A stretch of 64,000 nt of DNA from a phage. Location: the NCBI GenBank assembly GCA_025611195.1, contig GCA_025611195.1_4718.2, one strand, 5' to 3'. This document shows positions 1 through 64,000 of this stretch, piece by piece. A model generated the notes under the pieces. The model was not told the origin of the DNA. It saw only the letters and a list, made by a program, of their open reading frames with translations, and made no database searches. Position numbers and translations under genes: made by a program. How positions within the stretch are numbered: the stretch's first letter is position 1; the number at the start of each line of letters is the position of its first letter.

Positions 1-196
1 TTCCATACACGCTCGCCACGTAAATTCGAAGTTCTTTTAAACGATCAAGTAACAACTGTGCGATTTCCAGAGCTTCTTCTGTGGCGGTCTGTGTGTTGCA
101 ACCACGTAACTTGTGCTCTAACAGCGAAGTCGCGGCATCGAGCATGGATGTGTATTTACGATAGTTATAAATATCAATTATAGCTGTCTGATTCAT
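1..196 (-). CDS. hypothetical protein, partial (C-terminus beyond window edge)
   Basis: ATG at 196-194 (minus); frame open to position 1 with no stop; no clear RBS seen. Confidence 0.3.
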   Translation of the reverse strand, partial: MNQTAIIDIYNYRKYTSMLDAATSLLEHKLRGCNTQTATEEALEIAQLLLDRLKELRIYVASVYG

Positions 197-207
197 ATAC
201 ACGTTGT

Positions 208-900
208 TTATTTGTTAGGGTCAGGTAATACTAGGTATTGCCGGTAAAGAGAGTCGATCGCTTTCCTAATATGGCTTGCTTGAAGACGACGCCCGAGAAA
301 AGTCTTATAAAAGGGGTTACGGTCCATGTACAGATCATAATTCCATCTCATCACGACTATGACGTTTTTTATAAACAAACGACATTGCATAATGACTGGA
401 TCGTTATCTTGAGTGTACTTACTCGCGCTACCGATACCACACCTCTTATTAACTTCCCTTAACCGTATTATCACTTTCACGAATTTAATCAGTTCAACCA
501 ATTGGCGTAAATTACGTCGAAACCAATATTGTCGCCAACCTCTCAATGTTTTATGAAAAGGGCCGAAGAGAGTTCTATACCCACACGCATAAAAACTTAA
601 TGTAGATTTCGTATAGCTTGTATATACCCTCAGGCTCTTTTTGGCGCTCTCTTTGTCGTAGTAAACAACACGACCAGGTTTATAATTACGGTTATATAAC
701 TGATCAACACATTCGCCGATTAGACCCACGGTCGACAAACAATCGGTCATGGCTTTAACGGTTTCCGTGTCGTTATACAGTTCTCCTAGCCAGCGAAGCT
801 GTTCTGCTTTTTCCCGTAAACGACGAATACGTTGCTGCCACCAAAACCATCGAATATCCCGAATAGGTTTCTCTGTCCCTGTATTAGAGTTTGTCGTCAT
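208..900 (-). CDS. hypothetical protein (230 aa)
   Basis: ORF track; part of compact minus-strand gene tiling; basic, W/R-rich. Confidence 0.5.
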   Translation of the reverse strand: MTTNSNTGTEKPIRDIRWFWWQQRIRRLREKAEQLRWLGELYNDTETVKAMTDCLSTVGLIGECVDQLYNRNYKPGRVVYYDKESAKKSLRVYTSYTKSTLSFYACGYRTLFGPFHKTLRGWRQYWFRRNLRQLVELIKFVKVIIRLREVNKRCGIGSASKYTQDNDPVIMQCRLFIKNVIVVMRWNYDLYMDRNPFYKTFLGRRLQASHIRKAIDSLYRQYLVLPDPNK

Positions 901-1531
901 TAATACCCTCTATTAGTTGTACGGCAACTTCTCTTTCGGTGTTATAAAAGAACTTACGGTGAAACTGAACAAGAAGTTTTTCGAATTTATGTTGAACGAT
1001 CTTTTTGCGTTCAATATGACCCAGGGAGAGCAAAGCGCCCATGCAACGTACCGCTTGTTCGAGAACTTGTTTCGCGGTATCGTGATCGTCCGGCAACGGT
1101 AAATCTTCCTCGTCATCTTTCGCGATAAGGCGTCTGATGATGTTATCAATACGTATCTCATCACCGTTAATGAAAGCGCCTTTCTCCCATTCATCAAATC
1201 GTTGATGGATTCGACGTTGTAAGTTGGCCCTGTCTTCCATTAACTCTTTCAACTGTTTTTCTAAGTGGGATACGGTACGGCGGTCGGTATCAGTGAAGTT
1301 TTCCGATTCTTTATACCACCAATCATTACGCGCTTGTAGGTCATTGATGCGAGATATTATCCGACGACACTCGTTAACAAACGCATCACCGTTCGATAGC
1401 TCCGTACCGAAATAGCATTTGTATTTATAACGCATAACACGGATTAAACGTTTCGCTAGAAAACCTTGTTTCTCCAGTTTCTTCTTCAGTTGTGCGTATT
1501 TCTCTTCTTTTGTTTCCGCGATATCTTTCAT
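884..1531 (-). CDS. hypothetical protein (215 aa)
   Basis: ORF track; charged, helical-looking sequence; small overlap with neighbours. Confidence 0.5.
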   Translation of the reverse strand: MKDIAETKEEKYAQLKKKLEKQGFLAKRLIRVMRYKYKCYFGTELSNGDAFVNECRRIISRINDLQARNDWWYKESENFTDTDRRTVSHLEKQLKELMEDRANLQRRIHQRFDEWEKGAFINGDEIRIDNIIRRLIAKDDEEDLPLPDDHDTAKQVLEQAVRCMGALLSLGHIERKKIVQHKFEKLLVQFHRKFFYNTEREVAVQLIEGINDDKL

Positions 1532-1878
1532 GTCATATTCTCCGCTATATGCTTTAAACTGTTGCGTATACTTTTCAATCGATGGTTAAATCCGGAACGA
1601 TAACATTTCCGTACAACCCTTGGCGCTCGCGCTTTATTCGCCTGATGAAGCTGTTCATTCACCTGCGACGCTATACGTAAACGTTCTAATAAAGACCTCA
1701 ACCGAACGACAACCAACGGTTGTTCTTTCACCTTCTCTAGTTTGAGTAAAGAGTCAATACGAAACTTTATATCGATAATCTGATTCCTGTTTTTGCGGTA
1801 CTGATGAATATACCAGCATCGACGAAAATAGGTGATGCTAAGCATAGGGTAGATCCTCTTCAACGCTATCTCCAACAA
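1528..1878 (-). CDS. hypothetical protein (116 aa)
   Basis: ORF track; 4-nt overlap with downstream gene start (ATGA-type coupling). Confidence 0.45.
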   Translation of the reverse strand: MLEIALKRIYPMLSITYFRRCWYIHQYRKNRNQIIDIKFRIDSLLKLEKVKEQPLVVVRLRSLLERLRIASQVNEQLHQANKARAPRVVRKCYRSGFNHRLKSIRNSLKHIAENMT

Positions 1879-2081
1879 TACATCGGATTAGGTGCTTTAT
1901 GGCATTTATAAATACCTACTTTCTTCTGTCTACCTTTACCTGGGCCTCGTTTAACGCGTTTGTTATAAACACGACCAAAATATCGTGTGGCGATAAATCG
2001 GGATGTATACATCGGGTCGATATATTCTAGCGTACCTGCTTCTGTCACTTCGAGACATTGCATGCGTAACCTCTCTTTCAT
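1866..2081 (-). CDS. hypothetical small protein (71 aa)
   Basis: ORF track only; short. Confidence 0.3.
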   Translation of the reverse strand: MKERLRMQCLEVTEAGTLEYIDPMYTSRFIATRYFGRVYNKRVKRGPGKGRQKKVGIYKCHKAPNPMYCWR

Positions 2082-2088
2082 CTAAAAG

Positions 2089-2295
2089 TCAGTCCAACAT
2101 AAGCCATGGCATCGCTTTCGCGATAGAATCCACCGCAGCATTTGCGATCCTTCGTTCAGTCGTTGGTACCACGTGCGCCACGAACCGTTTCCCTTTATTG
2201 CAACCTTTCTTGTGTTTTCCTTTGACTAAACGAACACCAATCATGTCGTTGATAACATGATTTAGTATGTGGCGCTGTAGAGAATTAATCATCAC
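2089..2295 (-). CDS. hypothetical small protein (68 aa)
   Basis: ORF track only; short. Confidence 0.3.
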   Translation of the reverse strand: MMINSLQRHILNHVINDMIGVRLVKGKHKKGCNKGKRFVAHVVPTTERRIANAAVDSIAKAMPWLMLD

Positions 2296-2461
2296 TTTTA
2301 CTCCAGGCAGAGAAGATTCTCGGTTTTAGTTCTATCTGTCCGCAAATCCAGGTGTATCGCCATTTACCTTTACGAGGACCTTTCTTATTTTTAACGCCTA
2401 TCAGAATACGATAGGGGTATGACCAAGCCATTCTAAACTCCTAAAATAAATCTCGATATTC

Positions 2462-2788
2462 TTAATGCAATTGCTTCTTAAAACCTAATTTAAGAAGCGT
2501 CATTCTCTTGTCGATGGTATCCAAGGCTTCCAGCAAGGATTTACGCTGCTCCTTTGTAAGCATATCGACGCGTAGACGTTCGTTAATTTCTGCTTTAAGC
2601 TGTATAGGAAGGGTTTGTGTAAGTATGCTATCAGCCTCCATCTCGTAACTATTTTTCGGTATGGGTAATGCTTCAGTAACACCAGTGAGATAAAAACCGA
2701 TAGTGGTTACTCGCTCATCCATTGCTTCTAACAGTTCAGAACTTACTTCATCCACGATAGTTCTCCGTATTAGGGTGGGCGTACCCAC
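2462..2788 (-). CDS. hypothetical protein (108 aa)
   Basis: ORF track; acidic protein. Confidence 0.45.
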   Translation of the reverse strand: MGTPTLIRRTIVDEVSSELLEAMDERVTTIGFYLTGVTEALPIPKNSYEMEADSILTQTLPIQLKAEINERLRVDMLTKEQRKSLLEALDTIDKRMTLLKLGFKKQLH

Positions 2789-2802
2789 CCCCAGTTGTTA
2801 AT

Positions 2803-3822
2803 TTACACCGCCACCTTAGCCTTGATAGCCGGATGTGATTGATATCCGACGAACACAAAGTCTTCGTAACGGTAATCCGTAATACTTTCCGGTTTACGTA
2901 CGATTGTTAGCTTCGGTAATGGATACGGCTCACGGCTGAGCTGCTCTTTAACCTGTTCGAAGTGGTTGTGATAGATGTGGCAATCTCCACCCGTCCACAC
3001 GAACTCACCAACGTCCATATTCAGCTGTTGGGCAAGCATATGCGTCAGCAACGAATATGATGCGATGTTGAACGGTTTCCCGAGCACTGCGTCGCACGAA
3101 CGCTGGTAAAGCTGACAGGATAAGGCACGTGTTGGTACGTTATGCGCATTCAACCAAAGTTCTGTTTCACTGTGTCGTACATCATCCGTAACCCACTGGG
3201 TTCTTAATACGTCATTGCGTTGAACATAACCAACGCGTTCATCGATGGTGAGCTCGTGGGTATAGAACTGATAAAATGAATGGCACGGAGCGAGATGCAT
3301 ATCGTCTAAATCACCTACGTTCCACGCGCTAACGATGATCCGTCGAGAATCGGGGTCTTCTTTAAGCTGGCGCATCACGTTTGCAATCTGATCGTGATGT
3401 CTAACATACACGAGGTGTTTTAGCATACCGTCATTAAGAATGCCGCAATACTCATAGCCGCGTTGCATCAACTCACGAGTACGTTCTGTATCGTGCGGAA
3501 CAACCACTTTGTAGTCGATCCATTCCCGCCATTGTTTGCCGTAAATCGGTCCTAGATTCCCTTCTTCGTCAGCCCACTCATTCCAAATACGAACACCGTT
3601 ATCTTGAAGATAAGCAACGTTTGTGTCGCCGTTAAGAAACCAGAGCAGTTCGTGGATAACGCTCTTAAGGTGAATCTTCTTGGTGGTTACCAGCGGGAAC
3701 CCTTTCTTCAAGTCAAAACGCATCTGACGTCCGAATACAGAACGGGTCCCGGTGCCTGTACGATCGGCTTTATCACGGCCGTTATCCATGATGTCTTGCA
3801 AAAGGTCCAAATACTGTTTCAT
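2803..3822 (-). CDS. thyA: thymidylate synthase (ThyA family) with two insertions relative to E. coli ThyA
   Basis: Translation has the ThyA signature: [53 protein letters not shown], catalytic [22 protein letters not shown]; ATG at 3822. Confidence 0.9.
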
Positions 3823-4178
3823 TTTAATCCTCTAAGTGTTTCAAGTAGTTCCTGAAATTTGTAACGATATTTAGAATCACTTAACGTGTAACAGCAACCA
3901 CGTAACACGTTATGCGCGTAATCAGCTTGTAAACCACGAACCTTCGGATCCAGTGATAGATTCAATGACGCGTCATCAAAAATCCACGCTTCAATGTTCT
4001 TCTTAGATTCCTTCGTTAACATCGTTTTCACCTCGTAGTAAAAGTAAATAGAGTTTTGTCGAGACGCCCTAATTACATACAACGTAGGTTCTCCTGGCTT
4101 CAGAGAATTCTTAAAATCCGTTAGTTTTGATGGACAGGATAAGACAGCATAAAAGCCTCCCATTACGGGAGGCTTCAT
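3819..4178 (-). CDS. hypothetical protein (119 aa)
   Basis: ORF track; stop overlaps thyA start (ATGA at 3819-3822). Confidence 0.5.
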
Positions 4179-4186
4179 TAATCAGC

Positions 4187-4735
4187 TTATTTCACAAGAA
4201 CAGCGAATTCGAGAACGTAAATAGCTTCATCGTCCATCGGATTTGTTGTGGTATAGCCAACGAAGCAATAACCCATATCCACGATAAACTCGCTAAGTTT
4301 ATCGATGACTGATGCCTCGATGCGATCATCAACAGACAGACGACATTTACGGGTTATGTTTTGCCCGCGAGGAACACCAGCCAACACGGATAGAAAATGT
4401 ACGATCCGATTATTGGTTGTGAACTGCACGTAATCATCGTAGTGCTTAAGGTCTTTCATCGCAGACTCTACCGTCATCCGGCGACCAGGTGATACATACT
4501 CAGAATAAGAATAAGCTGCAATCGTGCGGCGGTCTTCAGTGAGGTAAGTATTCCCTTCGGGATGATAGCTCTCGATTGTTCCGTCTTCATAGGCGACGGT
4601 TACAACAGGTGCGCCGTACTCGTCGCGACCGAAATCAATCTTACATTTATTCGAAAGCGGTAGAACTGTACAAGGCTTTGCATTGTTCTCATCGGGGAGA
4701 TCGTAACCACTCATCATTTTCAAGAACATAGACAT
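4187..4735 (-). CDS. hypothetical protein, paralog of 4822..5355
   Basis: Shares M..NNAKP.T..F.RD..G.P...G..P.GN.Y..D..TIA.Y.YS pattern with the adjacent gene. Confidence 0.55.
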   Translation of the reverse strand: MSMFLKMMSGYDLPDENNAKPCTVLPLSNKCKIDFGRDEYGAPVVTVAYEDGTIESYHPEGNTYLTEDRRTIAAYSYSEYVSPGRRMTVESAMKDLKHYDDYVQFTTNNRIVHFLSVLAGVPRGQNITRKCRLSVDDRIEASVIDKLSEFIVDMGYCFVGYTTTNPMDDEAIYVLEFAVLVK

Positions 4736-4787
4736 AATAGAACCTCATGATAATAGATAATAGAAATGATAGATAGTACAACAAATT

Positions 4788-4811
4788 GAGGGGGTATTAT
4801 CCCACCCCCTC
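4788..4811 (-). terminator. GC-rich hairpin (GAGGGGG / CCCCCTC) after gene 4822..5355
   Basis: 7-bp inverted repeat with 10-nt loop just downstream of the minus-strand stop. Confidence 0.5.
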
Positions 4812-4821
4812 GCAGGGATTA

Positions 4822-5355
4822 CTACTTAACGATCGCGATGATTTTGCCGCTCGCACCGGCGTAATATGCTGTTAATTCACCAGTAAACAACTCTTGTAAA
4901 AGACGATTTACGTGACTAACAAAGTTAGGATTGTCTGATTTTACAAACTCGATATTGCGCGTTTGTTTTATATCACGATCGATTAAACGGATTTCCAACA
5001 ACGCACAAATAAGGCGATCGTCGAGTTCACCACTCGCATCCAGCACTTCCCCATACTTCGTAGCACGGACGTCCGCATACATACGGTCAACATCATCCTT
5101 CCCAAAACCACAGGAATAGGCATACGTTGCGATGGTGTTACCATTGTCCATCACATAAACGTTACCACCTGGGTAATCGATAAATCGTTGATCCTTATCA
5201 CCATGAGCGACGAACTCCAGTGTCGGTCTACCCATCGAATCACGGTTGAATTCAATTGTGGTCAAGCGATCTGGTACCACATGCAACGTAAATGGTTTCG
5301 CATTGTTACGATCGCTAGTATCGCAGTTGCCCATTACTTTTACAATAACACTCAT
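4822..5355 (-). CDS. hypothetical protein, paralog of 4187..4735
   Basis: Tandem paralogy visible in translation (see 4187..4735). Confidence 0.55.
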   Translation of the reverse strand: MSVIVKVMGNCDTSDRNNAKPFTLHVVPDRLTTIEFNRDSMGRPTLEFVAHGDKDQRFIDYPGGNVYVMDNGNTIATYAYSCGFGKDDVDRMYADVRATKYGEVLDASGELDDRLICALLEIRLIDRDIKQTRNIEFVKSDNPNFVSHVNRLLQELFTGELTAYYAGASGKIIAIVK

Positions 5356-5429
5356 GTTTTATTCCTTAGTAGTCCTAGTAGTAGTATTGAGGAATAGCAC
5401 CTCATTAGATAGTCTATTTTGGTAATGAT

Positions 5430-5729
5430 TTACTGAAACAGGACATTAAACTCGACGAGATACCCATCGGATCTATCACCACGATATCTGTTGCAGAAAA
5501 CACCGAATTTCATCAAGAACTCACATAACTCTTCGGCTTTGTATAACGGAATACGATTTTCGTCGAGCAGAGGACACATATGGCTAACCAGCTCCGACGA
5601 ATCAACGCAACACAAATAAAGAAGGAACCGAACAATAGCTCGGTTCTTAGTGAAGCTCTCGAATTCACCTGCGGTTCTGAACTCATCGAGGAGCTTTGTC
5701 GTTTTCTTCAATCGTTCACGATCAAGCAT
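5430..5729 (-). CDS. hypothetical protein (99 aa)
   Basis: ORF track; ATG at 5729. Confidence 0.45.
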   Translation of the reverse strand: MLDRERLKKTTKLLDEFRTAGEFESFTKNRAIVRFLLYLCCVDSSELVSHMCPLLDENRIPLYKAEELCEFLMKFGVFCNRYRGDRSDGYLVEFNVLFQ

Positions 5730-5751
5730 GTTAACCTCAATACGAACATAA

Positions 5752-5783
5752 CCCTCCTCCGACCCATCAGGGAAGGAGGAGGG
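5752..5783 (-). terminator. CCCTCCTCC / GGAGGAGGG hairpin between minus genes
   Basis: 9-bp inverted repeat 5752-5760 / 5775-5783 just downstream of the stop at 5793. Confidence 0.5.
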
Positions 5784-5792
5784 AATATGCTG

Positions 5793-6107
5793 TTATTTTG
5801 TTTTAGGTGTTGAACCGTTCTTCTTGAAGTCGGATTCGTATTTCACGTTAGAATCGAGAACCTCACGAACGGTTTTATCCGTACAGCCACGAGCGATGTA
5901 TGCATTAAGATCATCACGTAATTTACGCATTGTTGTTTTATCCGCATCAGAAATATCTGACTTGGTAAGACGGAATGCAATTGCGTCACGGATTTTATTC
6001 AGCGTCGCTGGGTTAATACGCTGTTCTGCAAATACCGCTTTGATGAACTTATCGCTATCTTTCGAAGCGACGGCAGCATCAAGAATCTCAATATGCTTTT
6101 CAGACAT
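5793..6107 (-). CDS. hypothetical protein (104 aa)
   Basis: ORF track; basic/acidic mixed small protein. Confidence 0.45.
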   Translation of the reverse strand: MSEKHIEILDAAVASKDSDKFIKAVFAEQRINPATLNKIRDAIAFRLTKSDISDADKTTMRKLRDDLNAYIARGCTDKTVREVLDSNVKYESDFKKNGSTPKTK

Positions 6108-6163
6108 CTTCTTTCCTTTAATAAACGATCATCGTCATATTCATTGCGCAGGGTACTATCACT

Positions 6164-7387
6164 TCAGTAGCTTAGACATCCCGTGCTACGCGCCAACGCA
6201 ACGTCATATGCATCCATGATCGCATCACCGATAGCGGTATGACGAATCAACGGAATACCCATGTCTGGATACTCTTTGGTACCTAAGATGGATACCGGTT
6301 TGTCTTGATACGCGGCAATCATCGAACGGATATCCTGAACCTGGTTATAACGACAAACTGGCTTAAAGCCTGCTTTACGGAACCAATGTTCTAATTGAGG
6401 CCAATCTGTTTCACCGCGAGCAAGATAATAGAAGGTATCCTTACCGTAGTATTCGGTCATCTCATCACGGATATTGTTAACAAATGCATTTACTGTAGCA
6501 ATGGCTTCTTTATAGTCCATCACTCCGACATGCTGAAAACAATAGTCGCGCGCTTCCTTCGGTGCTTTGGTTTGCCACCATTCTACCGTGGACTTACTAA
6601 TATCACCGCCATCAGCGATTTGACCGTAAACGTCAGGGAAGATATCTATACGTGGACCGTTAATAACAGATTCTGGATTAGCTAGATCAAAGAACAAGAT
6701 GCCGATTTCCAGCAGTACCCCGTTCTTTTCCAGACTGAGATTCTCCACATCCAGGCAAAACGCAGGTTTCTCTACCGCTGAAAAATCAAAATATTCTTCG
6801 AGGCGCGGCGTTGGTTCGGCGGCGAAAAACGTCTCATGAATGAACTGGGCGAATGTCTTATTCTCTGCTACTAAGTCAATACCCAATTTACTTAGCAGAG
6901 GTATAATTGCACGGTCGTTGTACTCCATTACCACCAACTCTTGGCTTTTGATAGAACGACCAATTGAGTAAAAAAGATGAACGATATCTAACGGTTTGTA
7001 CGGAGCCTCAAAAGTTGTTCCCTGGAACGACTCAGCCAGCGCCTTATGCGTTTCTTCACGATGATTCATCAGTTGGAAAATAGCACAGCGCAGATAATGC
7101 CGTAATGTTATCTCGTGAAGGTGTGATGTATCTTCCTGAAATAACGTCATGAAACCGTGATATGTATAATACTCGCCTCTTTGAATTTCTTCGAGGAGTT
7201 CTTTGTCCCCATTTATTTCCTCTGGTGTTATCGGTTCGATTTGATCATGGATAATATTGAGCAGGTCACTGCCGTGTACCTTAAACAGTTTTTCAACGCT
7301 AAAATCGGGTAATGTCGCAATTGCTGCGTACATTAATGTTTCTGCGGGATTAAGTTCTTTATTGTCAATTGTGATGGTTAAAGCCAT
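6164..7387 (-). CDS. putative DEDDh (DnaQ-like) 3'-5' exonuclease domain protein
   Basis: C-terminal part has FCLDVENLSL (D.E) and HTAIGDAIMDAYDV (H.A..DA) motifs; start moved to ATG at 7387 (MALTITID) with GAGGT RBS. Confidence 0.55.
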   Translation of the reverse strand: MALTITIDNKELNPAETLMYAAIATLPDFSVEKLFKVHGSDLLNIIHDQIEPITPEEINGDKELLEEIQRGEYYTYHGFMTLFQEDTSHLHEITLRHYLRCAIFQLMNHREETHKALAESFQGTTFEAPYKPLDIVHLFYSIGRSIKSQELVVMEYNDRAIIPLLSKLGIDLVAENKTFAQFIHETFFAAEPTPRLEEYFDFSAVEKPAFCLDVENLSLEKNGVLLEIGILFFDLANPESVINGPRIDIFPDVYGQIADGGDISKSTVEWWQTKAPKEARDYCFQHVGVMDYKEAIATVNAFVNNIRDEMTEYYGKDTFYYLARGETDWPQLEHWFRKAGFKPVCRYNQVQDIRSMIAAYQDKPVSILGTKEYPDMGIPLIRHTAIGDAIMDAYDVALARSTGCLSY

Positions 7388-7412
7388 TTTATTATACCTC
7401 ATCGAAATCAAA

Positions 7413-7754
7413 TTAGTTAAATTCAGGTTTATCAGCAGCCAGACCAAGTCCAGCCAGTATTACGTAATCATACCAAGCTTTTACTTTTGCTTTCGCTTCA
7501 TCTAAACTATCTGCGTTGATGTGCGGAAACTCATCGTTGACTGGGAAAGGTAAATCGCAGTCGTAGCTTGTATAGTCTTTCCAACCTTTCCATTCGATAG
7601 TTAGAGAACCAAAAACGGTCTCAGCAACAACGTGGTTATAGCGACATTCTTCACATGGCGTACGCTCTTCCGACCAAACAAGCTCGTGCTGTGCTAAAAG
7701 TTGTTGTACGACCGATAATGGTTGCTCTTCATTAAGTTCGATACTGTCTATCAC
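7413..7754 (-). CDS. hypothetical protein (113 aa)
   Basis: ORF track. Confidence 0.45.
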   Translation of the reverse strand: MIDSIELNEEQPLSVVQQLLAQHELVWSEERTPCEECRYNHVVAETVFGSLTIEWKGWKDYTSYDCDLPFPVNDEFPHINADSLDEAKAKVKAWYDYVILAGLGLAADKPEFN

Positions 7755-8347
7755 TGTATACCCTCCTTTTCCTTATCGTAATTACTACACATATTGACAA
7801 ACGCAGTATTATCAGACAGCATGCTAACCATCTGACGGATTGCGTCCAACGGTTCAAGTTTAGGATTGATTGATTCACCGGTCAACGCGCTTATTGCTCG
7901 TGTGATCTCAGCCAAATCAACGTTCGGGTCTTTATCATCAATGATGAGCAGACTCTTCGCCGGTTTCTGACGACGTTTGATGATTAACAAATACGTGACA
8001 AGGTTCTCACGCCAAGCGTCAGAATCCAGATTGCGTATCAGGGTTAACGCACGACGTTCTTCCGCCCATGATGGTTTCTCACGGATAACGGGCATGTAAG
8101 ATAATTGCTCAGCAAGCCCTTTCAAACTGACACGGTTGGTGCCACCAGGATGCTCACTAATCCGCAACATCTCGGTTAACAGACGGACATATGCGGTTGT
8201 TGTAGAAACACCCCGCAGCGGCAGGAACAAATTATGTCCCGGAACCCCATCATGACTCAGCGGTGCGATATACGCCATGAATTGACGGATATCGTCATCG
8301 GTCTGTTCTCCAGCAACGAACTTAAACGCTTCACGTAGAACGCTCAC
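7751..8347 (-). CDS. hypothetical protein (198 aa)
   Basis: ORF track; 4-nt overlap with downstream gene. Confidence 0.5.
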   Translation of the reverse strand: MSVLREAFKFVAGEQTDDDIRQFMAYIAPLSHDGVPGHNLFLPLRGVSTTTAYVRLLTEMLRISEHPGGTNRVSLKGLAEQLSYMPVIREKPSWAEERRALTLIRNLDSDAWRENLVTYLLIIKRRQKPAKSLLIIDDKDPNVDLAEITRAISALTGESINPKLEPLDAIRQMVSMLSDNTAFVNMCSNYDKEKEGIQ

Positions 8348-8633
8348 TACGAAGTCTCCTTAATGTTTCTTTTATATGCAATCTCTTCGGCAAGTACAGA
8401 CGTTTGTACAGATCAACTAACAGATAACGCATAACGGAAGCAACCACCAGGTATTCGCCTTCAGCTTCCGAATAGCGTATCATGTTAATCGGGTAATTCA
8501 AATAAGAATAAGAAAAGAGATCATCATTGGTGAGGCGATGATCTTCAAGATACTGACGAAACAATTCTGCTAAGGCATCGTACTCCATTCCGTAGTAACA
8601 CAACGATACCTGTCTTACCGACAGTCGTTTCAT
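8331..8633 (-). CDS. hypothetical protein (100 aa)
   Basis: ORF track. Confidence 0.4.
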   Translation of the reverse strand: MKRLSVRQVSLCYYGMEYDALAELFRQYLEDHRLTNDDLFSYSYLNYPINMIRYSEAEGEYLVVASVMRYLLVDLYKRLYLPKRLHIKETLRRLRSERST

Positions 8634-9472
8634 GCTGAGTTACCTTTTAGTTTTCCGCGTATCATGTCAACAACGCGTGAGGGATCAGAAATAACATTAG
8701 CGATAAGATGATCGATAGGTAGGTCGAGAACGATTTTCTTCAGCTGGAAAGTCGTATCTTTACGACGCACGCCGTAGAACACACCATCTTTAAACACAAC
8801 CTCGTACGAAATTGGTAGCTGACTGATAATCGTGTTAGCGTAATCACCCAACCACATCGACCCCGCCATCAAATGCGCACAAACCGCATGACTAATACGC
8901 ACATCTTTGTTCTTCTGGCTAACGTCTTTGATTTTCGACATGGTGACCAGAAGTTCACCGATCTTACTGAGCATATCGTCGTATACCCCAAAGAACTTAA
9001 TCAGTTGTCGGGCACCTAACGATATATATGTTTCTCGCGGTAAGACACAACACACCTGCGGTAACGTCCCAACCCCATAGACACAACTGTGGGGTGACAA
9101 TGGGAGCAAATCAGCAACCGCGTTCTTGATGTTGTTATACTCAACGATATCGTTGAACGGCGAAAGCCCTTTCGTAATCGGTTTATCAATCGCCACATCA
9201 AACTCCGCGAACGTCCATGCTGCTTTACGGGGTTCCCCTTTCTTGTACGGTGGGGCCAGTATCGCAACAACACGAAGTCGATACTCATGTGTATCGCGTA
9301 GCTTAAGTTGGATACCATCATCATCGCCTTCACGCACAAGTGAGTAGCGGCTCGCGCAACCATCACAGACCACCGTTGGTTCGTGTTGACCGTATGCTGC
9401 AAGCATCGGTTTACTAAGATCTTTATCACAGTGTTTACAATGATGATCCTGTTCCTGATAACTGATTTTCAC
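8630..9472 (-). CDS. hypothetical protein with N-terminal Cys-rich (zinc-ribbon-like) segment
   Basis: N-terminus HHCKHCDK...VVCDGCASRY suggests CxxC..CxxC metal binding. Confidence 0.5.
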   Translation of the reverse strand: MKISYQEQDHHCKHCDKDLSKPMLAAYGQHEPTVVCDGCASRYSLVREGDDDGIQLKLRDTHEYRLRVVAILAPPYKKGEPRKAAWTFAEFDVAIDKPITKGLSPFNDIVEYNNIKNAVADLLPLSPHSCVYGVGTLPQVCCVLPRETYISLGARQLIKFFGVYDDMLSKIGELLVTMSKIKDVSQKNKDVRISHAVCAHLMAGSMWLGDYANTIISQLPISYEVVFKDGVFYGVRRKDTTFQLKKIVLDLPIDHLIANVISDPSRVVDMIRGKLKGNSA

Positions 9473-9487
9473 ATCAGGGCTCCTTTG

Positions 9488-10444
9488 TTAATGTAATACG
9501 CGATCTACTGGAATTGTCGACGCGTTGCTGGCGGACAGATTCGTTGCTTTACGATCAGGACTGAATCGACGAGCGTTCTCTTCATGGTAGTTAACCGGGT
9601 TATCCTGTTTCAGCAATTCTATTGCTTCATCAAACGCTAATTCCCTATAACCCTTTGGATATAGGAACAGGGGTTCGTCAATATCCAACCCTTTAACAAA
9701 CTCATGCGACAACCAAACGCTACCATCAGCACTGTAAAGAACAGGCTCAACATCATAATCCAAAACGTATTGATACCAGTAATTAAACAGTTGGGCGATC
9801 CATCGATTACGTAATAAATAATCGATTACAACCGCACTACGCACGCTATGGCACCAGCCGATCTTACCGTCAACTCTCTGCAACAACGTACCGTCATTTG
9901 CTTGGTGGATGACAGCATTAAATAACCAGGCAAGATCGGTTGCGAAAAGTGCCGCTTCTTGAATATCGCTAATGTAGCGCACAGGTATCGTCAGATGAGT
10001 GCGGTAATGCGCCATCGCTTCTTCGTAGTTGTCTCCTTCGATACAGAGAATACCATTTGACGACAGATGCCCCTGATTCAATGACTGACTGATATAAAGA
10101 TCAGCGATCGCGTTAATATGTTCGACGGTACCCAAGGTTAATTCAGACATAAAACGATCAACGTCAACGGACATCGATGTACCGGAAATGAACGGATTGG
10201 CTGGGCGAGCCGTATTAGAGAAAATAATCGACCAGATCGCTTCGTGTTTTTCATCCGATGGGACAAACGAAATATGGCGTTCTGCACTATTAGCATCAAC
10301 AGATACTTCTACTGTTTTCAAGCAGCTAGTACAAACATAACACGTGTTCGGCAACGGCATATCCGAAAACATATCGTAACGAATTGTCGCAATTGAAATA
10401 TCATGTCCGCAGTGAGGGCATGTGGTATCAATAAGTGTTCTCAT
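9488..10444 (-). CDS. hypothetical protein with N-terminal zinc-ribbon-like motif
   Basis: TCPHCGH ... CYVCTSC at N-terminus. Confidence 0.5.
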   Translation of the reverse strand: MRTLIDTTCPHCGHDISIATIRYDMFSDMPLPNTCYVCTSCLKTVEVSVDANSAERHISFVPSDEKHEAIWSIIFSNTARPANPFISGTSMSVDVDRFMSELTLGTVEHINAIADLYISQSLNQGHLSSNGILCIEGDNYEEAMAHYRTHLTIPVRYISDIQEAALFATDLAWLFNAVIHQANDGTLLQRVDGKIGWCHSVRSAVVIDYLLRNRWIAQLFNYWYQYVLDYDVEPVLYSADGSVWLSHEFVKGLDIDEPLFLYPKGYRELAFDEAIELLKQDNPVNYHEENARRFSPDRKATNLSASNASTIPVDRVLH

Positions 10445-10710
10445 TGTTGAATTCCTTTTGATAAGAATAACTGTATATCGGTAAACTGTTCTTTAGGAAC
10501 ATCGTCGGCAGCCGTTAGAACCTCAGGACCGTGTTCGTTGAGGTAAGCTTCTCGTTGAAGATGATAAAGTCGATTGGCTTCTTGGAACTCAGTGTCCGTC
10601 ATGTAAACCAACTTAAACTTCGAACGTTTATTCGGATTATATCTCTTATTACGTTTCTTTGGTTTCTTCGCCATAATAGCCTCGTGAAGGTGGATGGTAC
10701 ACCCATCCAC
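10441..10710 (-). CDS. hypothetical small basic protein (89 aa)
   Basis: ORF track; 4-nt overlap with downstream gene. Confidence 0.4.
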   Translation of the reverse strand: MDGCTIHLHEAIMAKKPKKRNKRYNPNKRSKFKLVYMTDTEFQEANRLYHLQREAYLNEHGPEVLTAADDVPKEQFTDIQLFLSKGIQQ

Positions 10711-10721
10711 CTTCCTCCATG

Positions 10722-11243
10722 TTAAAGTGCGTTCATTTCTTCAGGTGTGCGTACAGTGCGCGTGTTGGGATCGACCATTGCTGGTACGCCCGCAGGACAT
10801 TTACGGACATCAATCCGCATCTCAGGCTCGATCGGACGAACGCGATACGTTTTACCGTCGTCGGTTAACACCGAAATGGTCAACGCTTGGTTCAATTCAT
10901 TAACGAAGTTCACCAAACGCTGCTGCCCGCCTGCCGACCAGAAGTTGAGATCGGTTTCTCCGCTGAAATAACTGATTCCTTCGGCGGTCCCAATCGTGAT
11001 TTTAACGATGCCCGGATAGTCACGAAGAAGGGGTGCCTGATAACCTTCATCTTCCGTATCCAATTTTACCCACGCGCCTCCCGTAGACAAGCAGTTAACT
11101 TCCAAGGCGGTTGGCGCACTGACTTCTGCCGATGACCAGGTATACATCGTGCCTAGTTTAGCGTGTCCGGTTTCCAGCTCGCTGTAATCCCAAGCGTGTG
11201 CTGATGCCGTAATAAAGAGGGCTGCAAGAAACAACTTTTTCAT
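10722..11243 (-). CDS. putative secreted/periplasmic protein with Sec-type signal peptide
   Basis: N-terminus MKKLFLAALFITASAHA-WDY (n-h-c regions, AHA cleavage site); ATG at 11243 with AGGAAT RBS. Confidence 0.55.
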   Translation of the reverse strand: MKKLFLAALFITASAHAWDYSELETGHAKLGTMYTWSSAEVSAPTALEVNCLSTGGAWVKLDTEDEGYQAPLLRDYPGIVKITIGTAEGISYFSGETDLNFWSAGGQQRLVNFVNELNQALTISVLTDDGKTYRVRPIEPEMRIDVRKCPAGVPAMVDPNTRTVRTPEEMNAL

Positions 11244-11298
11244 TCTTTTCGATTCCTATTAAAAGTGACCGATTTCTGTGGTCAGGATTGCTAATACA

Positions 11299-11760
11299 TT
11301 AAATCTGGTTTTGTTTCCGTATTGCACGGTTACGTTTACGTTCTTGGTCTTTGACAGTACCAAGAAACTTCCTTAATTCTGACGGTTCGAGCGTACCCTC
11401 ACGTACCACGCCGTTTTGTTCGATATGGTACGACCAATAACCAACTTCAGCTGTTAAAGATAACGTTGTTGGTTGCGCATCAGGCAACGATCGGGGTGAG
11501 AAAATAAAGAGTAATTCAAAAGGCGTTTCTCGGCTGATGGTGGGACGGATACTAACGTCAAGCCCCTCCCATCGCTGCGGCTTAAATATTCCTCCGGCGG
11601 CGACGATTGTCTCCGAGCGTTGGTCTACAAGCTCAGCTAATTCACGATCGTCATTGAAATAAATATCGTGAAGGATATCTGTGTCGATAAAAAACCCGCG
11701 CTCCAAATCGTGACGAACAATTGAATTCTTCATTCTAACGCCTTTGTTGTTTGTTTTCAT
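11299..11760 (-). CDS. hypothetical protein (153 aa)
   Basis: ORF track. Confidence 0.45.
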   Translation of the reverse strand: MKTNNKGVRMKNSIVRHDLERGFFIDTDILHDIYFNDDRELAELVDQRSETIVAAGGIFKPQRWEGLDVSIRPTISRETPFELLFIFSPRSLPDAQPTTLSLTAEVGYWSYHIEQNGVVREGTLEPSELRKFLGTVKDQERKRNRAIRKQNQI

Positions 11761-11807
11761 GTCCTATACGAACACGAAAAACCGTTAATTTTTACCTTGA
11801 TTGCGTG

Positions 11808-12095
11808 TTAAAATTCCACACCGCGACCGGTCATCGACGAAGGAACCGTGCGATAATAGAAGTAGATGTAATGGTCACGATGGCTAAAATAGTTTTTGCA
11901 AGCATAGAACTCTCCAGATCCAATGAATGATTTAATACGTGTAACTTGAGGGTGTCGTTCGATTAGCGCTCGTAGGACGATTTCCATTTGGTGTGCGCTC
12001 AAGCCTGGTCGAGCTGCGACATGATAATGAAGCTCCTTAAGAAATCGTTTCCAGGGTTCGGGTTGTGTCGACGATCGAGACATCGTTATCTCCAT
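11808..12095 (-). CDS. hypothetical protein (95 aa)
   Basis: ORF track. Confidence 0.4.
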   Translation of the reverse strand: MEITMSRSSTQPEPWKRFLKELHYHVAARPGLSAHQMEIVLRALIERHPQVTRIKSFIGSGEFYACKNYFSHRDHYIYFYYRTVPSSMTGRGVEF

Positions 12096-12121
12096 AGCAG
12101 GTACCGGTAACGCGGCATAAA

Positions 12122-12139
12122 CCCTCCCCGAAGGGAGGG
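12122..12139 (-). terminator. CCCTCCC-CGAA-GGGAGGG hairpin
   Basis: 7-bp perfect stem, 4-nt loop, immediately downstream of the stop at 12150. Confidence 0.5.
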
Positions 12140-12149
12140 CGGTTAATGA

Positions 12150-12707
12150 TTACTCCATCCATACTTCTTCGTCGTAATGATTTTCTATCGCATTACGCCA
12201 AAAACGTACGGTGTCCAAACTAATCGGTGCGTAAAAATGTTGGTCAACGCCTACATTAAGTCCGTTGGCCTTCGCTAACATACAGCGATGAATATGCCCG
12301 AATAGATTGAAGTAGCCCGGGTTTCTTTCGCTGGGTTTATGGCATAGCCAGTAGGATTCGTCATTGCTAATCGGCAATACCAACGGATGTTCATAAACAG
12401 CAGCAAACCCCATACCGAGCAGTTTATCACGCCACGCGTCGAAGCTTAATCCTGTCGCTTTGTATGCGTCTTCGTCCCAATTCCCCATTACCAATTGAAC
12501 CTGGATATCAGAACGAATGGCTTCCACGAACTCGAACTTACCCCAATCACCTAAATGCCACAACACACTGTTCTTTGGAAGATTGTTGATGGCTTTCAGC
12601 ATATGTTGGTTCATATCGGCGACGCTTGCGAACGGACGGCGTGAATACGTCCATGTACGCTCGCTATCGAAATGGGTATCCGATGTAAAGAAGATGGGTG
12701 GGGTCAT
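12150..12707 (-). CDS. calcineurin-like metallophosphoesterase
   Basis: SDTHF, GDWG, GNWD and GHIH motifs in order. Confidence 0.65.
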   Translation of the reverse strand: MTPPIFFTSDTHFDSERTWTYSRRPFASVADMNQHMLKAINNLPKNSVLWHLGDWGKFEFVEAIRSDIQVQLVMGNWDEDAYKATGLSFDAWRDKLLGMGFAAVYEHPLVLPISNDESYWLCHKPSERNPGYFNLFGHIHRCMLAKANGLNVGVDQHFYAPISLDTVRFWRNAIENHYDEEVWME

Positions 12708-13186
12708 TGATCTAATTGCTCCAGAAATGCGCGACCCGATTTACTTGCTTTTAAATGCTGTTCTGCGGAAGTAAGCAGAAGATCGGTTGGTGTGAATGCA
12801 GCGCTACCTTTCCACGCCGTTTTCAGTTTACCCTTTTCGATACTGAACTGAATCAGTTGTTGGGTACCGAAGTTAAGCGTGTTCGTCGCGGCGCTAAATA
12901 CACCACCCATCATGCTGTAACCAAAGACTTTCACATTTTCCGTGTAGAAGTCATTGTCGATCAATTTGTTCTGGAGCTCGAGTTGATCGGACGGCAGCAA
13001 TCCCCCATCAAAGACACTTAAAATACCAGCCAGGCGATACATACTCACCTTCCCTGCAACGCCCACCACGTAATTGCCATACACGGTTTCTTCCAGTTTA
13101 GCAACAACGGTGCGATCGTCGGAGGTTTTCATCGAAACCTCAATACCATCACCAACTTCTGTCAACGTTAAATCAACGATACTCAT
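12704..13186 (-). CDS. hypothetical protein (160 aa)
   Basis: ORF track; ATGA overlap with 12150..12707. Confidence 0.45.
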   Translation of the reverse strand: MSIVDLTLTEVGDGIEVSMKTSDDRTVVAKLEETVYGNYVVGVAGKVSMYRLAGILSVFDGGLLPSDQLELQNKLIDNDFYTENVKVFGYSMMGGVFSAATNTLNFGTQQLIQFSIEKGKLKTAWKGSAAFTPTDLLLTSAEQHLKASKSGRAFLEQLDQ

Positions 13187-13208
13187 TCATCATTCTCCGC
13201 TTTCATGT

Positions 13209-13895
13209 TTAACACATGATTTCACCATGTTTCTTTTCAACATACGTATAAACATCATCCAAATAAGCAATGAGTTTATCCCGATTTGCACAAAGCGATT
13301 TAATCACCGCAATCTCTTTCATATAAAGCTGCTGACCTAACGCCGGATAAGTAATCCAAGCATAGCCGTCAGGCGCAAATTTAGAAATAAGATAATCGGC
13401 GGTTTCCTGTAGTGCGAACTCTTTACTCATCTGACCGTAACGATGTTCGATTGCACGGATACCAAAACGTTCGCTATCCAGACGACCCATATCCGCCAAA
13501 CGAAGCACCTGAGAAGCAACCGAGCTACGTGGACCGGAGTATGAGGCGCGGTGTTCAGCAATAAGTACACGTATCTCCTCGATGTCTTCTGGTGTGAAAA
13601 TATGTTGCTCGTTACGAAGCAGGATAACCGATGCACGAATACCTCCGATAAGGTGGTGGTACGTTCTGTTTTCGTGGCATGCAATATCATGCATAAAAGC
13701 GGCAGTTAATAGACGACGACGTTCCGTGGGTCTGATGATGCCAACCACATCGGCAAGTTCATTTGCCAATTCGACAACAGCAAGCACGTGTTCTTCTTGA
13801 TGAGCAAGATCATTTTTACGAATATTATCAATTACTTCAGTGCGTGTTTCCTGAGATAAGAAATTTAGACAATCCAACGAATATAAAGATTTCAT
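13209..13895 (-). CDS. putative HD-domain phosphohydrolase
   Basis: H..H ... FMHDI motif pattern; ATG at 13895 with AAGAGGT RBS; TATATTAC promoter motif upstream. Confidence 0.5.
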   Translation of the reverse strand: MKSLYSLDCLNFLSQETRTEVIDNIRKNDLAHQEEHVLAVVELANELADVVGIIRPTERRRLLTAAFMHDIACHENRTYHHLIGGIRASVILLRNEQHIFTPEDIEEIRVLIAEHRASYSGPRSSVASQVLRLADMGRLDSERFGIRAIEHRYGQMSKEFALQETADYLISKFAPDGYAWITYPALGQQLYMKEIAVIKSLCANRDKLIAYLDDVYTYVEKKHGEIMC

Positions 13896-13943
13896 CGCAC
13901 GTACCTCTTTGAATCGGTAGATAGATTAATAGATATTGATTAC

Positions 13944-13968
13944 TCACGTAAGTAATATAGCCGTGAAA
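13944..13968 (-). promoter_or_regulatory. candidate phage early promoter (minus-strand TTTCACGGCTATATTACTTACGTGA)
   Basis: One of four near-identical 25-nt motifs with invariant TATATTAC, 50-70 nt upstream of the minus-strand ATG at 13895. Confidence 0.5.
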
Positions 13969-14048
13969 GGATTTGTGTTGGTCCGTTTCGATGCCCATCG
14001 TATTTTATGGATTGTCGAATGACGTCATTTTTAAGGGACATCCCCGAC

Positions 14049-14077
14049 CTCCTCCCCACACCTTTCCTGGGGAGGAG
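14049..14077 (+). terminator. 10-bp hairpin (CTCCTCCCCA / TGGGGAGGAG) followed by TTTTAT, in the 5' leader of the helicase gene
   Basis: Perfect inverted repeat with 9-nt loop then T-run on plus strand; no plus-strand gene upstream. Confidence 0.4.
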
Positions 14078-14111
14078 TTTTATCATACTTTCTATTAATT
14101 CGAGCGCGATT

Positions 14112-16193
14112 ATGTTGGATAGAATCAATCGTTTAATGAACCGAATGACGGTTAAAAATCAGAGTAACAATACCGTGCATATCGGGGGTATCGATGCGTG
14201 GCGTCTTTCAGATGACATTCAGCGTATATGGGGTACCTCCCGATTTATGAAACACATGTTTCGTAATTTCTCTTCTAGTGGACTCAGTCTCCACAACTTT
14301 TACCTTCCCGATTTCGTTTATATTCTCGAAACGATCATCGAAGCAAAGAATACCCGTAGTAACAAACGCATGCTGAAACACCTTATCGAGATACTACTGC
14401 AGGAAACATGGTTGCAAAATACCACCATCGAGCAGCCTGCAATCCTCGATAAAGCACGCATGAACAAAATGCTAACGCTCTCTTTGTTCGATTATCAAGA
14501 TGAGTTCATCGACATCTATAACCGTAATGTACCTAAGTATCGACTGAAAGGATACGTGTGTGCGATGGGTGCTGGTGCTGGTAAAACGATCACAGCATTG
14601 GCATTAAGCGCCGCAATGAACGTCGATGTATTTGTGGTCTGCTGCCCTAAGAACACCATGCGTTCAGCATGGCAATCCGATGTAAACAAAGCCATCGTTG
14701 ATCCTGCAACAGAAACCGCGTTCTGGTCGGATACAATGCCACCATCACAGCTGCAGAAAAGCGATAAATACTATTTTTTACATTACGAATCGATGGGCTT
14801 ATTAAACGATGTGATGATCAAGCATAAACGCACAGCGAAGCGCGTTCTTATTGTTGTTGACGAAAGCCATAACTTCAACGACAAGAACAGCCAACGTTCC
14901 CAGCGACTGGTTGATCTTGTACAGACAATGCGTCAAACCATGAATGCGGATGTGCACGTCTTGTTTATGTCGGGTACGCCTGTTAAACAGATGGGTTCTG
15001 AGATGATCCCATGTTTAGGTTGTATCGATCCGATGTTCCAAGGACAGGTGGTCGATAGCTTCAAAGCAATTTACGGTTTAACCAGCAGCCGTGCTAACGA
15101 TATCCTCAGACATCGTCTTGGGTTCATGATGCATGTCGTACCTAAAGAGGCTTACCGTAAAACCCGTCCGGAAGTTCAGGACGTTTACGTGAAGCTCCCT
15201 AACGGTAGCGATTATACCATCTCGAGCATTCGTGACGACATGGCGATATTTGTACGCGATCGGGCGAAGTATTACAAGGATAACTGGGGACATTACCGAA
15301 AGATTTTTGATGATGCCTTGGACTACTATCGTAAGACTATTCGTACCGACGGAGAACGTAAAGAGCTATCTCGATACGAATCGATTGTTGCGCGTTTCCA
15401 GAAAGGTTACGATCCCGTCAGAGACAAAGAAGATGCGATGTTCTGCAACGCGTTTGAAAAACGTTCCATCATGCCAGTTCTTCCTTCTGATTTAAGGGTT
15501 GCTTTCAAAGACGCCAAGAGCGTCATCAAGTACGTTGGGTTGAAAATTCAGGGTGAAGCGTTGGCGCGTGTTCTGGGCGCAGCGCGCATTCGGTGTCATG
15601 TCGACATGGTGGAATACATCGACTTCGAAGAGTACATCAATAACGCCGAAGCCAAAGTGTTGATCTTCACATCGTACGTTCAGGTGGTTGAACGCGTCGA
15701 TAACATGCTTCGTGATGCGGGCTTCTTACCGGAACCCATTTACGGGAAGACCAACAAAAACATCAACCAAATACTTGCCCGTCTACGCGACGATCCTGAC
15801 AGCGGTCCCGCTATCGCAACATTTGATAGCTTAGCTGAAGGGGTTCCGATGCTGATGTGTAATGTGGGTCTTTTCCTGAACAACCCGTGGCGCTCATCCG
15901 ATGAAATCCAAGCCATCAGCCGTCTCGATCGTGTAGGGCAAACGCAACCTGTTCGGATTTATCGTTTCATGTTAGATACAGGAAGCGAAGGTAACGTTTC
16001 TACACGTAGCCACGAAATCATGGAGTTAAGTCGGCAGCTTGTTGAAGAAATCACGGGCGTCAAATACGTGGTGAACAAGCAAGATGATGTTAACTTGCAG
16101 GAAACGTTAGCGATGGAAGGATACGATCAATACGTTACCGTAAACACCTCGGAATACGATATTAAACCACGACCTGCGTTCTTGGAATGGTAA
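14112..16193 (+). CDS. SF2 helicase / SNF2-like ATPase
   Basis: Walker A GAGAGKT, DESH (motif II), SGTP (motif III), C-terminal helicase domain; start set to first ATG after the leader hairpin (ORF track 14007 is probably too long). Confidence 0.65.
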   Translation: MLDRINRLMNRMTVKNQSNNTVHIGGIDAWRLSDDIQRIWGTSRFMKHMFRNFSSSGLSLHNFYLPDFVYILETIIEAKNTRSNKRMLKHLIEILLQETWLQNTTIEQPAILDKARMNKMLTLSLFDYQDEFIDIYNRNVPKYRLKGYVCAMGAGAGKTITALALSAAMNVDVFVVCCPKNTMRSAWQSDVNKAIVDPATETAFWSDTMPPSQLQKSDKYYFLHYESMGLLNDVMIKHKRTAKRVLIVVDESHNFNDKNSQRSQRLVDLVQTMRQTMNADVHVLFMSGTPVKQMGSEMIPCLGCIDPMFQGQVVDSFKAIYGLTSSRANDILRHRLGFMMHVVPKEAYRKTRPEVQDVYVKLPNGSDYTISSIRDDMAIFVRDRAKYYKDNWGHYRKIFDDALDYYRKTIRTDGERKELSRYESIVARFQKGYDPVRDKEDAMFCNAFEKRSIMPVLPSDLRVAFKDAKSVIKYVGLKIQGEALARVLGAARIRCHVDMVEYIDFEEYINNAEAKVLIFTSYVQVVERVDNMLRDAGFLPEPIYGKTNKNINQILARLRDDPDSGPAIATFDSLAEGVPMLMCNVGLFLNNPWRSSDEIQAISRLDRVGQTQPVRIYRFMLDTGSEGNVSTRSHEIMELSRQLVEEITGVKYVVNKQDDVNLQETLAMEGYDQYVTVNTSEYDIKPRPAFLEW

Positions 16194-16198
16194 TTAAG

Positions 16199-16227
16199 AA
16201 GCTCTGCCTGATGTCAGGCAGAGCTTT
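16199..16227 (+). terminator. rho-independent terminator after helicase gene
   Basis: AAGCTCTGCCTGA-TG-TCAGGCAGAGCTTT: about 12-bp stem followed by T-run, 6 nt after the stop. Confidence 0.6.
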
Positions 16228-16292
16228 ATGCTGCGTTCGCTGCAAAATCGTATGACGTATATGCGTTGTACTTATTAAATAGGACTGAATAC

Positions 16293-17744
16293 ATGAAACT
16301 CAAACAAAGCTGGAAAGACGAACTTCTTGCGTTAGTAAATAGCAAAAACAGTTTACAGCTGACATTAGACGACGTAAAATTTGAACTAACTGAACCGGTA
16401 AGCGAAGTGCCCGGAACGGTTACTGTCACGATCAAACCGAACGATGATAGCCGTTACTTTAACGAGCAGTCTCTGACCTACGTTCGTCGAGACATCGCTA
16501 AAAACTTCACCGGGATCCCGTTACGGGTTATCGTTAAAAATGATACCGCCGTAAAGGATATCATCAACACGATCGCTGAACGTTACGGATTGGTATTTGA
16601 CACAACCGTCGACTTCCTCGAATCCGAGCTGAATAAACAAATTACGTTCGCAGACACCGGTATTAAAGACATCACGGTTCCGGTTGCAAACACGTCTTAT
16701 GTTTGGGCTGGTAATCTTCAGTTCAACATTGCTAACGATACGTTAAGCTTGATTACGATCATCAAGAAAACCGATCTTACGAATCTGGTTTATCTGGATG
16801 GTGTTGAAGCTGATACAACGGGATCGTTACTATTAGCAACGACCTCGGTTATCGACGAAAACGGAAATACCGAAACAACTGAAGGTGTCCTTGACGCCGC
16901 GCACTTCCAGAATGTCCTGAACGTCATGGTTCGTTATGGTGATATTACCAACGAACAAATGCAACAAGCAATGCAGACAATTAACCAAAGCGAAGACGTT
17001 CGTAGAGTAGAGGTGAGATCATACGGTGACGCCGAATTACTGGTAACCACCAAGAAAGATTGGGCTATCGGTAGCCTTAAGGGTGCTATGGCTGTTGGAC
17101 GCGCTTCACCTAAACCGATCCAATACGTTCTTAAAACAAAAGGCGGCAGCATTATATTATCATTAAATGGTTGGACAAATGTTTCCATCGATTGGGGTGA
17201 TGGGAATAAGACGACGGAGGACTCAGTCGATAATGAATATCGGCACAATTATACGGACACTACAGAACGTACGATCGTCGCTACGGGTACCCCTACCAAC
17301 GTTGAAGATACAGAGGTACAGCAAAGCTTCACCGGTGGTAACATTACAGAAATCGTTGACTGGAACAACGGATTACCTAAGGCCCCATCATTACTTGCGG
17401 CGAACAGTTTAACTAAGGTTCCTAATTATATCCCGGCATACTGGACATCGTTAGAAGGTATGTTTACGAGATGTAGCGTTATTAACGACGTGAACATCAC
17501 CAAATGGAACACCCGCAACATTACTTCAATGAAGGACCTCTTCTACGGTTGCGCTGCGTTCAACCAACCGATCGGTTCGTGGGATGTTTCGTCTGTTAAG
17601 AATATCGACAATATGTTGTCTGGATGCTTCGCGTTCAATCAGGATCTGAGTGGTTGGACATTCCCGGCAGGCACTTCACACATTAACTACGACGCCATGA
17701 CCGCCGTGTGGAGTACTGAACACAAACCACACTTCACCGAGTAA
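16293..17744 (+). CDS. putative virion/surface protein with C-terminal DUF285 (BspA-like) repeats
   Basis: C-terminal repeats of the form MF..C..FNQ.I..WDVS.V.N...M; ATG at 16293 with AGGA RBS (ORF track start 16266 is a TTG). Confidence 0.55.
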   Translation: MKLKQSWKDELLALVNSKNSLQLTLDDVKFELTEPVSEVPGTVTVTIKPNDDSRYFNEQSLTYVRRDIAKNFTGIPLRVIVKNDTAVKDIINTIAERYGLVFDTTVDFLESELNKQITFADTGIKDITVPVANTSYVWAGNLQFNIANDTLSLITIIKKTDLTNLVYLDGVEADTTGSLLLATTSVIDENGNTETTEGVLDAAHFQNVLNVMVRYGDITNEQMQQAMQTINQSEDVRRVEVRSYGDAELLVTTKKDWAIGSLKGAMAVGRASPKPIQYVLKTKGGSIILSLNGWTNVSIDWGDGNKTTEDSVDNEYRHNYTDTTERTIVATGTPTNVEDTEVQQSFTGGNITEIVDWNNGLPKAPSLLAANSLTKVPNYIPAYWTSLEGMFTRCSVINDVNITKWNTRNITSMKDLFYGCAAFNQPIGSWDVSSVKNIDNMLSGCFAFNQDLSGWTFPAGTSHINYDAMTAVWSTEHKPHFTE

Positions 17745-17762
17745 AAAAAATAGTTAGCATAT

Positions 17763-17795
17763 CTTCCTCCCTACCCATAACGGGCGGGGAGGAAG
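17763..17795. terminator. bidirectional hairpin (CTTCCTCCC / GGGAGGAAG) between convergent genes
   Basis: 9-bp inverted repeat between the plus-gene stop (17744) and minus-gene stop (17813). Confidence 0.55.
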
Positions 17796-17812
17796 GTTTA
17801 TGTGGCTATGAC

Positions 17813-18151
17813 TTAGAACCAGAGTTCTTTCATGAGGTAGGCTTCCATATCGTAGATAAGCCACTCGTCAGGAATTTCTAAAGGATCGTCTTCGGTTAAG
17901 GTCAGCATGTGCAGGGCGAACGCACGCTTAATATCGTTCAGCAGTTTCTCGTCGTCGTAACCTTCAGGTAACTTACGGTCTACCAGTTGGGTTTGTTTAT
18001 AGACAGCACAGAACGCTTCTGGGCTGTGTTTGTCCATCGGAAATTGTTCAGCAGCCTGAACCATCGTCAACGTCCAGCTTACAACATTGTAGCGCTCACC
18101 GTTAATTTCACTGAACTGATCATCGATTAAACAGATTTGTTGTACGTTCAT
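17813..18151 (-). CDS. hypothetical protein (112 aa)
   Basis: ORF track; ATGA overlap with upstream gene. Confidence 0.45.
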   Translation of the reverse strand: MNVQQICLIDDQFSEINGERYNVVSWTLTMVQAAEQFPMDKHSPEAFCAVYKQTQLVDRKLPEGYDDEKLLNDIKRAFALHMLTLTEDDPLEIPDEWLIYDMEAYLMKELWF

Positions 18152-19041
18152 TCATTTTCTCCATTCTTATCTTGGTCGCAATCACACTCTTCGACGTCTT
18201 TCTTACTTAAACGCAAGACACCAAGTGCGGCATGCTTGAGTTCTTGCAACGCGCTTTTCAGCTGACCTTCTTCATCGAAATCAAAATACTTCTCGTTGTA
18301 GCTTAATGCTGGAATCATATTTACGAGAGGCTCGATGGCAGGCATCAACATTTCAATAACAACCTTAGGATCAACAAAGCGTTCAAACCCTTCAGGAAGT
18401 TTGCTCGCCACAACCTTATCGTTCTTGATGAAGAATTTGTTCTTGAATAAATCGTCAAGAATAGCGTTCTCTTCATCCGTACGTTTTGCGTGAGGACGAT
18501 CGATCATCTGCACAAACACATCACTCAACGCTTCAGGCAGGGTCGGATTTTCACGAAGAGAAGTTCCAGCCGGAATTTCAATATCGATCTTTGCCCACTC
18601 AACAACCTGGTGATCTCGTGTGTAGATAACATCGACTTCCCACGCCAGGCCGTCCGGACTTTCCACAGTGTAACGTGTTTTCGCTTGACCTTCCGGAGCC
18701 ATACGCTCAATGGCATCAAACATCTCGACTGGGATTTCGACTTCGCTTTCCGTTGCATCGCCTGGACCACGATACACCTTCGTGGTCATGATGTATTTCG
18801 GTTCTTCGTTATCGATCTGTATCGCACGTGCGCGTACCTGACCTTTCACACCACCAACGGCCGTGTTATCAAACAACCATTGATGTTGCACCATATGTTC
18901 GATTTTTGATGCGACTTGACGAAGACGTTCAACACCGTCCTCAGCCAGTTTACCAAAGAAGACCAGCTCACGTTCCTGCTGTGTCTCACCACTTAACATC
19001 ATTAAATTGGCGATTTGTTTCACGCCTCTTACTTTTGACAT
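18148..19041 (-). CDS. hypothetical protein (297 aa)
   Basis: ORF track; acidic C-terminus. Confidence 0.5.
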   Translation of the reverse strand: MSKVRGVKQIANLMMLSGETQQERELVFFGKLAEDGVERLRQVASKIEHMVQHQWLFDNTAVGGVKGQVRARAIQIDNEEPKYIMTTKVYRGPGDATESEVEIPVEMFDAIERMAPEGQAKTRYTVESPDGLAWEVDVIYTRDHQVVEWAKIDIEIPAGTSLRENPTLPEALSDVFVQMIDRPHAKRTDEENAILDDLFKNKFFIKNDKVVASKLPEGFERFVDPKVVIEMLMPAIEPLVNMIPALSYNEKYFDFDEEGQLKSALQELKHAALGVLRLSKKDVEECDCDQDKNGENE

Positions 19042-19056
19042 ACATGCTCCGGTTAT

Positions 19057-19078
19057 AAGGGCCTGCTTCGAGGCCCTT
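19057..19078. terminator. hairpin AAGGGCC / GGCCCTT with T-run on plus side
   Basis: 7-bp inverted repeat, 8-nt loop, followed by TTGATTTTTTGATT. Confidence 0.4.
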
Positions 19079-19110
19079 CATTGATTTTTTGATTCCACCA
19101 AACGCTATCG

Positions 19111-20685
19111 TTACAATTCAAAATCTTCATCGATAACGCGCTGGGTAAGCACTTTGTCGCTGAAGAACTCCACCTTGCGCTGATGGTATTTACGATGCGC
19201 TTCGATAGAAGTACATACCAGATACCAGAAGGTTGGCGTCATTCCTTCAAACTTCCCTTTCAGCTGACGCAGTCGCCCCAACACCTGAATGTTACCGGTT
19301 CGTGACCCCATCGCTAACGTCATGAACGCCATCACCAAGTCAGGAAGGTCGATACCCGTACCTGCCGATTTCACCGTCGTAACGCTAATATCGTTATCCA
19401 ACAAGACCATGAAATCTTCTTCAGCCGTATAAGGACCGATCTCTAACTCAGGAATACGTTCACTAAGGTAATGCGACAACGACTTACACATATCGACGGT
19501 TGCACAATACACCAGCATCTTCATACCTTCCTGATACTGGTTCATGAAACCTTTGATGATAACCGTATAGATGAAGTTAAAATACGCGAGTTTGAGTTGC
19601 TTGTTCTTCATGATAGACTGTTCGAATATCGTGTGAGAATAAGAACCCCCAAACCCTTTATATCTGACTTTATCTGTACTGCGTAGTCGATACGTCACGG
19701 CATTTACCGCAATGTATTTCTTGTATTCGCCTTTCGCATAACGGGCTTCTTTCGGATACATCAAATACAACATCCGCTCGATGAACGGATCATCGGACAC
19801 CGCCGTTGCTGACAGATAGATGATTTCCGGAATACTAGCGTAACACTTGACCTTAAACAAGAAATGCAATGCTTCATGGCACTCGTCATGAATCAGAAGG
19901 CCTATGCCGGTCTTTTCCCAAAACTCAGCGGGATGGAAGGCATATGGCGCAACGCAGTTATTCTTCTCGTAGTCCGCAATATAACGTTGGAACATGTTCA
20001 AGGAGAACAATGCGATTTTGAAGTCGAGTTCGCCTTGTTCAACCAAGGTTTGAAACTCCAACATACTGTAACGAGGAATGTCAGGATGCGGTGGATCCTC
20101 CTTAGCGTTCCCGCGTATCTCGATAACATCCCCTGGTTCCATCCCGAAGAAGTTCAGTAGTGAGCTTCGCCAACCTGGCATGTATCTCGGCGACAGAATG
20201 ATACCCGTCCGCACACCGCGTCGGAAGGTAATCTCCTGCGACATGGCCGTTTTTCCCGACCCCGTTTGAGCGGTGTTTAGGCTCATTCTGAAGGGGGTAT
20301 CCTTACCCCCGTCCATGTACTCCAACCATTCTTGCTGATCTTCACGCCATGGGAACTTCCATTTCTTTACGAACTCCACTTCTTTACCTGGTGCCGGATC
20401 GTGGTAAACGATTTCCAACCACTCTTTTCGTATCCCTCGGGAAAAGATAAAATCCAAAAACGATTTCAACTGTTCGCGGAGTAAGTATACCTCACTATAA
20501 TCGCTTCTTGCCGCGGCATACGTGTTTATGGTATCGGTAACCATTCTCCGTGTACGAGGGTCGCGCCGTTTCCTCAGATGCAAACAACGGTCTCGAAGGT
20601 AATGGCCGATAAGATGGGCAAATCGAAGTCCGTATCCGCTCAGCCTCATGCCGTGCGAGAAGACATCGATACGAGCTAACTTCAT
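19111..20685 (-). CDS. DExH-box SF2 helicase
   Basis: Motif I AQTGSGKT, motif II LLIHDECHEA, motif III LSATAV, motif V TVKSAGTGIDLPD, motif VI QVLGRLRQ; start overlaps stop of beta-prime-like gene (ATGA). Confidence 0.7.
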   Translation of the reverse strand: MKLARIDVFSHGMRLSGYGLRFAHLIGHYLRDRCLHLRKRRDPRTRRMVTDTINTYAAARSDYSEVYLLREQLKSFLDFIFSRGIRKEWLEIVYHDPAPGKEVEFVKKWKFPWREDQQEWLEYMDGGKDTPFRMSLNTAQTGSGKTAMSQEITFRRGVRTGIILSPRYMPGWRSSLLNFFGMEPGDVIEIRGNAKEDPPHPDIPRYSMLEFQTLVEQGELDFKIALFSLNMFQRYIADYEKNNCVAPYAFHPAEFWEKTGIGLLIHDECHEALHFLFKVKCYASIPEIIYLSATAVSDDPFIERMLYLMYPKEARYAKGEYKKYIAVNAVTYRLRSTDKVRYKGFGGSYSHTIFEQSIMKNKQLKLAYFNFIYTVIIKGFMNQYQEGMKMLVYCATVDMCKSLSHYLSERIPELEIGPYTAEEDFMVLLDNDISVTTVKSAGTGIDLPDLVMAFMTLAMGSRTGNIQVLGRLRQLKGKFEGMTPTFWYLVCTSIEAHRKYHQRKVEFFSDKVLTQRVIDEDFEL

Positions 20686-22688
20686 AACGTGAATACATCC
20701 TCCGGTTTAGGTTCTTTGCGCGGTAAAAGCATGTAGTCGATCGGATGATCCGGCTTCATGGTTGGGATATAACTGTTCGGGTTTTGGAACGCATCCAGTT
20801 GCTCTTGGTGAGCGAACTTCATACTCAAGGAGCGCATGTTCATGTTCTTCTTGAAGGTGCTGAAGTATCGTGTTGTTCCCTGTTTCGGCATGCGATAATC
20901 TTTCGTGTGTGGCGAACGAATCATGCTGGCGTAGAGAATAACATCGAGATGCGAAAGGTTCATTCGCAGACGCTGTGCGCACAAGCGATGCCAATAGTAC
21001 AGCACGTTTGCAACTTCTTCCGGTGTTGCTTCGTCTTCCGAGAGGAACCCGGCACTGAAAGAACCTTTCCCGAATTTGAACTCACGTTCGATTTCTTTTG
21101 CGTATTCCATCATGTTTTTGTGGATTAACGGCATCTGGAATAACGTACGTGAATTGTCCCAATGTTTCAAGTCGAAAATCACAATCCCGTCAGACGTCAC
21201 TTCCCAGCTATGGCGTTTAAGATAACGGATAAACGCTTTACTCGGTACAACAGGACGTCCGCAGAAATCGAAATTGACTTTGAGCTTACGATAGCTTTCA
21301 TCTTTCCTGTCGTAAATCTCCATATCGCAAAGCGTCATGTTAAACAGACGCTGTGGTATCAGCGAACTGATTTCTTCCGCTTCGGCTACATCGTACAACA
21401 TGTTCGCAAGACCTAACTTCATCTTAATCAGCACGTGTTTACCTTTCAGCTCACGTGCGAGTTTGATGTCGTTCATGTTCTGGCTGTAACGAAGGATATG
21501 TTGATATTCCGGTGGGATTGGTGCTGTAGAGACCGTTGACGAACCGTCGTGGTGTTTGGTAGAAAGAATGTTCTGCGTTACCTGTTGCGAGCAGGTACGC
21601 GCTGCGCCATCGCCGACATTATCGGTTAATGCGAAGTTATGACTTAATTCACCATAACACGTTGTGCATACCCCAGCAGGATCGGGATGATGACAATAGT
21701 TAACGGAGCGCATACGCACTGTGGTGCCGATCAATTCTTTCATATGTGGTTGTATCGCTACCAACGAACCGTCATCACGAATAATGAATCGGCCGTGGAA
21801 GCCACGCAGGTCGGTCTCATCACGGATTGGCATCGGGATGGTCTCTCTACTACCACAATCACCAGGATGTAGTCGTTGCACAACCGCTGTCGCTATCTGA
21901 AGTTCACGACCGAAATATTCAGACTTTTTAATCTGCTCTTTGTTGAACAGCAACGATTTCGCCGCAGAACGACTTTCTTTCAAGCTGTCGGGAAGAGAGA
22001 TCAAACCTGACGCGTACGACCGCATTACTGGATCACGGAATATCTCGGAGTTAATATCGGTCAAGAATCCACGCATCCCAATACACTGCAGCACCTGCCC
22101 AATCGAAACGTGTTCGGTTCTTACCGCACGTGCAATAGGGTTTGCATGTAATGTTTTATCGGTGCTCAGTACCTTTGTCAGTTTCTTGTATGCGCTTTCG
22201 ATACCTTCGCGGGTGGGTTCCGCTTCAGCGATGATTTTCTTAACTTCGGGGTGTACGGTAATCTGATAAAAATCATCCGCACAAATAGTTGTTACGTATT
22301 CCTCCAACGCATACGTAAAGAAGTTATACACGTTGTTAAACATATCGAACAGTGCTTTCCAGAGAACCTCACGATTCTCTTGTGGGTAAGCATACATGCA
22401 TTGACGATACGCTGCGCTTTGCAACGCTACCGATGAACCCGCTGTAAACTTACGTTTATCAACCAGGTTCTCTTTTGTCAATGGTGTCTCAGGATACATG
22501 CGATGTACAGACCAGTGCATGTAACTAAAGAAAATGCGTCGCGCACGTAATTCATGAACGCCATCGTCCATCTCGATATATACACGGTCATTAGGCTGTG
22601 CCCACTCGAATACCTCATCAACCGGCCAGTGCATAAGCTCGCGTGCCCTCACACGACGTTTCGTGGTGGTCGTCTGTGTTGTAGTCAT
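20682..22688 (-). CDS. RNA polymerase beta-prime subunit, C-terminal portion (split multisubunit RNAP)
   Basis: QVLQCIGMRGF aligns with beta-prime AGMRGLMA region; VRMRSVNYCHHPDPAGVCTTCYG...TQNILSTKHHDG aligns with E. coli [21 protein letters not shown]...TQLTMRTFHIGG. Confidence 0.65.
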   Translation of the reverse strand: MTTTQTTTTKRRVRARELMHWPVDEVFEWAQPNDRVYIEMDDGVHELRARRIFFSYMHWSVHRMYPETPLTKENLVDKRKFTAGSSVALQSAAYRQCMYAYPQENREVLWKALFDMFNNVYNFFTYALEEYVTTICADDFYQITVHPEVKKIIAEAEPTREGIESAYKKLTKVLSTDKTLHANPIARAVRTEHVSIGQVLQCIGMRGFLTDINSEIFRDPVMRSYASGLISLPDSLKESRSAAKSLLFNKEQIKKSEYFGRELQIATAVVQRLHPGDCGSRETIPMPIRDETDLRGFHGRFIIRDDGSLVAIQPHMKELIGTTVRMRSVNYCHHPDPAGVCTTCYGELSHNFALTDNVGDGAARTCSQQVTQNILSTKHHDGSSTVSTAPIPPEYQHILRYSQNMNDIKLARELKGKHVLIKMKLGLANMLYDVAEAEEISSLIPQRLFNMTLCDMEIYDRKDESYRKLKVNFDFCGRPVVPSKAFIRYLKRHSWEVTSDGIVIFDLKHWDNSRTLFQMPLIHKNMMEYAKEIEREFKFGKGSFSAGFLSEDEATPEEVANVLYYWHRLCAQRLRMNLSHLDVILYASMIRSPHTKDYRMPKQGTTRYFSTFKKNMNMRSLSMKFAHQEQLDAFQNPNSYIPTMKPDHPIDYMLLPRKEPKPEDVFTL

Positions 22689-22833
22689 TATTGCTTTCCG
22701 ATTTAAATGGTTTTATCATACGGTTTACCAAATCCGTTGGACTTTACTATCGTTGTGATAGCATCGGGAATCCCTTCCCTTAGGTTATGTAGGTGTTAAT
22801 ATATCTCCACTGCTGTCGTAAAGGTCAGCAGCA

Positions 22834-23319
22834 TTATCCAGCTTCCTGTTGTATAGCGTATGGATCCATAGCGTCTGACATATTCGCAAAAACGGTGAGA
22901 ATAAACCCCTTTATCTGTCTCACCTCGGTTACACGAAGCCCTTTATCATTACGGTATACGTTTTCTTCACCAACCAACTTCGGCCTGATAGCATAAACCC
23001 CATCAACAAACGGGAATGTCGGATACGGATAAATACCGATACGAATGATGTTTGGATGATCGCCTAGAAGGTCACGCCCAAATGTATCTACTCTACCGTA
23101 AACCGTTCCATCCACACCCTCCACTTCAATGAGATCATTTCGAATATCCTGAAATAGCTGCTCTAATGTGTCGGCGGGGTACGTATATGCGACACCTAAC
23201 GCTGGGTCCTCAATGGTTTTGACACTGAATCCGTTAAGCCAAACAATCTGTTCATCCGCCCATGTTTCTTCATATACCGTTAATCCATCGCCGTATATGT
23301 TGGCGCGTGCTATCTCCAT
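22834..23319 (-). CDS. hypothetical protein (161 aa)
   Basis: ORF track; ATG at 23319 with AAGAGGAAA RBS. Confidence 0.5.
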   Translation of the reverse strand: MEIARANIYGDGLTVYEETWADEQIVWLNGFSVKTIEDPALGVAYTYPADTLEQLFQDIRNDLIEVEGVDGTVYGRVDTFGRDLLGDHPNIIRIGIYPYPTFPFVDGVYAIRPKLVGEENVYRNDKGLRVTEVRQIKGFILTVFANMSDAMDPYAIQQEAG

Positions 23320-23433
23320 AATCTCATTTCCTCTTATACGTTCGGATAGATGACATGTTGGATATACGTTGCCTTTGCATATATTGCTTTATTTCCGTCA
23401 GAAATAACGGAAAATAAAAACAACGACATAGTT

Positions 23434-23463
23434 CCCTCCCACCTCCACATGGGAGAGGGAGGG
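23434..23463 (-). terminator. CCCTCCC / GGGAGGG hairpin
   Basis: 7-bp stem (extendable with mismatches), downstream of the stop at 23477. Confidence 0.5.
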
Positions 23464-23476
23464 CTATTCGTGTTTA

Positions 23477-23842
23477 TTACTCTATGCTGTCTTCTTCAAC
23501 ACAATCCTCTTCGGAACCGTCGAACGTTTTCTGCACCGCAGTGGTATCCCAGTTGGCAGCGTAATCAGCCATCGCTTCGCGCAACGCTTCTTCACCAGCA
23601 TCGCCAGCCAGATCAAGCACAACCAAACCTTGCGCGACGTTTTGAGCGACAGTATCAATAACGGTTGCATCTTCTTCAAAACTACGTACCGGTTCAATGG
23701 TGCCTACATCAACAGCATAGTTCGTGGTCGCTGTAAGCACGGCGACTTGTAGTGCATCGCTATTATCATCATCATGCAGTGCTGCTTCAATACCGATTGG
23801 ACGGGCCAGTTCTTGCAGTGTTAATTTGCGAATTAAGTTCAT
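23477..23842 (-). CDS. small acidic protein (121 aa), member of a local 3-gene family
   Basis: Shares LTLQELAR and VLDL.G..G segments with 23866..24216 and 24335..24748. Confidence 0.45.
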   Translation of the reverse strand: MNLIRKLTLQELARPIGIEAALHDDDNSDALQVAVLTATTNYAVDVGTIEPVRSFEEDATVIDTVAQNVAQGLVVLDLAGDAGEEALREAMADYAANWDTTAVQKTFDGSEEDCVEEDSIE

Positions 23843-23865
23843 TATGTTTTTTCCTCAGGTGAATG

Positions 23866-24216
23866 TTAGCAATCGTTTAAAACTTTTTCGATACGATGGT
23901 TGACGAGTTCATTGAACGACTCTTCAACTTGTTCGATAATTTCATCAACGTCGATATCTAATTGTTGGGGTTGGATAACATGCTCTTTCATGGTTTCTAA
24001 CCAGTATTCGGCTTTAACCATAACGTTAGCTACTTGTTCGACCTGGCTGCGTATGTCGACGATCTGGCAGTCAGGATTTTTAATATCGATGATGTGTCCG
24101 TGCTGATTGATAAAGCCTAGTTTATTCGACGCCTTTACCGCATCGCGGGCAAGTTCTTGCAAGATTAAATTATTTACGTAGTTCACTGCTACGGAACGAT
24201 TTTCTTTATCACTCAT
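23866..24216 (-). CDS. small acidic protein (117 aa), member of a local 3-gene family
   Basis: Start moved from 24381 to ATG at 24216 (MSDKENR) with AAGAGGA RBS; the longer ORF would read through the hairpin at 24295-24323. Confidence 0.45.
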   Translation of the reverse strand: MSDKENRSVAVNYVNNLILQELARDAVKASNKLGFINQHGHIIDIKNPDCQIVDIRSQVEQVANVMVKAEYWLETMKEHVIQPQQLDIDVDEIIEQVEESFNELVNHRIEKVLNDC

Positions 24217-24294
24217 ACCAGGGATCCTCTTTAAGTCTTCACATTCTAGTGTTAAGCAGTTAAAATAAACCGTCCCTTTAATCAGCATAAACAT

Positions 24295-24323
24295 CCTCCT
24301 CCTACCATGCGGGCAGGAGGAGG
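24295..24323 (-). terminator. CCTCCTCC / GGAGGAGG hairpin
   Basis: 8-bp inverted repeat between stop of 24335..24748 and start of 23866..24216. Confidence 0.5.
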
Positions 24324-24334
24324 CGTAATATGCA

Positions 24335-24748
24335 TCAGAAAGGTGTGCGATTCTTATATTCGAATAATGTCTGAAGGACACATCGTGTTAACGAGTTTTG
24401 TAATTCGATACGTCCTTGTTCTCCGAACAGATCCAACACCATCATCCCTTTTGCTGTTTTCTCTGCCACTTCTTCACAAATCTGTAAATTGTACATGTCG
24501 TCATTGCCGAGTTCCTTTCGACCGATCGAACTGACACGCATCAACTCACCTTTACTATCGCGAACATCGGAGAATGCATCATAGACCGCATCGATGTTCG
24601 CAGAACGCGTCAAACCCTCCGCTTCGCGCCACTCTCGATATGTACCATCAAGCGTTTGTTCCTCGCCCGAGGTTGTTGATTCGCTGTTGGTGGTTGGGCG
24701 AATTAAATGGGGTGTTATCATCGCGATCACGCTGTCGTAATGGTCCAT
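24335..24748 (-). CDS. small acidic protein (137 aa), member of a local 3-gene family
   Basis: MMVLDLFGEQGRIEL resembles GLVVLDLAGDAGEEAL of 23477..23842. Confidence 0.45.
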   Translation of the reverse strand: MDHYDSVIAMITPHLIRPTTNSESTTSGEEQTLDGTYREWREAEGLTRSANIDAVYDAFSDVRDSKGELMRVSSIGRKELGNDDMYNLQICEEVAEKTAKGMMVLDLFGEQGRIELQNSLTRCVLQTLFEYKNRTPF

Positions 24749-24759
24749 CGTTTACCTCG

Positions 24760-26928
24760 TTAGCTTTCGCAGTCATCTGCGTCGATGATTTGTCCGCCAG
24801 CAACGTTCAGTTGATGATACAGAATCCTCAACGCACGGTTGCCACCAATGGGATACTTCTCGAAGTTGGTCGCAATAGGAATCGCTGACGGCTTATCGGT
24901 CGCATAGATGCTTTCAGTGATGCTATCCACCTGTTTTGGATTGTTCGCATAGTCCATAAAGACGCTCGCAAACCATCCGCCAGCGAAGGCGGTAACTTCG
25001 CGATGTTCAGATTCGCCACAGTAACGAGTCGGTTGCTCTTTACCGGGAGAACTGTATTTATCGCTATTACTGAGTTTCGACGGTAATCCATGCGCTTGCA
25101 ATTTAGGGATACCCACAGCCGACCAATCGTTCGCCGTCTTCTCCAACATCATGATGTACGTGTCACCGATCGCAATATCGTTCTTGGTTGTCCGCCACTG
25201 TCCAGAACGCCCGCGGTACCGTACAGGACCTTTCTTCAACGGGAACTCACGAATCAGATTCTCCATACGTTCTGAACCTGCTGCGATACTGTCCGTCGGG
25301 ATATAAACTTCCGTACCGTGGCGCTGTACGTACCGTAAATGATCCCATTTATCCTCATTCGTGATACAGTATTTTTCAACAACCTGTTCCACGAACTCAG
25401 GACTGACGATATAGTAATAGCGCATCAGTGTGTTCCAGGCGGTCTCCAGATCGCCTGCATCCATCACTGGTTTCAGTTCACGCATGATCTGATCACCAAC
25501 GCCGTTGATGTATGGCGCATTAACACGACTTAAACTCATCCTTTTAATTACCGTGCTATCGTCAAACATAAAGTCCGCAACGTTACCCCATTGGTCAACC
25601 GGCATTTCATCGTCTTCCATGATGTCGGTTACGACGAATTTATCGCCTGCCATACCGGTGAATTTAAACCCGATGCCTGGAACAACGTCATACGTGTATG
25701 TGATGGTCACACGCCAATCATCAAGATTCTCTTTACGGTAATCGCGGGTCGGTAACACATGGCGTAGCTGTCCGTTAGGATTGCGGATATCAATACCGTG
25801 TTCAGCGTCAGCCAGGTTCAACCACCACATCACCGTTTGATGATGACGTATCGGCGTACCAACGCGTTCACGTTCGTACTTACGAACAGCATCCTGAATT
25901 CGGGTGTAAAGCAAACCGATTGCGTTCTCGTATTTCAGGAATTGACGATACGGAGGACGCATCTTCTCTTCCATCATAATCGCGCGCTCGCGGGCTTGAC
26001 GTCCAGAACGACGATGTCGATCGCTGACAACATCGATATCCGTTACACGCGCATTCGGTTCAGCGTAAGTGAGATCATCGTAAACATAATCCACACGCTG
26101 AAGATTACACGTCATCATGTCAACAACGCTGAGGATAGGATCTATTTCGCGTGTTGCTGCAAGTAACCCATCCTTACGAATACGCTCACCGTTCTCGGGT
26201 ATCGCTTGATATACCTCATCATCGCCGTAGAGATTAATTGGATATCGTGATTTACCTGATGTGATCGTTCGCTTCTCAATGCCGGTACTGGTGAAATGCT
26301 TCAATACACCACGACGGGCAACGCCACCATCTTCAATACACTGGTAGAAGCTACCGAAACACACCTTGCAATCGCGACCGTAACCCCACTCACGTGTTTC
26401 TTGATTGATCGCTGGGCTTTCCATCAAACGAGAATATCGCGGTACGATCTGGCCTCGACGAAGGGAATGGAACAAGTTGGTTGGTCGAAAACGGAAACCG
26501 TACTGCTGATGCATGATGTGATGCTCAGGCACTTCAAGCAAGCGTAGCTCGTGACGGTTACCATCCTCTTGGTTTTCGTACAGCACGTAATGCATCGTGT
26601 TTGTTTTGATGCTGTTTGCTGTATGTCCTGGTTGAAACCGTGGAATGATATCTATGATGCGAGATTCAACTGGAAACTCTACTGACCAAGTGTTCTGTCC
26701 GTACTGGTATTCAATCCCCGTCGTTAGTCGGGACGGCTTCGCATCTTTGATAACCAACGCTTGGCTAAGATGTCCACCAAACATCGCAGCGCGCTGTGCT
26801 GAGTTATAATGCAATAGCCCGTTAAGTCCAGTCCCTACGCCAGTATACTCCTGTTTAATGGGAATGATTTTACCTTCAGCGATTGCCTGCTTCACAGATT
26901 CATAAAGAGGTTTTTCTTTATAATGCAT
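24760..26928 (-). CDS. RNA polymerase beta-subunit-like protein (C-terminal catalytic region)
   Basis: GDKFVVTDIMEDDEMPVDQWGNVADFMFDDSTVIKRMSL resembles the beta GDK..RHGNKGV..EDMP..DG.P.D..NP..VPSRM region; start moved to ATG at 26928 (MHYKEKP), since the track ORF overlaps the divergent plus gene. Confidence 0.5.
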   Translation of the reverse strand: MHYKEKPLYESVKQAIAEGKIIPIKQEYTGVGTGLNGLLHYNSAQRAAMFGGHLSQALVIKDAKPSRLTTGIEYQYGQNTWSVEFPVESRIIDIIPRFQPGHTANSIKTNTMHYVLYENQEDGNRHELRLLEVPEHHIMHQQYGFRFRPTNLFHSLRRGQIVPRYSRLMESPAINQETREWGYGRDCKVCFGSFYQCIEDGGVARRGVLKHFTSTGIEKRTITSGKSRYPINLYGDDEVYQAIPENGERIRKDGLLAATREIDPILSVVDMMTCNLQRVDYVYDDLTYAEPNARVTDIDVVSDRHRRSGRQARERAIMMEEKMRPPYRQFLKYENAIGLLYTRIQDAVRKYERERVGTPIRHHQTVMWWLNLADAEHGIDIRNPNGQLRHVLPTRDYRKENLDDWRVTITYTYDVVPGIGFKFTGMAGDKFVVTDIMEDDEMPVDQWGNVADFMFDDSTVIKRMSLSRVNAPYINGVGDQIMRELKPVMDAGDLETAWNTLMRYYYIVSPEFVEQVVEKYCITNEDKWDHLRYVQRHGTEVYIPTDSIAAGSERMENLIREFPLKKGPVRYRGRSGQWRTTKNDIAIGDTYIMMLEKTANDWSAVGIPKLQAHGLPSKLSNSDKYSSPGKEQPTRYCGESEHREVTAFAGGWFASVFMDYANNPKQVDSITESIYATDKPSAIPIATNFEKYPIGGNRALRILYHQLNVAGGQIIDADDCES

Positions 26929-26959
26929 AGGACTTCCTATTATCGAATTGAGGTACGTC

Positions 26960-27313
26960 ATGTCTAACACGCCCCTGAACGACTTTCTTAAGACAAACCC
27001 CGATGACCTCATCCACGATCTTGATTTCAGGAACGTTGTTGAGATGCATCTGGAATATTTCAAAAATGCCGGACTGGTCTCTACGATAGACATACCACCC
27101 GAACGCGCCTACGAATTCGATGGTAACTTTTATGGATTGTGTCGTGTTCTGCTCGGCGAGGGCAGTGAATCAATGCACTGGATCACCATGAGACTCAATG
27201 GTTATCGCGACCCTACGGAATACACGGCCGATGTTCTAACCATGAAGATTGTCGATACAAGCGCAATCAACACATTAAAACAGCAGTACCGCACAATCCA
27301 CTACAGCGCTTAA
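26960..27313 (+). CDS. hypothetical protein (117 aa)
   Basis: ATG at 26960 preceded by GAGGT; followed by a bidirectional hairpin. Confidence 0.4.
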   Translation: MSNTPLNDFLKTNPDDLIHDLDFRNVVEMHLEYFKNAGLVSTIDIPPERAYEFDGNFYGLCRVLLGEGSESMHWITMRLNGYRDPTEYTADVLTMKIVDTSAINTLKQQYRTIHYSA

Positions 27314-27318
27314 GATAA

Positions 27319-27347
27319 CCCTCCCACAGCGTAAAGCGTAGGGAGGG
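27319..27347. terminator. CCCTCCC / GGGAGGG hairpin between convergent genes
   Basis: 7-bp stem with 15-nt loop between plus stop 27313 and minus stop 27379. Confidence 0.55.
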
Positions 27348-27378
27348 CATTTATGCCGTCGTTCGTTGGCTTAGCACA

Positions 27379-28659
27379 TCAGAAACGATTTACAGTACGT
27401 CCTGTCCACGCACTCAGGATGTTGTTACGTTCCATCTCAGCCCGACGACGTAAACCGTTTGGCGACTGCGGTGCTGGCGGCATCCCCCACCCAGCAGGCT
27501 GCATACCCATACCAGGCCAAGCGGTATTATTGAACATCGTGCCGTTACGTTCCGCGACACGATTCATCAACGCATCAAACGTGCTATTACCTGCCGGTTG
27601 GTTACCACCACTTTCCCACTGATTAGGTTGAACAGGTGCGGTTTTACCTAACAGGTTATCAATCACGTTACTTGTTGCAGCAGGACGCGGTTGCATACCT
27701 TCATGTGCAGCTGCTGATGGATTTGGCTTAACCGTCGGCTGCGGACGACTGTTCAGCGTTACACCCATGTTGTATTTCGCTGGTGGAATCTGACCACGAT
27801 GTTGGGTAATCGGCTCAAAATCCTCGACCCAGGTAACATCGCAATAACCGTTCTCTTTACCGTCGTACTTATCACCAAACAGTTTGATGAGATTGTTCAG
27901 CGGTTCCATCAGCTTCGCGAAGCTGTGGATAAGACAATCGAAATAGGGAGCATGAGGATCGCTTGACCCAGCATTATACGTTTCACTTACTTCACCGGAG
28001 TGAGGGATAACGTACTCAACCAGGTTTCTCAGCATGTTAAGATCTTTCTTGGAAATCTCAACACCACACCAGTACGTTTTCTTATCTTTCGTGCTGATGT
28101 GTTCCTCTTCCATGAACGGGAAAGTAACTACCGCAACACGGGTCATCTTCTTACCCATGTAGGTTGCGCCGGTACGACGAAGATAAATTTTAGACAGCGT
28201 ATACGGTGTGTCGCGTTTCAACCAAACGGTAACCAGTTTGCCCAGGGTCGTTAATGTTTTATCGCTGGCGTCCGCAAGGATGTTGAAGAACTCTTTTTGC
28301 TTCGGTCCGAAACGTTTTGCTTCTTTAGGGTTGATTGCGGTTTCAACCATCCAAATCAGCATAGAACACAGCGTGGCGTTAAAACGAACAACCATCGCGC
28401 GACGCAGGAACTGAAGTACTTCCGATTCGCCGTTCATCACGTCTTCACTTAACGGATGGAACAACACGCGTTCAGCTAACTGGTTTCCGGTACGAACTTC
28501 GGGAACCGGCATCAGCAACGGCATGCTTTCCACGGTAGCGGCAACTGCAACAACTTTACCATCCCCATCCGTAAAACGATATTCTAATTCGTGGGCATCA
28601 TTCTCAAAATAGTTAACGCTTTGCAGCGCTTTGCGATAAGCTTCAATAAGCTTCGACAT
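27379..28659 (-). CDS. hypothetical protein (426 aa) with Pro/Gly/Met-rich low-complexity C-terminus
   Basis: ORF track; C-terminal GMGMQPAGWGMPPAPQ low-complexity tail. Confidence 0.5.
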   Translation of the reverse strand: MSKLIEAYRKALQSVNYFENDAHELEYRFTDGDGKVVAVAATVESMPLLMPVPEVRTGNQLAERVLFHPLSEDVMNGESEVLQFLRRAMVVRFNATLCSMLIWMVETAINPKEAKRFGPKQKEFFNILADASDKTLTTLGKLVTVWLKRDTPYTLSKIYLRRTGATYMGKKMTRVAVVTFPFMEEEHISTKDKKTYWCGVEISKKDLNMLRNLVEYVIPHSGEVSETYNAGSSDPHAPYFDCLIHSFAKLMEPLNNLIKLFGDKYDGKENGYCDVTWVEDFEPITQHRGQIPPAKYNMGVTLNSRPQPTVKPNPSAAAHEGMQPRPAATSNVIDNLLGKTAPVQPNQWESGGNQPAGNSTFDALMNRVAERNGTMFNNTAWPGMGMQPAGWGMPPAPQSPNGLRRRAEMERNNILSAWTGRTVNRF

Positions 28660-28687
28660 ATTACGTTTCCTTTTCTTTTACGTCAAC

Positions 28688-28708
28688 GGTCCCCCACAAC
28701 AGGGGACC
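28688..28708 (-). terminator. GGTCCCC-CACAACA-GGGGACC hairpin
   Basis: 7-bp perfect stem, 7-nt loop, just downstream of the stop at 28715. Confidence 0.55.
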
Positions 28709-28714
28709 TATGGA

Positions 28715-30301
28715 TTAGAAGTTGCCTTTGGTAGTTACCGCATCCACCAGGTTAAACAAATCAACACTCAGCTTGTAAACCTCCTGCTGGCTACGGTTGA
28801 GCAGTGGGCTGTACGCGGACGGGTTGATGTTCGGCATGGTGTACGGAATCGGTGAAGAGCCGTCAACGCTGATCTTGAACTGGCTGTCCAGGAACAGGTT
28901 GATTGCGCCACTCACCATAACCGCGTTCGGGTTGTTACCCAACATGGAGGGCAGGATATTGGTAATCATGTCAGAGCGCATCTGTTCAGCAGCGCGGTTA
29001 CAATCATACCCTTTAATGAACGGTACAGCGTCAGTAACCGCAACCGCCCATTGCCCAGGCATGATACCTAGTTCTGGATGGCCGTGGTTATCAGCAATGA
29101 AACGGAACGATTCCAACATGCGATACGTCATCGCAGCAGGCATCATCGCAGCAAGCGACGAACAGTACAATGTTGGGTAATCGATAACGTCCCAGCTCTG
29201 GCTATCGGTCGGCATCCAGCCAAACTCAGTGGTTGCTGATGTACCGCGACGAGCTTCCACATACGGGAATAACGTTAATACGTCACGGATATGTTCGCCG
29301 AACATCCGTTTCATGTCTACCCAACTCATGCTACCGCTGAAGGCGAATCCCTCATCACGCATGATCGCACCGAATACCGGATGTGCAACCAACGGTTCTT
29401 CACGAACAGCTTGAGCTGCTTCTACGTAAATATCCTCATTCTCTGCGCTACCTGGATGAGACCCGCTTTCGTACGTCTGACGAATAGCCCCGACGTTATC
29501 GAAGGCTTTTCTTAGATAGATGGTTGGGATGTTCGTATCAGCACTCGCTGGTTTGATTTTCTCCGTTGCGAAACACATTGCTGCTTCCACACCACGAAAA
29601 ACCGGTTCCGGTTGCGATTGATAGGAAGAGCGATGGACCACATCAGCGTAGGCTGGATCGAACTGCTGCATCACGTTCTGCATGGCTGGGTCCATGAACT
29701 GGTTATCAAAACCACCATTGCCTACCCAACGTGCTGTCGACGCATAAGTCAGCGTATCCTGAACACGAGTACTGAACTGAACATCACGATTAACAGGGTC
29801 GTATGCGCCAGTCAAAAGGTTCGTTGCGTCCATCGGGGTCGCGCGAACGATTTGCTTACCGAACATATCCGTTGTGGTTGTTTCGGTTACCTGGATTACA
29901 TTCGTGAAGAAGAACACCAGTTCGTTCGGTAGATCGATAGAACGCGTTGTAAACGCATCGAGGCTTACCGAATGGTCGGTGTATCCAGAAATGTAATGGA
30001 CGCGCTTGGTTCCTGGTGCAAGGGCCAAGGATTCTTCCACAGCCATCATGAAATGGAAACGACGTGTGCCCCAACCATTCGCAATCTCCGAAACCCCCTC
30101 AGGTTCTGCAGACTGCTGTAACAAACCGGTTGCAAGCTTATTGATTGCTGATGGGGTTGTTGCCGTACCGAACTTCGTCGTGTTAATAAAGTCTTCGATG
30201 CTACGCATGCTATCTGCATGGAATCGTAGTGGACGACGTTGTACGTTGTTGTACGGTGCGGTTTCAACCATCAGTATTTCACGAACATTCATCGGGATCA
30301 T
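28715..30301 (-). CDS. hypothetical protein (528 aa), possibly virion structural
   Basis: ORF track; followed by a terminator hairpin; no recognisable enzymatic motif. Confidence 0.55.
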   Translation of the reverse strand: MIPMNVREILMVETAPYNNVQRRPLRFHADSMRSIEDFINTTKFGTATTPSAINKLATGLLQQSAEPEGVSEIANGWGTRRFHFMMAVEESLALAPGTKRVHYISGYTDHSVSLDAFTTRSIDLPNELVFFFTNVIQVTETTTTDMFGKQIVRATPMDATNLLTGAYDPVNRDVQFSTRVQDTLTYASTARWVGNGGFDNQFMDPAMQNVMQQFDPAYADVVHRSSYQSQPEPVFRGVEAAMCFATEKIKPASADTNIPTIYLRKAFDNVGAIRQTYESGSHPGSAENEDIYVEAAQAVREEPLVAHPVFGAIMRDEGFAFSGSMSWVDMKRMFGEHIRDVLTLFPYVEARRGTSATTEFGWMPTDSQSWDVIDYPTLYCSSLAAMMPAAMTYRMLESFRFIADNHGHPELGIMPGQWAVAVTDAVPFIKGYDCNRAAEQMRSDMITNILPSMLGNNPNAVMVSGAINLFLDSQFKISVDGSSPIPYTMPNINPSAYSPLLNRSQQEVYKLSVDLFNLVDAVTTKGNF

Positions 30302-30302
30302 T

Positions 30303-31889
30303 TTATTTTTTTCCTCTTAAATTTACTACATGTTCATTTAATCGAACAACTAATTGCACAAGCTGCTGACGGATATCTGCTGGACAAAGCATCAATCCTT
30401 TACGATCAGCTGGGACTTTCTCAAGGATTTCCGGACCTGCTGCGGAAACATCCCAATCCCATTCACAAAACGCATCAGCCACCATGTTAATACCGACAAC
30501 CGGTAAAGTTGTACGTTCATCTTCATACATGGCATGCGGATACAATTTATTGACGGTAATGACCTCCTGTGGTTTTAACTGATGGATAATCTGGTAAACG
30601 TCGTCGCGTTTAACCTGGATACCTACGGTCAGCGCAGCCAGTTGAGGAAAACCCCAATGGTCTAATAAACACGCTGCGATCGCTAACGCTTTTGCCTGAT
30701 GTACGGCTTCAATCGGTGATAGACTTCTCGCTGGAAGATGGCTATCAAGCAACCATTGTGCCAATGCTCGGCATCCACGGTTGATTGGTTTTAACTCAAC
30801 GCTGTCATCATGTTTAGCGTAGGTGTATCCGTCGTAACGTTTTGCGATACGCGCATACATGTCTTCAACTTTACCGTAAGGTGCCGTTTCATCGATGTCG
30901 TGCAGCACCCGTTCCATCTGGGTAAGATACGCGATGTCGAGAATGAGTACGCGCGGTGAACGTTTATCTTTCACCATCAACGCATCGATCACGCCTTGGC
31001 TATCTTCGTCTTGCGCGTTCCCTCGCGGGGTTTTCTCGCGAATCGGTCCGCTGAAACGTCGTTCCGTACAAAGGTTATTCACATAGCTAAAGATCAACGT
31101 TACCAGGTGCGTACAACTTACCAACACCCCATCTTTAACGACAGGCTGTACGGCTTGGTCCAAATCGCGTACTGCGAGACGGCGAACGATGGCTTGTGAA
31201 CGCAACCAACCGGGTACTTTCTCCGTCGACATGTAATCCACTGTCATCGACAGCGTGATCTTTTTATCACCTGTCTGCGCACGGATATAATCTTCCAGTC
31301 GGTCGTAAGCAGCGATATCATGAATGCGTGTTTTATACATTAACGACATAGCTACTTCTTCTTTACGTACCGTCCCGTACGTTTTCCCTGCGTCAATCAG
31401 AAACTCCGCCCAAATCGGCACCATCAGACGGACGTAGATCGCTAACGCCGTTAACTCAACGTAATCATTTCGTAAATAGGTTTTCTCGGGTATATCATCC
31501 TCACCTAATGTTGTTTTCATGTCCGGCGGTAATTTTACCCAACCTGGGGTATTACACAACGCCAGAATCTCTTCATACACAACCGGTTTGTAAATTTCAC
31601 CAACAGCGCGGCTCAACTCCTCCATTTGTTGTTGTGGAGCAATGTAGTTATCCATCGCTTCACGTGCTTTAACGAACCCTTCGAAGATGTCGTCGATTCG
31701 ACGTGGGTTCTTTTGTTCTATCCAGGCGAGATACTTGTTAATCTCCCGCATCTGATTGCTAGCCATATCCCCATCAATCTTGATGTAACCCTGGCCTGAA
31801 AATTCCACGGTACGTCCGTCACGATGTTTGATGAGATAGTGATCCAGCTTTTCTTTGCCTTGCGTCGTAATGACGGGCACTATGTGCAT
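30303..31889 (-). CDS. hypothetical protein (528 aa)
   Basis: ATG at 31889 with AAGAGGTTG RBS; TATATTAC promoter motif about 90 nt upstream. Confidence 0.55.
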   Translation of the reverse strand: MHIVPVITTQGKEKLDHYLIKHRDGRTVEFSGQGYIKIDGDMASNQMREINKYLAWIEQKNPRRIDDIFEGFVKAREAMDNYIAPQQQMEELSRAVGEIYKPVVYEEILALCNTPGWVKLPPDMKTTLGEDDIPEKTYLRNDYVELTALAIYVRLMVPIWAEFLIDAGKTYGTVRKEEVAMSLMYKTRIHDIAAYDRLEDYIRAQTGDKKITLSMTVDYMSTEKVPGWLRSQAIVRRLAVRDLDQAVQPVVKDGVLVSCTHLVTLIFSYVNNLCTERRFSGPIREKTPRGNAQDEDSQGVIDALMVKDKRSPRVLILDIAYLTQMERVLHDIDETAPYGKVEDMYARIAKRYDGYTYAKHDDSVELKPINRGCRALAQWLLDSHLPARSLSPIEAVHQAKALAIAACLLDHWGFPQLAALTVGIQVKRDDVYQIIHQLKPQEVITVNKLYPHAMYEDERTTLPVVGINMVADAFCEWDWDVSAAGPEILEKVPADRKGLMLCPADIRQQLVQLVVRLNEHVVNLRGKK

Positions 31890-31976
31890 AACAACCTCTT
31901 TTCGCGGTTCCCTGTTAAAACGTCTTCGGCGACGTCTACCACAAAGGTAACATTTATGTCGCCTCTATGACTTTGT

Positions 31977-32001
31977 TCATAGAGGTAATATAAGCGTGAA
32001 T
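31977..32001 (-). promoter_or_regulatory. candidate phage early promoter (minus-strand ATTCACGCTTATATTACCTCTATGA)
   Basis: Fourth instance of the TATATTAC-core motif, upstream of the minus gene starting at 31889. Confidence 0.45.
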
Positions 32002-32131
32002 AATTTTGGATTCCGGCTGAGTTATCGCTCAGCATGCAAGGCATCCCGCCGAAGCGAGACACCTTGCACTAACGGAAGATATTCGCGTTACCTTCTGAGT
32101 CTTCGATTCAGAATGCGAAGCTGAAGCATTA

Positions 32132-32920
32132 TTAGAACGCTAAGCCATCAAAGGCTACCGACGGATCATCGTCGTCATTTGCGCTTGGTGCATCCCAACG
32201 GGTATCTGGGGCTGCTGGAGCCGAACGCGATGCGTTAGAGTTACCGTTGTACTGGCCGTTACCAGCATTACGGTTACCGCCGCCGTTATTGTTGTTACGA
32301 TTATAGCTATTATTGCCATTGCTTACGCTACGGCTTTCACCATCGAAATTGGTCGCGAGGATGCTTGGCAACACCGCACGATGAATACGTACGAATTCCA
32401 GCGCGCAAAGCGGTGAAACAACCCCGATCTGTAAAGGTTGTCCAGACTCATCAACCAAAGAGTGGAAACGTGGCGGCTTGAATACGAACTGGATGTTCGG
32501 TTTTTGGTACGCAGTTACGGCGATATATACCGAACCATCATCATTCTTACCAACCCATGTTGTACTTTCGGTAATCTGTTTCTTCTTACCTGGGTTATTG
32601 CGATCATCAATAACCTTTTCGTTCTTCATCGCAAAGCGTTGACCTGGTTTACCCTTAGCAACCTGCTCGAGGATCGCAAGCAGGTTATAGAACGCATATG
32701 AACTCATGCGTGCCCAAATGCTTTCAGCGCGACCCTGCTGGTCCTTACGACCTGTATAAACCGTGATACGCGGTTGATTCTTAGCAACGCTAATTTTCAA
32801 TGAGGGGACTGAATTGCCGCCCTCAACTTTTTCGTCCGCCCACAGTTTCCAGTTGTTGTCGTCGTAAGCCGTAGGAATAATGTTTCCTTGTGGTTTACTG
32901 CCCGAATTCCAATTGCTCAT
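32132..32920 (-). CDS. putative ssDNA-binding-like protein with disordered Asn/Gly-rich linker and acidic C-terminal tip
   Basis: C-terminus ...NNNNGGGNRNAGNGQYNGN...SANDDDDPSVAFDGLAF resembles the SSB-type acidic tail ending in F; N-terminal fold not recognisable by eye. Confidence 0.35.
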   Translation of the reverse strand: MSNWNSGSKPQGNIIPTAYDDNNWKLWADEKVEGGNSVPSLKISVAKNQPRITVYTGRKDQQGRAESIWARMSSYAFYNLLAILEQVAKGKPGQRFAMKNEKVIDDRNNPGKKKQITESTTWVGKNDDGSVYIAVTAYQKPNIQFVFKPPRFHSLVDESGQPLQIGVVSPLCALEFVRIHRAVLPSILATNFDGESRSVSNGNNSYNRNNNNGGGNRNAGNGQYNGNSNASRSAPAAPDTRWDAPSANDDDDPSVAFDGLAF

Positions 32921-32993
32921 TTTCAGCCTCGTTACGTAGTGTGAATCAATTTCTGGTTCAGATGATAGTTAATATTAGTTAAAAATTACAGCC

Positions 32994-33827
32994 TCAGCGG
33001 AACATGTCCAACAGAAAACGTTTTGCGAAGGGGTCGCGTAACTGGTTGACGCCAAAGCGTGTACGGTCTTCCGTTGTTAACGGATTCCACTGACTCTGTT
33101 TCGCAAGATCTAACAGCATCCTTTTTATTTTCACCGGCCCGCTGTTAAACTGTACGGCTTGGTCGCCGAACGTTCCCAATGTCATCTTTGTAAATGGGAG
33201 GTTCGCAACCTCTGGACGATCTCCACCAGTAAGTTTGGTCGACCACTGATGTTTTCGTTTCAAAGTTCCGGTATGACTCTCTACCAAAATAAGTTCACCA
33301 AAACCGGTTCTTGCCAACAAGTCAGAAACATAGTGCGTAGTGATATACGACGTTTTGGTTATCGTGGGTAATTTACAATCCATCGATTCGATATTGGGGA
33401 GTCGATCTACAGACGCCATCAACCCACGATAAAGTGTGGCGAGTCCTTTTTGTTTTTCGGTGTGTGGCTCCTTGTGTATAGCGTGCGGATAAACACGCTT
33501 TATTGACGCATAGGTTGGCGCATATATCCGCAAACGAATATGGGGAACGAGTTCATTCACCAACTGCCTTAGCTGCAGCAACTCGTTTTGAAAATCCCCC
33601 GTTATCATCGATAATGGTAATTTATGCTGTTCGACGTCTTCAAAGCTTTCAACAAAATTGCGCGCTAAAGTACGCAGGTTGAACAACCAATCCATCGGCG
33701 TTTCTGGCTGTTGCTGCACGGCTGATAATGTTGCTGACGTCCCCACCGATAAAGGATAATCACCTAACGTGCGGGCGTACATATCGCTCATACCCCACAA
33801 CTCCTTCTTATCATGGCAACGTATCAA
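32994..33827 (-). CDS. hypothetical protein (277 aa)
   Basis: ORF track. Confidence 0.5.
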   Translation of the reverse strand: MIRCHDKKELWGMSDMYARTLGDYPLSVGTSATLSAVQQQPETPMDWLFNLRTLARNFVESFEDVEQHKLPLSMITGDFQNELLQLRQLVNELVPHIRLRIYAPTYASIKRVYPHAIHKEPHTEKQKGLATLYRGLMASVDRLPNIESMDCKLPTITKTSYITTHYVSDLLARTGFGELILVESHTGTLKRKHQWSTKLTGGDRPEVANLPFTKMTLGTFGDQAVQFNSGPVKIKRMLLDLAKQSQWNPLTTEDRTRFGVNQLRDPFAKRFLLDMFR

Positions 33828-34953
33828 GCCAAGCAGAAACCTTTAAGGCATCAACGTTCGGGTATTTATTACGGATGCGTTCGACCAGCAAACGCTTAAC
33901 GTTGTCCTTTGTCAAGTCCCCGCCTTTCTCGATAACGTTATTGACAAAACTGTTCTTTAATAACGACTGGTTGTTCTTGGCGTCCGTTTTAATTGTCCAG
34001 ATAAAACCTGGATACAAAGAAGGGATAGAACGAAACGTTTTCGCTGCGTCGTCTTCCTTATCACAACGTATTCGGATGTGATCGCCCTTCTTCAATGAAG
34101 CCAATTCCCGTTCCAATACACGAATGATTTCATCTCCAACAAGACCGTGCAGTTTTATCGTCTTGTAGACATCTGCTTTCTTGTTCTCAACAAATTCCCA
34201 TTGGTCGTTAAACGATTCTGTTAACGTATAACGGAGGTACCCCTTTGGACCTTCTTCGCCATGCGACAAGCGACCGAACGAACCGCCAACCATGATACGT
34301 CCTTTCTGGGATTGTAAGTGGATATGCCCACTCACGACCCACCCTTGGGTCTTCTCTACCATTGCGTTATACGCATCGCTGCTATGAACACATGTCGCTT
34401 TTAACGCTTCTGGTGGAAGCTGATATTCAAACGCGCCGTGCATCAGAATGAAGTCCGGCGATCCCTTCTCATCAATAAGTCGGTTCACAGCCGACAACGT
34501 CACATCCGGATCGTGGCTGTAGTTATCTGGAAGATAGAGCACTTTTAAACCAAAGTCTTCATCAACCATGCAGAGATCATCGTAATAACGAACTTTCGCT
34601 CCTATCTCCATGACCTCGTTCTGTTCAACGAACCACTGGCTTTGCTTCTGGTCATGTAAATTGGTACCTTCAAGAAAGATCAACGTAATATCGTGTTTTC
34701 TCGCATACCGTAACAACCAGGTACCCCAGGCACGAACAGCAACCACGTCACTCGTTACAAATGTCGTAATACGATCGAAGACATCACCACTGAATGTAAT
34801 CACGTCAAGCAGCGCAGGATCTTCTTTTGTGATATAATAACGTAGCTGGCTAATCAGATTCACTGTCGGTGTTTGACGATGGATAAAGTGAATATCCGAC
34901 AAGTTGATTCCTCGTAATACCCCAGGCGTTTTATTTCGACTGAAGTCTCGCAT
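33811..34953 (-). CDS. Mre11/SbcD-like metallophosphoesterase nuclease
   Basis: Calcineurin-like motifs: FSGDVFD, EGTNLHD, ILMHGAFE, SGHIH. Confidence 0.55.
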   Translation of the reverse strand: MRDFSRNKTPGVLRGINLSDIHFIHRQTPTVNLISQLRYYITKEDPALLDVITFSGDVFDRITTFVTSDVVAVRAWGTWLLRYARKHDITLIFLEGTNLHDQKQSQWFVEQNEVMEIGAKVRYYDDLCMVDEDFGLKVLYLPDNYSHDPDVTLSAVNRLIDEKGSPDFILMHGAFEYQLPPEALKATCVHSSDAYNAMVEKTQGWVVSGHIHLQSQKGRIMVGGSFGRLSHGEEGPKGYLRYTLTESFNDQWEFVENKKADVYKTIKLHGLVGDEIIRVLERELASLKKGDHIRIRCDKEDDAAKTFRSIPSLYPGFIWTIKTDAKNNQSLLKNSFVNNVIEKGGDLTKDNVKRLLVERIRNKYPNVDALKVSAWLDTLP

Positions 34954-35735
34954 CAGAATTCCTCTAAGTTACTGCTGCTAATAGCCCCCGTCGTAGACGA
35001 CACGTTTTTACTGCTCGCCGACGCTGTTGTTGAAGAAGTTCTGGCTAGATTCAATCCGTTTAATAACCCACGCTCTTTTACCGTACGACGCGAACCATCA
35101 CGAACGTCGTAAAGGGGTACGTTATAATGGTCAAAAATCCGAAGCCATTGCACGTAATCAGCAACAACATGGTCTTTGCTTTCATTCGGAGCAAAGCGAT
35201 CAAGCTGATGGTCAACGTAAGCTTTAGCGCTTTCAGGATTGAAGTTATACTGTCGACGTGCTTTATCCACCATCGCGAGGAAACACGTGTTGGGGTCACG
35301 ATTGATGTATGAACGCGTCCGGATAAAGATAGCCGGTACCGTAAACAGAACCTTGTTGTTATTCCCGTCAGTGACAATATTAACGGCACGATGTGGTTGA
35401 CCTGCTATCTTACACCAATCGTGAACAATGGTACTGTTACTCAGCATCTCCGCGTATTCAGGATCCTGAGAAAACATACCCGCGAACGGATACAAGAAAT
35501 GTTTAACAAACAGCGATTCGGGCAGGATGTTGGGACGCGTCATCTCCTGTAAACCTTTTCGTAGAAGCTCGCTGTTGTCTACCAGCTCCTGCCACATGTC
35601 CGGTCGTGTTTTCGGGATGGACGGATCCTGAGCGCGACGAATGCGTTCTTCCTCATTTACAACCACTACCCCAGCCGGATACCCCAATAAATCCGTTCCT
35701 TCGCTAACGTTGCTGTTAGTTTGGCGCGCCTTCAT
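34953..35735 (-). CDS. hypothetical protein (260 aa)
   Basis: ORF track. Confidence 0.5.
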   Translation of the reverse strand: MKARQTNSNVSEGTDLLGYPAGVVVVNEEERIRRAQDPSIPKTRPDMWQELVDNSELLRKGLQEMTRPNILPESLFVKHFLYPFAGMFSQDPEYAEMLSNSTIVHDWCKIAGQPHRAVNIVTDGNNNKVLFTVPAIFIRTRSYINRDPNTCFLAMVDKARRQYNFNPESAKAYVDHQLDRFAPNESKDHVVADYVQWLRIFDHYNVPLYDVRDGSRRTVKERGLLNGLNLARTSSTTASASSKNVSSTTGAISSSNLEEF

Positions 35736-36123
35736 TTACTTCCTCCTGCCACTTGACAAAATTACCACGCTCGGATCGCAGAACACCACCCAGATCGTAC
35801 GATATACCTTTCTCTGTGACAATCCCACCAATCTGGAGATCGACACGTTCCGTCGTCGGATCGATATACTTGACACGGACTTTCAATTCCACACGATCGT
35901 AATAACGCATTAAATAATCATACAACATCCGGTATGTCGCATCTTCCAATTTGGGTGCGCTATACTGCGATGTTGCAATGAGGTACGGTAGTGAAACGAT
36001 GGAACCTTGATAGCAATACGACTGGGAATAATTCGATATTGCGAAATTGGTCATTAACCCATCCAGCTTTTTTCCCGACGCGGTTAAAAAGCTCGACAGC
36101 CCAGGTAACGGATTCGATGCCAT
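35716..36123 (-). CDS. hypothetical protein (135 aa)
   Basis: ORF track. Confidence 0.45.
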   Translation of the reverse strand: MASNPLPGLSSFLTASGKKLDGLMTNFAISNYSQSYCYQGSIVSLPYLIATSQYSAPKLEDATYRMLYDYLMRYYDRVELKVRVKYIDPTTERVDLQIGGIVTEKGISYDLGGVLRSERGNFVKWQEEVNEGAPN

Positions 36124-36136
36124 GAGGAACTCCTCT

Positions 36137-36586
36137 TTAAGCGTAATTCATTCCAACCAATCTATCGTAGTTAGGCATATGCCCTAACTTCAGTTCGACA
36201 GGCACGGATACATTGGTACGCGGTGCGTAAAATGTTCGCGTATGCATATCGATATACCCACAGTCCAAATAAACAATATCAGACAACTCTGCCGGATGTT
36301 TAGGTGTGGGAATCTTTAGTCGATTATAACACTCAAGCTGCCACCAGGCATGAAAAAAGTTATTGTAGGCGTACGATTTACTGTTGGCAACTTTAAGTCC
36401 GTAGACAACCCATAACGTCGCCATGAAGTTGGTTGCGTTAATTCGCATCGGTTGTTCATTATTGAGCATGTGCGTGTAGGTAAACAGCGGTGTGTTACCA
36501 TCGCCGAAACGTCCGACCAGGGTATTGTTCGTACGTTCGACCTCAAAGGAAAAATGCTGGCTGCTATTGCCATCAAAATGGATCAT
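36137..36586 (-). CDS. hypothetical protein (149 aa)
   Basis: ORF track. Confidence 0.45.
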   Translation of the reverse strand: MIHFDGNSSQHFSFEVERTNNTLVGRFGDGNTPLFTYTHMLNNEQPMRINATNFMATLWVVYGLKVANSKSYAYNNFFHAWWQLECYNRLKIPTPKHPAELSDIVYLDCGYIDMHTRTFYAPRTNVSVPVELKLGHMPNYDRLVGMNYA

Positions 36587-36662
36587 TCTGTTCTCCTCAA
36601 GCTTTTCATTTCATAGAGTGGTGGAAATTCGTAGAAAGTTACAAAAATAAAAAGAATGGGTA

Positions 36663-36692
36663 GTCCCTCCCCACCCGAAGGTAGGGAGGGAC
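36663..36692 (-). terminator. GTCCCTCCC / GGGAGGGAC hairpin
   Basis: 9-bp stem, 12-nt loop, downstream of the stop at 36704. Confidence 0.55.
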
Positions 36693-36703
36693 CACAGATG
36701 TAT

Positions 36704-37168
36704 TTAAACCAATGCCGCGATAACGTCGTTAACATTACGACCGCGCAACTCTGCCGCCAAACGAATAACTTCATCCAGGGAACGGTTTGTACGAATCTTA
36801 GCTACTTTCCAATTTTCAGGATACTGTTCGAAGTTAAGTAACCAAGTCATTACCTTTGCTTGTTCCACACCGTTGAGTTTGATTGTCGTGCGCGGATTGG
36901 CTTTGAACCACTTCTTGCTCAGCTGTGCCATACGGCGAACAGGGTAAGCGTAAGCGCGAGTCCAATCTTTGGACAGATTGTCGAGTAACTCACGGTAGCT
37001 GCTATCGTAGTCTTTGTTGATACGACGTAATAACCAGTTGGCGGTCATCTGATAGAGTTTATCATCTTCACGTAACCGCATCCCTGCTACTGCTAAATAA
37101 ACGATAAGACCTGCACCCATGATGAGAGACAGGATAAACAGAACTTGGGTTTCTTGTGCTAAAGTCAT
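36704..37168 (-). CDS. putative membrane protein with one N-terminal transmembrane helix
   Basis: N-terminal VLFILSLIMGAGLIVYLAVAG hydrophobic segment; TATATTAC promoter motif upstream. Confidence 0.5.
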   Translation of the reverse strand: MTLAQETQVLFILSLIMGAGLIVYLAVAGMRLREDDKLYQMTANWLLRRINKDYDSSYRELLDNLSKDWTRAYAYPVRRMAQLSKKWFKANPRTTIKLNGVEQAKVMTWLLNFEQYPENWKVAKIRTNRSLDEVIRLAAELRGRNVNDVIAALV

Positions 37169-37254
37169 TTTTACTATCCTCGGATTTCGTTAGGATTTGA
37201 TTTCCAATATAAGGACAATGTGATATGCCTTATACAGTCGATTGATGTTGTACA

Positions 37255-37279
37255 TCACTTAAGTAATATAGCCGTGAAA
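37255..37279 (-). promoter_or_regulatory. candidate phage early promoter (minus-strand TTTCACGGCTATATTACTTAAGTGA)
   Basis: Near-identical to the motif at 13944..13968; 90-110 nt upstream of the minus ATG at 37168. Confidence 0.5.
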
Positions 37280-37288
37280 AATGTTGGA

Positions 37289-38104
37289 TTAACGTGTTCT
37301 CCTATCACGATGCGTATACGACTGAAGACCGATGTCCATATGCGGTAACGTCAGCGTCTGCCAGATCTGTCGTGCGTAGCGATCGAGTGTATGGTCGTCA
37401 GTAACACAATCGACTGGTTCGATGAGGTGAGTCGTATACTGGCTTTTCTCGGAGAAAGGTTCGATGTTAGCGGTGTCCCCTAATCCGCTTTTCACCGTGA
37501 AGACGAGACGGGTAATTATCATCGCCTTATGCTGCTGTTCATTATAGCGAAGGCTACGATATACAGCATAGCTCCCCCCTTTTAGGCTTCGGGTATAACG
37601 AAGGTCGGAGGTCGTCTCGGAAATCTGATACAACATCCAATCCAACGTATCACGCCAGTACGCATCATCCACATCAGGAACCGTGATGCCATAACGCGTA
37701 GGCAGCAGTTCTAAAAGCAGTTTATAAAGTCCACGACGCAGACCATGCTCTTCTGTTTCAGACAAACCGTTTCCAACGTAACGTGAGATACGCGTACGTA
37801 AATACGTACGGATGAACATATTTGTCATCAGTGATTTCGCGCTACTACTGTTATCCTCAAAGCGATCAACACTGAAACTCGTTTCAATCAGCTGCCCATT
37901 AAAGTACAATGCGGCAACATACATCGCATTACTGCTATCTCGTTCAATGTTTAAACGCCCGCAGATATTGGCTGCGTCGTTCATGGTAAATTCTAACTTA
38001 TCGTGTTCGATACGGTAAATAATATCCTCTTGGGTTGCTAAGCTCGCAATGCGACGATAACCCGGAGAAGTGCGTTTTACACCCATGATTGTCCTCGTTT
38101 TCAA
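37289..38104 (-). CDS. hypothetical protein (271 aa)
   Basis: ORF track. Confidence 0.5.
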   Translation of the reverse strand: MKTRTIMGVKRTSPGYRRIASLATQEDIIYRIEHDKLEFTMNDAANICGRLNIERDSSNAMYVAALYFNGQLIETSFSVDRFEDNSSSAKSLMTNMFIRTYLRTRISRYVGNGLSETEEHGLRRGLYKLLLELLPTRYGITVPDVDDAYWRDTLDWMLYQISETTSDLRYTRSLKGGSYAVYRSLRYNEQQHKAMIITRLVFTVKSGLGDTANIEPFSEKSQYTTHLIEPVDCVTDDHTLDRYARQIWQTLTLPHMDIGLQSYTHRDRRTR

Positions 38105-38126
38105 TTTAAGATTGCGTGCGGCATAG

Positions 38127-38153
38127 ACCCTCCCCGCCTTATGCAGGGAGGGT
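38127..38153 (-). terminator. ACCCTCCC / GGGAGGGT hairpin
   Basis: 8-bp stem, 11-nt loop, downstream of the stop at 38168. Confidence 0.55.
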
Positions 38154-38167
38154 AGCCATTAAATGGA

Positions 38168-38806
38168 TTAACCTAATTTACCACCGGCGATATTGGTGAA
38201 ATCTTCGCCATCAGGAACTTGCAGTAGAATACGTGCCATGTCCCAGTTGGTTAATGTGATTGCTTTATCATCGATACTCAGTTCTGGTAGGTCGAGTTCA
38301 TGATCATCAAACTCGTAGGAAATACTCCACGTTTCATCTGTTTTAGGATCTGTCATCAATACACCGTCTGTCACACGCATGTAGTCCGGATGCAGTTCAT
38401 TACTGAACGTACTGAACGGATCGGTGTAACATTCAGCATACCCTTCGATCTGCTGACGCTGTGCCTTCGTACGTAATTCAGGGCATGCCATAATCAGTTG
38501 TCGAGATATGCCGTTTGCAGCACGGAAGTCTTCCACGGTGTTACATGGCATAACCACATCGTCATGGAAGATGTTCTCCGATTGTCTCAACAGCGTCTTA
38601 CGGAGTTCAGCATAGTTTATCTGATTGAACGCATCGAACGTTGCTAACGATTCAGCGTAAAAATGCTTTACGTGTTCGCTTGCGCCGCCGAGGCTATTCA
38701 TCAACTTGTGACCATACTCCATGAAGCTTTTATCGAGACCGGAGGACATTTCTCCGAACCTCAGTGCACGATAACTGTCTCGTCCACCTGTAAATATTTG
38801 CGCCAT
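38168..38806 (-). CDS. hypothetical protein (212 aa)
   Basis: ORF track. Confidence 0.5.
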   Translation of the reverse strand: MAQIFTGGRDSYRALRFGEMSSGLDKSFMEYGHKLMNSLGGASEHVKHFYAESLATFDAFNQINYAELRKTLLRQSENIFHDDVVMPCNTVEDFRAANGISRQLIMACPELRTKAQRQQIEGYAECYTDPFSTFSNELHPDYMRVTDGVLMTDPKTDETWSISYEFDDHELDLPELSIDDKAITLTNWDMARILLQVPDGEDFTNIAGGKLG

Positions 38807-38821
38807 TACAGGCGTCCTCCT

Positions 38822-39061
38822 TTAGCAATGGTTGTTAGTTGCTTCTATTTCATCAAGATACGGTTCTACGTCATCGCCCTCCACGAATTCGTTGAACCAA
38901 CAGTCAATGGTAGAAATAACCGGTGACTGGTGTTCACATTTCTTAGATACCTTAAAAGGTACGTTATTATCCATCATACCGAGTTCGGGTCGAAAACGCC
39001 CGAAATGTTTCGCAGTCCAAATGTCTGGGACGATATGGTTGTTCATCGTGGTGTTCAGCAT
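38822..39061 (-). CDS. small ORF immediately 3' of the intron region; possible downstream exon of the beta-prime-like gene
   Basis: ATG at 39061 with GAGGT RBS; MNNHIVP and LGMMDNNVPF weakly resemble the beta-prime segment following the catalytic loop (MAVHVP, LMMSTNNILSP). Confidence 0.35.
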   Translation of the reverse strand: MLNTTMNNHIVPDIWTAKHFGRFRPELGMMDNNVPFKVSKKCEHQSPVISTIDCWFNEFVEGDDVEPYLDEIEATNNHC

Positions 39062-39064
39062 GAG

Positions 39065-39740
39065 TCGCTACCTCATACCCGCAGCTTTACCTGCAGCTTC
39101 CGGTGTTACCGGAATGTCCAGAATACATCTTATCCATATTCCAAATGGAACGTAGGACTTCCGCGCTGGATCTCGCTTGAGACCACGTATTCGTTGAACG
39201 TTCTCCTGAACGGAGCTTCGCTGCTGATCGAACATTGTCGTGTACGGTAGGCATCCCCGAAGGGATTGTCATTGAAGCCGCGTACATCCGCTACCTTGTT
39301 TCTACCTTATCGGTTCCTCTTACGAGGCGTAGCGGCCTTAGCCCTTCCCAGCAATTCACGGAATCCAAGCTCTTCCTTTCGGAAGGCAGGGCCTATGATT
39401 AAGCATCCCCGTCGCTGTTATCGACTATATCTTCATCCTCGTTGCGAGGAGTCTCCCGTTTGGGTCTGTGTTTAACAGAGCCTACTCTACTCAACATCGC
39501 GTCTTTCGATAGTCTGTGAGCACACATCTTAACGAACATTCGTGGATTCCTAAACAGGTGAACGTTCTTGTTGAGATGCTTCGCTGCGGATTATTCCCGT
39601 CCTACCTCTTTTACCGTACCCAGTTCATTACGCTGGCCCTCATCTATGTCACCATGATGAGTTGGTGTGTAGTCCGATTACAGAAACTTCCCGTCAATTA
39701 GAGAGTTTTAACTACGTTCCTGTTACCAGAAACCAGATCC
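39065..39740 (-). ncRNA. group I intron-like element B (approximate boundaries)
   Basis: Minus strand carries Q-like AATCCGCAGCGAAG (39592-39579), R-like GCTCACAGACTATCG (39521-39507) and S-like GAAGATATAGTCG (39433-39423); no long ORF. Confidence 0.5.
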
Positions 39741-39814
39741 CGACGGTATCAATAAATCAACGTAAGTTATTGATTTAATTGAAAAACTGAAATCTGCATT
39801 ATCTAAATCTTCAG

Positions 39815-40185
39815 TATGGTTCGCTACTCCATACCCGTACCTCATGTACTGCTTACGTCTTTCACGTAAGGATAGACTATATCTTTCACCCTCAGCATTA
39901 TCTGGTCGGGGCTCCCATTTCGGCGGTCAGATGACCGGTGGTTTCCCACGCCGCTTGGCCCTAACGCCCGTAAGCGATAGTCGTTGAGCACATCTCCGTT
40001 CTGGAGACTTCGCTGCGGATTCCCCAATCCTTGCCGCTTTTACCGTACCTGAATGATTAGTTCAGCCCCACGCTCTGTTCCCAGGCATGGTTGGTGGACG
40101 AGGCTCTAAGTAGGTTCCCGCATTAGAGAGTTCCTCGTAACAACATTTCTGCGTTACTGGGCCTAACGACCCTTTCAAGATCATC
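39815..40185 (-). ncRNA. group I intron-like element A (approximate boundaries)
   Basis: Minus strand carries P/Q-like GGTAAAAGCGGCAAGG...AATCCGCAGCGAAG (40044-40008), R-like GCTCAACGACTATCG (39987-39975), S-like AAAGATATAGTC (39885-39875) and a P9-like hairpin CTTACG-TGAAAGA-CGTAAG. Confidence 0.55.
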
Positions 40186-41411
40186 ACGCTTAACCCGATG
40201 GTGTTATCCTGCGGATCGCGTTTAACCTTGGTGATTTCAAGACATTGGTTACTGCTTCGGTCAAGTGATGGGTTTCGAACAAAGCCGCACACAATCCCAT
40301 CGAACGGTGTATCAGCAATAAGCTCATCATGCAGCTCGCTCATCATCGGATGATAATTACGGACATGTTCCGCAACGAACGCACGTGCTGCTCTCGGTGA
40401 ATAACCGCGATGGAATAACTTGGATTGGATATGTTCTTTATTGGTTAAAGTAAATGGTGCGTATGGGAAATGCAGATGATAATAACGATGGTTCGCTGTT
40501 ATCGAACTGATTACGGTACGCGTGGTGAATGGATGTAATGTACCTAATATGTTTTTACGCGTGATACCTTTCTTCTTACCGATGAACTCATCGAAAATCG
40601 CCGCGTGGTATTGCAGCAGCTTCAATTGCACTTTCGCCATCCAGTTTTCTTTCTTTCTGGCGCTCAAAGGTGTTGTTGGATGATAGATACTATTCAGTGT
40701 ACCAATAGCATCGATCGCACCTTCCATTTTGCTATCTGCATAACGGCCGGTCGGTGTATTTTCGATAACGAACATCATGGCCGCAGGAAAGCTGATATAC
40801 TGACTGAAGAACTTATCACGATGGATACGGATGAATTCTCGTAGCGTGTCAACTTTCTCTGTGTTCTTCGGTCCACGTAATGTGGGTCCTTTATACAAGA
40901 TCTCCATGATGCGATCGAAGTTCTGTATAAAGCTATTTACACCACGCCGTATCCCGAATACATCAAATTGCTGCTCCAGATAGTTCTTGAGTTCAATGGG
41001 TCGTTTTACATTTGGACGGTAACTGGCATCAATGAGCCACGTCATCGTTTCGAAGCTTTTGATATTCAACTCGCTTGCCAGCACGAGATGGACCAACGGG
41101 TTAATGAACGCATCGATTCCTTCAGGGACACGCGCCCAGACCGTCGAACGAATCTCCTGTTCTGCTGGGTAGGTTACAACCGTTTTACAGTTTGGACACA
41201 CCGTGCCGAGCAACTCACCGCGATTGTAGAAACCACAACCACATTGTGGCGTGATATCCAACGTATCGCTGGAGTAAACACGGGTGATAAAACTGTTTAA
41301 TTTCTTCTTCTCTTCGACGACTTTTGTATCGTAATCGTTCAACAAAATCGGCGTAAAGGGAAGTTCTGCGAGCTGTCTATCGAAACTCACGATATCGAGC
41401 ATGATGGCCAT
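40062..41411 (-). CDS. RNA polymerase beta-prime subunit, N-terminal portion; 3' end of this ORF probably reads into intron A
   Basis: Zn-binding CGCGFYNRGELLGTVCPNC; GKKKGITRKNILGTLHPFTTRTVIS aligns with beta-prime [24 protein letters not shown]; ORF ends before any DFDGD catalytic loop. Confidence 0.6.
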   Translation of the reverse strand: MAIMLDIVSFDRQLAELPFTPILLNDYDTKVVEEKKKLNSFITRVYSSDTLDITPQCGCGFYNRGELLGTVCPNCKTVVTYPAEQEIRSTVWARVPEGIDAFINPLVHLVLASELNIKSFETMTWLIDASYRPNVKRPIELKNYLEQQFDVFGIRRGVNSFIQNFDRIMEILYKGPTLRGPKNTEKVDTLREFIRIHRDKFFSQYISFPAAMMFVIENTPTGRYADSKMEGAIDAIGTLNSIYHPTTPLSARKKENWMAKVQLKLLQYHAAIFDEFIGKKKGITRKNILGTLHPFTTRTVISSITANHRYYHLHFPYAPFTLTNKEHIQSKLFHRGYSPRAARAFVAEHVRNYHPMMSELHDELIADTPFDGIVCGFVRNPSLDRSSNQCLEITKVKRDPQDNTIGLSVMILKGSLGPVTQKCCYEELSNAGTYLEPRPPTMPGNRAWG

Positions 41412-41453
41412 GGGACATCTCCTACAAATGAAAAAGAACGTTAGGACGTATAA

Positions 41454-41477
41454 GGGAGGGAGGTTGCCCTCCCTCCC
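41454..41477 (-). terminator. GGGAGGGAGG-TTGC-CCTCCCTCCC hairpin
   Basis: 10-bp perfect GC-rich stem with 4-nt loop downstream of the stop at 41504. Confidence 0.6.
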
Positions 41478-41503
41478 GTCAGATTACATCGAACGTTCTT
41501 CCA

Positions 41504-43399
41504 TTAGAACAGGTTGAATGCTCCACCCATGTTGTTACCACCAACATTCGGACGATCGCTACGTGCATAGATGTTGCCGGAGATGTTACCCAGACCACGA
41601 GCACGTGCTGCTGTGTTACCACGAACGGCGGTACCTGCCAGATGCTGGATGTTCTCAGGACGGATGGTGAAGCCAGCTTCGGCAGCCGCTTCAATCAATG
41701 CCGCAAGCGCATTCGGTTCGAAATCGTAACGCATTGCCCAACCGGTTTGTTCCCAGCTACCAGACAGAACGCGATCGATGATTTCGTGACGAGCAACAAC
41801 ACGCTGAGACATCGACATATCGGTACGGTCGAAGCTGTCTTCCCAAGCTTCTACGGTATCCGGGTTAGTGATGTTCATCATGTACAGATCGTCCATATCA
41901 CGAATATCGTGACGGTTACCGTCCTGGTGGTTGTAGTGACCCAGCGGGATACGGTTACCAGTAGCGTAGACTAACGGTTGGCCGTATTGATATTTCTTGC
42001 TGAAGCAACCCAGGGTGGTATCATCGAATGCACGATAGAGTGCTTTATAGCCTTCGGAGATTTCTTGAACTTTACCGTCAACGTTGCCCGTAAAGATCTT
42101 CTCAGCTGCAGGGATCATACGCAGCAACCAGCTATATTCGCCTTCTTCCGGTACGTCGATAGAAATCAGCAGAGACGGATACAGTACCTGTTGCAGGAAC
42201 TTGTAAATCTGCTCGTTGGTTTGAGTAGACAGATCCAGCGGTGCAGTAACTTCCGGATCCAGTACCATCGCCAGAGCACCCGGGTTATGCGGACCAATAC
42301 CACGAGCAGCGTTGCTGATTAAAGACTGCGCCCACGCCATACCGCTGTTCAGCGTAGCGATGGTACCAATCAGACCCAGCACAAACGTGTTCGGAGTGAA
42401 CGCATCCAGCTCCAGCGGGTAGGCGCTGGTCATCACGTAACGCGGTTGGTACTGTACAGTCGGCGGTACCGGATAACCGTTAACCAGAACAGGACCTTGG
42501 TTGAAGGTCGGGTTCTGCGGGCTGTAGGTCAGGTCAATGTAACCAGTGGTTGCGACCAGGCGCTGTTGACTATCGTAATCGCTCATCGCTTGACGGATAC
42601 GGTTAGAGATAGTTACAGTGATGTCAGAACGCACTGGGTTACCGACGATATCGCTGTCCTGCATACCGCTGGTGTTGTACTGAACGCTGCTGATCGGCTG
42701 ATCGCTTGCCATCATGCCCAGGTTGAACTGCGGCAGACCCAGTTTATCGCCGAGACGGATTTCGATCGCGGTTTGGATTGCGTTATCTGCAGCAGACAGC
42801 AGGGTGGTTGCCAGATGCGCAGATTCAGCAGTGATTTCATTGGTCACCACAGCCAGACCGGCGATACGAACAGTACCGTTAGCCTTACCGCCAATAGCCG
42901 CATACATTGCCGCCATGACTTCGTTGATGAACGTGCCGTTCAGGTTATCAACCCAGGTACGCGGTACCAGAATGTTACCATGCGGACCTTGTTCTTCACG
43001 ACGCGGCAGCGGAGCCAAACCGGCAACCAGCGGAAGCACATAACCGAAGAAGTGGTTATGGTCACCAACTTTTGCACCGCTCATAACAACCAGGGTCGGA
43101 TACGGTACACTGTACTGGTTAGGATCGACGGTCACCATGATGAAGTCGTCTTTGAACCCTTTATCTTCCAGTTCTTTCTCCATCAGACGACGGAGATTCA
43201 GTACCTGCTCGGAGCCAGTATTACGGCTAATACGACGGCTCAGTGTACGGTTGATCGTACGCATCGTATGAGTTACTTTAGGCTGGCCAGCAAAATCTGC
43301 AGCGGTTTCCAGCGCCTCATCAGCACGTTGTGCGGTGCGGGTTTCAGCTGCACGAATTTCTACATTATCGTTACCGTTATTACGTACGTCTAAGCCCAT
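41504..43399 (-). CDS. candidate chimallin (ChmA) phage-nucleus shell protein; alternative: major virion structural protein
   Basis: 631 aa with low-complexity N- and C-terminal tails; AAGAGGAA RBS; TATATTAC early-promoter motif upstream; strong terminator downstream; PhuZ encoded 8 kb away. Identity not verifiable by eye. Confidence 0.4.
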   Translation of the reverse strand: MGLDVRNNGNDNVEIRAAETRTAQRADEALETAADFAGQPKVTHTMRTINRTLSRRISRNTGSEQVLNLRRLMEKELEDKGFKDDFIMVTVDPNQYSVPYPTLVVMSGAKVGDHNHFFGYVLPLVAGLAPLPRREEQGPHGNILVPRTWVDNLNGTFINEVMAAMYAAIGGKANGTVRIAGLAVVTNEITAESAHLATTLLSAADNAIQTAIEIRLGDKLGLPQFNLGMMASDQPISSVQYNTSGMQDSDIVGNPVRSDITVTISNRIRQAMSDYDSQQRLVATTGYIDLTYSPQNPTFNQGPVLVNGYPVPPTVQYQPRYVMTSAYPLELDAFTPNTFVLGLIGTIATLNSGMAWAQSLISNAARGIGPHNPGALAMVLDPEVTAPLDLSTQTNEQIYKFLQQVLYPSLLISIDVPEEGEYSWLLRMIPAAEKIFTGNVDGKVQEISEGYKALYRAFDDTTLGCFSKKYQYGQPLVYATGNRIPLGHYNHQDGNRHDIRDMDDLYMMNITNPDTVEAWEDSFDRTDMSMSQRVVARHEIIDRVLSGSWEQTGWAMRYDFEPNALAALIEAAAEAGFTIRPENIQHLAGTAVRGNTAARARGLGNISGNIYARSDRPNVGGNNMGGAFNLF

Positions 43400-43463
43400 T
43401 TGGGATTCCTCTTTTCTTAAACTTTATTAAATGACGTCATTGAATCAGCTTCTACTCGCTCAT

Positions 43464-43488
43464 TCACCTAGGTAATATAACCCTGAAA
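43464..43488 (-). promoter_or_regulatory. candidate phage early promoter (minus-strand TTTCAGGGTTATATTACCTAGGTGA)
   Basis: TATATTAC-core motif 65-90 nt upstream of the minus ATG at 43399. Confidence 0.5.
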
Positions 43489-43653
43489 TTTTTTTCAATA
43501 TTGGTGTAACCACATTGAACGATATAAACCCCTAGGCGAACGCTGCCGAGAAGCAACATTCTTTCTACATATAATCAGGATATGTCTGTAAACTTTTACT
43601 TCTCTTATTGAGAGTAATGTCATATCCGTTTACCATCTTCTTACGGAGTTCGT

Positions 43654-44748
43654 ATGTTTCGTGTTTTAAATAACCTCCCGCGAACATCATCGGGTGTGCA
43701 ACCCGTCCCTCAGAAAGACTATCTAATACGCGAAGTTCAAAGAAACCTACAGACAATCCAGAACCACTATCAGGGTTTTACCTTCGCGGTTCAGAGCGAT
43801 CACATCCTTGCGTTGCTGCTCGCACAGCTCCCTATGAGATACGACATCTCAGTACAAACTTACTACGACATGATTCTCGATCTCACTCCAGAATTGGGTA
43901 ATCGTGTTAAGTTGACAACATCAAGATACGCGGGTAAGTTATTCGACGGTGCTTTCTATCCAGGATTGCATGAAGCTATTATCGCAACCGGTGAAAGTCG
44001 TCTTATTTCACGTGACGTTCTTGACAACTGGCGTAATTGGTCACCAGTTAGAATCGTGACGCACCCATACGCAAATCTTCGTTACATTCCTCTTCACCAA
44101 AAGCAGGTTGAGGAAGGACGAGGTTTTGCGGTCATTATGGTTGATGTACCATTATTAGCACTACAGTATCGAATGTGGTCTTTGGTCATGGGTCATAACG
44201 TCGACGGTAAATGGGTGGTTAAAGAGCCGGTTACAAGCTTCCTTGCGAGTTTTCCGTTGGTTAACGCATTATACTCACACAACGATATTGTTATACGTAA
44301 CCGTTGTTTGTGGGTGTCTCCGGCTAAGAATCCACTCAAATCACCAATTTACGTTAACGACCTTGATAACGTATTCGACCAAGTCGTTCTGTCCGTACAG
44401 CATCATTTATTACGAAGAAGACGAAGCTACACCGACATGCTTAAACAGATACCGAGTTTATACGGAGATCAGTACCAAGCGACCCGAATGGGCTACACTG
44501 TCGATCTTCGACAAACGCGATGGGCAAGAGATCTGGGTTGTCTGTCATTATGGCAACAACTCGTCACATTGCAAAACGTATCCGAAAGCGTCGGGTTCAG
44601 CAGCCAAATCGATAACGACCTGTACCGTGCTGCCGACCGGAGTCTAAAAGAAGGTAACTGGGAATCTTCTCCGTTACCTGGCGATTTAAGACGTGAAGTT
44701 ATTGCACAGGTTGCCGACCTCTTAAAAATTCTTCCTGCTGGTGCATAA
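43654..44748 (+). CDS. hypothetical protein (364 aa)
   Basis: ATG at 43654 with GGAG RBS; divergent from the chimallin-candidate gene. Confidence 0.5.
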   Translation: MFRVLNNLPRTSSGVQPVPQKDYLIREVQRNLQTIQNHYQGFTFAVQSDHILALLLAQLPMRYDISVQTYYDMILDLTPELGNRVKLTTSRYAGKLFDGAFYPGLHEAIIATGESRLISRDVLDNWRNWSPVRIVTHPYANLRYIPLHQKQVEEGRGFAVIMVDVPLLALQYRMWSLVMGHNVDGKWVVKEPVTSFLASFPLVNALYSHNDIVIRNRCLWVSPAKNPLKSPIYVNDLDNVFDQVVLSVQHHLLRRRRSYTDMLKQIPSLYGDQYQATRMGYTVDLRQTRWARDLGCLSLWQQLVTLQNVSESVGFSSQIDNDLYRAADRSLKEGNWESSPLPGDLRREVIAQVADLLKILPAGA

Positions 44749-44767
44749 CCACCTCCTTCTTTCCACG

Positions 44768-44799
44768 CATCCTCCCAACCCGTAAGGGAAGGGAGGATG
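44768..44799. terminator. CATCCTCCC / GGGAGGATG hairpin between convergent genes
   Basis: 9-bp stem between plus stop 44748 and minus stop 44815. Confidence 0.55.
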
Positions 44800-44814
44800 G
44801 GGTGGTGGGTTATG

Positions 44815-46968
44815 TTATTCTGCAGTTTCTTGCTTCGGTAAATAACTTGCTGCGATGTCTTGGGCCAACAATGTATTGTTTTTATTCGAGATGAAAATAC
44901 CGTAACTTTCCATTAACGCATAATACGAACGAACGAGCGTAGAGATCAGTCGACGAATATCCATACCTTGAATAAAGATATCAGGAAGCCCGGAGGCTTC
45001 GATCACTGGTAATGGTATCGTTAAGTTGCTTATCGTTTTCTTATCGTTACGTACAATCCAATCACGGAAACGTTGTTGTAACCCTTTATCCTCCCAGGAA
45101 TCAATCCAATCATTAAGAAGCGTTTTGTTCTTCGTCGCCAACGGTACACGAACCCCAACATAAGGTGGTTCGGGGCAATGGCCGTACGATTGAGCAAACA
45201 CTTCTTCCCACATATCGTAAGACTGTTTCGTTACCGCAACATGTGGTTTCACTTTAACACGTGTTAAGAAATCCGGATCGCCACGTTTCATTGATTCAAC
45301 GATTTCGTTCTCTAGTGAGATAATATCGTCAAGAACCAATCGAATGCTGATCTTCTCATTACGTAACAGCTTATCCATTATACCACACATCATGCGTTCA
45401 ACACGTTGGACGATTATTTTTGGTGCTGACGCATCACGCATAACAGGACCTTTCAACTCCAGCTTCGGTGGGTTGATGGGAACCCCTTCACGCATGGTCA
45501 TGTATCCGTAATAGTTTTTACCCATCGAGGTTAACGACAGAATTAAGAACATATATTCGTTCTTCATTTCCATTACGTACATATGCTCTTTCGCTACACC
45601 GATATTACCAGAACACATCGCCATCAGATGAACCGTAATCTGCGTAACCAGATAGATAAGCGTGTTTGCTAAGCGCGTCGAAATCGGATTGATCTCCATA
45701 TTTCCAAATCGCCACTGAACCCACTCCTGGCAGGTAAACACCGTCGAGTCGGTATCAGACAACACACCCACTTCACGGATTGCTGACGGAAAAGCATAAA
45801 CACCAGCCGGTTGGTTCTCGGTACGCCAGAACGCCTTAATTAAATCAGCGTAGCTTTGGATGCGTTGCAACATTAATTTTGTCGTTGCTGCAGTAAGACG
45901 ATAACCAAGTTCATTTCCTTTTTCTAGCGCTACGTAAATCGCTTCCCCGTTCAAGAACTCCGTGCATTGTGCTGTAATCCAAGCGACCGTGTTGTTATCC
46001 ATGGAAGCAATAATGGCTTTAGCCTCTTCCATCGTTTCAACAGGCTCGGATGCCAGTTCACATAACGAGTCAAGAAAATCTCGAACAAATTCAGGATTAA
46101 GCTCACGTAACGAGTACAGGTTATTGCTGTACATGTAGCAGGCGCGTTCCAACGGCGTTAAACCGGTAATTAGCTCCCGGATGGTCAGTTCTTTCTCTGG
46201 GTCGAAAATATATCGATGCAAGCATTTCGATACGTTAGCCCAAACCTCTTCCGGTGTAGGGTAATGCAGTTTGTATTTTACCATTACCTGCTCAATGGCT
46301 TTACGATCGCTGTTACGGACAATGCTCACAATGTTTTCAATTGCGATATCGCAATCGTAATAATGGAAATTACCCGCAAGGAAGCGTTCGTTGTTCGCAT
46401 TGGCTGAACCTGAAGCACAGCGACATGTTGTCGTTAAACTTGGATGCGCGATCGGATTATAAAAAGGGTTAAACTTGGATGCCTGTGTTCCTGATAAACT
46501 GTTGTTGTCTAACTTGGTGTTGGTTTGTCGTTTATCGTGTAACTCAGCTTCGTCTTTACGTCCATGGGCTTGCGCTATCGACATTTGTTTCTTTTGTTTC
46601 TTACGCAACTTACCGTTTTCAACCGCAAAGTCGCTTAGCACACTGGAACGTGTTTCACGCGGATAACAGTTAGCCCATACCGGCGTGATAATTAAATTAT
46701 TTTCTTTAATATCATTGAAGTATTGGCTGAACTTGATGACTTCTTTTTCTCGGTTTCCTTCAGTACGCTGTGTTAGTACAAGGCAGTCGGGATCAACCAT
46801 CCCGTATTTTCCACCAGGACTAACCGTATCAAGAACAAACTGCAACGCTTCCCGCTGAGAAATCCCACGCATGCGCATTAAGAACAGGGTATAATCCTGT
46901 ACCGCTTCTTTGGTCATATCCAACGTACGACCATATCCGTTTTCATCGTAAAAGAACGGATTTTCCAT
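44815..46968 (-). CDS. hypothetical protein (717 aa)
   Basis: ORF track; contains an SDTDS segment but no other polymerase motifs could be confirmed by eye. Confidence 0.55.
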   Translation of the reverse strand: MENPFFYDENGYGRTLDMTKEAVQDYTLFLMRMRGISQREALQFVLDTVSPGGKYGMVDPDCLVLTQRTEGNREKEVIKFSQYFNDIKENNLIITPVWANCYPRETRSSVLSDFAVENGKLRKKQKKQMSIAQAHGRKDEAELHDKRQTNTKLDNNSLSGTQASKFNPFYNPIAHPSLTTTCRCASGSANANNERFLAGNFHYYDCDIAIENIVSIVRNSDRKAIEQVMVKYKLHYPTPEEVWANVSKCLHRYIFDPEKELTIRELITGLTPLERACYMYSNNLYSLRELNPEFVRDFLDSLCELASEPVETMEEAKAIIASMDNNTVAWITAQCTEFLNGEAIYVALEKGNELGYRLTAATTKLMLQRIQSYADLIKAFWRTENQPAGVYAFPSAIREVGVLSDTDSTVFTCQEWVQWRFGNMEINPISTRLANTLIYLVTQITVHLMAMCSGNIGVAKEHMYVMEMKNEYMFLILSLTSMGKNYYGYMTMREGVPINPPKLELKGPVMRDASAPKIIVQRVERMMCGIMDKLLRNEKISIRLVLDDIISLENEIVESMKRGDPDFLTRVKVKPHVAVTKQSYDMWEEVFAQSYGHCPEPPYVGVRVPLATKNKTLLNDWIDSWEDKGLQQRFRDWIVRNDKKTISNLTIPLPVIEASGLPDIFIQGMDIRRLISTLVRSYYALMESYGIFISNKNNTLLAQDIAASYLPKQETAE

Positions 46969-47042
46969 AAATCCTCCAAAAGTTATTTAGTCTGTCTACA
47001 TCATCTCGTATATCTGTTAAAAAAGAAGGACGGCATAAAAAG

Positions 47043-47070
47043 AACCGATCCAGCCGAAGCCAGATCGGTT
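47043..47070 (-). terminator. AACCGATC / GATCGGTT hairpin followed by U-tract on minus strand
   Basis: 8-bp stem, 12-nt loop; minus-strand downstream sequence CTTTTTATGCC...CTTCTTTTTT; lies about 195 nt beyond the stop at 47265. Confidence 0.45.
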
Positions 47071-47264
47071 TAAAGGATAATAACTGACAGAAAGATATCG
47101 ATGATGTTCGTGAAACAAGATCTTCTCTCGTGTACAATGATGCCAGATCAGAGGGAGGTTGTAACACGAGAGGTGGTTCGCCAAAGAAGGAATAAAAACA
47201 CGAACCTATCTTATTTCACTGATGGCACTAACCACTCAAAATATATAGTACTGTATGTAAAAGT

Positions 47265-47678
47265 TTACTGATTAATCAAGTCGTTAGCAACAATCTTGGT
47301 GTAACCTGCCTGATTAAGAATTTGATTAATTTTTGTCATGTCGGTTGCATCCTCGATAACGATGCTGGGTTTATAGATCAGCGTCTTGGTAACAACGATT
47401 GTACTCTCCTTAATCCAAGGAATCCCTAAAATTACATACTCGCCATCAGCTGTGATGACCTCGACGTAATTGTACTTCGTCGGATCGTTCGGTACACTCG
47501 ACGGGAGCCGGGAATAAATCTGTTGGTGAATGGCGTCCACATCACGGCCGTTACGTACAGCGGTACGATAATTGTACACCGCGCTAATTTCTACTCCGTT
47601 GAAGTTAACCCCAAGTTCTGGGGCGTACACATCAAAACTCACAACAGAGCCAATCTTTTCTAAATCAGAAGCTGGCAT
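47265..47678 (-). CDS. hypothetical protein (137 aa)
   Basis: ORF track. Confidence 0.45.
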   Translation of the reverse strand: MPASDLEKIGSVVSFDVYAPELGVNFNGVEISAVYNYRTAVRNGRDVDAIHQQIYSRLPSSVPNDPTKYNYVEVITADGEYVILGIPWIKESTIVVTKTLIYKPSIVIEDATDMTKINQILNQAGYTKIVANDLINQ

Positions 47679-47689
47679 AATAGCATCCT

Positions 47690-48211
47690 TTATTTAAAAA
47701 TGTATTCATACCCGAAAGTCGTCGCCGACCAGACCCGGATAGATGATAGTGTTCCACCACGATAAAACGTTTTTGTGAACTCCATATCCTGGACAACACG
47801 ATAATAAACACGTCCGATAATACGCACGATAAGATATCGTGATAACGATCTCTCCTCGCAGTACTCATCGATAAAGTCATCGTCGATATCTGATAAGACA
47901 ACGTCTGCGATTTCTTGCAGTAGATTCCTCATCAGCATCTGCCTTCCTTCGGTACCCCACCCAGACAAACAGTAGTCGTCTTCTGCTTGACTATAGATGT
48001 CGTTAACCGCCTGTTCGAGCAGTTGCTCAAGATAGTAGTCATCGCGCTTTATAACGTGGCGACGGCGCTCAGAGGCGTATTTTTCCATCCTGTGTTTCTC
48101 TTGTTCGGCGTATGTATTAACGACGCCACAGTCTTTTCTGGATCGTCCCACAATGCGCGACGAAAACTGGATACTACCATAACGGTAGGATAGATTTGTA
48201 CGACCTCCCAC
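47690..48211 (-). CDS. hypothetical protein (start uncertain)
   Basis: ORF track; N-terminal 40 aa overlap the upstream ORF in another frame, so the real start is probably internal. Confidence 0.4.
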   Translation of the reverse strand: MGGRTNLSYRYGSIQFSSRIVGRSRKDCGVVNTYAEQEKHRMEKYASERRRHVIKRDDYYLEQLLEQAVNDIYSQAEDDYCLSGWGTEGRQMLMRNLLQEIADVVLSDIDDDFIDEYCEERSLSRYLIVRIIGRVYYRVVQDMEFTKTFYRGGTLSSIRVWSATTFGYEYIFK

Positions 48212-48537
48212 CCGTAACGATGTGTGTTAGTCGTACGTCCGACATTGAACAGACATAACTGATTTAAGAAACAGAGCTGTATCTTTGTAAACAACACTGT
48301 GTCTTCACGTTTAACGTATCCGAGGATATAGGCATTCTCGAACGCCTCGCGTGACAAGACGGGGCGATTAAGGTACCGCAACGCTAATACCAGCAACGTT
48401 GTTATACGCAACGGATCTTCTGGGTCATTCATGGTGCTCAGCTCTGCTTGTAACCAGTCGGGGATAGTAACCGTCAGACGATAGGTATCTGTTCCACGAT
48501 CAACCACATTCAACGTTGAAAAAGGCAACATATCCAT
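48049..48537 (-). CDS. hypothetical protein
   Basis: ORF track; overlaps neighbours in different frames. Confidence 0.4.
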   Translation of the reverse strand: MDMLPFSTLNVVDRGTDTYRLTVTIPDWLQAELSTMNDPEDPLRITTLLVLALRYLNRPVLSREAFENAYILGYVKREDTVLFTKIQLCFLNQLCLFNVGRTTNTHRYGWEVVQIYPTVMVVSSFRRALWDDPEKTVASLIHTPNKRNTGWKNTPLSAVATL

Positions 48538-49075
48538 GAATTCCTTCTATCTCGAGGTTGTTCTCGCAGGTCTTGGGTAATAACCCACTGGCCGTTAACA
48601 TCTGTGTCATCGAGTAATCAAAGCACGGAAATATAAGGTTAACGGTTTCCTGGATCGCGTCAACATAACTATAAATGGCTTCATAATACTCACCATCATG
48701 ATCTACGCTAACCAGTTCCTGACACAGTTCTTCGCTTATCATTTCATATACCGGCGGATACCACGATTGAAATGGTCGCTGCATACGTAACGACCAGTAC
48801 TCGTACGTCGTATACTGAAGCACGTCATAAGCCGATACGTTAATGCGGTCGAAGAAAGCATACTTGTCCATATGCTGATACAACATCGCCAGTACGGTTT
48901 CCAAGCACACCGATATCCGCACGCCACCATCTTTCCCGTTAAGAAAATTAGGTTTCTGCCGATAACGCACAAATGCCGACGGCTTTGATTGTATTATTCC
49001 ACCACCAACCATAACGTCATACTCGTATCTAACGTAAAATTGAAATGCCACCAATCTTCTACACGTGGGATCCAC
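48500..49075 (-). CDS. hypothetical protein (start uncertain)
   Basis: ORF track. Confidence 0.4.
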   Translation of the reverse strand: MDPTCRRLVAFQFYVRYEYDVMVGGGIIQSKPSAFVRYRQKPNFLNGKDGGVRISVCLETVLAMLYQHMDKYAFFDRINVSAYDVLQYTTYEYWSLRMQRPFQSWYPPVYEMISEELCQELVSVDHDGEYYEAIYSYVDAIQETVNLIFPCFDYSMTQMLTASGLLPKTCENNLEIEGIHGYVAFFNVECG

Positions 49076-49479
49076 GTACGAAGAATCTGGTTAACTTCGC
49101 TTCGCATCACCGATAAACGACAACGAAAGTCGAACTTCTCATCATGACCGTAGTCTTCATGCATGAAAACTTCGTCCAAAACGAACTCAAGTTGCGTGTC
49201 TACATCACGACCGGAGATATTTCGTTTGTACAGATACAGTTCAATCGTGTCATAAAGCAACGTATGAATATCATAATTTCCGTTCGGCGAGAAATAAGGT
49301 AATCGCTCATCGAACATCGAAAACAGATATTCACTGTAGTTTAATAACGGGATGATGTACCGACGTCCGGTCTGTGGTGTGCGAATATGTATCGAAACCT
49401 GACTTGGACGCGGAATAGCCGACGGCTTAGAATCGTCTCTCTGAAATTGCTCTAAAGATCGCAACAAAGGTGGCCGCAT
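48994..49479 (-). CDS. hypothetical protein (start uncertain)
   Basis: ORF track. Confidence 0.4.
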   Translation of the reverse strand: MRPPLLRSLEQFQRDDSKPSAIPRPSQVSIHIRTPQTGRRYIIPLLNYSEYLFSMFDERLPYFSPNGNYDIHTLLYDTIELYLYKRNISGRDVDTQLEFVLDEVFMHEDYGHDEKFDFRCRLSVMRSEVNQILRTWIPRVEDWWHFNFTLDTSMTLWLVVE

Positions 49480-50056
49480 TGTAACTCTCCAACGCCCAAT
49501 TGTAAGGCCCTTCTAACATGTGTTCCCATACGTGAATAAACTCACTACCGAAGACAGGCTCCAGCGCCATGGTGAGATTCGTAAGTTCTGACGCGGCCGC
49601 ATGGTAAGCATCAACGTGTCTTTCCATTGACGGATCGTCTTCATTGAAAATACGTTCTGTGTCGCCAGCCCGTTCAATAAGTTCGGTAATGAGATCTGTC
49701 CATGTTTCGTGGCACGTCATCATTTCCTGTTCTCGACTTAGTATTCCGATGTCTGCGTGTACGCTGGACTCGAACCGGTCGAAAAGGACCCGAAGAACAT
49801 GCACCTTGTCGATGTATCTCACCGTTATCCAAGAAAGCGGTTGCCATCGACTCAGCGTCCATCCGGTACTCGGGAACCCCAAACTCATATAGTACGGGTT
49901 GCACGGGACCGAAGACGGAGCGACGCTGTTTAAATCGTTCCTTAATGGCAATGCCCTGTTTAATGTAAATGGGTTCATTGGCGAGTCGTTTCGCTTTTTG
50001 TTTTGCGTGAGCCAATCGAAGTTCTTCCAATTGCCCAAGCCATTCAAATTGTTCAT
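49427..50056 (-). CDS. hypothetical protein (start uncertain; 383-nt two-frame overlap with 49674..50651)
   Basis: ORF track; both frames are open across 49674-50056. Confidence 0.4.
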   Translation of the reverse strand: MNNLNGLGNWKNFDWLTQNKKRNDSPMNPFTLNRALPLRNDLNSVAPSSVPCNPYYMSLGFPSTGWTLSRWQPLSWITVRYIDKVHVLRVLFDRFESSVHADIGILSREQEMMTCHETWTDLITELIERAGDTERIFNEDDPSMERHVDAYHAAASELTNLTMALEPVFGSEFIHVWEHMLEGPYNWALESYNAATFVAIFRAISERRF

Positions 50057-50651
50057 CTGTTAGCTCCTGGGGACGTTCAACAATCGCGCCAGACGGGCAG
50101 ACATTGATCGTGATGTTAATTGATGGCATCGCCATCACTTGAGGGTTGCTATTACGTACGCGGACAACATGTTCGGTTGCTGATTTACGATCAACGCAAT
50201 ACTCTGTTTCTTGGAACTCAAATGCTTTTAACGGCGTTGGTTTTGTTTGACGTTTCTTAACACGACCAAGATCAACAATATAGGCATAATCACAAACACG
50301 TTCTATTCCGTAAATACGGTTATCCGACCAGTTCTTACCAAACAGCTTGTTGTGATGATAAGACAAATATTCGGTTACCATACCCTGAACAACATCGAAG
50401 TCTTCTCGAAAATCAGGTTGATACCAAATCGGACCGAGAATATCTGCGAACGATTCATGACGATATCGAGGATCATGTCGAGTCCAGGGCATTCTCTGAT
50501 TAAGATCGAAATCCACCAACAATTCCGTTAATTGCAGTTTTTCCTTCGGAGAAAGCTGGCGTTGATGATGCAAACTCAAGCAATCGATAAGTGGTAATGA
50601 AACCCACGATGCTAATGTGTACAAATCGATCCTGGCTAGTCTCTTGGTCAT
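49674..50651 (-). CDS. hypothetical protein (325 aa; C-terminal about 45 aa look non-coding-like)
   Basis: ORF track; Arg-rich low-complexity tail suggests read-through past a real stop or a frameshift. Confidence 0.45.
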   Translation of the reverse strand: MTKRLARIDLYTLASWVSLPLIDCLSLHHQRQLSPKEKLQLTELLVDFDLNQRMPWTRHDPRYRHESFADILGPIWYQPDFREDFDVVQGMVTEYLSYHHNKLFGKNWSDNRIYGIERVCDYAYIVDLGRVKKRQTKPTPLKAFEFQETEYCVDRKSATEHVVRVRNSNPQVMAMPSINITINVCPSGAIVERPQELTDEQFEWLGQLEELRLAHAKQKAKRLANEPIYIKQGIAIKERFKQRRSVFGPVQPVLYEFGVPEYRMDAESMATAFLDNGEIHRQGACSSGPFRPVRVQRTRRHRNTKSRTGNDDVPRNMDRSHYRTY

Positions 50652-50742
50652 ACTCTTTTCCTAAGTCCCCATTGTTTATACACACGATATCTGGGAATAG
50701 TTAAAATATACGGCGTAAAACGAAATAGGAGAGTTTCTGGCA

Positions 50743-51063
50743 TCATTTTCTCCCTCTTCGAATACCACCGATACCTCTTCGATCCAAGACGTCCCAAGCA
50801 CGCTTTATTTCCTCCTCCGTCGCTCTGGTATCTGGAGGAACAACCATAACACAATCGTGCAACGGCCAATGCGCGGGTCTGGGGTCAGCGAACAGATTAT
50901 CCCATTCAAGCGTCCATTCTTTCTTTGAACGATTATAGTAGAGCGTAAGATACGTGTTGGTATATGCTGGGTAACCACGCATAACTTCAATATTCTTACG
51001 ATCCTGGCGTTCCTGATTCCAGTCGTTAAATCGTTTTCTTATTTTATCCCACCACTCTCCCAT
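50743..51063 (-). CDS. hypothetical protein (106 aa)
   Basis: Start moved to ATG at 51063 (MGEWWDK) with AGGAGA RBS; the track ORF extends through the upstream terminator. Confidence 0.45.
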   Translation of the reverse strand: MGEWWDKIRKRFNDWNQERQDRKNIEVMRGYPAYTNTYLTLYYNRSKKEWTLEWDNLFADPRPAHWPLHDCVMVVPPDTRATEEEIKRAWDVLDRRGIGGIRRGRK

Positions 51064-51086
51064 GCTTTCTCCTACGCGGCATAAAA

Positions 51087-51106
51087 GCCTGCCCCGAAGG
51101 ACAGGC
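51087..51106 (-). terminator. rho-independent terminator (stem GCCTGTCC, UUCG loop, then UUUUAU on minus strand)
   Basis: Minus-strand GCCTGTCC-TTCG-GGGCAGGC-TTTTAT directly after the stop at 51117. Confidence 0.6.
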
Positions 51107-51116
51107 TCGATAGAAC

Positions 51117-51317
51117 TTAATAACCATCCAATTTCAATGAAGGATGGTTGACGATATGTGCGTGTTTTGCTGGGTCGTATGGCTGATATGGAAAATAGCC
51201 ATGCCACTGACGACCTTGGCATTTCGTACACAAGAACCGACCATCGCCACGCTGATTCTCGTAAGCGAGTTCAGTACTATCAACATGACCGCAACGTTCG
51301 CAGATAAACAGCGACAT
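51117..51317 (-). CDS. small zinc-ribbon protein (66 aa)
   Basis: CERCGH ... CTKCQG double CxxC. Confidence 0.45.
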   Translation of the reverse strand: MSLFICERCGHVDSTELAYENQRGDGRFLCTKCQGRQWHGYFPYQPYDPAKHAHIVNHPSLKLDGY

Positions 51318-51354
51318 AGCGCATCTCCATTCACTTGAACTTTTTGGTTCGGTG

Positions 51355-52335
51355 TTAGAAAAGCAAGAAACCGCTGTTCTTCGCTTCCGCTACAGTTTCG
51401 TCACCAACTTTCGGTGCCTGTTGACGCGCGTTACGATGTTCGATGTAACGTTTCGCTTCGTCAGCGATTTGTTTGATAATACCCCCTAAACGATCGGTAC
51501 TTAAAACAAACGACGTCGCTTCACGAATCGGGCTGCTTTCAGGCACAAAACCATCACAGCTGTAAATAGCGTTAACACCCATGACTTTAGTCGCGTCTTT
51601 CGGATAAAGCGTACAGAAAGCAATAGGACTATCGTTCTCTTTCGTCCAATCGTATCCCATGAACGTATTCAGTTCGGTGATCGTTGGTTCCAAACCGGTA
51701 ACACGCGGATGGTTTAAGAAGTTTTCCAGGTCGGCGCTGTCAAGACGACGGTTCTCGCCAGAAAACAGAACACAAAGCTGGCTAATAACAACCTGCACGT
51801 CCAGGTTGACATCCTGCTCCGATTTCCCATTTTCGCCATTCATGTGATAGCTAACAATCACCGGACGTTTCAATCCTTCTGCAGCTGCCATCAGTCCTTT
51901 AAAGGTACGATCGGCGTTGATCGTTTGACGCTCATCATCGAACGAGGCAACGATGCAACACACCACACGTTCACCGCGTTCCAGCAGGTTAGCAACCAGC
52001 GCAGGACCTGCAACAGAACCTGAACCACCGCTCAGACTAAAGACCACGATATTAAATTTACCTGGTGTATGCTTATTCAGAATACCTGGGATTTGTGAAC
52101 AGATCAGTTCAGCGTTCTCATCACGCTTCTTACCAGAACCGTCTAACTCACGACCCGCCGCATCTTTAAAGATGTAGATATGATCGTCGTCCAGTGCGCT
52201 ATCGCGTAGGTTAGCCCGGCTGGTATCAACATACGTCATGCTGTGTAATCCTTTCGCGACTTCGCCTTCAAACGCTGAGCCGATTTCGCCACCACAACCA
52301 CCAACAGCCCAAATATGTACTTGGTTCTCTTGCAT
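51355..52335 (-). CDS. phuZ: PhuZ-like phage tubulin/FtsZ-family GTPase
   Basis: N-terminal WAVGGCGGEIGSAF (tubulin T1-like GQCGNQIG) and FSLSGGSGSVAGP (T4 GGGTGSG-like) motifs; 326 aa; ATG at 52335 with AGGAG RBS. Confidence 0.75.
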   Translation of the reverse strand: MQENQVHIWAVGGCGGEIGSAFEGEVAKGLHSMTYVDTSRANLRDSALDDDHIYIFKDAAGRELDGSGKKRDENAELICSQIPGILNKHTPGKFNIVVFSLSGGSGSVAGPALVANLLERGERVVCCIVASFDDERQTINADRTFKGLMAAAEGLKRPVIVSYHMNGENGKSEQDVNLDVQVVISQLCVLFSGENRRLDSADLENFLNHPRVTGLEPTITELNTFMGYDWTKENDSPIAFCTLYPKDATKVMGVNAIYSCDGFVPESSPIREATSFVLSTDRLGGIIKQIADEAKRYIEHRNARQQAPKVGDETVAEAKNSGFLLF

Positions 52336-52399
52336 GTGAACTCCTAATTTAATATGTATTTAACGTACAATGAATCTTTCTTTGCTAAAGGGGTGACCC

Positions 52400-53242
52400 A
52401 TGGGTGCTATTGACCACAGTGTAGATCGTATCTGTCGTACAATACCGGCAGATATCCTACAGTATTGCTATATCGATCGTTACGACTGGCGTAATCGCTA
52501 TCCTCGTTCCGTAGAAGACATCATTACCGATTGGGTAATCCGTAAACGGGTTATCGGCGACATCGATATCTACGGGGGACTACAAACCGTTATTCCCCTT
52601 GATGATGCAGGTGTCACTATCGAAGAAGTCACCATTAACTGTTATGTTTTCCACATTCCGTTGGAAGCCACGCAGGGGCGTTATATCACGTCCGCATTAT
52701 CCATTATTTCAGGGAGCGTGAACAACTACGGAATAAACTATAACGGGCAATGGGGTGCTTTCAACCAAACCCAGTTTCAACGTCAGCTTTGTGGATGGAA
52801 CCCCGCAAGCAACGCGTTACAGCAAGGGATGAACGCTTTCGGTCCTATGAACGTTCTTAGTACAGCTAACGTTGATATCATCGCCCCTAACACCATCATG
52901 GTGAACAACGTCACGCCTGTACAATTTCCCCTGAGTCTACGTTGTTTCCTTGCCCACGATCCGGAACTTACTAACCTCAGCATGGAGGTTTGGAACGACT
53001 TCTACAAACTCTGTTTATATGCCACGCAAAGTGACATCTACAACAGAACCGTTATCCGTCTCGATAGAGGTGTTACAGCACAAGGACAAGAAGTCGGTGC
53101 ATTCAAGGAATACATCGATCGCTTTGCTGATGCTGAAAACACATATCAGGAATTCCTGAACGAAACGTGGGCAGGCGTTGCTGCGTGGAACGATCCGCAA
53201 ACTAAACGTCGCGCCATTCGACTACAAACCGGCTACTTCTGA
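52400..53242 (+). CDS. hypothetical protein (280 aa)
   Basis: ATG at 52400 with AAAGGGG RBS; divergent from phuZ. Confidence 0.5.
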   Translation: MGAIDHSVDRICRTIPADILQYCYIDRYDWRNRYPRSVEDIITDWVIRKRVIGDIDIYGGLQTVIPLDDAGVTIEEVTINCYVFHIPLEATQGRYITSALSIISGSVNNYGINYNGQWGAFNQTQFQRQLCGWNPASNALQQGMNAFGPMNVLSTANVDIIAPNTIMVNNVTPVQFPLSLRCFLAHDPELTNLSMEVWNDFYKLCLYATQSDIYNRTVIRLDRGVTAQGQEVGAFKEYIDRFADAENTYQEFLNETWAGVAAWNDPQTKRRAIRLQTGYF

Positions 53243-53769
53243 TTAACGACAGCTTCCTCCCTCGGTGTTTTCGAGGGAGGTATTTGCCGTTTGAACACTT
53301 TCAACACGTTCGCAAAATCAGCGGCAATAATACAGGCCGAGGTTGATAGCTTATTGCTGAAAATGAGATCGTCCGGTAAACAATCGAACTGAATACCATA
53401 TTGCGTCTTTGTCTCATCAACGATCAGTGACGGTGTCGATCCTGTCTTCGCAATATCGGTGATGTACAAACGTAAAAATAATTCACCATCTTCGCTATCG
53501 ATAAAACGATAAGCGTTACCGGAAAACGCAGCATACGGCGTAACGATAAATTGAACACGATCGTCGGTCGGGTGGATTTGTAACCAACGTGCGATATCAC
53601 CGTTACTCACATTTTGCATACGTAACACCGTGAATGCGAACAGTGTATCGTGATGCTTGGAATAATGCAGCACATACGCCGCATCTTTCTTTCTGTGAAT
53701 CCCTTCAATGTATTCTATTGTCGTGTAGCCTGATTTATATAGCTTTACTTGCGGTTTATCACTCATCAT
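53233..53769 (-). CDS. hypothetical protein (178 aa)
   Basis: Start moved to ATG at 53769 (ATGA coupling with upstream gene); 3' end overlaps the plus-gene end and contains the hairpin 53256-53280. Confidence 0.45.
   Translation of the reverse strand: MMSDKPQVKLYKSGYTTIEYIEGIHRKKDAAYVLHYSKHHDTLFAFTVLRMQNVSNGDIARWLQIHPTDDRVQFIVTPYAAFSGNAYRFIDSEDGELFLRLYITDIAKTGSTPSLIVDETKTQYGIQFDCLPDDLIFSNKLSTSACIIAADFANVLKVFKRQIPPSKTPREEAVVNQK
53256..53280. terminator. CCTCCCTCG / CGAGGGAGG hairpin at the overlap of convergent genes
   Basis: 9-bp stem, 7-nt loop, 14 nt after the plus-strand stop 53242. Confidence 0.45.
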
Positions 53770-54065
53770 AACAACCCTTCCCGTTTCATCGCGGCACGCA
53801 TGCTTGCGTAAAGCGCATTCTTCATTGCCCCTGGACGCAACGGATAACAAATCTCATACCGACGTCCTTGTTTTACAGCAATTTTCCTTCCGTTCAAAAA
53901 CAGTGTACCATTATCCAGCAGCAACTCACCTTGTAGTACCATGAGTCCTGCTTTAACATGACATCCTTCTTCTTTAGTTAAGACCTTATAGCCGTGTTTA
54001 TCCAATAACCACAATTCGTAGATACCATGCGCAGCCTTCGGCATTACTTTCTTCTTCGTCGTCAT
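53766..54065 (-). CDS. hypothetical protein (99 aa)
   Basis: ORF track. Confidence 0.45.
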   Translation of the reverse strand: MTTKKKVMPKAAHGIYELWLLDKHGYKVLTKEEGCHVKAGLMVLQGELLLDNGTLFLNGRKIAVKQGRRYEICYPLRPGAMKNALYASMRAAMKREGLL

Positions 54066-54077
54066 GGAAGATCCTCC

Positions 54078-54452
54078 TTAAACTCCTTGTCGGATCATCA
54101 CCAACCGGAGCATGTTGTATTCCAATGTAGCGCTTTCTAATTCGAATTCATATCGATACCAGAAATTCGGCTCTAATTGACCTACAACACATTTACGAAC
54201 GTCTGTCTGCACCTTCCTCGACAATCCCTGTAATAGTTGCGTTATCTCCGGCTTGAAGTAATACGCCAAACCTAACTGGTCAGAGTAAAACAGGCCACAA
54301 TCAAAGATGGCCTGTAAAATAACATATTCAACCATCAGGTGACGCGCATCAGGTTCAGGGAATGGCGAACGTAACGCGAGGTCTAACACATCGACGATTG
54401 GGCCGACATAAATGGCGGCACGGTACTCACGAATAACGCTGATGTTATCCAT
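54078..54452 (-). CDS. hypothetical protein (124 aa)
   Basis: ORF track. Confidence 0.45.
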   Translation of the reverse strand: MDNISVIREYRAAIYVGPIVDVLDLALRSPFPEPDARHLMVEYVILQAIFDCGLFYSDQLGLAYYFKPEITQLLQGLSRKVQTDVRKCVVGQLEPNFWYRYEFELESATLEYNMLRLVMIRQGV

Positions 54453-54465
54453 GATAACCTATTCG

Positions 54466-55290
54466 TTAACTATCGCTTTCTGATGTATCAACGTAGTTGA
54501 AAATACGATCCCGTAAACACTCGTAACGAGGCAATGCGCTAAGAATGATCATCTTCAGCTGCATCGCGATCGATACACGTTCTTCATCCGACGCGTCGTC
54601 TCCCCATTTACCTGGCTTAACCTGAATAGGTTCATGCGGATCCTGCGGAAATATGAAACTTAACAGCAGATAATCCGTACGGAACTCCCACACTTCTCGA
54701 CCGTCGTTATCGGTTTCTTTACGCAGCGTGAAGAGTTGACGTTCGGTGGTTGGATCCAACATCAGCGGTCGACCACGAACAATCTCCAGTTTACGTGGGC
54801 TGACGAACGTCGTACGTTCAGGAAGGTATTTTTCAACATCATCTGTATCCAACAAGAACAAAATGATATCGTCGAAATACTTCGGTGCGTACGTGTGTAT
54901 CGGTTCGCCATCGCTATACGAAGAGATCTCTTGGAGTATTGGCGTCTTAGACGAAAAGTTCTGGCATGAACCACGGGTGATCGGTAATGTGTCCCACTGA
55001 TGTTCTGTAGACAATTCGACAGGCACCAACGGATAATCATCGATGAAAACCACGCACGTTGTGTTGACGGGTATTCTTCCGTCATTGCCGGGTTCAAAAA
55101 CCAAACGTATTTTACCGGTAATCAGCGCCATCTCATCCGGCATTAAATGGCCTGCTGACCGAGCGAGTCTGAAACCGCTCGCCTGTTTATAAGGTTCGGG
55201 TTTATAGCCACGGACAATAAGAGAGATATCCGCAAGTTCAACGCTCACGAATGCATCTTTGGTGTCTTCATTGTTCGTCGTTAACGTCAT
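54466..55290 (-). CDS. hypothetical protein (274 aa)
   Basis: ORF track; ATG at 55290. Confidence 0.5.
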   Translation of the reverse strand: MTLTTNNEDTKDAFVSVELADISLIVRGYKPEPYKQASGFRLARSAGHLMPDEMALITGKIRLVFEPGNDGRIPVNTTCVVFIDDYPLVPVELSTEHQWDTLPITRGSCQNFSSKTPILQEISSYSDGEPIHTYAPKYFDDIILFLLDTDDVEKYLPERTTFVSPRKLEIVRGRPLMLDPTTERQLFTLRKETDNDGREVWEFRTDYLLLSFIFPQDPHEPIQVKPGKWGDDASDEERVSIAMQLKMIILSALPRYECLRDRIFNYVDTSESDS

Positions 55291-56305
55291 TGTTCATTTT
55301 CTCCGTTACAACAAATCGTTCAAGTTCACGTAATAAACGCTCTTTTAAAGCAGGATCAACTTCCGGAGCATGTTTATCGCGATACCATTCTGTCCCGTTG
55401 TATTGCAGGCTAACATGCCATGTTCCTAACGGGCTTTCCTCCGCAGCGGCGATGAAATTCTTAACGCCGGTTTTGGTAGGATACTCCATGATAGGAACAG
55501 CCTGCTTCGGATCCATTACGGTAAGATCCTGGAAGTTATAGTCCAGGAGCGTTAACGCGCGTTTGTCGCGTAGCAGTAATCCGCAATCCAAGATAGTGAA
55601 ATCGATACCCCAAAATTGTAGCTTACCGCCTGTACTGATAGGAATATGACCACGATAAACCGCGAGATAGATCTCCCCCTTATCGGTTTCTTTATTGTAC
55701 CCGGCAATGAATGCTGCGGTAATTAACGGCTGATCGCCTTTCGCAAAGAAAACAGGATGTGTACGATAAAGCCAATCATTACGGATTAAATCCGATACCT
55801 GGCCTAAACGTGCCGTGGGCACCATTGTCGATCCTAAGTCACTATTACTAACTTCGAATTGGTAATATTCAAACAGAACACCGTCGACTTCTTCTTTAGC
55901 GTATGGCTCACGAGCCGGATTAGCGAGTAAGTAACGTAACTTGCTATCGATTTCGGCTACGCGTTCCTCATGGGTATCCATACGACTAGCGACGACGAAA
56001 GCAGCCAGATTACGTACGCTAAGGAACACGTCGTCTTTCTCTTGGTCACTTAGTCCTTCTTCATCCGCTAACGTTGTCCAATGCAGTGGTCCCTCCACCA
56101 TCTTTAACCATTTGTCTTCACGCTCTGGGTAAACAAAGGGCTTGTGTACAGGAACGCTGGTATGCTGTACACGCAATAGTAACGAACAAGGGGATTGCGT
56201 TATCAACTCCCGCGGTACTATACCACTCGTGACAGCGATGACGTGACGATTAAGAACAAGAGAAGCTGAATAAGTGATATTATCTAATCCTGGTAATTGA
56301 TCCAT
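55268..56305 (-). CDS. hypothetical protein (345 aa)
   Basis: ATG at 56305 with AAGGA RBS; preceded by a 305-bp AT-rich intergenic region. Confidence 0.5.
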   Translation of the reverse strand: MDQLPGLDNITYSASLVLNRHVIAVTSGIVPRELITQSPCSLLLRVQHTSVPVHKPFVYPEREDKWLKMVEGPLHWTTLADEEGLSDQEKDDVFLSVRNLAAFVVASRMDTHEERVAEIDSKLRYLLANPAREPYAKEEVDGVLFEYYQFEVSNSDLGSTMVPTARLGQVSDLIRNDWLYRTHPVFFAKGDQPLITAAFIAGYNKETDKGEIYLAVYRGHIPISTGGKLQFWGIDFTILDCGLLLRDKRALTLLDYNFQDLTVMDPKQAVPIMEYPTKTGVKNFIAAAEESPLGTWHVSLQYNGTEWYRDKHAPEVDPALKERLLRELERFVVTEKMNNDVNDEQ

Positions 56306-56560
56306 GATAGAAATCCTTAGTATGTTTGATATGTTGTTTAATTGACATATTAAGTTTAAAAGAGGTTATGTTTTACGTATTGTTAATAACGTATTCTTAT
56401 CTCTATTAAGCTATGTTCTATCTAAAGATAGTAAACAGATATAATGCTCCCCACCTCCCCATTCTCCCAAGTAATACTGGCCTACCGGCCCTCTCCTTTT
56501 TAAGGGAGAGAGTAAGCATTCAGTATTGCTCAAATGAATAAGCAAAACAGTATAAACTTA

Positions 56561-56584
56561 CCGTCTCGAGACAACTCGAGACGG
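56561..56584. terminator. perfect 10-bp palindrome hairpin CCGTCTCGAG-ACAA-CTCGAGACGG with T-rich flanks on both strands
   Basis: Located 27 nt after the minus-strand stop at 56611. Confidence 0.6.
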
Positions 56585-56610
56585 CGTAGTGTCTGTTTAT
56601 CTCTTTTATG

Positions 56611-56949
56611 CTAACAACCTATTTCTGCATAAACCTTTAACGATTCGAATACATCTCCCTTCTTTATCATCGTCTTGTACAAACGTGATTGAGCAATGAT
56701 CTTTATCCATTGTTGCGGATCGTGTAAATTCACATTTTCAAAACGGGGTGGGGTATTATCTCCGTCGAGTCGGATATACCCTAAGAGCAATCCTTCATGG
56801 TGTCCTCGACGGATTTCGATATGTGGTTTGAGGGAGGTATGATTGTCTGGTGGATACCAGCTTACGGTGTAATAATGGTTTCCTGAAACAACGATTTCGT
56901 GAACGGTTTTTGTTTCATCGTCAATGATCGCGTTTACGCTGGGGATCAT
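56611..56949 (-). CDS. hypothetical protein (about 112 aa)
   Basis: Start moved to ATG at 56949 (MIPSVNA), overlapping the upstream stop (TAATG); the track ORF extends 100 nt into the upstream gene. Confidence 0.4.
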   Translation of the reverse strand: MIPSVNAIIDDETKTVHEIVVSGNHYYTVSWYPPDNHTSLKPHIEIRRGHHEGLLLGYIRLDGDNTPPRFENVNLHDPQQWIKIIAQSRLYKTMIKKGDVFESLKVYAEIGC

Positions 56950-57548
56950 TAATTTTTGAAGCATGGGACATAAACCTCCATCAACATCGCATAAAGCGCA
57001 CCAAGCCCATGCAGGACTCGGTCGGGTGCAAAGGTTGGTGTGTAACATACTTGTTCGGTTGGTGCTTGTTGACGTAAGTCTAACGGATCTCCGTTGATAA
57101 GCATCTGCAGGAGATCAACATCATCTTGCAATGTATCCTCATCGATGTATGCATCAACAAAAAGCAATCGGTGTAACTGTTCCGGTTTAATCGAAATACC
57201 TACAACCATGCAGTTGTTGTAGGTGGCGTTGTCCAGAAAGAAGTGAATGACGCCCGCTTGTGGATCGCCGTTGTAATGCAGCCATCGCGTAAAGCCAGCC
57301 GACATCATCCACAGTGGATTGTGTTGTAGCGCACTGACGACACGGGTCTCGAATTCCAAACCAAACTTCTGGAAGATTGCGCCCATCTGGAAACGATCTT
57401 CATCGAGACGGTAACGGAATATACAAGCATCCGATCCCGTTGAGTTGTCGTACACCGAAAGATACCCGCGATGGATTTCCACGGTAACATTGTTGTCGTC
57501 AAGCGTGGCGCTCGCAACGCCGTTAGAAAAGGTTGGAACAAAGCTCAT
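56949..57548 (-). CDS. hypothetical protein (199 aa)
   Basis: ORF track. Confidence 0.45.
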   Translation of the reverse strand: MSFVPTFSNGVASATLDDNNVTVEIHRGYLSVYDNSTGSDACIFRYRLDEDRFQMGAIFQKFGLEFETRVVSALQHNPLWMMSAGFTRWLHYNGDPQAGVIHFFLDNATYNNCMVVGISIKPEQLHRLLFVDAYIDEDTLQDDVDLLQMLINGDPLDLRQQAPTEQVCYTPTFAPDRVLHGLGALYAMLMEVYVPCFKN

Positions 57549-58096
57549 CTTGTAATCCTTAATTTACCTGAATGAATTATCGTTGATGGGTCCACGACGC
57601 GACCGTATTTCGCATTACGTAGTACACGATGCCCAAAGAAGTCAGCGGTTTCCAAAACAACTGTATAACAACCAAGCTGATGTTGGTGTCCCCAAAACCG
57701 TTCAATGGGAATCCAGCATGGCGTCATGCCTTTGTGTCGCCAATCCGTAACACAGCCGAATTCAGCAAACTGTTCAGTAAACCACTCATCAATGTCGGTA
57801 TCCGTAAAGAGAAACACGTGGTTTTTAACCAGATAAGCGAACCCTGGATAAAAAAGCTGAGGGTCATCTGGGTCACGTAGATAAACACGAAGTTTGTCTA
57901 GTGTGCCCTCGATAACGATTGTATCGGGTAATCCTGGTGGTGTGAACCGAAGTTGGAAGTTATCCTCGTTTGCCGAGGCGTTAACCAAATACCCCAATTG
58001 AAGGGGTCGATGCAATTCGAAAAGGTTGAACGTTAATGCATATTCGATATACTCTAATCCTATATTCATGTCTGACCTATGTGGTATGGATGACAA
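57545..58096 (-). CDS. hypothetical protein (start TTG at 58096 or ATG at 58069)
   Basis: ORF track; GGAAGG upstream of the TTG. Confidence 0.45.
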   Translation of the reverse strand: MSSIPHRSDMNIGLEYIEYALTFNLFELHRPLQLGYLVNASANEDNFQLRFTPPGLPDTIVIEGTLDKLRVYLRDPDDPQLFYPGFAYLVKNHVFLFTDTDIDEWFTEQFAEFGCVTDWRHKGMTPCWIPIERFWGHQHQLGCYTVVLETADFFGHRVLRNAKYGRVVDPSTIIHSGKLRITR

Positions 58097-58207
58097 CGCT
58101 TTGCCTTCCGCGAGTGTAATCAGGAAGGTAATGTAGGTTTATTTTAATCTCCATTTCGCGATGATATGACAGTCTTTATTACGTTTACCATCTGAGGGAG
58201 CATGCTC

Positions 58208-59446
58208 ATGTCTTCTATTTTACAGGTGTTTAATGCGCATGCGGAAGGCATTGACATCGACGAGTATTTTGTTAATCAGGTTATCCGTTACGCGACACGC
58301 TTCCGCACGCAAGACCAAGAACACATGCGTTTTTTCGGTGGGGTTCTGTTAGGCGTGCAGAAAATCCGATTCACAACAAGACATAACGATATGTGGTTTT
58401 CCGACGTCTTGATGATGGATGAAGAAAGCTTACGACGCGATTTGAGTAAACTGCCCTTTTACAATACGCAGACCAACCGTGTTGCCTCAAACGCATTTAA
58501 CCTAAGTTGCTGCTGGTTGCTTTATGCGATTTTCCATAGCAAACAAATCAAAAAAGAAAAGGTTCGTGAGGCCGGGATGCTTGCTGCAATGCAAGTCCTT
58601 CATTATAAATTCATTTGCGGTCTGGTAGCGCGGCGTTATCCTTATAACGCCGATCCGGCTATCGCCATTAAGGCGTACGATGAGTTAACGCTCAAATCAG
58701 GTATCAAACGCATGAATAGCTGGAATGAGTACATTGACGAACGCTGTAATGCCATCATTGCGCGTAATAGTACACATTTCAGTCGTTGGTCAACCCTGGA
58801 ACCAGATAGTGTCGCCGAACGTTTTGTACGTGATGTGAATACCGGAATTCGTAAAGTTATCAACCGTATCACCGATACGTACTACGCGATGTACGAAGAA
58901 GGTAAGAAGATCGGCACGTCCTCTCAAACTGTAGAATTAGACGACGGCCTCGCTGTCCGCGATATTAAACGCAACGAAACCACGTATCGTCAATATCTGT
59001 TCGAAATCGCTTATGACCGAACAAGTTTCGTTAAACGTGAACTCATGGTCGTCATCCTCGACGTGCATCATACTACCAATCTCCTATCCCTTGAGCGAGC
59101 GTTAAGTTATATCAGCGCTAACGTAGAGCGGCCAACAAAAGACGGAAAGCAGGTCTCTCAGATGTTGCGGCTTGTAATGGAACATGCTATCGAGTATATC
59201 ATCTTGAATAAGGTCGATATGCGCGATCTTACGTTCTTATTCTACATGCGTAACGTGTATACGTCTAACCGTACCAGCAACCCGAAACTGTTAGAACTGC
59301 GTAAACTTGGCTCTGAAGTCATTAAGAAAGCAACCAACGCGAGAAACGACGCTGAAGCTGCAGCGACACGCACAGGTGTCTTTCTGTATATCCTGCTTCG
59401 GGTGTTTAGTCGCAACTATTACGTTCGTCGCGCGATGTCTCGCTAA
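58208..59446 (+). CDS. hypothetical protein (412 aa)
   Basis: GAGGGAG RBS 7 nt upstream of ATG at 58208 (first ATG at 58202 is too close to the RBS). Confidence 0.5.
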   Translation: MSSILQVFNAHAEGIDIDEYFVNQVIRYATRFRTQDQEHMRFFGGVLLGVQKIRFTTRHNDMWFSDVLMMDEESLRRDLSKLPFYNTQTNRVASNAFNLSCCWLLYAIFHSKQIKKEKVREAGMLAAMQVLHYKFICGLVARRYPYNADPAIAIKAYDELTLKSGIKRMNSWNEYIDERCNAIIARNSTHFSRWSTLEPDSVAERFVRDVNTGIRKVINRITDTYYAMYEEGKKIGTSSQTVELDDGLAVRDIKRNETTYRQYLFEIAYDRTSFVKRELMVVILDVHHTTNLLSLERALSYISANVERPTKDGKQVSQMLRLVMEHAIEYIILNKVDMRDLTFLFYMRNVYTSNRTSNPKLLELRKLGSEVIKKATNARNDAEAAATRTGVFLYILLRVFSRNYYVRRAMSR

Positions 59447-59598
59447 CAATGTAACAGTAAAACTTTACTGATGTTGGTTATTATTTGAAGCATAGGGCTT
59501 CACCCAGGAGTACCATCCCTGTAAGTCGTTTGTCCTCTCCTGGTTAACTGTCGTTCTCTCACAGTGCTCGACAGACCAAAAATGCTCAAGCCTCATAG

Positions 59599-59627
59599 CC
59601 TCCTCTGGGAATGGAACCCAGAGGAGG
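59599..59627. terminator. 11-bp hairpin CCTCCTCTGGG-AATGGAA-CCCAGAGGAGG between convergent genes
   Basis: Perfect inverted repeat, 13 nt downstream of the minus stop 59640. Confidence 0.55.
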
Positions 59628-59639
59628 ACTATGTTTGCT

Positions 59640-59960
59640 TTAAAATTCAATGCGACCCTTAGTTGTAAACAATACACCTCTTTGCCAACAGAAAAGATCC
59701 TCCGATTGAGCGCAAACACGAATACCCGCATCGAATAGATGTTTTGTTCTGGCGCTTAAACAATCTGGATCTTCTACATACAACAGAAGACGTTGGCATT
59801 TATTTTGAATGCGCTCGACAAGGATGTTCTTATCGCTTAAAATAAAATGCGCGTTATCTGTTAAGTTATCGTCGGTTTCCAGCTGCCCGACAAGTTTGAT
59901 TAAAATACGTAATTGCTCAAGTGTGTCATGATCAAATGAATCGCCCATGGCGTACCTCAA
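59640..59960 (-). CDS. hypothetical protein (106 aa)
   Basis: ORF track. Confidence 0.4.
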   Translation of the reverse strand: MRYAMGDSFDHDTLEQLRILIKLVGQLETDDNLTDNAHFILSDKNILVERIQNKCQRLLLYVEDPDCLSARTKHLFDAGIRVCAQSEDLFCWQRGVLFTTKGRIEF

Positions 59961-59993
59961 CGTTATACGTCGTTAGTATTATAATACGTTATA

Positions 59994-60021
59994 GTCTCCC
60001 CGCCGGTATTAACGGGGAGTC
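59994..60021 (-). terminator. CTCCCCG / CGGGGAG hairpin after the terminase gene
   Basis: 7-bp core stem with flanking pairs, downstream of the stop at 60034. Confidence 0.45.
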
Positions 60022-60033
60022 TGCGGACTACTC

Positions 60034-62265
60034 TTAGAAAAAACCCCCTGGTCTGTATTGGCCCATCGTCATCCACGCGTTACGAGAAATATTCCGTTCG
60101 TTCGAAGAGCGACTTATTTGACGATACGTATTCGCTCGTTCCTCCCTTGCTTTCGTAATCATTGCGTCGATAGAGACAGACGCTGAATCCTCCCCACGTA
60201 TTTTTCCTTTATAGGTAAGAAGCTCCGCCTCCAACCGATCCAAGATAAGGCCATTGGTTTCGGTCTTAAGCAGCTCATAGATTTCAGCAACGCGTTGACG
60301 TAGCTTCGCCTGCTGTTGGTTAAGATAAGCTTCATACGGATCTATTTCACCCGTCACAGATGCCGGTAAACGACTCATGACTTTAAGCGGATCGATACCG
60401 TAATGAATCTGTTTCTTAGCGCGCTTGATAAACCACATCGCTAACATCCATGCGAACGTCATGTCATCGTGCATTCCATCCTGGTGGTCGACACGCCCAT
60501 CTTTGATAACCAACCCAAGAATCTCGGAACACAGCATCTTATCGCGTAACTGCCCGCGGGTTTCTACGATACCTTCCATCAAGATGTCGGAATACAACTC
60601 CATGCGTTTGCGTGCATCCGTCGTGAAGCCCAAATGCCGTTTACGCTGAGCGTACCAACTTTCATCACGCATGCTCAACGGCAGTTTCAGGTCTTCGAAC
60701 ATTGCTGGATTATCGGCATGTCTGTCCACAATCGTGTTGTATACACGTTTGAATACGTCGATGCCTGCTTGCCGCAAGAACTCTTCAATTGCGTCTAACA
60801 ACATGATCGCACTGCTCTTACGTTCGGGAATCAACGTAACGTTCTTATAACGCATCATGAAGTTGGCCATCCAACGAGCAAAAGAAAGCAGACTCAGTTT
60901 ATTAAAACGTCCTGTCGCAACAACTTCTGCTGTTTCCACATCCACCATCACCAAACCGATCGCGTCACGACCAATCGCGTCACTGGTATCTAAACCAGCA
61001 ACCACCTTATTGTTCTGCATGTATGTCTCGATTTGACCTCGAGGTATATACCAGTTAATGCAGTAGCCTTCAGGTGAGATCTCGATATGGTCGATTTCAC
61101 GTTGTCCTGCCATGATCATCTCAACCATCTCAGCGGTTAACGGGCTTTCTGCTGAACCGTTGGTCCAAATGTTCATGTAGTCACGGTCTTTCTGAAGTTT
61201 ATCACCTTCCGTTTCGTTCATGGTTTTTGCTAACCATTCGTCACTGAATCCCAATTGAGCATGGTTCCATTGTGCCCCGATCCTGACGGTCGCTTTGCTG
61301 AGCTCGCATGGTACGTTGTTCAATACCGTCTGATGCAGATGCTTTTCGTTACGGCAGTCAAAGAAACTTTCAGAAAACGGCGCGGAACGCATGAAAACTT
61401 CATAAGCCCATTTACCCTCGCGTTTATCCAATTCACCTGCTGTTGTCGTATAGATGATACTTGTCAGGTCGCCGTTGCTTAATGCTTCATCGCGTGCTGC
61501 ACCCATCGCACCGATACCAGCAGGGACAATGATTTCGATGTATTTCGTAAACGCGGTTTCGTCGCTATGGAATATCGGGGTTGTTAGACCACGACCGATG
61601 TTTGTTGCTTGTTTCTTATCCGAACGTGGAATCTTTACCGATAACTTGTTCTTGAAACGCGTGTAGGTTACGTTCTCTTTGTTCGATGAATCACGGCTAT
61701 CCAGCGTCCAGAGATACGCAGGCAGTAGATCGCGTATACTACGCACATCTTCTACTGTTTTCGTACGGGCGTCACCGTCTTTTGTTAACTGAATAACCTC
61801 GGTGTTTCGACTACGAACATAGGTTAGATAGCAGAACAATCCTAACATGGTCATGGATTTACCCGTCTGACGTATCTGTATCTGATACCAGTTCGTTCGG
61901 GTAAATATTCCCCAGAGCATCGGAATGTTACCGCGGTTAGCACGGAACGAGATCTTGTTATCACCCGCTTTAGCCGGAACACGCATCACTTCACGGAAGA
62001 AGTACCACGGATTAAGATAGCATTCCGCACTGATCATCTGAATCTGTTCTGACGTCAAATTCGGTGCGTGGGGGTCAACACCGATTAATCTTGGGTTTAA
62101 TAACGCCATGAAAAACGCAGAGTTTCGGACACCGAATTCACGACGATACAAGATCGCTAAATCACGCCAACTTGTGTTTGTTGTTTCCCAGTGTGGAACA
62201 GCTTGAGGAAAATAATCCCAATCTTCCTCAAACAAGATGATTTTCTTCGGATCGACAATCGACAT
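60034..62265 (-). CDS. terminase large subunit (ATPase + nuclease)
   Basis: Deviant Walker A IRQTGKS (compare T4 gp17 SRQLGKT); C-terminal GLDTSDAIGRDAIGLVMVD RNaseH-like nuclease motif; 743 aa; GGAGGAG RBS. Confidence 0.6.
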   Translation of the reverse strand: MSIVDPKKIILFEEDWDYFPQAVPHWETTNTSWRDLAILYRREFGVRNSAFFMALLNPRLIGVDPHAPNLTSEQIQMISAECYLNPWYFFREVMRVPAKAGDNKISFRANRGNIPMLWGIFTRTNWYQIQIRQTGKSMTMLGLFCYLTYVRSRNTEVIQLTKDGDARTKTVEDVRSIRDLLPAYLWTLDSRDSSNKENVTYTRFKNKLSVKIPRSDKKQATNIGRGLTTPIFHSDETAFTKYIEIIVPAGIGAMGAARDEALSNGDLTSIIYTTTAGELDKREGKWAYEVFMRSAPFSESFFDCRNEKHLHQTVLNNVPCELSKATVRIGAQWNHAQLGFSDEWLAKTMNETEGDKLQKDRDYMNIWTNGSAESPLTAEMVEMIMAGQREIDHIEISPEGYCINWYIPRGQIETYMQNNKVVAGLDTSDAIGRDAIGLVMVDVETAEVVATGRFNKLSLLSFARWMANFMMRYKNVTLIPERKSSAIMLLDAIEEFLRQAGIDVFKRVYNTIVDRHADNPAMFEDLKLPLSMRDESWYAQRKRHLGFTTDARKRMELYSDILMEGIVETRGQLRDKMLCSEILGLVIKDGRVDHQDGMHDDMTFAWMLAMWFIKRAKKQIHYGIDPLKVMSRLPASVTGEIDPYEAYLNQQQAKLRQRVAEIYELLKTETNGLILDRLEAELLTYKGKIRGEDSASVSIDAMITKAREERANTYRQISRSSNERNISRNAWMTMGQYRPGGFF

Positions 62266-62276
62266 ATAAACTCCTC

Positions 62277-62305
62277 CGATGGAGGGTGCCGAGCACCCTC
62301 CATCG
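62277..62305 (-). terminator. 13-bp perfect hairpin CGATGGAGGGTGC-CGA-GCACCCTCCATCG abutting the terminase RBS
   Basis: Between stop of 62316..64000 and the terminase start; its 3' side adjoins the GGAGGAG RBS. Confidence 0.55.
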
Positions 62306-62315
62306 TTGTATTACC

Positions 62316-64000
62316 TTATGCGACTTTACTAATAACGACTGCGGTGATACCAAGATGTAGGTCAACGCCATTCTGTACTTTAATCCAGCGGATATACAGG
62401 TTAGCGTTATCCTGTCCCGTACCACCTGGGACGTTATTGTTCTTATTCCATTGTGAGATTTCGAAACGTTTCTGCACGTTAGGACCAACCATGATTTCAA
62501 AATGGGTCGGTTCTGGCGCTTTCGATTCCGTCTTCTCAAGATAGAGTGGATGCGTCGCGTAGTAAAGCTGGTTCAACCATTCACCCAGATCTGAGTGTTT
62601 GTTCGTCAAGTCAACATACGCGTTACCAGCAACATCATAAGTAAACAACGCTTTCGTGTTACGGCCATACACGTCCGTTGTCGTCGGCGTTGTTTGCGAG
62701 CTGAACGTTACTGTCCAGTAATCACCGGATGTTGCCGAACCTGCTTGCAGCAACGTCATTCGAATAGTCTGCGTATGACGTACGCGCTTGTAAACGGTAG
62801 GATCGACTTCATCTAACCAGATGTTGTACGCAAATTCCTGAGGTTGTCCGTATTTCTTCGGATTAAACTCGGGACTGTTCAGTGCCAATTGTACTTTATC
62901 GGTTACGTTGTAGTATCGCTCACGGTCAACGTTGTACAACCAGAATACCAGCTCATACCCCACCGCATCAGATACCCATTGCGGATAGCAGAACAGTTTA
63001 ACACTGTATGCCCCTTTCGCTTCTTTAGAAACAACGGTATAAGGGACACTAATATGTTTCACTGCACCAGGTAACGCGTAGGATGTGTCCTCATCGTCGT
63101 CCAGGTAGTAGTGTAACGCCAGCGGATGTTTGCTGTTGATGACCTGGGACGTGAAGACGTTAAGACCATCCAATACAACCTTGTTACCAGTAACCGGCCA
63201 GTGTTTAATGGAGCCGTCACTGTAGGTGACTTCAGCCTGAAGGTCAACGGAGTCCAGGTTGACGTTGATCGGCAACTCAAGCAGTTTGGTATCGCTGCTG
63301 CTCAGCCACGTTGACTTCAGTCGTACCCCGTCTTCCAGAATATATTTAATACCCTGGTCTGGAGTGCGTACGTAGTCAGTGATACGAACGATCATGCGCT
63401 TCATGGATAGCGGCTGCGGACCGTCACCATAACCTACTACCATCACCTGCTCAAAATCTTCGACGGGCTTAATGCAGTAACCTTCGCGGGGTGCCCAGAT
63501 GGCTTTGTTCGTTCCGTCTTTGTAAGCGATAAGCTGACACGGAATGAAGTCACTGATCTTATTTCCGCTGTTGTCATACATCGCACTGATGATTTCGCCT
63601 TTGGCGCTAATATCAGAACCACGGAACACCGCGATACGTCGAATATCCGAACCATGTAGATGGAAACGACGATCGATATTCATCGTAGCTGGGATCGTGT
63701 TCGTATTAATCAATACACGCCACGTGTCGTACGACCACGTCGGATCGATACCTTCAAAGGTTGTCGTCCCATCGCCCTGACCGTCGAACGGAGCAGATAA
63801 TTGACCAATGAGTTTAAGGGTACTTAGTTTAGTGCGATCATCTACAGCGATAACACGGTATACCGCATTCGTATCCCAGTCTTCAACCTTATCATCCACG
63901 TTGGGAACATAAAGTTTCCAGTCTTCTTCAACGCCATTATAGATCTCTTTATACGCATAGGTGGTATAGCGTCTGTCGAGATCCTGAATAGCGAGTTTAT
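62316..64000 (-). CDS. hypothetical large protein, partial (N-terminus beyond window edge); possibly virion structural
   Basis: Frame stays open from 63899 to the window edge at 64000 (no stop in 33 codons); the track start at 63899 is an internal GTG. Confidence 0.5.
   Translation of the reverse strand, partial: KLAIQDLDRRYTTYAYKEIYNGVEEDWKLYVPNVDDKVEDWDTNAVYRVIAVDDRTKLSTLKLIGQLSAPFDGQGDGTTTFEGIDPTWSYDTWRVLINTNTIPATMNIDRRFHLHGSDIRRIAVFRGSDISAKGEIISAMYDNSGNKISDFIPCQLIAYKDGTNKAIWAPREGYCIKPVEDFEQVMVVGYGDGPQPLSMKRMIVRITDYVRTPDQGIKYILEDGVRLKSTWLSSSDTKLLELPINVNLDSVDLQAEVTYSDGSIKHWPVTGNKVVLDGLNVFTSQVINSKHPLALHYYLDDDEDTSYALPGAVKHISVPYTVVSKEAKGAYSVKLFCYPQWVSDAVGYELVFWLYNVDRERYYNVTDKVQLALNSPEFNPKKYGQPQEFAYNIWLDEVDPTVYKRVRHTQTIRMTLLQAGSATSGDYWTVTFSSQTTPTTTDVYGRNTKALFTYDVAGNAYVDLTNKHSDLGEWLNQLYYATHPLYLEKTESKAPEPTHFEIMVGPNVQKRFEISQWNKNNNVPGGTGQDNANLYIRWIKVQNGVDLHLGITAVVISKVA

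Follow-up and report, generated by a model that had tools for sequence, protein, structure and literature searches.

Two adjacent open reading frames at positions 4187–5355 of a 64,000-nucleotide stretch of phage DNA, here called the window, raise the question of how old the pair is and what its proteins do. A sequence-only reading had described them as a tandem pair of paralogs, of unknown function and with a terminator between them, a description that our analysis upholds, and had further taken them for a recent duplication whose divergence would be a signature of host-interaction genes. The window phage is closely related to Escherichia phage vB_EcoM_Goslar, a jumbo phage of the Chimalliviridae that forms a nucleus, and positions 3800–6200 align with the Goslar genome over their full length at 94% nucleotide identity. 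Both frames are present as minus-strand genes (A and B) in a block whose transcription order is 3′-5′ exonuclease, gp146, ORF C, B, A, gp142 and thymidylate synthase. Gene A is the orthologue of Goslar gp143 (YP_009820828, 96% amino acid identity) and has a GAGG Shine-Dalgarno sequence 8 nt upstream. Gene B is the orthologue of Goslar gp144 (YP_009820829, 97% amino acid identity), and every one of its 89 homologues (62–99% identity) lies in a Goslar-like contig. The features of the locus, in transcription order, are as follows:

5752..5783, minus strand: strong hairpin between gp146 and gene C (-30.4 kcal/mol, z -5.9)
5430..5729, minus strand: gene C, 99 aa plus stop, a stand-alone paralogue of the C-terminal domain of A
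5377..5390, minus strand: deletion scar with TACTACT microhomology, where A' (200 aa) and its terminator are missing in comparison with related phages
4822..5355, minus strand: gene B, 177 aa plus stop, orthologue of Goslar gp144
5104–5355: N-domain of B, residues 1–84
4825–5103: C-domain of B, divergent
4788..4811, minus strand: terminator-like hairpin between B and A (-18 kcal/mol, z -2.5) with a U-rich tail
4187..4735, minus strand: gene A, 182 aa plus stop, orthologue of Goslar gp143
4490–4735: N-domain of A, residues 1–82
4190–4489: A-type C-domain of A, residues 83–182
4152..4177, minus strand: terminator-like hairpin downstream of A (-19 kcal/mol, z -4.2), a terminator in the Goslar annotation

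Domain architecture of the gene family

Pairwise BLASTP alignment of A and B is significant, with 28 of 81 identities (35%) across residues 1–81 (E 8e-13), and reproduces the motif NNAKP...F.RD..G.P...P.GN.Y...TIA.Y.YS from which paralogy had been proposed. The similarity holds for the N-terminal ~80 residues and fails in the C-terminal halves, which cannot be aligned either as sequences or as profiles (hhalign E 0.39) and resemble each other only in predicted topology. AlphaFold2 models of A (pLDDT 93.8, pTM 0.84) and B (pLDDT 88.8, pTM 0.61) have one topology of seven β-strands followed by H H H E H E E, a match weakened in the C-domain by the presence of A-type sequences in the input alignment for B. 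Two modules that fold independently make up the family, an ~80-residue all-beta N-domain and a ~100-residue alpha/beta C-domain; A and, by its predicted topology, B carry both, C is the C-module alone, and each module is also found by itself, the N-domain as small proteins and the C-domain as gene C. Judged from the models, the most reasonable reading is full-length paralogy of A and B, with a second domain too diverged to be recognised from sequence. Independent acquisition of the two genes may also be compatible with the sequences, and the N-domain neighbour-joining tree gives no resolution, with poor bootstrap support and replicates affected by saturated distances.

The pair that had been described is part of a family with a third member at this locus, gene C, which the earlier description lacks, as it does the minus-strand orientation of A and B. 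Its protein matches residues 101–182 of A by BLASTP (E 1e-7) and the A C-domain by profile-profile comparison (hhalign probability 97%, E 7.9e-11, 85 columns), although a tblastn search of the window with C did not recover A. We consider C a real gene because it has a GAGG Shine-Dalgarno sequence 7 nt ahead of its ATG, a dN/dS of 0.12 (dS 0.83, seven genomes) and independent calls in metagenome annotations, also as a 99-aa gene. Goslar records instead place at this site a 75-aa plus-strand ORF, gp145 (NC_048170 134413–134640; window 5430–5813), antisense to C. The minus-strand gene is favoured on account of its homology to the gp143 C-domain, its dN/dS and its Shine-Dalgarno sequence, and gp145 is likely a mis-annotation in the Goslar reference genome. 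The family has no further N-domain copy among the 742 stop-to-stop six-frame ORFs of the window: an HMM built from 28 homologues of other phages together with the N-termini of A and B matched A (6e-32) and B (1e-26), with the next best hit at 0.07. The matches to A and B are partly circular because both are in the training alignment, and the value of the search lies in the absence of further copies.

The terminator hairpin reported between the two genes is borne out at 4788–4811, where the minus-strand RNA reads GAGGGGGUG-GGAUAA-UACCCCCUC followed by AAUUUGUUGU; the Goslar record annotates a terminator here, and the hairpin is conserved in the related locus L005. The hairpin downstream of A reads GAAGCCUCCC-GUAAU-GGGAGGCUUUUAU. 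The terminator-like hairpins have the form of intrinsic terminators, a GC-rich hairpin followed by a U-tract, and termination is predicted on that basis. We looked for a promoter motif common to the upstream regions of A and B and rejected it, as neither of the candidate patterns, ATGAGGTNCTATT and TACTACT, recurs in the window; the apparent upstream similarity of the two genes is due to a deletion junction. A sigma-70 promoter scan returned nothing relevant, which is expected since the phage uses its own RNA polymerases. Beyond the hairpin downstream of A, a mechanical 119-aa ORF (3819–4178, minus strand) overlaps the terminator and exceeds the real gene: Goslar gp142 and the relatives start at an internal ATG and are 67 aa long (window 3819–4022), and the upstream part of the longer frame spans a second deletion scar, that of a DUF7448 gene.

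Age of the array and selection on its copies

The nucleotide sequences of A and B have no detectable similarity (best blastn E 0.43), their N-domains are no nearer each other than they are to single-copy homologues of unrelated phages (maximum 43–44% identity), and each sampled Goslar-like genome has the paralogs, even where the B orthologue is no more than 64–70% identical. We conclude that the duplication is ancient because nucleotide similarity is absent, the 35% amino acid identity is confined to one domain and every sampled Goslar-like genome carries the paralogs. A recent tandem duplication, as first proposed for this pair, now diverging under positive selection would agree with the adjacency, common orientation and similar length of A and B, but it is barely credible against these observations, against the orthologous conservation of both copies and a third in all Goslar-like genomes sampled, and against a dN/dS of ~0.14.

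A copy-number survey of related phages, suggested along with the original description, reveals a larger array. Ten other Goslar-like loci, drawn from metagenomes and from Salmonella, E. coli and Shigella assemblies, have three N-domain genes in a row, A' (198–201 aa), B (177–181 aa) and A (182 aa), and most of them also hold C and an extra DUF7448 gene. The spacer between C and B in the window and in Goslar consists of the left part of the C–A' spacer of these relatives joined to the right part of their A'–B spacer. The junction falls at a TACTACT repeat; recombination between microhomologies therefore removed A' together with its terminator. The array C, A', B, A is ancestral to the Goslar-like group, and the window phage and Goslar, which are alike in gene order, terminators and two-copy deletion form, have lost A'. 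A second indel lies in the same small locus, between the terminator of A and gp142, where the window and Goslar have ~19 nt of unrelated sequence (~4071–4089) and relatives (L003, L005–L007, L013–L016) have the DUF7448 gene of 287–294 aa.

Selection on the array is purifying. Gene-wide dN/dS is 0.15 for A, 0.14 for B and 0.12 for C, like the 0.08–0.20 of neighbouring genes, and within the two-module proteins it is lower in the N-domains (A 0.085, B 0.017) than in the C-domains (0.21 and 0.24). All copies are thus constrained, the N-module most strongly, with no gene-wide diversifying signal, and the host-interaction signature that had been read into the divergence of A and B is not supported by these values.

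The N-domain in other phages

A phmmer search of the full library with A recovered 34 representatives, among them 30 family members. Most N-domain proteins, from dozens of contigs, are the domain alone (75–113 aa); in the others (167–481 aa) it sits at the extreme N-terminus ahead of at least six unrelated C-terminal regions, and it always starts at protein residue 1–5. Five positions are invariant in the 30-sequence alignment (R37, G61, N62, Y64 and T71 in A numbering), which include a G61-N62-x-Y64 motif; A and B keep all five, and N62 and Y64 are still invariant in 114 sequences. Profile similarity assigns the N-domain to two function-unknown PHROGs, 10337 and 10807. For phrog_10337 the match is at 3.3e-7 with B and 2.4e-3 with A, for phrog_10807 at 6.2e-6 with B and 6.4e-3 with A; of the 30 family members, 29 match the former and 22 the latter. 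A profile search added 75 further clusters, all of them lacking informative names and Pfam domains.

Homologues found by tblastn and Foldseek place the N-domain in a broad set of cultured phages, including RAY-like Erwinia phages (RAY gp198), Pseudomonas phages 201phi2-1 (gp34), Phabio and Viktualia, Salmonella phage SA002, Proteus phage 10, giant Caulobacter phages (CcrSC) and ~45-kb Acinetobacter Obolenskvirus phages. Metagenomic contigs of T4-like and lambdoid-like type have it as well. In cultured phages outside the Goslar-like group the gene is always single-copy and always annotated as hypothetical; only Goslar-like phages were found to have more than one N-domain copy or the A-type C-domain. 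We considered a nucleus-specific or nuclear-import function for the N-domain and rejected it, given the presence of the domain in T4-like, lambdoid-like, Obolenskvirus and Caulobacter phages, which lack a phage nucleus. Searches for characterised relatives were negative throughout: Pfam-A and NCBIfam gave no match above curated thresholds, PADLOC defence profiles none for A, B, C or three long homologues, and PDB sequence profiles nothing below E 0.017, and PDB sequence and fold searches that included solved inhibitors gave no match. No functional study came out of a literature search on Goslar gp143 and gp144, RAY gp198, 201phi2-1 gp34 and the PHROG identifiers.

Outside the Goslar-like group the gene is often close to tRNA genes. 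In 11 of 27 non-Goslar loci (L002, L009, L010, L017, L018, L019, L022, L024, L026, L031 and L032) a tRNA gene lies within 1 kb on the same strand, where a rough estimate would expect a few per cent for a random phage gene, the 27 loci not all being independent lineages. The gene is inside a 16-tRNA array in L019, between tRNAs in L017, L018 and L031, and 14 bp upstream of a tRNA in L009; in Caulobacter CcrSC it is just upstream of a 7-tRNA cluster. The window has no tRNA genes and Goslar encodes none (PMC6563267), so the N-domain can do without phage tRNAs. The association may be functional, through host targets related to tRNAs or translation, or may be mere co-location in early accessory islands.

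Other elements were observed at these loci. HNH homing-endonuclease genes lie one or two genes from the N-domain gene in four lineages (L009 5580–6143; L010 5809–6309; L017 4646–5167 and 8011–8228; 201phi2-1 gp35, L011 2061–2882), a nearness that may reflect only common residence in accessory and tRNA islands. At L017 7295–7551 a group I intron (Rfam RF00028, 81.8 bits) adjoins a truncated Terminase_6N ORF and an HNH_3 gene, which looks like an intron-split large terminase gene of an uncultured phage. A 222-kb viral contig that also holds an N-domain homologue (L036) carries, at 924–1363 beside tRNA genes, a permuted tmRNA-like gene (ARAGORN) with tag peptide VADNDNDVVAFASAREAIAA.

Expression, proposed role and rival explanations

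Published Goslar data bear on expression timing, a check that had been suggested for the pair, and place gp143 and gp144 in the early class. When ChmA knockdown blocks the phage nucleus, gp143 and gp144 transcripts change by -0.10 to +0.22 log2 units and the whole gp106–gp159 block is likewise unchanged, while structural genes fall by 4–7 log2 units, or ~16- to 100-fold; the authors equate the unaffected pattern with early transcription by the virion RNA polymerase (doi 10.1101/2023.09.20.558163). From these RNA-seq data we computed a read density for gp143 and gp144 of ~1.5 times that of their neighbours. Mass spectrometry of Goslar virions detected gp143 peptide DLPDENNAKPCTVLPLSDK and gp144 peptide AYSCGFGKDDVDR at an estimated ~4.5–10 and ~1–2.6 copies per virion, where true virion proteins reach hundreds to thousands (doi 10.64898/2026.04.21.720040). 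Peptides at ~1–10 copies indicate that both proteins are translated yet are not meaningful virion components. Neither stoichiometric presence in the virion nor late-class expression was found for them, in data that come from Goslar rather than from the phage of the window itself. The Goslar orthologues thus belong to the early gene class, are translated and are essentially absent from virions. A and B are acidic (pI 4.9 and 5.2) and free of hydrophobic segments, and the stand-alone homologues have a median pI of 4.8 (n=60). The family is best taken as soluble and cytoplasmic.

We favour, at a probability of about 0.4, an explanation of the whole in which the locus encodes a modular paralog family of early acidic accessory proteins of a binding or inhibitor type. 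The A, B and C proteins would be soluble early factors that act by binding. The conserved N-module, which most phages encode by itself and often in tRNA or accessory islands, may recognise a generic infection step or a target that many Gram-negative hosts share. The faster-evolving C-module would add or alter a second specificity, and several old, diverged copies could be kept to cover several targets or target variants. Such proteins might serve host takeover or counter-defence rather than a structural or enzymatic purpose. A host-directed role is plausible on the grounds of early expression, copy-number variation and an accessory locus that gains and loses genes (A' and the DUF7448 gene), and our confidence in that part alone is low, below that in the statement as a whole. 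Counting against this explanation, purifying selection on an old, stable array lacks the arms-race signature expected of many counter-defence genes.

The occurrence of the N-domain in phages of Caulobacter, Acinetobacter and Escherichia hosts is equally compatible with a target in the phage's own conserved machinery, and A, B and C could accordingly be accessory factors or chaperones for replication, packaging or morphogenesis. Conservation across phages of very different hosts and the strongly purifying N-domain dN/dS (0.017–0.085) speak for this, as do the position of the gene beside terminase, portal and head-morphogenesis genes in small phages (WCHABP1, L010) and its place among tail genes in 201phi2-1. 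We nevertheless think it unlikely, since no partner gene is consistently syntenic across lineages, the Goslar genes are early class and not of the late morphogenesis class, and copy number and C-terminal fusions vary with a freedom unusual for core machinery. The virion peptides could alternatively mark low-copy proteins injected with the DNA. That is very unlikely: ~1–10 copies is the range of co-purifying non-structural and host proteins, the transcripts of gp143 and gp144 withstand the ChmA knockdown under which virion genes fall, and in 201phi2-1 the neighbours of gp34, but not gp34 itself, are flagged as virion proteins.

Overlapping with the binding or inhibitor-type reading that we favour is the idea that the N-domain is a tRNA or translation factor, for instance one that inhibits a host tRNA-cleaving defence nuclease or modulates tRNA processing, the Goslar paralogs being specialised versions. 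The tRNA neighbours at 11 of 27 loci, the several genes inside tRNA arrays (L009, L017, L018, CcrSC and, among 16 tRNAs, L019) and the acidity of the proteins, as in nucleic-acid mimics, all point this way; yet Goslar and the window lack tRNAs, 16 of the 27 loci have none nearby, tRNA islands collect accessory genes and homing endonucleases in general (HNH genes are near here too), and no RNA-binding or nuclease-inhibitor fold was detected, which together make a tRNA or translation factor rather improbable. More speculatively, the N-domain could be an undescribed, tRNA-island-enriched domain of a new early inhibitor class directed against a conserved host system whose targets are tRNAs or translation, and the Goslar-like array a lineage-specific expansion that couples to it an exchangeable second module, a combined proposal that we hold to be a long shot.

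Part of this was on record. The genes are deposited as hypothetical proteins, gp143 and gp144 in the Goslar records among them, and the domain is catalogued in function-unknown PHROGs; the paralogy, the domain structure and gene C are absent from the Goslar records. The additions are modest: the A/B/C paralogy, the two-module architecture, the unannotated gene C, the three-copy ancestral array with its deletion in Goslar, the breadth of the N-domain and its enrichment in tRNA islands. They matter in that Goslar is a leading model of nucleus-forming phages, with no role assigned to most of its early genes. Grouping gp143, gp144 and an unannotated neighbour as one family gives a cleaner gene map and a defined knockout target, in a phage that is itself a deletion variant of a three-copy array. 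An unannotated domain that spans phages of Escherichia, Salmonella, Erwinia, Pseudomonas, Acinetobacter, Proteus and Caulobacter, often in tRNA islands, is a reasonable candidate for host-takeover and counter-defence screens. The A/B/C family does not overturn current understanding.

Several known systems invite comparison, the TusA/SirA-like two-layer alpha/beta sandwich being among those named. Small ORFs are interspersed in the tRNA regions of T4- and T5-type phages, and stand-alone N-domain genes hold just such positions, with homing-endonuclease genes near; Goslar-like phages differ in lacking tRNA genes, and no homology of the N-domain to any characterised T4 or T5 tRNA-region ORF was found. 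The phages of PHROGs 10337 and 10807 have the N-terminal ~80-residue domain in common with A and B but, unlike Goslar-like phages, carry one copy, mostly stand-alone or with unrelated C-terminal regions. Within the chimalliviruses, the DUF7941 proteins and the PF12699 inner-body proteins of Goslar and PhiKZ likewise reuse one N-terminal module with differing C-terminal parts, partly in tandem; those are abundant, late virion proteins of other folds and domains, whereas A and B are early class and present in virions only in trace. The array as a whole resembles the lineage-specific paralog arrays of accessory genes in jumbo phages.

Follow-up and report, generated by a model that had tools for sequence, protein, structure and literature searches.

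What are the G+C-rich hairpins that recur at gene ends in this phage, and do they have more in common than their fold? Escherichia phage Goslar shares 95% identity with the 64,000-nucleotide stretch of DNA analyzed here (the window), which most likely belongs, judging from its sequence, to a Goslar-like chimallivirus, a nucleus-forming jumbo phage; gene coordinates were taken over from the Goslar annotation. Goslar is a chimallivirus equipped with its own multisubunit RNA polymerases, and three RNAP beta/beta'-like subunits of the jumbo-phage type are encoded in the window (phrog_3015, 3295 and 2987; E 1e-113 to 1e-180). The repeated CCTCC...GGAGG hairpins are real. The pattern CCTCC-N(3-25)-GGAGG yields 20 matches at 16 sites where 100 dinucleotide shuffles give 0.24 +/- 0.47, and perfect hairpins with a stem of at least 6 bp and a 5' arm at least 85% pyrimidine number 15, compared with 0.53 in shuffles (maximum 2); purine-first perfect hairpins number 4, compared with 0.6. 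All 13 inverted repeats offered as examples in the initial annotation are present, as is the one at 4788-4811, with the correction that the hairpins at 41454-41477, 4788-4811 and 62277-62305 carry the purine arm first.

The hairpins are tied to gene ends. An equal frequency inside genes had been put forward as grounds for abandoning the family; the frequencies are unequal, with 13 of the 15 pyrimidine-first perfect hairpins in the non-coding 8.6% of the window (binomial p=1.3e-12). Their placement directly after stops also held up: on the upstream gene's strand the stop codon is typically 11 nt ahead of the hairpin (median; IQR 10-13), and the next start codon follows at a median of 34 nt (IQR 21-56, range 4-130 nt). 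The accompanying statement that they often separate convergent genes did not, as about 4 of about 25 do so (17763, 27319, 44768, 53256) and most lie between tandem minus-strand genes. The elements at 14049 and 58104 are located between divergent genes, where there is no gene end.

Each element is built from two parts, a very stable G+C stem (-14 to -30 kcal/mol) and a short conserved tail that replaces the U-tract (Table 1). The stem usually pairs one homopyrimidine with one homopurine arm (CCYCCC/GGGRGG), and the tail on the transcribed strand reads (T)TATG-Y-Y-G. The earlier proposal that these elements share sequence beyond structure is thus borne out, the shared flank extending past the stem, and so is the remark that many lack a clear U-tract: four or more Ts occur within 12 nt in only 3 of 26 sense-strand instances, the choice of these 26 and the assignment of the sense strand having been made partly by hand. 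A TTAT no more than 12 nt from the stem is seen on the sense strand in 10 of 20 unidirectional elements and on the antisense strand in none (Fisher p=0.0004); no more than roughly half of the sense-strand instances have a clean TTAT, and some show just TATA or TAAT, or nothing (28688, 4788). A hairpin followed by TATG occurs 26 times in the window versus 5.8 +/- 2.0 times in shuffles, the heptamer TATGC[CT]G 29 versus 12.7 +/- 3.1 times, and all 10 intergenic copies of the heptamer lie directly 3' of a hairpin. The strands also differ in folding: of 19 elements, 15 have the more stable fold in the sense RNA (mean -2.3 kcal/mol, Wilcoxon p=0.0006), and every one of the four cUUCGg tetraloops belongs to the sense strand. 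This energy gap and these loops place the fold at the RNA level.

Table 1. Hairpin elements of the window, with flanks and neighboring genes.
Positions	Strand	Element	Location
2773..2790	-	purine-first GGGTGGG-TACG-CCCACCC, 3' flank TAATACGG	12 nt past thymidylate synthase (gp141 homolog) stop
4153..4175	-	AAGCCTCCC-GTAAT-GGGAGGCTT, then TTATGCTGTC; core 17-mer identical to phiKZ copies; counterpart annotated as putative terminator in Goslar	11 nt past gp143 stop
4788..4811	-	purine-first GAGGGGGT...ACCCCCTC; counterpart annotated as putative terminator in Goslar	10 nt past gp144 stop
5752..5783	-	two-tier CCCTCCTCC/GGAGGAGGG, inner CCC/GGG stem, then TTATGTTCGT	9 nt past gp146 stop
12122..12139	-	CCCTCCC-UUCG-GGGAGGG, then TTTATGCCGCGT	10 nt past gp157 stop
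14049..14077	+	CTCCTCCCCA...TGGGGAGGAG, then TTTTATC; loop inverted relative to Goslar	between divergent genes; 34 nt upstream of helicase gp160 start (5'-UTR type)
16201..16224	+	GCTCTGCCTG...CAGGCAGAGC, no CCTCC arms, then TTTATGCTGCGT	7 nt past gp160 stop
17763..17795	.	bidirectional, two-tier; TATG after stem on both strands	between convergent gp161(+) and gp162(-)
19057..19078	-	AAGGGCCT...AGGCCCTT; TTATAACC across stem end, its TT being the final two stem bases and ATAACC the flank	32 nt past helicase gp164 stop
23434..23463	-	CCCTCCC...GGGAGGG, then AACTATGTCG	13 nt past gp168 stop
24295..24323	-	12-bp CCTCCTCCTGCC/GGTAGGAGGAGG, then ATGTTTATGCTG	11 nt past gp170 stop
27319..27347	.	flanks CATTTATGCCGTCGT (plus) and TTATC (minus)	between convergent gp172(+) and gp173(-)
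28688..28708	-	GGTCCCC...GGGGACC, weaker member, no TTAT on sense strand	6 nt past gp174 stop
36663..36692	-	13-bp, cUUCGg loop, then T-rich tail	11 nt past gp182 stop
38127..38153	-	ACCCTCCCTGC...GCGGGGAGGGT, then CTATGCCGCACG	14 nt past gp184 stop
41454..41477	-	purine-first GGGAGGGAGG-GCAA-CCTCCCTCCC, then TTATACG	26 nt past nuclear shell (chimallin) gene stop
44768..44799	.	two-tier; TTATG 11 nt (plus strand) and 20 nt (minus strand) past stem	between convergent gp245(+) and DNA polymerase gene (-)
47045..47068	-	no CCTCC arms, cUUCGg loop, then TTCTTTTTATGCCGTCC	upstream of DNA polymerase gene
51087..51106	-	GCCTGTCC-UUCG-GGGCAGGC, then TTTTATGCCGCGT	10 nt past gp235 stop
53256..53280	+	CCTCCCTCG...CGAGGGAGG, then TATTTGCCGT	13 nt past gp233(+) stop; inside 3' end of convergent gp232
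59599..59627	-	11-bp CCTCCTCTGGG/CCCAGAGGAGG, then CTATG	12 nt past gp223 stop; no same-strand gene downstream
59996..60019	-	CTCCCCG...CGGGGAG, then ACTATAACG	14 nt past terminase large subunit stop
62277..62305	-	13-bp CGATGGAGGGTGC-TCG-GCACCCTCCATCG, then GAGGAG (terminase Shine-Dalgarno), TTTAT, terminase ATG at 62265	10 nt past gp221 stop

The finding is sound and largely known already, by way of an element described in phiKZ. Researchers using ONT-cappable-seq reported the motif 5'-BCCYCCCCHWWDGGGRRGGBYTTATKYYGT-3' at 61 terminator regions of that phage (PMC10914365), and the hairpin plus TTATG of the window matches this motif, published at mapped RNA 3' ends. Near-identical copies exist in phiKZ DNA, e.g. 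CCTCCCGTAATGGGAGGGCTTATGCTGTC compared with CCTCCCGTAATGGGAGGCTTTTATGCTGTC in the window, and CCCTCCCTTCGGGGAGGGCTTTATG comes after the capsid gene of phiKZ. The RNA 3'-end support for the present elements is that of the literature, in which the phiKZ copies are classed as intrinsic terminators and their motif closely resembles motif A (n=59) at the RNA 3' ends of 201phi2-1; in uninfected host cells, a terminator trap showed activity for eight strong 201phi2-1 terminators, which had been chosen partly by motif (PMC11512511). Recognition by a phage factor or RNAP in place of generic intrinsic termination, as suggested in the initial annotation, may or may not apply here. The same flank consensus follows hairpins in chimalliviruses of Klebsiella, Erwinia and Xanthomonas, as seen in Eowyn, RAY and LucasX, if not in every relative sampled, and (T)TATG-Y-Y-G is kept even between chimalliviruses with shell proteins of only ~24% identity. 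Enrichment of hairpin plus TATG was looked for in T4 and Bacillus phage AgentSmith, and none was seen. Among IMG/VR contigs with a hairpin plus TTATG, those of at least 180 kb made up 30/58 for the pyrimidine-first form and 21/73 for the purine-first form, as against 1/80 for the same hairpin plus TTTTT; the element is in this sense confined to jumbo, chimallivirus-like genomes. Generic hairpin-plus-U termination does not readily account for a flank conserved across such distant chimalliviruses. By analogy with phiKZ, the hairpins most likely serve as transcription terminators in a Goslar-like chimallivirus, as RNA structures that form 3' ends and belong to the same class as the phiKZ motif.

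The flank also repeats TATG, the promoter core that the phage polymerase reads: in phiKZ late promoters this tetramer is the essential core and its G is +1 (PMC4666361), and the beta-like subunit GP123 binds it (PMC12809450). It is tempting to envision how such a terminator might work. The phage multisubunit RNA polymerase would transcribe through the element, allowing the hairpin to form in the nascent RNA, and a weak UUAU followed by a G and a G+C-rich downstream duplex could then hold the enzyme a few nucleotides past the stem in a pyrimidine(-1)/G(+1) pause. This pause, which would end in release of the transcript, might be reinforced by the non-template TATG, since this tetramer is what the beta-lobe of phiKZ nvRNAP binds in promoters. 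The 3'-end hairpin should also shield the mRNA from 3' exonucleases, and partial read-through could determine how much upstream product is made relative to downstream product, for instance the virion protein gp221 relative to terminase.

An alternative is that the hairpins are RNA 3'-end stabilizers or processing barriers, like the REP hairpins of E. coli, which the polymerase reads through and where ends are made by 3' exonucleases or by an endonuclease acting at the AU-rich UUAU. The great stability of the stems and the missing U-tract suit this reading, and the terminase gene calls for read-through: its start lies 11 nt past the 13-bp hairpin at 62277..62305, so a useful share of transcription has to pass that hairpin. 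The mapped 3' ends of phiKZ fit both routes. Yet trimming would remove the conserved G-Y-Y-G, which is located past the stem, and the retention of this sequence in five lineages suggests that it is recognized no later than 3'-end formation; moreover, the eight selected 201phi2-1 terminators lowered downstream expression in the terminator trap (PMC11512511). Stabilization in place of termination is unlikely. The phiKZ ends alone cannot separate termination from exonucleolytic trimming to a stable hairpin, and the two readings are compatible rather than mutually exclusive.

It is quite improbable that the post-stem TATG is instead a late-type nvRNAP promoter, with transcription starting at the G and the hairpin serving only as an insulator. 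The promoter core and its binding by GP123 are as described above, and tandem genes would receive plausible 5' UTRs of ~17-126 nt, but TATG also occurs where no same-strand gene follows for it to promote, at the convergent junctions 17763 (both strands) and 27319 (plus) and at 59599. In phiKZ, all 4 convergent junctions examined carry the motif on both sides, and the well-studied promoter P119L has no upstream hairpin. At terminase the TATG overlaps the start codon, which initiation at the G would delete. Some of the sites could nonetheless serve additionally as promoters.

Very little speaks for the suggestion, made in the initial annotation, that arms with SD-like GGAGG modulate translation, or for the fuller version in which the GGAGG arm is the next gene's Shine-Dalgarno sequence, masked by the CCTCC arm as an anti-SD mimic so as to regulate or couple translation. 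GGGAGG followed 4-7 nt later by ATG does recur in ideal ribosome-binding-site geometry, and the ATG at 62265 (terminase) and perhaps that at 24288 (140-aa ORF) may be true starts, but in 13/16 cases the ATG after the stem opens a dead-end ORF of 3-43 aa, and the true starts lie at variable distances, each with its own Shine-Dalgarno. At gp183 the Goslar-annotated start is out of frame in the window through a 1-nt indel, and a downstream GAGGA-ATG start is conserved. The motif is present at convergent junctions too, Eowyn and RAY place the purine arm first and keep the flank unchanged, and the base after TTAT can be a T in phiKZ, leaving no ATG. The hairpin at 62277..62305 does abut the terminase ribosome-binding site, as had been noted; a true Shine-Dalgarno (GGAGGAG) adjoins a hairpin only at this gene.

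Equally remote is the view of the elements as DNA-level palindromes (sites for dimeric proteins, cruciforms or REP/MITE-like mobile intergenic repeats), which the perfect inverted repeats, the partly symmetric flanks of several copies (CATA...TATG) and one loop inverted between two close phages, a DNA-level event, would favor, but against which stand the strand differences in tail, fold energy and UUCG loops, the copy-to-copy variation of loop and stem length, the position locked to stop codons, the recurrence of 25/25 compared elements at the same Goslar sites with no presence/absence polymorphism, and three stem substitutions relative to Goslar that all keep G.U in the sense RNA and leave C.A on the other strand. 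The remaining differences from Goslar fall in loops, except for a single change at the bottom of the stem at 4153.

A candidate at 50811-50839 was set aside as probably a chance occurrence, having a weak 6-bp stem within a coding region. Three elements absent from the initial annotation (16201-16224, 47045-47068 and 51087-51106) have stems that are not of the CCTCC type and carry the 3' flank of the family.

The intergenic hairpins with CCTCC-type and GGAGG-type arms, together with hairpins that share their downstream tail, are best read as termination signals for the multisubunit polymerases that the phage itself encodes; the support for this reading lies in their placement, their strandedness, their sequence identity with the terminator class of phage phiKZ and their restriction to a phage lineage. 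All hairpin coordinates given in the initial annotation were confirmed, and the arms greatly exceed expectation, with 20 matches to CCTCC-N(3-25)-GGAGG at 16 window sites against 0.24 expected. A stricter detector, which called for a perfect stem of at least 6 bp with at least 4 G/C and a 5' arm of at least 85% pyrimidine, returned 15 hairpins of this pyrimidine-first order versus 0.53 in dinucleotide shuffles; perfect hairpins of the purine-first order numbered 4 versus 0.6 expected from shuffles. Non-coding DNA makes up 8.6% of the window and holds 13 of the 15 strict pyrimidine-first hairpins (p = 1.3e-12), so that the equal frequency inside genes named beforehand as evidence against a gene-end signal is not what the counts show. 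The hairpins do sit directly after stops, as first proposed, with stems starting a median of 11 nt past the stop codon (interquartile range 10-13). The next start codon lies 4-130 nt from the hairpin (median 34), and this tight distance to stops, set against the variable distance to starts, ties the hairpins to the end of the upstream gene. Tandem genes on the minus strand flank most of them; about four have convergent neighbors and two (starting at 14049 and 58104) have divergent ones. A match of the listed type at 50811-50839, a weak stem within a gene, probably arose by chance. Two pyrimidine-first hairpins, 56491-56510 (CTCTCC/GGAGAG) and 58104-58128 (CCTTCC/GGAAGG), stand in long intergenic gaps with no adjoining annotated stop, one of them next to a second GGCC hairpin; small genes or RNAs that the annotation lacks may lie there.

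The phage itself encodes the polymerases that this reading calls upon. A 4-kb probe (window 60000-64000) matched Escherichia phage vB_EcoM_Goslar over its full length at 95.2% identity, and the window aligns collinearly along its entire length with Goslar 129-194 kb (94-96% identity). This jumbo phage (Goslarvirus, host E. coli) forms a nucleus, and its annotation of the homologous stretch includes the nuclear shell protein, the tubulin PhuZ, a DNA polymerase, the terminase and several genes labeled 'RNA polymerase beta subunit'. Goslar gene coordinates were carried onto the window via the alignment, and nearly all correspond to intact ORFs. Three window ORFs match jumbo-phage RNAP subunit families (beta-subunit) in PHROGs (E 1e-113 to 1e-180), which resolved these proteins where a Pfam search of the RNAP subunits gave one uninformative sub-threshold match. 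The window shell protein (chimallin) is about 24% identical to the versions of phiKZ and other chimalliviruses. Sigma-70-type promoter-like sites fell below dinucleotide shuffles in three 20-kb scans covering window 1-60000 (26 vs 40.7, 21 vs 31.8 and 28 vs 37.2), a deficit that fits a genome not transcribed by the host polymerase. An Rfam search of the whole window returned no family at gathering score. Just downstream of an RNAP beta'-like ORF (40062-41411, spanning only positions 1-414 of a 478-position profile), minus-strand window 39415-40189 holds two group-I-intron-like matches to RF00028, of which 39415-39781 scores 46.9 bits and 39853-40189 scores 29.6 bits, each below the gathering score of 50. 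Goslar has the first of these matches only, together with an HNH endonuclease gene, gp186, which the window lacks; 369 bp at window 39802-40171 are missing from Goslar.

Canonical Rho-independent terminators resemble the window elements in having a G+C-rich hairpin downstream of a gene, a sense-strand fold and stable UUCG tetraloops. The window elements differ in their homopurine and homopyrimidine arms and in lacking the U-tract of about 7-9 nt right after the stem, in place of which they carry the tail TATG-Y-Y-G. That many of them have no clear U-tract, as noted at the outset, was borne out: only 3 of 26 instances show four or more Ts in the first 12 nt, and a generic hairpin-plus-T-run scan of the window gave counts at or slightly above chance (19 vs 18.3, 26 vs 18.5, 28 vs 18.2). 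Examples of the tail are listed in the table.

Tails that follow the stem in five elements, named by hairpin start in the window
Element	Tail	Strand read
12122	TTTATGCCGCGT	strand of gene ending there
51087	TTTTATGCCGCGT	strand of gene ending there
27319	CATTTATGCCGTCGT	plus strand
4153	TTATGCTGTC	strand of gene ending there
38127	CTATGCCGCACG	strand of gene ending there

The tail is degenerate in about half of the window copies and is stranded: among 20 unidirectional elements, TTAT occurs within 12 nt of the stem on the sense side in 10 and on the antisense side in none (p = 0.0004). The combination of hairpin and TATG occurs 26 times in the window versus 5.8 in shuffles, and the heptamer TATGC[CT]G 29 times versus 12.7, with all 10 of its intergenic copies directly 3' of a hairpin. 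In the stretch homologous to the window, the Goslar annotation lists only six 'putative transcriptional terminators'; three are CCTCC-type or purine-first (4153, 4788, 14049), and the other three (16201, 47045, 51087) lack such arms yet carry the same tail, making the tail at least as diagnostic as the stem. The original suggestion is upheld in that the elements are gene-end signals, specific in sequence, in a phage equipped with a polymerase of its own.

Since the arms are inverted repeats, either strand could fold, and several details favor the sense transcript as the folding molecule. The sense fold was stabler than the antisense one for 15 of the 19 unidirectional elements, with a mean difference of -2.3 kcal/mol (p = 0.0006 by Wilcoxon test), and all four cUUCGg tetraloops are on the sense strand. 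Substitutions relative to Goslar within the elements are nearly all in loops. Each of the three transitions found in stems (at 4175, within 24295-24323 and within 36663-36692) leaves the sense RNA with a G.U pair, where the other strand would have C.A; with n = 3, this is only suggestive of a sense-RNA fold.

With the window elements, the class of phiKZ-type terminators described in 2024 gains a member in a Goslar-like phage of E. coli. By use of ONT-cappable-seq, researchers found that most predicted intrinsic terminators of phiKZ share the motif 5'-BCCYCCCCHWWDGGGRRGGBYTTATKYYGT-3', in which TTAT comes after a stem-loop and at which RNA 3' ends map; the motif is reported for 61 terminator regions, and bidirectional terminator regions were seen between convergent genes (Putzeys et al. 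2024, microLife; PMC10914365). Motif A of phage 201phi2-1 (n = 59) strongly resembles the phiKZ motif, and eight strong 201phi2-1 terminators, picked partly by motif, lowered the expression of what lies behind them when assayed by terminator trap in uninfected host cells (PMC11512511). Seven such sites are present in 50 kb of phiKZ DNA, for example CCTCCCGTAATGGGAGGGCTTATGCTGTC and CCTCCCTTCGGGGAGGGCTTTATTTCGTCGT, starting 11-18 nt past stop codons; the sequence 3' of the major capsid gene reads CCCTCCCTTCGGGGAGGGCTTTATG. The 17-mer CCTCCCGTAATGGGAGG is common to element 4153 and phiKZ copies, the tail TATGCTGTC is common to that element and the phiKZ copy at 28327, and the tail consensus is gttTATGc.g in the window versus ctTTATGtcgT in phiKZ. 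The literal IUPAC motif has no exact match in the window or in the 50 kb of phiKZ; the published string represents a consensus in MEME style rather than a pattern to be matched strictly, and because it is absent even from phiKZ, the comparison rests on a relaxed pattern with position counts and on the consensus. A covariance model built from 11 phiKZ copies was abandoned because MAFFT misaligned copies with 4-nt loops and the long variable loops of the window would be penalized; descriptor scans with shuffles took its place.

On this footing, the window has the arms, the tail in relaxed form, the sites after stops, and the RNAPs and nuclear shell that characterize the phiKZ type. In both settings, a CCYCCC/GGGRGG stem-loop is followed by TTAT-K-Y-Y-G-T a few nt past stop codons, often bidirectionally at convergent genes, in a chimallivirus with its own multisubunit RNAPs, and some phiKZ and window copies are nearly identical. 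The window phage differs from phiKZ in genus and host, however, and a few of its copies have the purine arm first. The phiKZ loops are a uniform 4-5 nt, whereas many window copies are longer and two-tier, with loops of 11-16 nt. Elements 5752-5783, 17763-17795 and 44768-44799 have a common two-tier design, in which an outer 9-bp CCTCC-type stem, a 2x2 internal loop and an inner CCC/GGG stem are capped by a 4-5 nt loop; these look like a sub-family with no counterpart among the uniform phiKZ copies. Our literature search on Goslar found no paper with transcript ends, promoter data or a transcriptome of Goslar-like phages. As the phiKZ motif was already published in 2024, nothing known is overturned, and the additions are modest: a tail conserved across lineages, its coincidence with the promoter core, and a flip in arm order.

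Hairpins followed by TATG are enriched over shuffles in phiKZ (19 vs 2.1), Erwinia phage RAY (20 vs 4.5), Xanthomonas phage LucasX (24 vs 6.4) and Klebsiella phage Eowyn (16 vs 7.4), weakly so in Ralstonia phage RSL2 (8 vs 4.2), and not in Bacillus phage AgentSmith (0 vs 0.8) or T4 (4 vs 1.4). AgentSmith and RSL2 had also been picked up as relatives by their shell proteins, which means that the element does not occur in all relatives sampled. All five enriched lineages, the window's included, have the tail consensus tTATG-Y-Y-G. Arm order is lineage-specific: the pyrimidine arm leads in the window, phiKZ and LucasX, and the purine arm leads in Eowyn and RAY, as in GGGAGGGC-TTTT-GCCCTCCC-TTTATGCCGT, yet these GGGAGGGC...GCCCTCCC hairpins have the same TTATGCCG tail. 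Among the matches listed from IMG/VR, contigs of at least 180 kb account for 30 of 58 distinct contigs with CCCTCCC-N(3-16)-GGGAGGG-N(0-4)-TTATG, for 21 of 73 with the purine-first version plus TTATG, and for 1 of 80 when the same hairpin is followed by TTTTT. Counted from these matches, the contrast between TTATG and TTTTT (Fisher p = 3e-13 for pyrimidine-first and 6e-7 for purine-first) establishes that the tail, not the stem, marks jumbo phages.

The GGAGG arm invites a second reading, also raised in the initial annotation, in which it serves as a ribosome-binding site or controls translation. Examples of hairpins that sequester a Shine-Dalgarno (SD) sequence are those in the early e and soc transcripts of T4 and the MS2 replicase operator; there, as here, a GGAGG-containing 3' arm pairs with a CCUCC arm, but in the window this arm seldom serves a real gene as its SD. 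Thirteen of the 16 following ATGs open ORFs of just 3-43 codons, leaving a translational role wrong or at least unsupported. An operator whose purine arm is the SD 4-12 nt before a real start fits the terminase site only, and possibly 24288, where a true start codon may stand behind the arm. At the terminase, the hairpin 62277..62305 abuts the ribosome-binding site as described, with GGAGGAG-TTTAT-ATG adjoining the 13-bp stem (start 62265). The tail ATG otherwise mimics a start codon behind a perfect SD, and this appearance of the terminators offers a source for errors in the Goslar annotation. Goslar gp183 is annotated from a tail ATG that a 1-nt deletion puts out of frame in the window, while a downstream GAGGA-N5-ATG start is conserved between the two phages; the real start is therefore probably the ATG at 38086. 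Goslar gp145, on the plus strand, traverses the hairpin 5752-5783, and its reading frame is broken in the window, where a minus-strand ORF at 5430-5729 is 97% conserved, and the 32-aa gp167 begins at the ATG of a terminator TATG. The element thus exposes gp145 (window 5430-5806) and the annotated gp183 start (38084-38124) as likely annotation artefacts, and perhaps gp167 (23334-23429) as well. For Goslar-like phages and other chimalliviruses, a stable hairpin plus TATG-Y-Y-G about 11 nt past a stop offers an annotation rule for the ends of transcription units.

If the elements are terminators, the nascent RNA would form the hairpin, and the UUAU behind it would yield a weak hybrid ahead of a G and a G+C-rich block. 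A pyrimidine at -1 with G at +1 constitutes an elemental pause for cellular multisubunit RNAPs, and the succession of UUAU, G and G+C-rich block would resemble such a pause. RNAPs without sigma, alpha or omega, operating inside a protein-walled phage nucleus, appear to use a sequence-specific terminator tail, and their termination mechanism becomes directly testable in vitro. This tail, conserved across very distant relatives, coincides with their own promoter core: late promoters of the phiKZ non-virion RNA polymerase (nvRNAP) have TATG as their essential core, its G being position +1 (Yakunina et al. 2015; PMC4666361), and non-template TATG is bound by the phiKZ beta-like subunit GP123 (de Martin Garrido et al. 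2026; PMC12809450). The same pocket could accordingly hold an elongating enzyme at a terminator tail. It is conceivable, if rather unlikely, that the tail is a promoter mimic, such that during elongation the beta-lobe of a GP123 homolog would read non-template TATG past the hairpin and stop the enzyme where U occupies -1 and G occupies +1, whereupon the hairpin would release the RNA, possibly followed by restart at the G. If so, a single protein-DNA contact would define both ends of chimallivirus transcription units, and the conservation of the tail, rather than of a U-tract, from Pseudomonas to E. coli phages would be explained. At tandem genes, the elements may have such a stop-restart function; read-through must take place at some sites, as the terminase ATG stands 11 nt past a 13-bp stem.

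The late promoters and the tails have in common TATG on the non-template strand and G at the would-be +1, but in the window TATG follows a gene-end hairpin, at some sites without a downstream gene. Convergent junctions and 59599 have TATG with no gene after it on that strand, and the phiKZ model promoter P119L has no hairpin, both of which argue against reading the tail as just a promoter for the following gene. A main role like that of the N4 hairpins, as promoter elements lying upstream, was rejected on the same absence of a hairpin at P119L and because the elements track stops, not starts. For the nucleus-associated RNA-binding protein ChmC (Goslar gp176, its gene in the window), there is no defined eCLIP motif, and binding is near start codons.

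REP hairpins of E. coli operons are likewise stable and intergenic and can set mRNA 3' ends and differential cistron stability, but the window elements have no conserved REP sequence, carry a conserved downstream tail, are specific to a phage lineage and show no sign of mobility. A REP- or MITE-like mobile palindrome was dismissed because all 25 elements compared occupy the same sites in the window and Goslar and because loops differ between copies. The 9-nt loop of window 14049-14077, CACCTTTCC, is the exact reverse complement of the loop at Goslar 142889-142917, GGAAAGGTG, with identical 10-bp arms and flanks in the two phages, and the flip presumably arose by recombination or template switching between the arms.

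Follow-up and report, generated by a model that had tools for sequence, protein, structure and literature searches.

Nucleus-forming phages carry a DNA polymerase without an exonuclease domain, so one may ask which protein does its proofreading. The window analyzed here, a stretch of 64,000 nucleotides of phage DNA, contains a gene that the initial annotation offered as a candidate: it described a DnaQ-like exonuclease domain fused to a 250-aa N-terminal domain of unknown function, and suggested that the product could be a stand-alone proofreading subunit of a divergent replicative polymerase or an RNA-processing nuclease. This gene is probably not what proofreads. Its product consists of a helical N-terminal domain followed by a 3'-5' exonuclease of DexA type; the features of the gene are listed in Table 1. 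The catalytic half is routine and had been annotated before; what is new is the exchangeable orphan domain joined to it, together with a better answer on proofreading.

The source phage belongs to the Goslarviruses, Goslar-type jumbo phages that form a nucleus and have E. coli, Salmonella and Shigella as hosts. The identical protein in NCBI, HCP6916015.1 (an exact match to P0045), already carries the name "3'-5' exoribonuclease", and the ortholog in Goslar itself is gp147 (YP_009820832.1; UniProt A0A482GDY9), with 85% amino acid identity. Goslar gp147 exhibits the same two-domain architecture and is annotated as a '3'-5' exoribonuclease' from its PF16473 match; a literature search for Goslar gp147 or a Goslar exoribonuclease found nothing. 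The tail of gp147 lies in the other reading frame, giving a protein of 409 aa, and 407-aa members recur in clusters, such as P0047, present on 22 contigs. A longer version of the ORF, starting from a TTG codon at 7447, would overlap the upstream gene.

Table 1. Features of the two-domain exonuclease gene, in positions of the window; residue numbers refer to the 407-aa protein.
Feature	Position	Strand	Basis or remark
Whole gene	6164..7387	-	407-aa two-domain exonuclease; ORF list, with the coordinates of the initial annotation
Shine-Dalgarno GAGG	7397..7400	-	9 nt upstream of the ATG at 7387; read from the sequence
Exchangeable cassette	6757..7408	-	DNA identity to type-B phages ~0.4, both flanks 0.8-0.97; sliding identity and segment identity matrices
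N-terminal orphan domain	6824..7387	-	aa 1-188; AF2, no family or fold match
Interdomain linker	6773..6823	-	aa 189-205, predicted flexible; pLDDT <50 at aa 189-198
DexA/Rv2179c-type DEDDh 3'-5' exonuclease domain	6188..6772	-	aa 206-400; PF16473, phrog_255 and 8KEL matches
Exo I motif D213-x-E215	6743..6751	-	D213 invariant, E215 at least 90% conserved in 37 homologs
Exo II aspartate D328	6404..6406	-	invariant in 37 homologs
Exo III motif H383-x4-D388	6224..6241	-	invariant in 37 homologs
C-terminal tail variant	6164..6187	-	RSTGCLSY then stop, versus RSMAxSKLLK then stop in most relatives; 1-nt frame difference

A DEDDh exonuclease with a complete set of catalytic residues makes up the C-terminal half of the protein, and it falls in the DexA/Rv2179c family. 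The DEDD-family profile match on which the initial annotation had made its reading depend was found in Pfam, where PF16473 scored 52.8 bits against a cut-off of 27 bits (E=5e-14), aligning aa 211-393 with positions 4-170 of the 177-position model. Likewise, phrog_255 'exonuclease' was matched with E=1.4e-26, and a profile of the family matched T4 DexA (8KEL) with E=1.3e-12, aligned to residues 4-204 of 227. The motifs named in the initial annotation, D.E and H.A..DA, are indeed present as D213-V-E215 and H383-T-A-I-G-D388-A, and with D328 they make up the full DEDDh set, the type being assigned because Exo III has a histidine (H383). The 37 homologs over which the conservation of these residues was scored reach down to 21-25% identity. 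The AF2 model used here was built with 37 sequences, distant single-domain homologs among them, and predicts the C-terminal domain with pLDDT of 87-95; it replaced an earlier model from 21 near-identical sequences, in which the pLDDT of this domain was below 50. In a Foldseek search the model matched 8kel_A with E=3.7e-8, a TM score of 0.72 (TMt) and an rmsd of 3.5 Å. With a pTM of 0.52, the model does not predict how the two domains sit relative to each other.

These boundaries revise the initial division of the protein. The exonuclease domain fills the C-terminal half, not the last third, and what precedes it amounts to about 188 aa of folded helices and a low-confidence linker of about 17 aa, some 205 aa in total instead of 250. 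The term DnaQ-like is appropriate at the level of the superfamily, but not at that of the family: PF16473 was the only Pfam family matched at E<=10, with no match to DnaQ/RNase_T (PF00929) or to the PolB exonuclease (PF03104), and the PDB DnaQ entry 8h18 was met by the family profile with E=0.002 over the Exo I motif only. Comparison with the RNase T and oligoribonuclease families gave no sequence match in Pfam or in the PDB profile search, whereas RNase T did appear as a secondary fold match (Foldseek E=2.7e-4, TMt 0.60), a similarity of superfamily level.

Among solved proteins, T4 DexA (exonuclease A; 8KEL/8KEN) is the best match both by profile and by fold, and shares the DEDDh fold and the catalytic residues. 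It is a non-core phage nuclease that scavenges host DNA and has been described as a DNA-scavenging and intron-homing exonuclease (PMC12153337). However, DexA is a single-domain protein of 227 aa with about 20% identity to the Goslarvirus protein, which adds the N-terminal module of about 205 aa; moreover, DexA tells 5hmC DNA apart via a dimer/tetramer switch that has no known counterpart in the Goslarvirus protein. The founder of PF16473, Rv2179c of M. tuberculosis (4HVJ/4HEC), shares the Pfam family and the DEDDh fold, but this exoribonuclease is cellular, has a single domain of about 165 aa and is a farther match than DexA.

Given this founder, the Goslarvirus protein could be a cytoplasmic exoribonuclease resembling Rv2179c, one that trims or degrades, starting at the 3' end, RNA of the host (mRNA, rRNA or tRNA) or phage transcripts that have left the nucleus, with the N-terminal domain tethering it to an RNA-handling partner. 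The Pfam family is named after an exoribonuclease, as is the protein itself at NCBI; RNase T and the Rv2179c structures 4hvj and 4hec (TMt 0.61-0.71) also match by fold; and the cytoplasm of cells infected by nucleus-forming phages holds RNA and no phage DNA. Nevertheless, we regard this role as rather unlikely. In the profile search of PDB sequences the DNase DexA stands out clearly as the closest relative (E=1e-12), and Rv2179c was not retrieved at E<=1; the fold match to 4hvj has E=0.04 against 3.7e-8 for DexA; and the acidic N-terminal domain (pI ~4.9 here, 4.6-6.2 across members) is a poor candidate for RNA binding. The broader proposal of an RNA-processing nuclease is possible, though without specific support. 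Whether the substrate is DNA or RNA is not readable from the sequence, the Pfam namesake Rv2179c being an exoribonuclease.

Closer to the biology of these phages are three homologs of the C-terminal domain, all from jumbo-phage genomes: gp064 of the Erwinia phage RAY, gp124 of RisingSun and ACSA002_0540 of the Salmonella phage SA002 (E=7e-9, 4e-11 and 8e-9, respectively). They have the same catalytic residues and are 25-30% identical to it, but they comprise 211-250 aa and lack the N-terminal domain. RAY and RisingSun are cited as chimallin-encoding relatives, and the RisingSun homolog ties the family to the annotated dexA genes of KVP40-like phages. RAY gp064 has been localized: its GFP fusion is cytoplasmic, and replication takes place inside the phage nucleus (PMC10299810). 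All homologs found outside the Goslarviruses are single-domain proteins of 190-250 aa. The stand-alone architecture typical of the PF16473/phrog_255 family (~160-250 aa) is exceeded here by the additional N-terminal residues, which make the protein an architectural variant whose catalytic domain still counts as a family member.

The N-terminal domain is a distinct, functional and variable module confined to the Goslar-type phage group. The AF2 model shows it as all-helical, with about 11 helices coming after a short beta-hairpin (pLDDT 70-89). The initial impression that this part contains no recognizable motif held throughout the searches. No relatives were detected in Pfam, PADLOC, NCBIfam or PHROGs (10 members queried); a profile search of PDB sequences gave a best E of 0.42; Foldseek searches of the PDB with two models yielded only helical noise of the TetR and 14-3-3 kind (best E >0.4, TM <0.2); and in BFVD the Goslar ortholog alone was found. 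When the profile HMM was searched against 1.84 billion representative proteins, it retrieved its own family from Goslar-like phages only. Two long repetitive proteins that also matched in this search were treated as chance. A six-frame hmmsearch of the window revealed no paralogs below E=0.6. An origin by fusion with the gene lying upstream of the single-domain relatives was rejected, RAY gp063 and the ORF upstream of P0024 being dissimilar to the domain (hhalign probability of about 1% or less).

Comparison of the Goslar-like genomes revealed that this module exists as two deeply diverged cassettes that have been moved by recombination between nearly identical genomes. Type A, to which Goslar gp147 belongs, and type B show about 20% protein identity and 42-45% DNA identity, and they are colinear remote homologs (hhalign E=1e-4), with a linker about 30 aa longer, and acidic, in the type-B allele. 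In contrast, the DNA flanking the cassettes is 83-97% identical between types, and the backbones in which they sit are 90-97% identical in DNA. The database record of gp147 is silent on both the N-terminal domain and this dimorphism. An IMG/VR scan returned Goslar itself and one type-B genome, and nothing else. The idea that cassette type tracks the host genus was discarded, as assemblies of E. coli, Salmonella and Shigella include both types; that it tracks the phage clade was likewise discarded, as neither the flanks nor the C-terminal domain partition by type. The rate of evolution is 2-10 times higher in the N-terminal domain than in the nuclease domain (omega 0.14-0.50 versus 0.03-0.19), and the column entropy of the N-terminal domain is higher in both types (0.30 versus 0.14 in type A; 0.60 versus 0.11 in type B). 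Overall, the domain is under purifying selection (omega ~0.3), with hypervariable patches.

Such a pattern invites the proposal that the protein is a nuclease at a conflict interface, destroying 3'-ended nucleic acid of a host defence or of a competing phage, with an N-terminal domain that docks on a variable target or evades recognition or inhibition. A conflict interface would explain why two cassettes are kept within one host range, and several observations point in its direction: the cassettes are swapped between near-identical backbones, the two types circulate side by side in the same host genera, and the orphan domain is limited to one lineage. Moreover, the single-domain relative in L007 adjoins an AcrVA2-like gene, and DexA-type enzymes stand on both sides of the phage-host conflict, as in the HREX system (PMC12153337). 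The local pN/pS approaches 1 at codons 141-160, a predicted surface loop, in windows drawn from only 4-6 sequences, which weakens this indication. Against the proposal, neither a PADLOC match nor similarity to known anti-defence proteins was found, and omega averages about 0.3 instead of exceeding 1. Furthermore, mosaicism is general in jumbo-phage genomes, and ORFs in the neighbourhood of the gene vary too. On balance, we consider a conflict nuclease unlikely. We hold with similar reserve, as a doubtful suggestion, that balancing selection in the Goslarviruses maintains the N-terminal domain in two forms as a specificity module, which redirects a conserved DexA-type nuclease to a variable partner or shields it from one; a host defence protein, a competing phage or the machinery for selective import into the phage nucleus could be that partner.

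The same features bear on the question of proofreading. The proposal that the protein is a stand-alone proofreading subunit, docked to the polymerase by its N-terminal domain, has a real basis: the window encodes a divergent family-B polymerase (44815..46968; PF20286, E=4.5e-204), and this polymerase lacks a fused 3'-5' exonuclease, one being encoded elsewhere (Iyer et al., PMC7824862). The remaining evidence, however, argues against it. The family is of DexA type, not of the DnaQ or PolB-exo type, and it is accessory and patchy among nucleus-forming phages: tblastn with three family members, within the limited sensitivity of that method, found no record in PhiKZ, PhiPA3 or 201phi2-1, despite their having the same polymerase. 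The RAY homolog is cytoplasmic, whereas replication is nuclear. The gene lies about 38 kb from that of the polymerase, in a cluster of nucleotide-metabolism genes, and a domain contacting the replisome is not expected to come in two cassettes with 20% identity when the backbones are otherwise identical. In addition, Goslar gp068 is a better candidate, matching phrog_3011 'DNA polymerase' with E=2e-150 and, weakly, PolB-exo1. A docked proofreading role is accordingly the least credible of the readings weighed here and highly improbable; because its N-terminal domain is restricted to one group, evolves fast and occurs in two interchangeable versions, the exonuclease is probably not a proofreading subunit of the polymerase.

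The genomic neighbourhood offers a different orientation. The gene lies in a same-strand run downstream of genes for an HD phosphohydrolase and a metallophosphoesterase, with a thymidylate synthase gene further downstream, past two predicted terminators. Several ORFs of no assigned function intervene, making the linkage to nucleotide-metabolism genes a loose one; an exonuclease gene near that of thymidylate synthase is also found in SA002 and L007. The best reading of the protein, which we give an even chance of being correct, is a two-module exonuclease that scavenges in the cytoplasm and carries a variable adaptor as its N-terminal domain. The nuclease would act by two-metal hydrolysis, releasing single nucleotides successively from free 3' ends, in the host cytoplasm and not in the phage nucleus. 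Its substrates would be pieces of the host chromosome left after degradation, and perhaps also RNA; in Goslar infection, the host chromosome is degraded by 60 minutes post infection (PMC9891218). The freed mononucleotides could then pass to the HD phosphohydrolase, metallophosphoesterase and thymidylate synthase encoded nearby, a scavenging role by analogy with that known for T4 DexA. The N-terminal domain would serve as a protein-protein adaptor that targets, regulates or oligomerizes the nuclease, with a partner that is presumably variable too, and would be neither a nucleic-acid-binding nor a catalytic module. The proposed cytoplasmic location is an extrapolation from a single-domain homolog of another genus with 25% identity, and the added N-terminal domain could alter localization. 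Counting against a salvage role, the two cassettes resemble an arms-race interface, which is not obviously expected of a housekeeping salvage enzyme.

The second known activity of DexA suggests yet another possibility, namely an intranuclear exonuclease for recombination or intron homing, in which the N-terminal domain would license nuclear import and the cassettes would have diverged along with an import selectivity particular to each phage. T4 DexA is involved in intron homing (PMC12153337), the RNAP beta' gene in the window contains two group I introns, Goslar carries HNH and NUMOD homing endonucleases, and import selectivity diverges between related chimalliviruses (PMC12908238). The single-domain RAY homolog, however, is cytoplasmic, and we judge this role to be improbable.

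Returning to the cytoplasmic scavenger with a variable adaptor, what makes the gene significant is that a highly conserved nuclease carries an orphan domain with sharp boundaries that can be exchanged, in two forms that circulate together in the same hosts; patterns of this kind usually mark a molecular interface under conflict. If the dimorphic-module interpretation were true, the cassettes would be alternative 'addresses' in an ongoing conflict, and a housekeeping nuclease would be retargeted in a way not described for nucleus-forming phages. Goslar is a tractable E. coli model in which CRISPRi-ART knock-down works, and with about 237 related genomes the function of the N-terminal domain is directly testable. 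Knowing it could shed light on the targeting of cytoplasmic enzymes by these phages or on competition among them.

The exonuclease gene starts at the ATG at 7387, as proposed in the initial annotation, since the longer start in the mechanical ORF list, a TTG at 7447, would overlap the upstream gene (stop at about 7413), and the ATG carries a GAGG box 9 nt upstream and is the start used in all relatives. At the C-terminus (6164-6187, minus strand), the last seven codons are off-frame with respect to most relatives, giving the ending RSTGCLSY* versus RSMAxSKLLK* and a length of 407 rather than 409 aa. This form recurs in many independent contigs and is therefore a real allele, not a sequencing error. 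The 4 kb around the gene exhibit 91% DNA identity with Escherichia phage vB_EcoM_Goslar, the only phage record matched in this comparison. Because of this match, and because the window encodes a chimallin and a divergent family-B DNA polymerase (PolB), the phage is, judged by its sequence, a Goslarvirus, that is, a nucleus-forming jumbo phage. Goslar gp147 is the ortholog (85% aa identity). An identical protein, HCP6916015.1 (NCBI, '3'-5' exoribonuclease [Escherichia coli]'), comes from a bacterial assembly, on a contig of 103 kb, which fits a recent survey in which about 237 hidden Goslarvirus genomes were uncovered within assemblies of E. coli, Salmonella and Shigella (PMC12768965).

Features of the window discussed in the text
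Feature	Position	Strand	Remarks
Thymidylate synthase	2803..3822		further downstream of the exonuclease
ORF of unknown function	4187-4735	-	182 aa; adjacent to the next
ORF of unknown function	4822-5355	-	177 aa
Exonuclease	6164..7387	-	407 aa
Metallophosphoesterase	12150..12707		upstream of the exonuclease, same-strand run
HD phosphohydrolase	13209..13895		upstream of the exonuclease, same-strand run
SNF2/DEAD helicase	14007-16193
DUF7941 + DUF285 (BspA-type leucine-rich repeat) protein	16266-17744	+	492 aa
Group I intron 1	39415-39781	-	Rfam RF00028; no ORF
Group I intron 2	39853-40189	-	Rfam RF00028; no ORF
RNA polymerase beta' subunit gene	40062..41411		ORF
Chimallin	41504..43399		PF25677, E=5e-28
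Divergent family-B DNA polymerase	44815..46968		PF20286, E=4.5e-204

Other features of the window were also recorded. The tandem introns lie where the first exon of the beta' subunit gene ends; RF00028 scores them at 46.9 and 29.6 bits (E=2e-10 and 3e-5), and neither reaches the gathering score of 50 bits. Of the two introns, Goslar has the first only, lacking the second, a 368-nt element; its HNH homing endonuclease, gp186 (~1.07 kb), is absent from the window. The adjacent ORFs of 182 and 177 aa look like diverged paralogs, since the homolog of one of them in L005, a phage from a Salmonella assembly, also matches the other (31-40% identity); together with ORFs further downstream, they are among the more variable genes across Goslarvirus genomes. 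The 492-aa protein, encoded next to the helicase on the strand opposite to most of the region, has surface-protein-like repeats, unusual in a phage early region.

The catalytic domain is almost certainly a DexA-type DEDDh exonuclease. The initial annotation had placed DEDDh motifs in the C-terminal third of a DnaQ-like protein; the motifs are present, but the domain occupies the C-terminal half (aa ~206-400), and the DEDDh assignment holds for a DexA-like rather than a DnaQ-type family. The DEDD-family profile match on which that assignment hinged was found with Pfam PF16473 (Rv2179c-like; aa 211-393, 52.8 bits versus a 27-bit cut-off, E=5e-14), and phrog_255 'exonuclease' also matched (E=1.4e-26). 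A profile of five diverse family members, compared with PDB sequences, retrieved T4 DexA (8KEL/8KEN) over almost its whole length (E=1.3e-12) and did not retrieve Rv2179c at E<=1. In the second AF2 model, the domain has a pLDDT of 87-95. The best Foldseek match was 8kel_A (E=3.7e-8, TM 0.72, rmsd 3.5 A), described as T4 DexA in its paper (PMC12153337), followed by structures of RNase T, Cap18, CRN-4, TREX1 and Rv2179c, all DEDDh enzymes. The catalytic residues D213, E215, D328, H383 and D388 are conserved in a 37-homolog alignment reaching down to 21-25% identity. This domain is already known and annotated in RefSeq; its fusion to a lineage-restricted, dimorphic and recombining N-terminal domain is unmentioned in any literature retrieved by our searches.

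AF2 models predict a small beta-hairpin followed by ~11 helices at aa 1-188 (pLDDT 70-89) and disorder at aa 189-198 (pTM 0.52), describing two domains joined by a flexible tether. The N-domain is acidic (pI 4.6-6.2 over alleles), which speaks weakly against nucleic-acid binding. That it lacks a recognisable motif, as first noted, was borne out: no relative outside Goslar-like phages was found in Pfam, PHROGs, PADLOC, NCBIfam or PDB sequences, by Foldseek against PDB and BFVD, or by searching 1.84 billion representative proteins with a profile HMM, and no paralog was found in the window. All nuclease-domain homologs found outside Goslarviruses are single-domain proteins of 190-250 aa; among them are proteins of the nucleus-forming phages RAY (gp064) and RisingSun (gp124), of jumbo phage SA002 and of many unrelated small phages, as well as the dexA products of KVP40-like phages. 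Capture of an upstream gene was rejected as the origin of the N-domain, as RAY gp063 and the ORF upstream of the single-domain protein P0024 are unrelated to it. The closest single-domain relative (P0024, 48% identity) lies in L007 1-7730, a Logan SRR27947104 contig whose relatives occur on 255-259 kb contigs; an AcrVA2-like protein is encoded two genes downstream of it, and it is close to a thymidylate synthase gene apparently split by a GIY-YIG/I-TevI-like homing endonuclease.

Full-length proteins from the database search fall into two groups, type A (407-414 aa, including the window and Goslar) and type B (437-442 aa), whose nuclease halves are ~91% identical and whose N-terminal halves are only ~20% identical. 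In a profile-profile comparison the two N-domains still align colinearly over 181 columns (E=1e-4, probability 58%), so they probably share a very old ancestor rather than being unrelated inserts. L005, which is type B, is collinear with the window, with neighbouring proteins 62-97% identical; sliding DNA identity drops from 0.8-0.9 to ~0.4 over precisely the stretch between the start codon and the interdomain linker (window ~6757-7408) and returns to >=0.84. Gene content of the neighbourhood varies too, as L005 has a 109-aa ORF (13581-13910) without counterpart in the window. Segment identity matrices of ten genomes revealed that neither flank nor the nuclease domain sorts by type (L017, type B, shares 95-97% identity in its flanks with four type-A genomes), whereas for the N-segment the identity between types is 42-45%. 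Thus, clade divergence was rejected as the source of the two types, and the sequence pattern is that of cassette exchange between nearly identical backbones. Discordant dS between domains in several pairs, such as 0.405 (N-domain) versus 0.103 (C-domain) for the genomes L012 and L013, points likewise to exchange. Both types are present in E. coli, Salmonella and Shigella assemblies.

Within types, omega is 0.14-0.50 for the N-domain and 0.03-0.19 for the nuclease domain; column entropies are 0.30 and 0.14 in type A, and 0.60 and 0.11 in type B. Local pN/pS reaches ~1 in the type-B linker and at type-A codons 141-160, modelled as a loop with low confidence; with only 4-6 sequences per window, this is suggestive at most. 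By these measures, the N-domain is real: it is folded and under constraint, has hypervariable patches, and is neither junk nor a mis-annotated fusion. A conflict-interface role, which we consider unlikely, would best explain the dimorphic cassette, but PADLOC gave no match and mean omega is below 1.

The initial annotation also proposed a stand-alone proofreading subunit, a reasonable idea given that in PhiKZ-type phages the PolB has no exonuclease fused to it, one being encoded elsewhere (Iyer et al., PMC7824862), and that such a polymerase is encoded in the window. The evidence argues against it: the family is DexA-like, neither DnaQ nor PolB-exo type, and accessory, tblastn having returned none from PhiKZ-type phages; the RAY homolog is cytoplasmic and replication nuclear; and it would be strange for a replisome subunit to come with two docking domains, 20% identical to each other, in identical backbones. 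Furthermore, Goslar gp068 (499 aa; NC_048170.1 79690-81189, L020:29690-31189, outside the window) is the likelier candidate. It matches phrog_3011 'DNA polymerase' (E=2.4e-150) and, weakly and below the Pfam cut-off, the PolB exonuclease domain PF03104 (E=0.008), carries a PolB exo1 domain according to its authors' annotation, and probably supplies, as a separate protein, the exonuclease part of the divergent family-B polymerase, which would then be split. Next to it lies a gene for a NUMOD1/HNH homing endonuclease. Proofreading is thus highly improbable for the DexA-like protein.

The best-supported reading, to which we give an even chance, is a cytoplasmic 3'-5' exonuclease with an N-terminal adaptor for a variable partner. 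The enzyme would turn nucleic-acid fragments into mononucleotides in the cytoplasm, and the N-terminal part would engage a partner that itself varies; we infer both the scavenging and the adaptor role. T4 DexA scavenges host DNA and participates in intron homing (PMC12153337), Goslar has largely degraded the host chromosome at 60 minutes post infection (PMC9891218), and a cytoplasmic localisation, shared with metabolic enzymes, was found for RAY gp064 (PMC10299810). The gene belongs to a long same-strand run, and thymidylate synthase is also found near the single-domain homologs of SA002 and L007. Activity as an exoribonuclease, which the name of the family and a setting in the cytoplasm would permit, is rather doubtful, as DexA, the nearest relative, is a DNase. 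A role inside the nucleus, in homing or recombination, for which the N-domain would license import, would suit a lineage that carries group I introns and homing endonucleases, and import selectivity diverges between related chimalliviruses (PMC12908238); the only localisation data within the family indicate the cytoplasm, and we consider it very unlikely. Without surprise at the level of mechanism, the exonuclease merits interest in the tractable Goslar/E. coli system.

Follow-up and report, generated by a model that had tools for sequence, protein, structure and literature searches.

A clade-restricted protein of Goslar-like nucleus-forming phages with a predicted cleavable Sec signal peptide and a probable periplasmic location

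Genomic setting of gp154

The DNA analysed here is a stretch of 64,000 nucleotides (contig GCA_025611195.1_4718.2; "the window"), which is 92.6% identical at the nucleotide level to Escherichia phage vB_EcoM_Goslar over the 4 kb compared, and collinear with Goslar over ~48 kb (window 897–49199) at 94–97% identity. The beginning of the window is a locally divergent or replaced segment relative to Goslar: the first ~900 bp are only 75% identical (window 3–529 against Goslar 129157–129683; L010 358–884). The chimallin gene is found at 41504–43399 on the minus strand, and its product is 97% identical to the Goslar nuclear shell protein. As chimallin is encoded in the window, the label "nucleus-forming phage", given in a preliminary description of the locus made from the sequence alone, is correct, and the identity to Goslar bears this out as well.

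The gene under study is a complete open reading frame at 10722..11243 on the minus strand, encoding 173 amino acids plus the stop codon. It is the ortholog of Goslar gp154 (HOV27_gp154, YP_009820839.1, "hypothetical protein"), with 97% amino acid identity. The preliminary description had the coordinates exactly right and left the strand unstated. The gene lies in a long run of minus-strand genes, comprising an HD phosphohydrolase (gp159), gp158, a metallophosphoesterase (gp157), gp156, gp155, gp154, and gp153, and, farther along, an exoribonuclease (gp147) and thymidylate synthase (gp141). The setting is thus a run of nucleotide-metabolism and hypothetical genes, not of lysis genes, and there are no paralogs of gp154 in the window or in the sister-clade locus L002 (see below). 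Between the HD phosphohydrolase and metallophosphoesterase genes, the gp158 ortholog (12704–13186, minus strand) has no known domain; gp158 is among the most abundant virion-associated proteins of Goslar, at an estimated 600–1450 copies (2026 Goslar structure preprint).

Elsewhere in the window, the ortholog of Goslar gp182 (36704–37168, minus strand; 154 amino acids) consists of a single N-terminal transmembrane (TM) helix at residues ~8–28, a basic stretch, and a large soluble domain, without a match in Pfam. No other clear candidate for a membrane-anchored protein was found in the window; this one could be a lysis protein of the holin or spanin type. Pfam-recognisable lysis genes are absent both from the neighbourhood of gp154 and from the surroundings of this gene.

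Two tandem group I intron-like elements are located just upstream of the open reading frame of the RNA polymerase β′ subunit (40062–41411), at 39415–39781 and 39853–40189 on the minus strand (Rfam Intron_gpI, 46.9 bits, E 1.7e-10, and 29.6 bits, E 2.6e-5), with a partial third at 39159–39363 (minus strand, 16.7 bits). All three matches fall just below the gathering score, so a default Rfam scan reported nothing. At the β′ site, Goslar has one annotated intron and the HNH endonuclease gene gp186; the window lacks this HNH gene (about 1.07 kb) and has, at 39803–40170, a segment without a Goslar counterpart. Because the 5′ end of the 449-amino-acid β′ reading frame overlaps the second intron-like element, its exon boundaries have probably been mis-called.

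We found no σ70 promoter signal for gp154, and the 55-nucleotide gap upstream of the gene contains neither of the two intergenic motifs seen in the window. One of these is a G+C-rich hairpin followed by (T)TATG or TATA, for example CCCTCCCTTCGGGGAGGG-TTTATGCCGCG, which is present in many intergenic gaps (~12096–12149, 16194–16265, 19042–19110, 38105–38167, 41412–41503, 59961–60033, and 5730–5823); TATGCYGC occurs 8 times in the window against 3.1 expected. These units look like a terminator combined with a phiKZ-type TATG promoter, and the one at ~12100–12130 probably heads a transcription unit gp156–gp155–gp154. The other motif, TATATTAC, is reminiscent of phiKZ-type early promoters and occurs at 13952–13959, 31985–31992, 37263–37270, and 43472–43479, all on the minus strand, with at least three of the four copies in intergenic gaps (13896–14006, 37169–37288, and 43400–43653); a count of four was reached in 13 of 100 shuffles, and is not significant alone.

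Start codon and selection on the reading frame

The gene starts with ATG at 11243–11241 and ends with TAA. A Shine–Dalgarno-like AGGA (11254..11257, minus strand) is positioned 10 nucleotides upstream of the ATG and does not vary among four Goslar-like genomes. The reading frame cannot be extended, being closed off by in-frame TAA and TAG codons 5–6 codons upstream of the ATG. Before codon 47, just two further in-frame start codons are available: a TTG at codon 4, which precedes the hydrophobic core, and an ATG at codon 33, which lacks a Shine–Dalgarno sequence.

The four genomes aligned (the window, Goslar, an IMG/VR contig, and a metagenome contig) differ at 9–31% of the synonymous sites of gp154 and at 0.3–1.8% of the non-synonymous sites, giving a pN/pS of 0.02–0.06 in all six pairwise comparisons and hence strong purifying selection. 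Every difference in codons 1–32 is synonymous, which rules out a start at codon 33; likewise, residues 18–32 are conserved and under purifying selection, which counts against a downstream start. The possibility raised in the preliminary description, that the true start lies past the hydrophobic segment, thus does not hold, codon 33 also being devoid of a ribosome-binding site. The same codon selection pattern excludes the short overlapping plus-strand reading frames as the coding frame. The gene, its start, and the selection acting on it are clear from these data.

One lineage (P0002/L007), represented by an 8-kb Logan contig and a 247-kb contig deposited under Shigella flexneri at NCBI, has an extra A in the A-run after the gp154 ATG (L007 1491–1503, ATGAAAAAAGTTG in place of ATGAAAAAGTTG). 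This puts the ATG out of frame, so that the reading frame is called from the TTG at codon 4 and begins MFLAAFFITASAHA, followed by tryptophan; the two lysines are lost, and the h- and c-regions are intact. A homopolymer error would account for the extra A; the alternative is a natural variant in which the n-region is weaker.

Architecture of the signal peptide

The translation of gp154 begins MKKLFLAALFITASAHAWDYSELE, as in the preliminary description, and its N-terminus can be divided into MKK, LFLAALFIT, and ASAHA, followed by WDYSELE. The first 17 codons (11193..11243, minus strand) encode a predicted cleavable Sec/signal peptidase I (SPase I) signal peptide, MKKLFLAALFITASAHA, which is followed by WDY, with the predicted cut between A17 and W18. 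The n-region, MKK, has a charge of +2 in the window, in Goslar, and in the contigs L004 and L006. The h-region consists of 9–10 uncharged residues, LFLAALFIT(A), against some 7–15 expected of a type I signal peptide, and its Kyte–Doolittle value of 2.7 over nine residues is the maximum of the whole protein. The c-region is polar and ends in A-H-A, placing alanine at both −3 and −1, and position +1 is a tryptophan, not a proline. After the predicted cut, the early mature region is acidic; acidic residues just past the cleavage site are favoured for Sec export. Against the Sec reading counts the length of the predicted signal peptide, which at 17 residues is at the short end for Gram-negative bacteria.

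Of the 74 non-overlapping genes of the window, the gp154 ortholog alone satisfies a crude rule for n-, h-, and c-regions; among 200,000 N-termini generated at random with the amino acid composition of the window, 0.18% satisfy it. Other routes leave no trace in the protein. There is no lipobox ([LVI][ASTVI][GAS]C), and the first cysteine is residue 51; with no cysteine in residues 1–50, gp154 is not a lipoprotein processed by signal peptidase II (SPase II). Similarly, there is no twin-arginine motif (S/T-R-R-x-F-L-K), residues 1–73 being free of arginine, so gp154 is not a Tat substrate. An outer-membrane β-signal is also absent: the C-terminus (…RTPEEMNAL) is polar and ends in leucine, not in an aromatic residue. 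We considered an outer-membrane β-barrel of the Lom/Ail type and rejected it for want of this C-terminal signal, and because the low-confidence structural model contains helices as well as strands.

A sister clade with the same architecture

An exhaustive HMMER search of 1.84 billion representative proteins returned two orthologs at 43–44% identity (P0003 and P0005), which form a sister clade, and no relatives beyond these and Goslar-like sequences; a further search with the family profile and contigs from IMG/VR, JGI metagenomes, and GTDB genomes added only near-identical Goslar-like copies and the one sister clade. The two orthologs are encoded on chimallivirus-like contigs of 181 kb and 49 kb at a syntenic position, in the order SNF2 helicase, HD, x, metallophosphoesterase, …, gp155-like, gp154-like. 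The gp155–gp154 pair is thus kept, and the downstream gene differs: directly after the sister-clade ortholog (L002 10543–10779; L008 6543–6779) is a gene for a 78-residue protein with a C-terminal TM helix, IMSIIVIGGVVVMSAVAAI, and in Goslar and the window that position is taken by the unrelated, highly basic gp153. Other chimallin-encoding phages (phiKZ, PhiPA3, 201phi2-1, RAY, and others) have no gp154 ortholog. Judged by this distribution, gp154 is not part of the Chimalliviridae core genome and is a clade-restricted, accessory gene.

The sister-clade N-termini read MKH(V/A)VKSVIAAALV(F/L)SSSAFA, followed by WE (in short form MKHVVKSVIAAALVFSSSAFA, then WE), with MKHxxK as n-region, SVIAAALVF as h-region, and A-F-A, then tryptophan, at the cleavage motif. 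Both satisfy the crude rule independently and with a different sequence, and P0003 has, at its N-terminus, a weak NCBIfam match (E 0.02) to the signal peptide of Asr, a periplasmic protein of E. coli. What has been kept across both clades is the charge of the n-region, the hydrophobic core, the small-x-small (A-x-A) site, and W at +1. The signal segment itself is nearly wholly different between the clades, and the mature domain has long identical blocks (VNCLSTGGAW, DYPxIVK, TDDGKxYRxR, and PAMVxP…TPEEM). Turnover of the sequence with retention of the architecture, next to identical blocks in the mature domain, is the signature of a functional, cleavable targeting peptide, and we believe this comparison to be the strongest argument for a signal peptide in gp154.

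There are exactly two cysteines in the proteins of both clades, and both are invariant. C51 (codon 11091..11093, minus strand), within the motif VNCLSTGGAW, is a candidate partner in a periplasmic disulfide; C149 (codon 10797..10799, minus strand) is the second invariant cysteine of the family.

In essence, the classical Sec signal peptide proposed in the preliminary description, with its basic n-region, hydrophobic core, and AHA site, stands up on sequence criteria. It is supported by the start-codon analysis, by the selection on the N-terminal codons, and by the n/h/c architecture that is conserved in spite of the sequence turnover, as well as by the absence of a lipobox and a Tat motif, the two conserved cysteines, and the rarity of the pattern by chance.

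The mature domain

The predicted mature domain (10725..11192, minus strand) has 156 residues, a mass of 17.2 kDa, and an acidic pI of 4.5, with homologs only in Goslar-like phages, the sister clade included. Neither the window protein nor its orthologs could be assigned to a significant family in Pfam, PHROG, NCBIfam, or PADLOC, and searching PDB sequences with the family profile gave only chance-level matches, to FlgK (E 0.025) and a designed ubiquitin. AlphaFold2 predictions reached a pLDDT of 38 from the single sequence, and a pLDDT of 42.5 with a pTM of 0.44 for the mature domain with a five-sequence alignment; both values are too low for the models to be interpreted, the second being, at low confidence, of mixed α/β type, and Foldseek found nothing for it at E ≤ 1e-3 in PDB or BFVD.

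Two family leads were followed and rejected. A TraK_N/VirB9-like domain was suggested by sub-threshold Pfam matches to TraK_N (PF06586; 13.6–14.4 bits against a cut-off of 24.8), found in P0003 and P0005 only and not in the window protein, and by the top BFVD match, labelled "TraF/TraO/TraN". The hhalign probability was 0.7% against F TraK, with the signal peptides alone aligning, and 0.2% against an 11-sequence TraK alignment, and no TraK or VirB9 entry was among the PDB sequence or Foldseek matches. The other lead was a CE2_N/carbohydrate-binding jelly-roll, from a phmmer match (E 3e-5) to P0004, a 699-residue protein with four CE2_N repeats. This E-value is an artefact of summing four identical repeats, and against a single P0004 repeat the hhalign probability was 7%.

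Detection of gp154 in Goslar preparations

In published LC-MS/MS data, five spectra of two peptides, covering 15% of the protein, are assigned to Goslar gp154 (Table S4, doi 10.64898/2026.04.21.720040), which is estimated in the virion table at 7–17 copies, similar to the gp160 helicase (doi 10.64898/2026.04.21.720040). Presence in a virion preparation counts against a periplasmic protein, which should not enter virions. However, many E. coli proteins are present in the same preparation, as are chimallin and PhuZ, with copy estimates above 100 (doi 10.64898/2026.04.21.720040), and for this reason we read the detection as evidence of expression, not of virion membership.

On the coverage given in that table, the 26 residues covered can be split into 14 + 12, which fits LDTEDEGYQAPLLR (14 residues) together with either WDYSELETGHAK or TYRVRPIEPEMR. 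If the 12-mer is the semi-tryptic WDYSELETGHAK, the processed N-terminus, it would place cleavage after A17, whereas TYRVRPIEPEMR would be silent on cleavage; the peptide LFLAALFITASAHAWDYSELETGHAK would argue for an uncleaved form.

Proposed mechanism and alternatives

We propose that gp154 is made in the cytoplasm as a 173-residue precursor whose 17-residue type I signal would be recognised by the host Sec machinery. Once the protein has crossed the inner membrane, signal peptidase I would cut it behind the Ala-His-Ala motif (A17), and a soluble, acidic protein of 156 residues would be set free in the periplasm; a DsbA-dependent disulfide between its two invariant cysteines is probable there. 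Export, cleavage site, disulfide, and soluble periplasmic location, taken together, are very likely on the strength of the sequence features described above, and a soluble periplasmic protein would be the simplest reading of gp154. In the periplasm, gp154 may bind a component of the envelope or the apparatus with which incoming virions penetrate it, and thereby keep further phage from being taken up by the already infected cell or by its debris.

For this last step, the most likely single option, though a tentative one, is a role like that of T4 Spackle or in receptor masking, which may protect the infected cell or the progeny. Among small periplasmic proteins of lytic coliphages, protection against superinfection is the most common function known, and we prefer a Spackle-like role for this reason and because gp154 is not linked to lysis genes. 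The preliminary description had suggested superinfection exclusion, lysis, or envelope remodelling; we found no homology, fold, or gene-neighbourhood support for any of the three, and no similarity of gp154 to Spackle or any other exclusion protein. As a whole, the precursor model, with an exclusion-type role as its best guess, is probably the best explanation of the data. It is rather unlikely, as far as we can judge, that gp154 founds a new fold family of periplasmic effectors of nucleus-forming phages, as, for example, the first exclusion or receptor-masking factor of a chimallivirus. More speculatively, the Sec signal could deliver gp154 into the lumen of the early-infection (EPI) vesicle, since this lumen would be topologically periplasmic if the vesicle is an invagination of the inner membrane.

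The alternatives differ in where they place the protein and in what they make of its N-terminus. An uncleaved signal anchor would hold gp154 in the inner membrane with the 156-residue domain facing the periplasm, and the 26 residues of tabulated coverage are compatible with peptide combinations that are silent on the N-terminus. The uncharged stretch, however, is 13–15 residues long in both clades (h-region 9–15), shorter than a membrane-spanning helix and hence too short for an anchor, and it ends in the conserved small-x-small motif (AHA or AFA) followed by the invariant tryptophan, which is the signature of a SPase I substrate; we regard an anchor as quite unlikely. If gp154 instead stayed in the cytoplasm, its hydrophobic N-terminus would be a buried helix or strand, and the AlphaFold model is confident neither way. 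A buried element should, however, co-vary with the fold, whereas the N-terminal 17–21 residues have diverged far more than the mature domain and have kept only charge, hydrophobicity, and A-x-A, a pattern that is rare by chance, which makes this reading very improbable. Equally hard to credit is a low-copy virion or ejected protein whose N-terminus inserts into the host membrane, for example in forming the EPI vesicle. The estimated 7–17 copies in the virion LC-MS/MS table would fit, but they rest on 2 peptides and 5 spectra from a preparation that includes the non-virion proteins chimallin and PhuZ and many host proteins; moreover, neither the 28 modelled virion proteins nor those discussed as abundant include gp154, and export better explains the conserved A-x-A site and the cysteine pair.

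A periplasmic factor in lysis or its timing, such as an antiholin, a lysis-inhibition sensor like T4 RI, or a helper of an endolysin or spanin, would share the predicted location of gp154. It would also suit the observation that phiKZ lyses more slowly at high multiplicity, from which a lysis-inhibition system in a chimallivirus has been suggested (PMC12894885). The locus argues otherwise: no holin, endolysin, or spanin candidate adjoins gp154, its neighbours being the HD, metallophosphoesterase, exoribonuclease, and hypothetical genes, and the sole N-terminal-TM protein found in the window is encoded 25 kb away at 36704–37168. Furthermore, in a holin of the phiKZ type, the large domain is cytoplasmic, which offers a periplasmic antiholin little to bind, and the gp154 family is absent from phiKZ and from all other chimalliviruses outside the Goslar group. 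A lysis factor is thus unlikely, and we retain the Sec-exported precursor with a possible exclusion-type role as the preferred reading.

Relationship to known phage and host proteins

Spackle (Sp, gene 61.3), a small protein of the lytic coliphage T4, carries a cleavable Sec signal; it is soluble in the periplasm and acts on the envelope penetration of the superinfecting phage. Likewise, gp154 is a small coliphage precursor with a predicted cleavable Sec signal and a predicted soluble periplasmic product. It differs from Spackle in having no sequence similarity to it, with HMMER relatives that are only Goslar-like and no PHROG match, and in its 156 mature residues of predicted mixed α/β structure (at low confidence), compared with about 75 in Spackle. 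By analogy, gp154 may work like Spackle while standing outside the Spackle family.

The T4 antiholin RI is also a phage protein with a periplasmic functional domain that modulates the infection cycle. RI, however, has a signal-arrest-release domain, binds the periplasmic domain of the holin T, and is tied to lysis inhibition, whereas gp154 has a short, classical signal that is predicted to be cleavable, no sequence similarity to RI, and no lysis genes in its neighbourhood; nor is gp154 a spanin. T5 Llp, Cor of phi80 and N15, and lambda Bor, which block receptors or alter the cell surface, are phage-encoded, Sec-dependent envelope proteins, as gp154 probably is. Unlike gp154, which has no lipobox or early cysteine, they are SPase II lipoproteins with a lipobox cysteine.

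On the host side, the likeness to Ivy, PliC/MliC, and PliG, which are small, soluble, disulfide-containing periplasmic lysozyme inhibitors with a type I signal peptide, is conceptual only, and Pfam matched gp154 to none of these families at a threshold as loose as E ≤ 10. A lysozyme-inhibitor-like action on the tail lysozyme of the superinfecting phage is conceivable by analogy.

Significance for nucleus-forming phages

Work on chimalliviruses has centred on cytoplasmic compartments, namely the EPI vesicle, the chimallin nucleus, and the PhuZ spindle. Periplasmic or secreted phage proteins go unmentioned in a recent review of nucleus-forming phages, and the literature searched is silent on Goslar gp154, the one match being to the gp154 of RAY. 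By its predicted features, gp154 is a new clade-restricted family within a known category, that of phage-encoded, Sec-exported envelope proteins. Since it is clade-restricted and accessory, and the category is well known, it serves as an annotation aid and an experimental lead and does not come as a surprise. A role in superinfection exclusion would bear on the ideas of "viral speciation" in the field, with receptor masking and lysis control as other options. Conserved, expressed, and predicted to be exported, gp154 offers a handle, cheap to test, on how chimalliviruses may manipulate the cell envelope.
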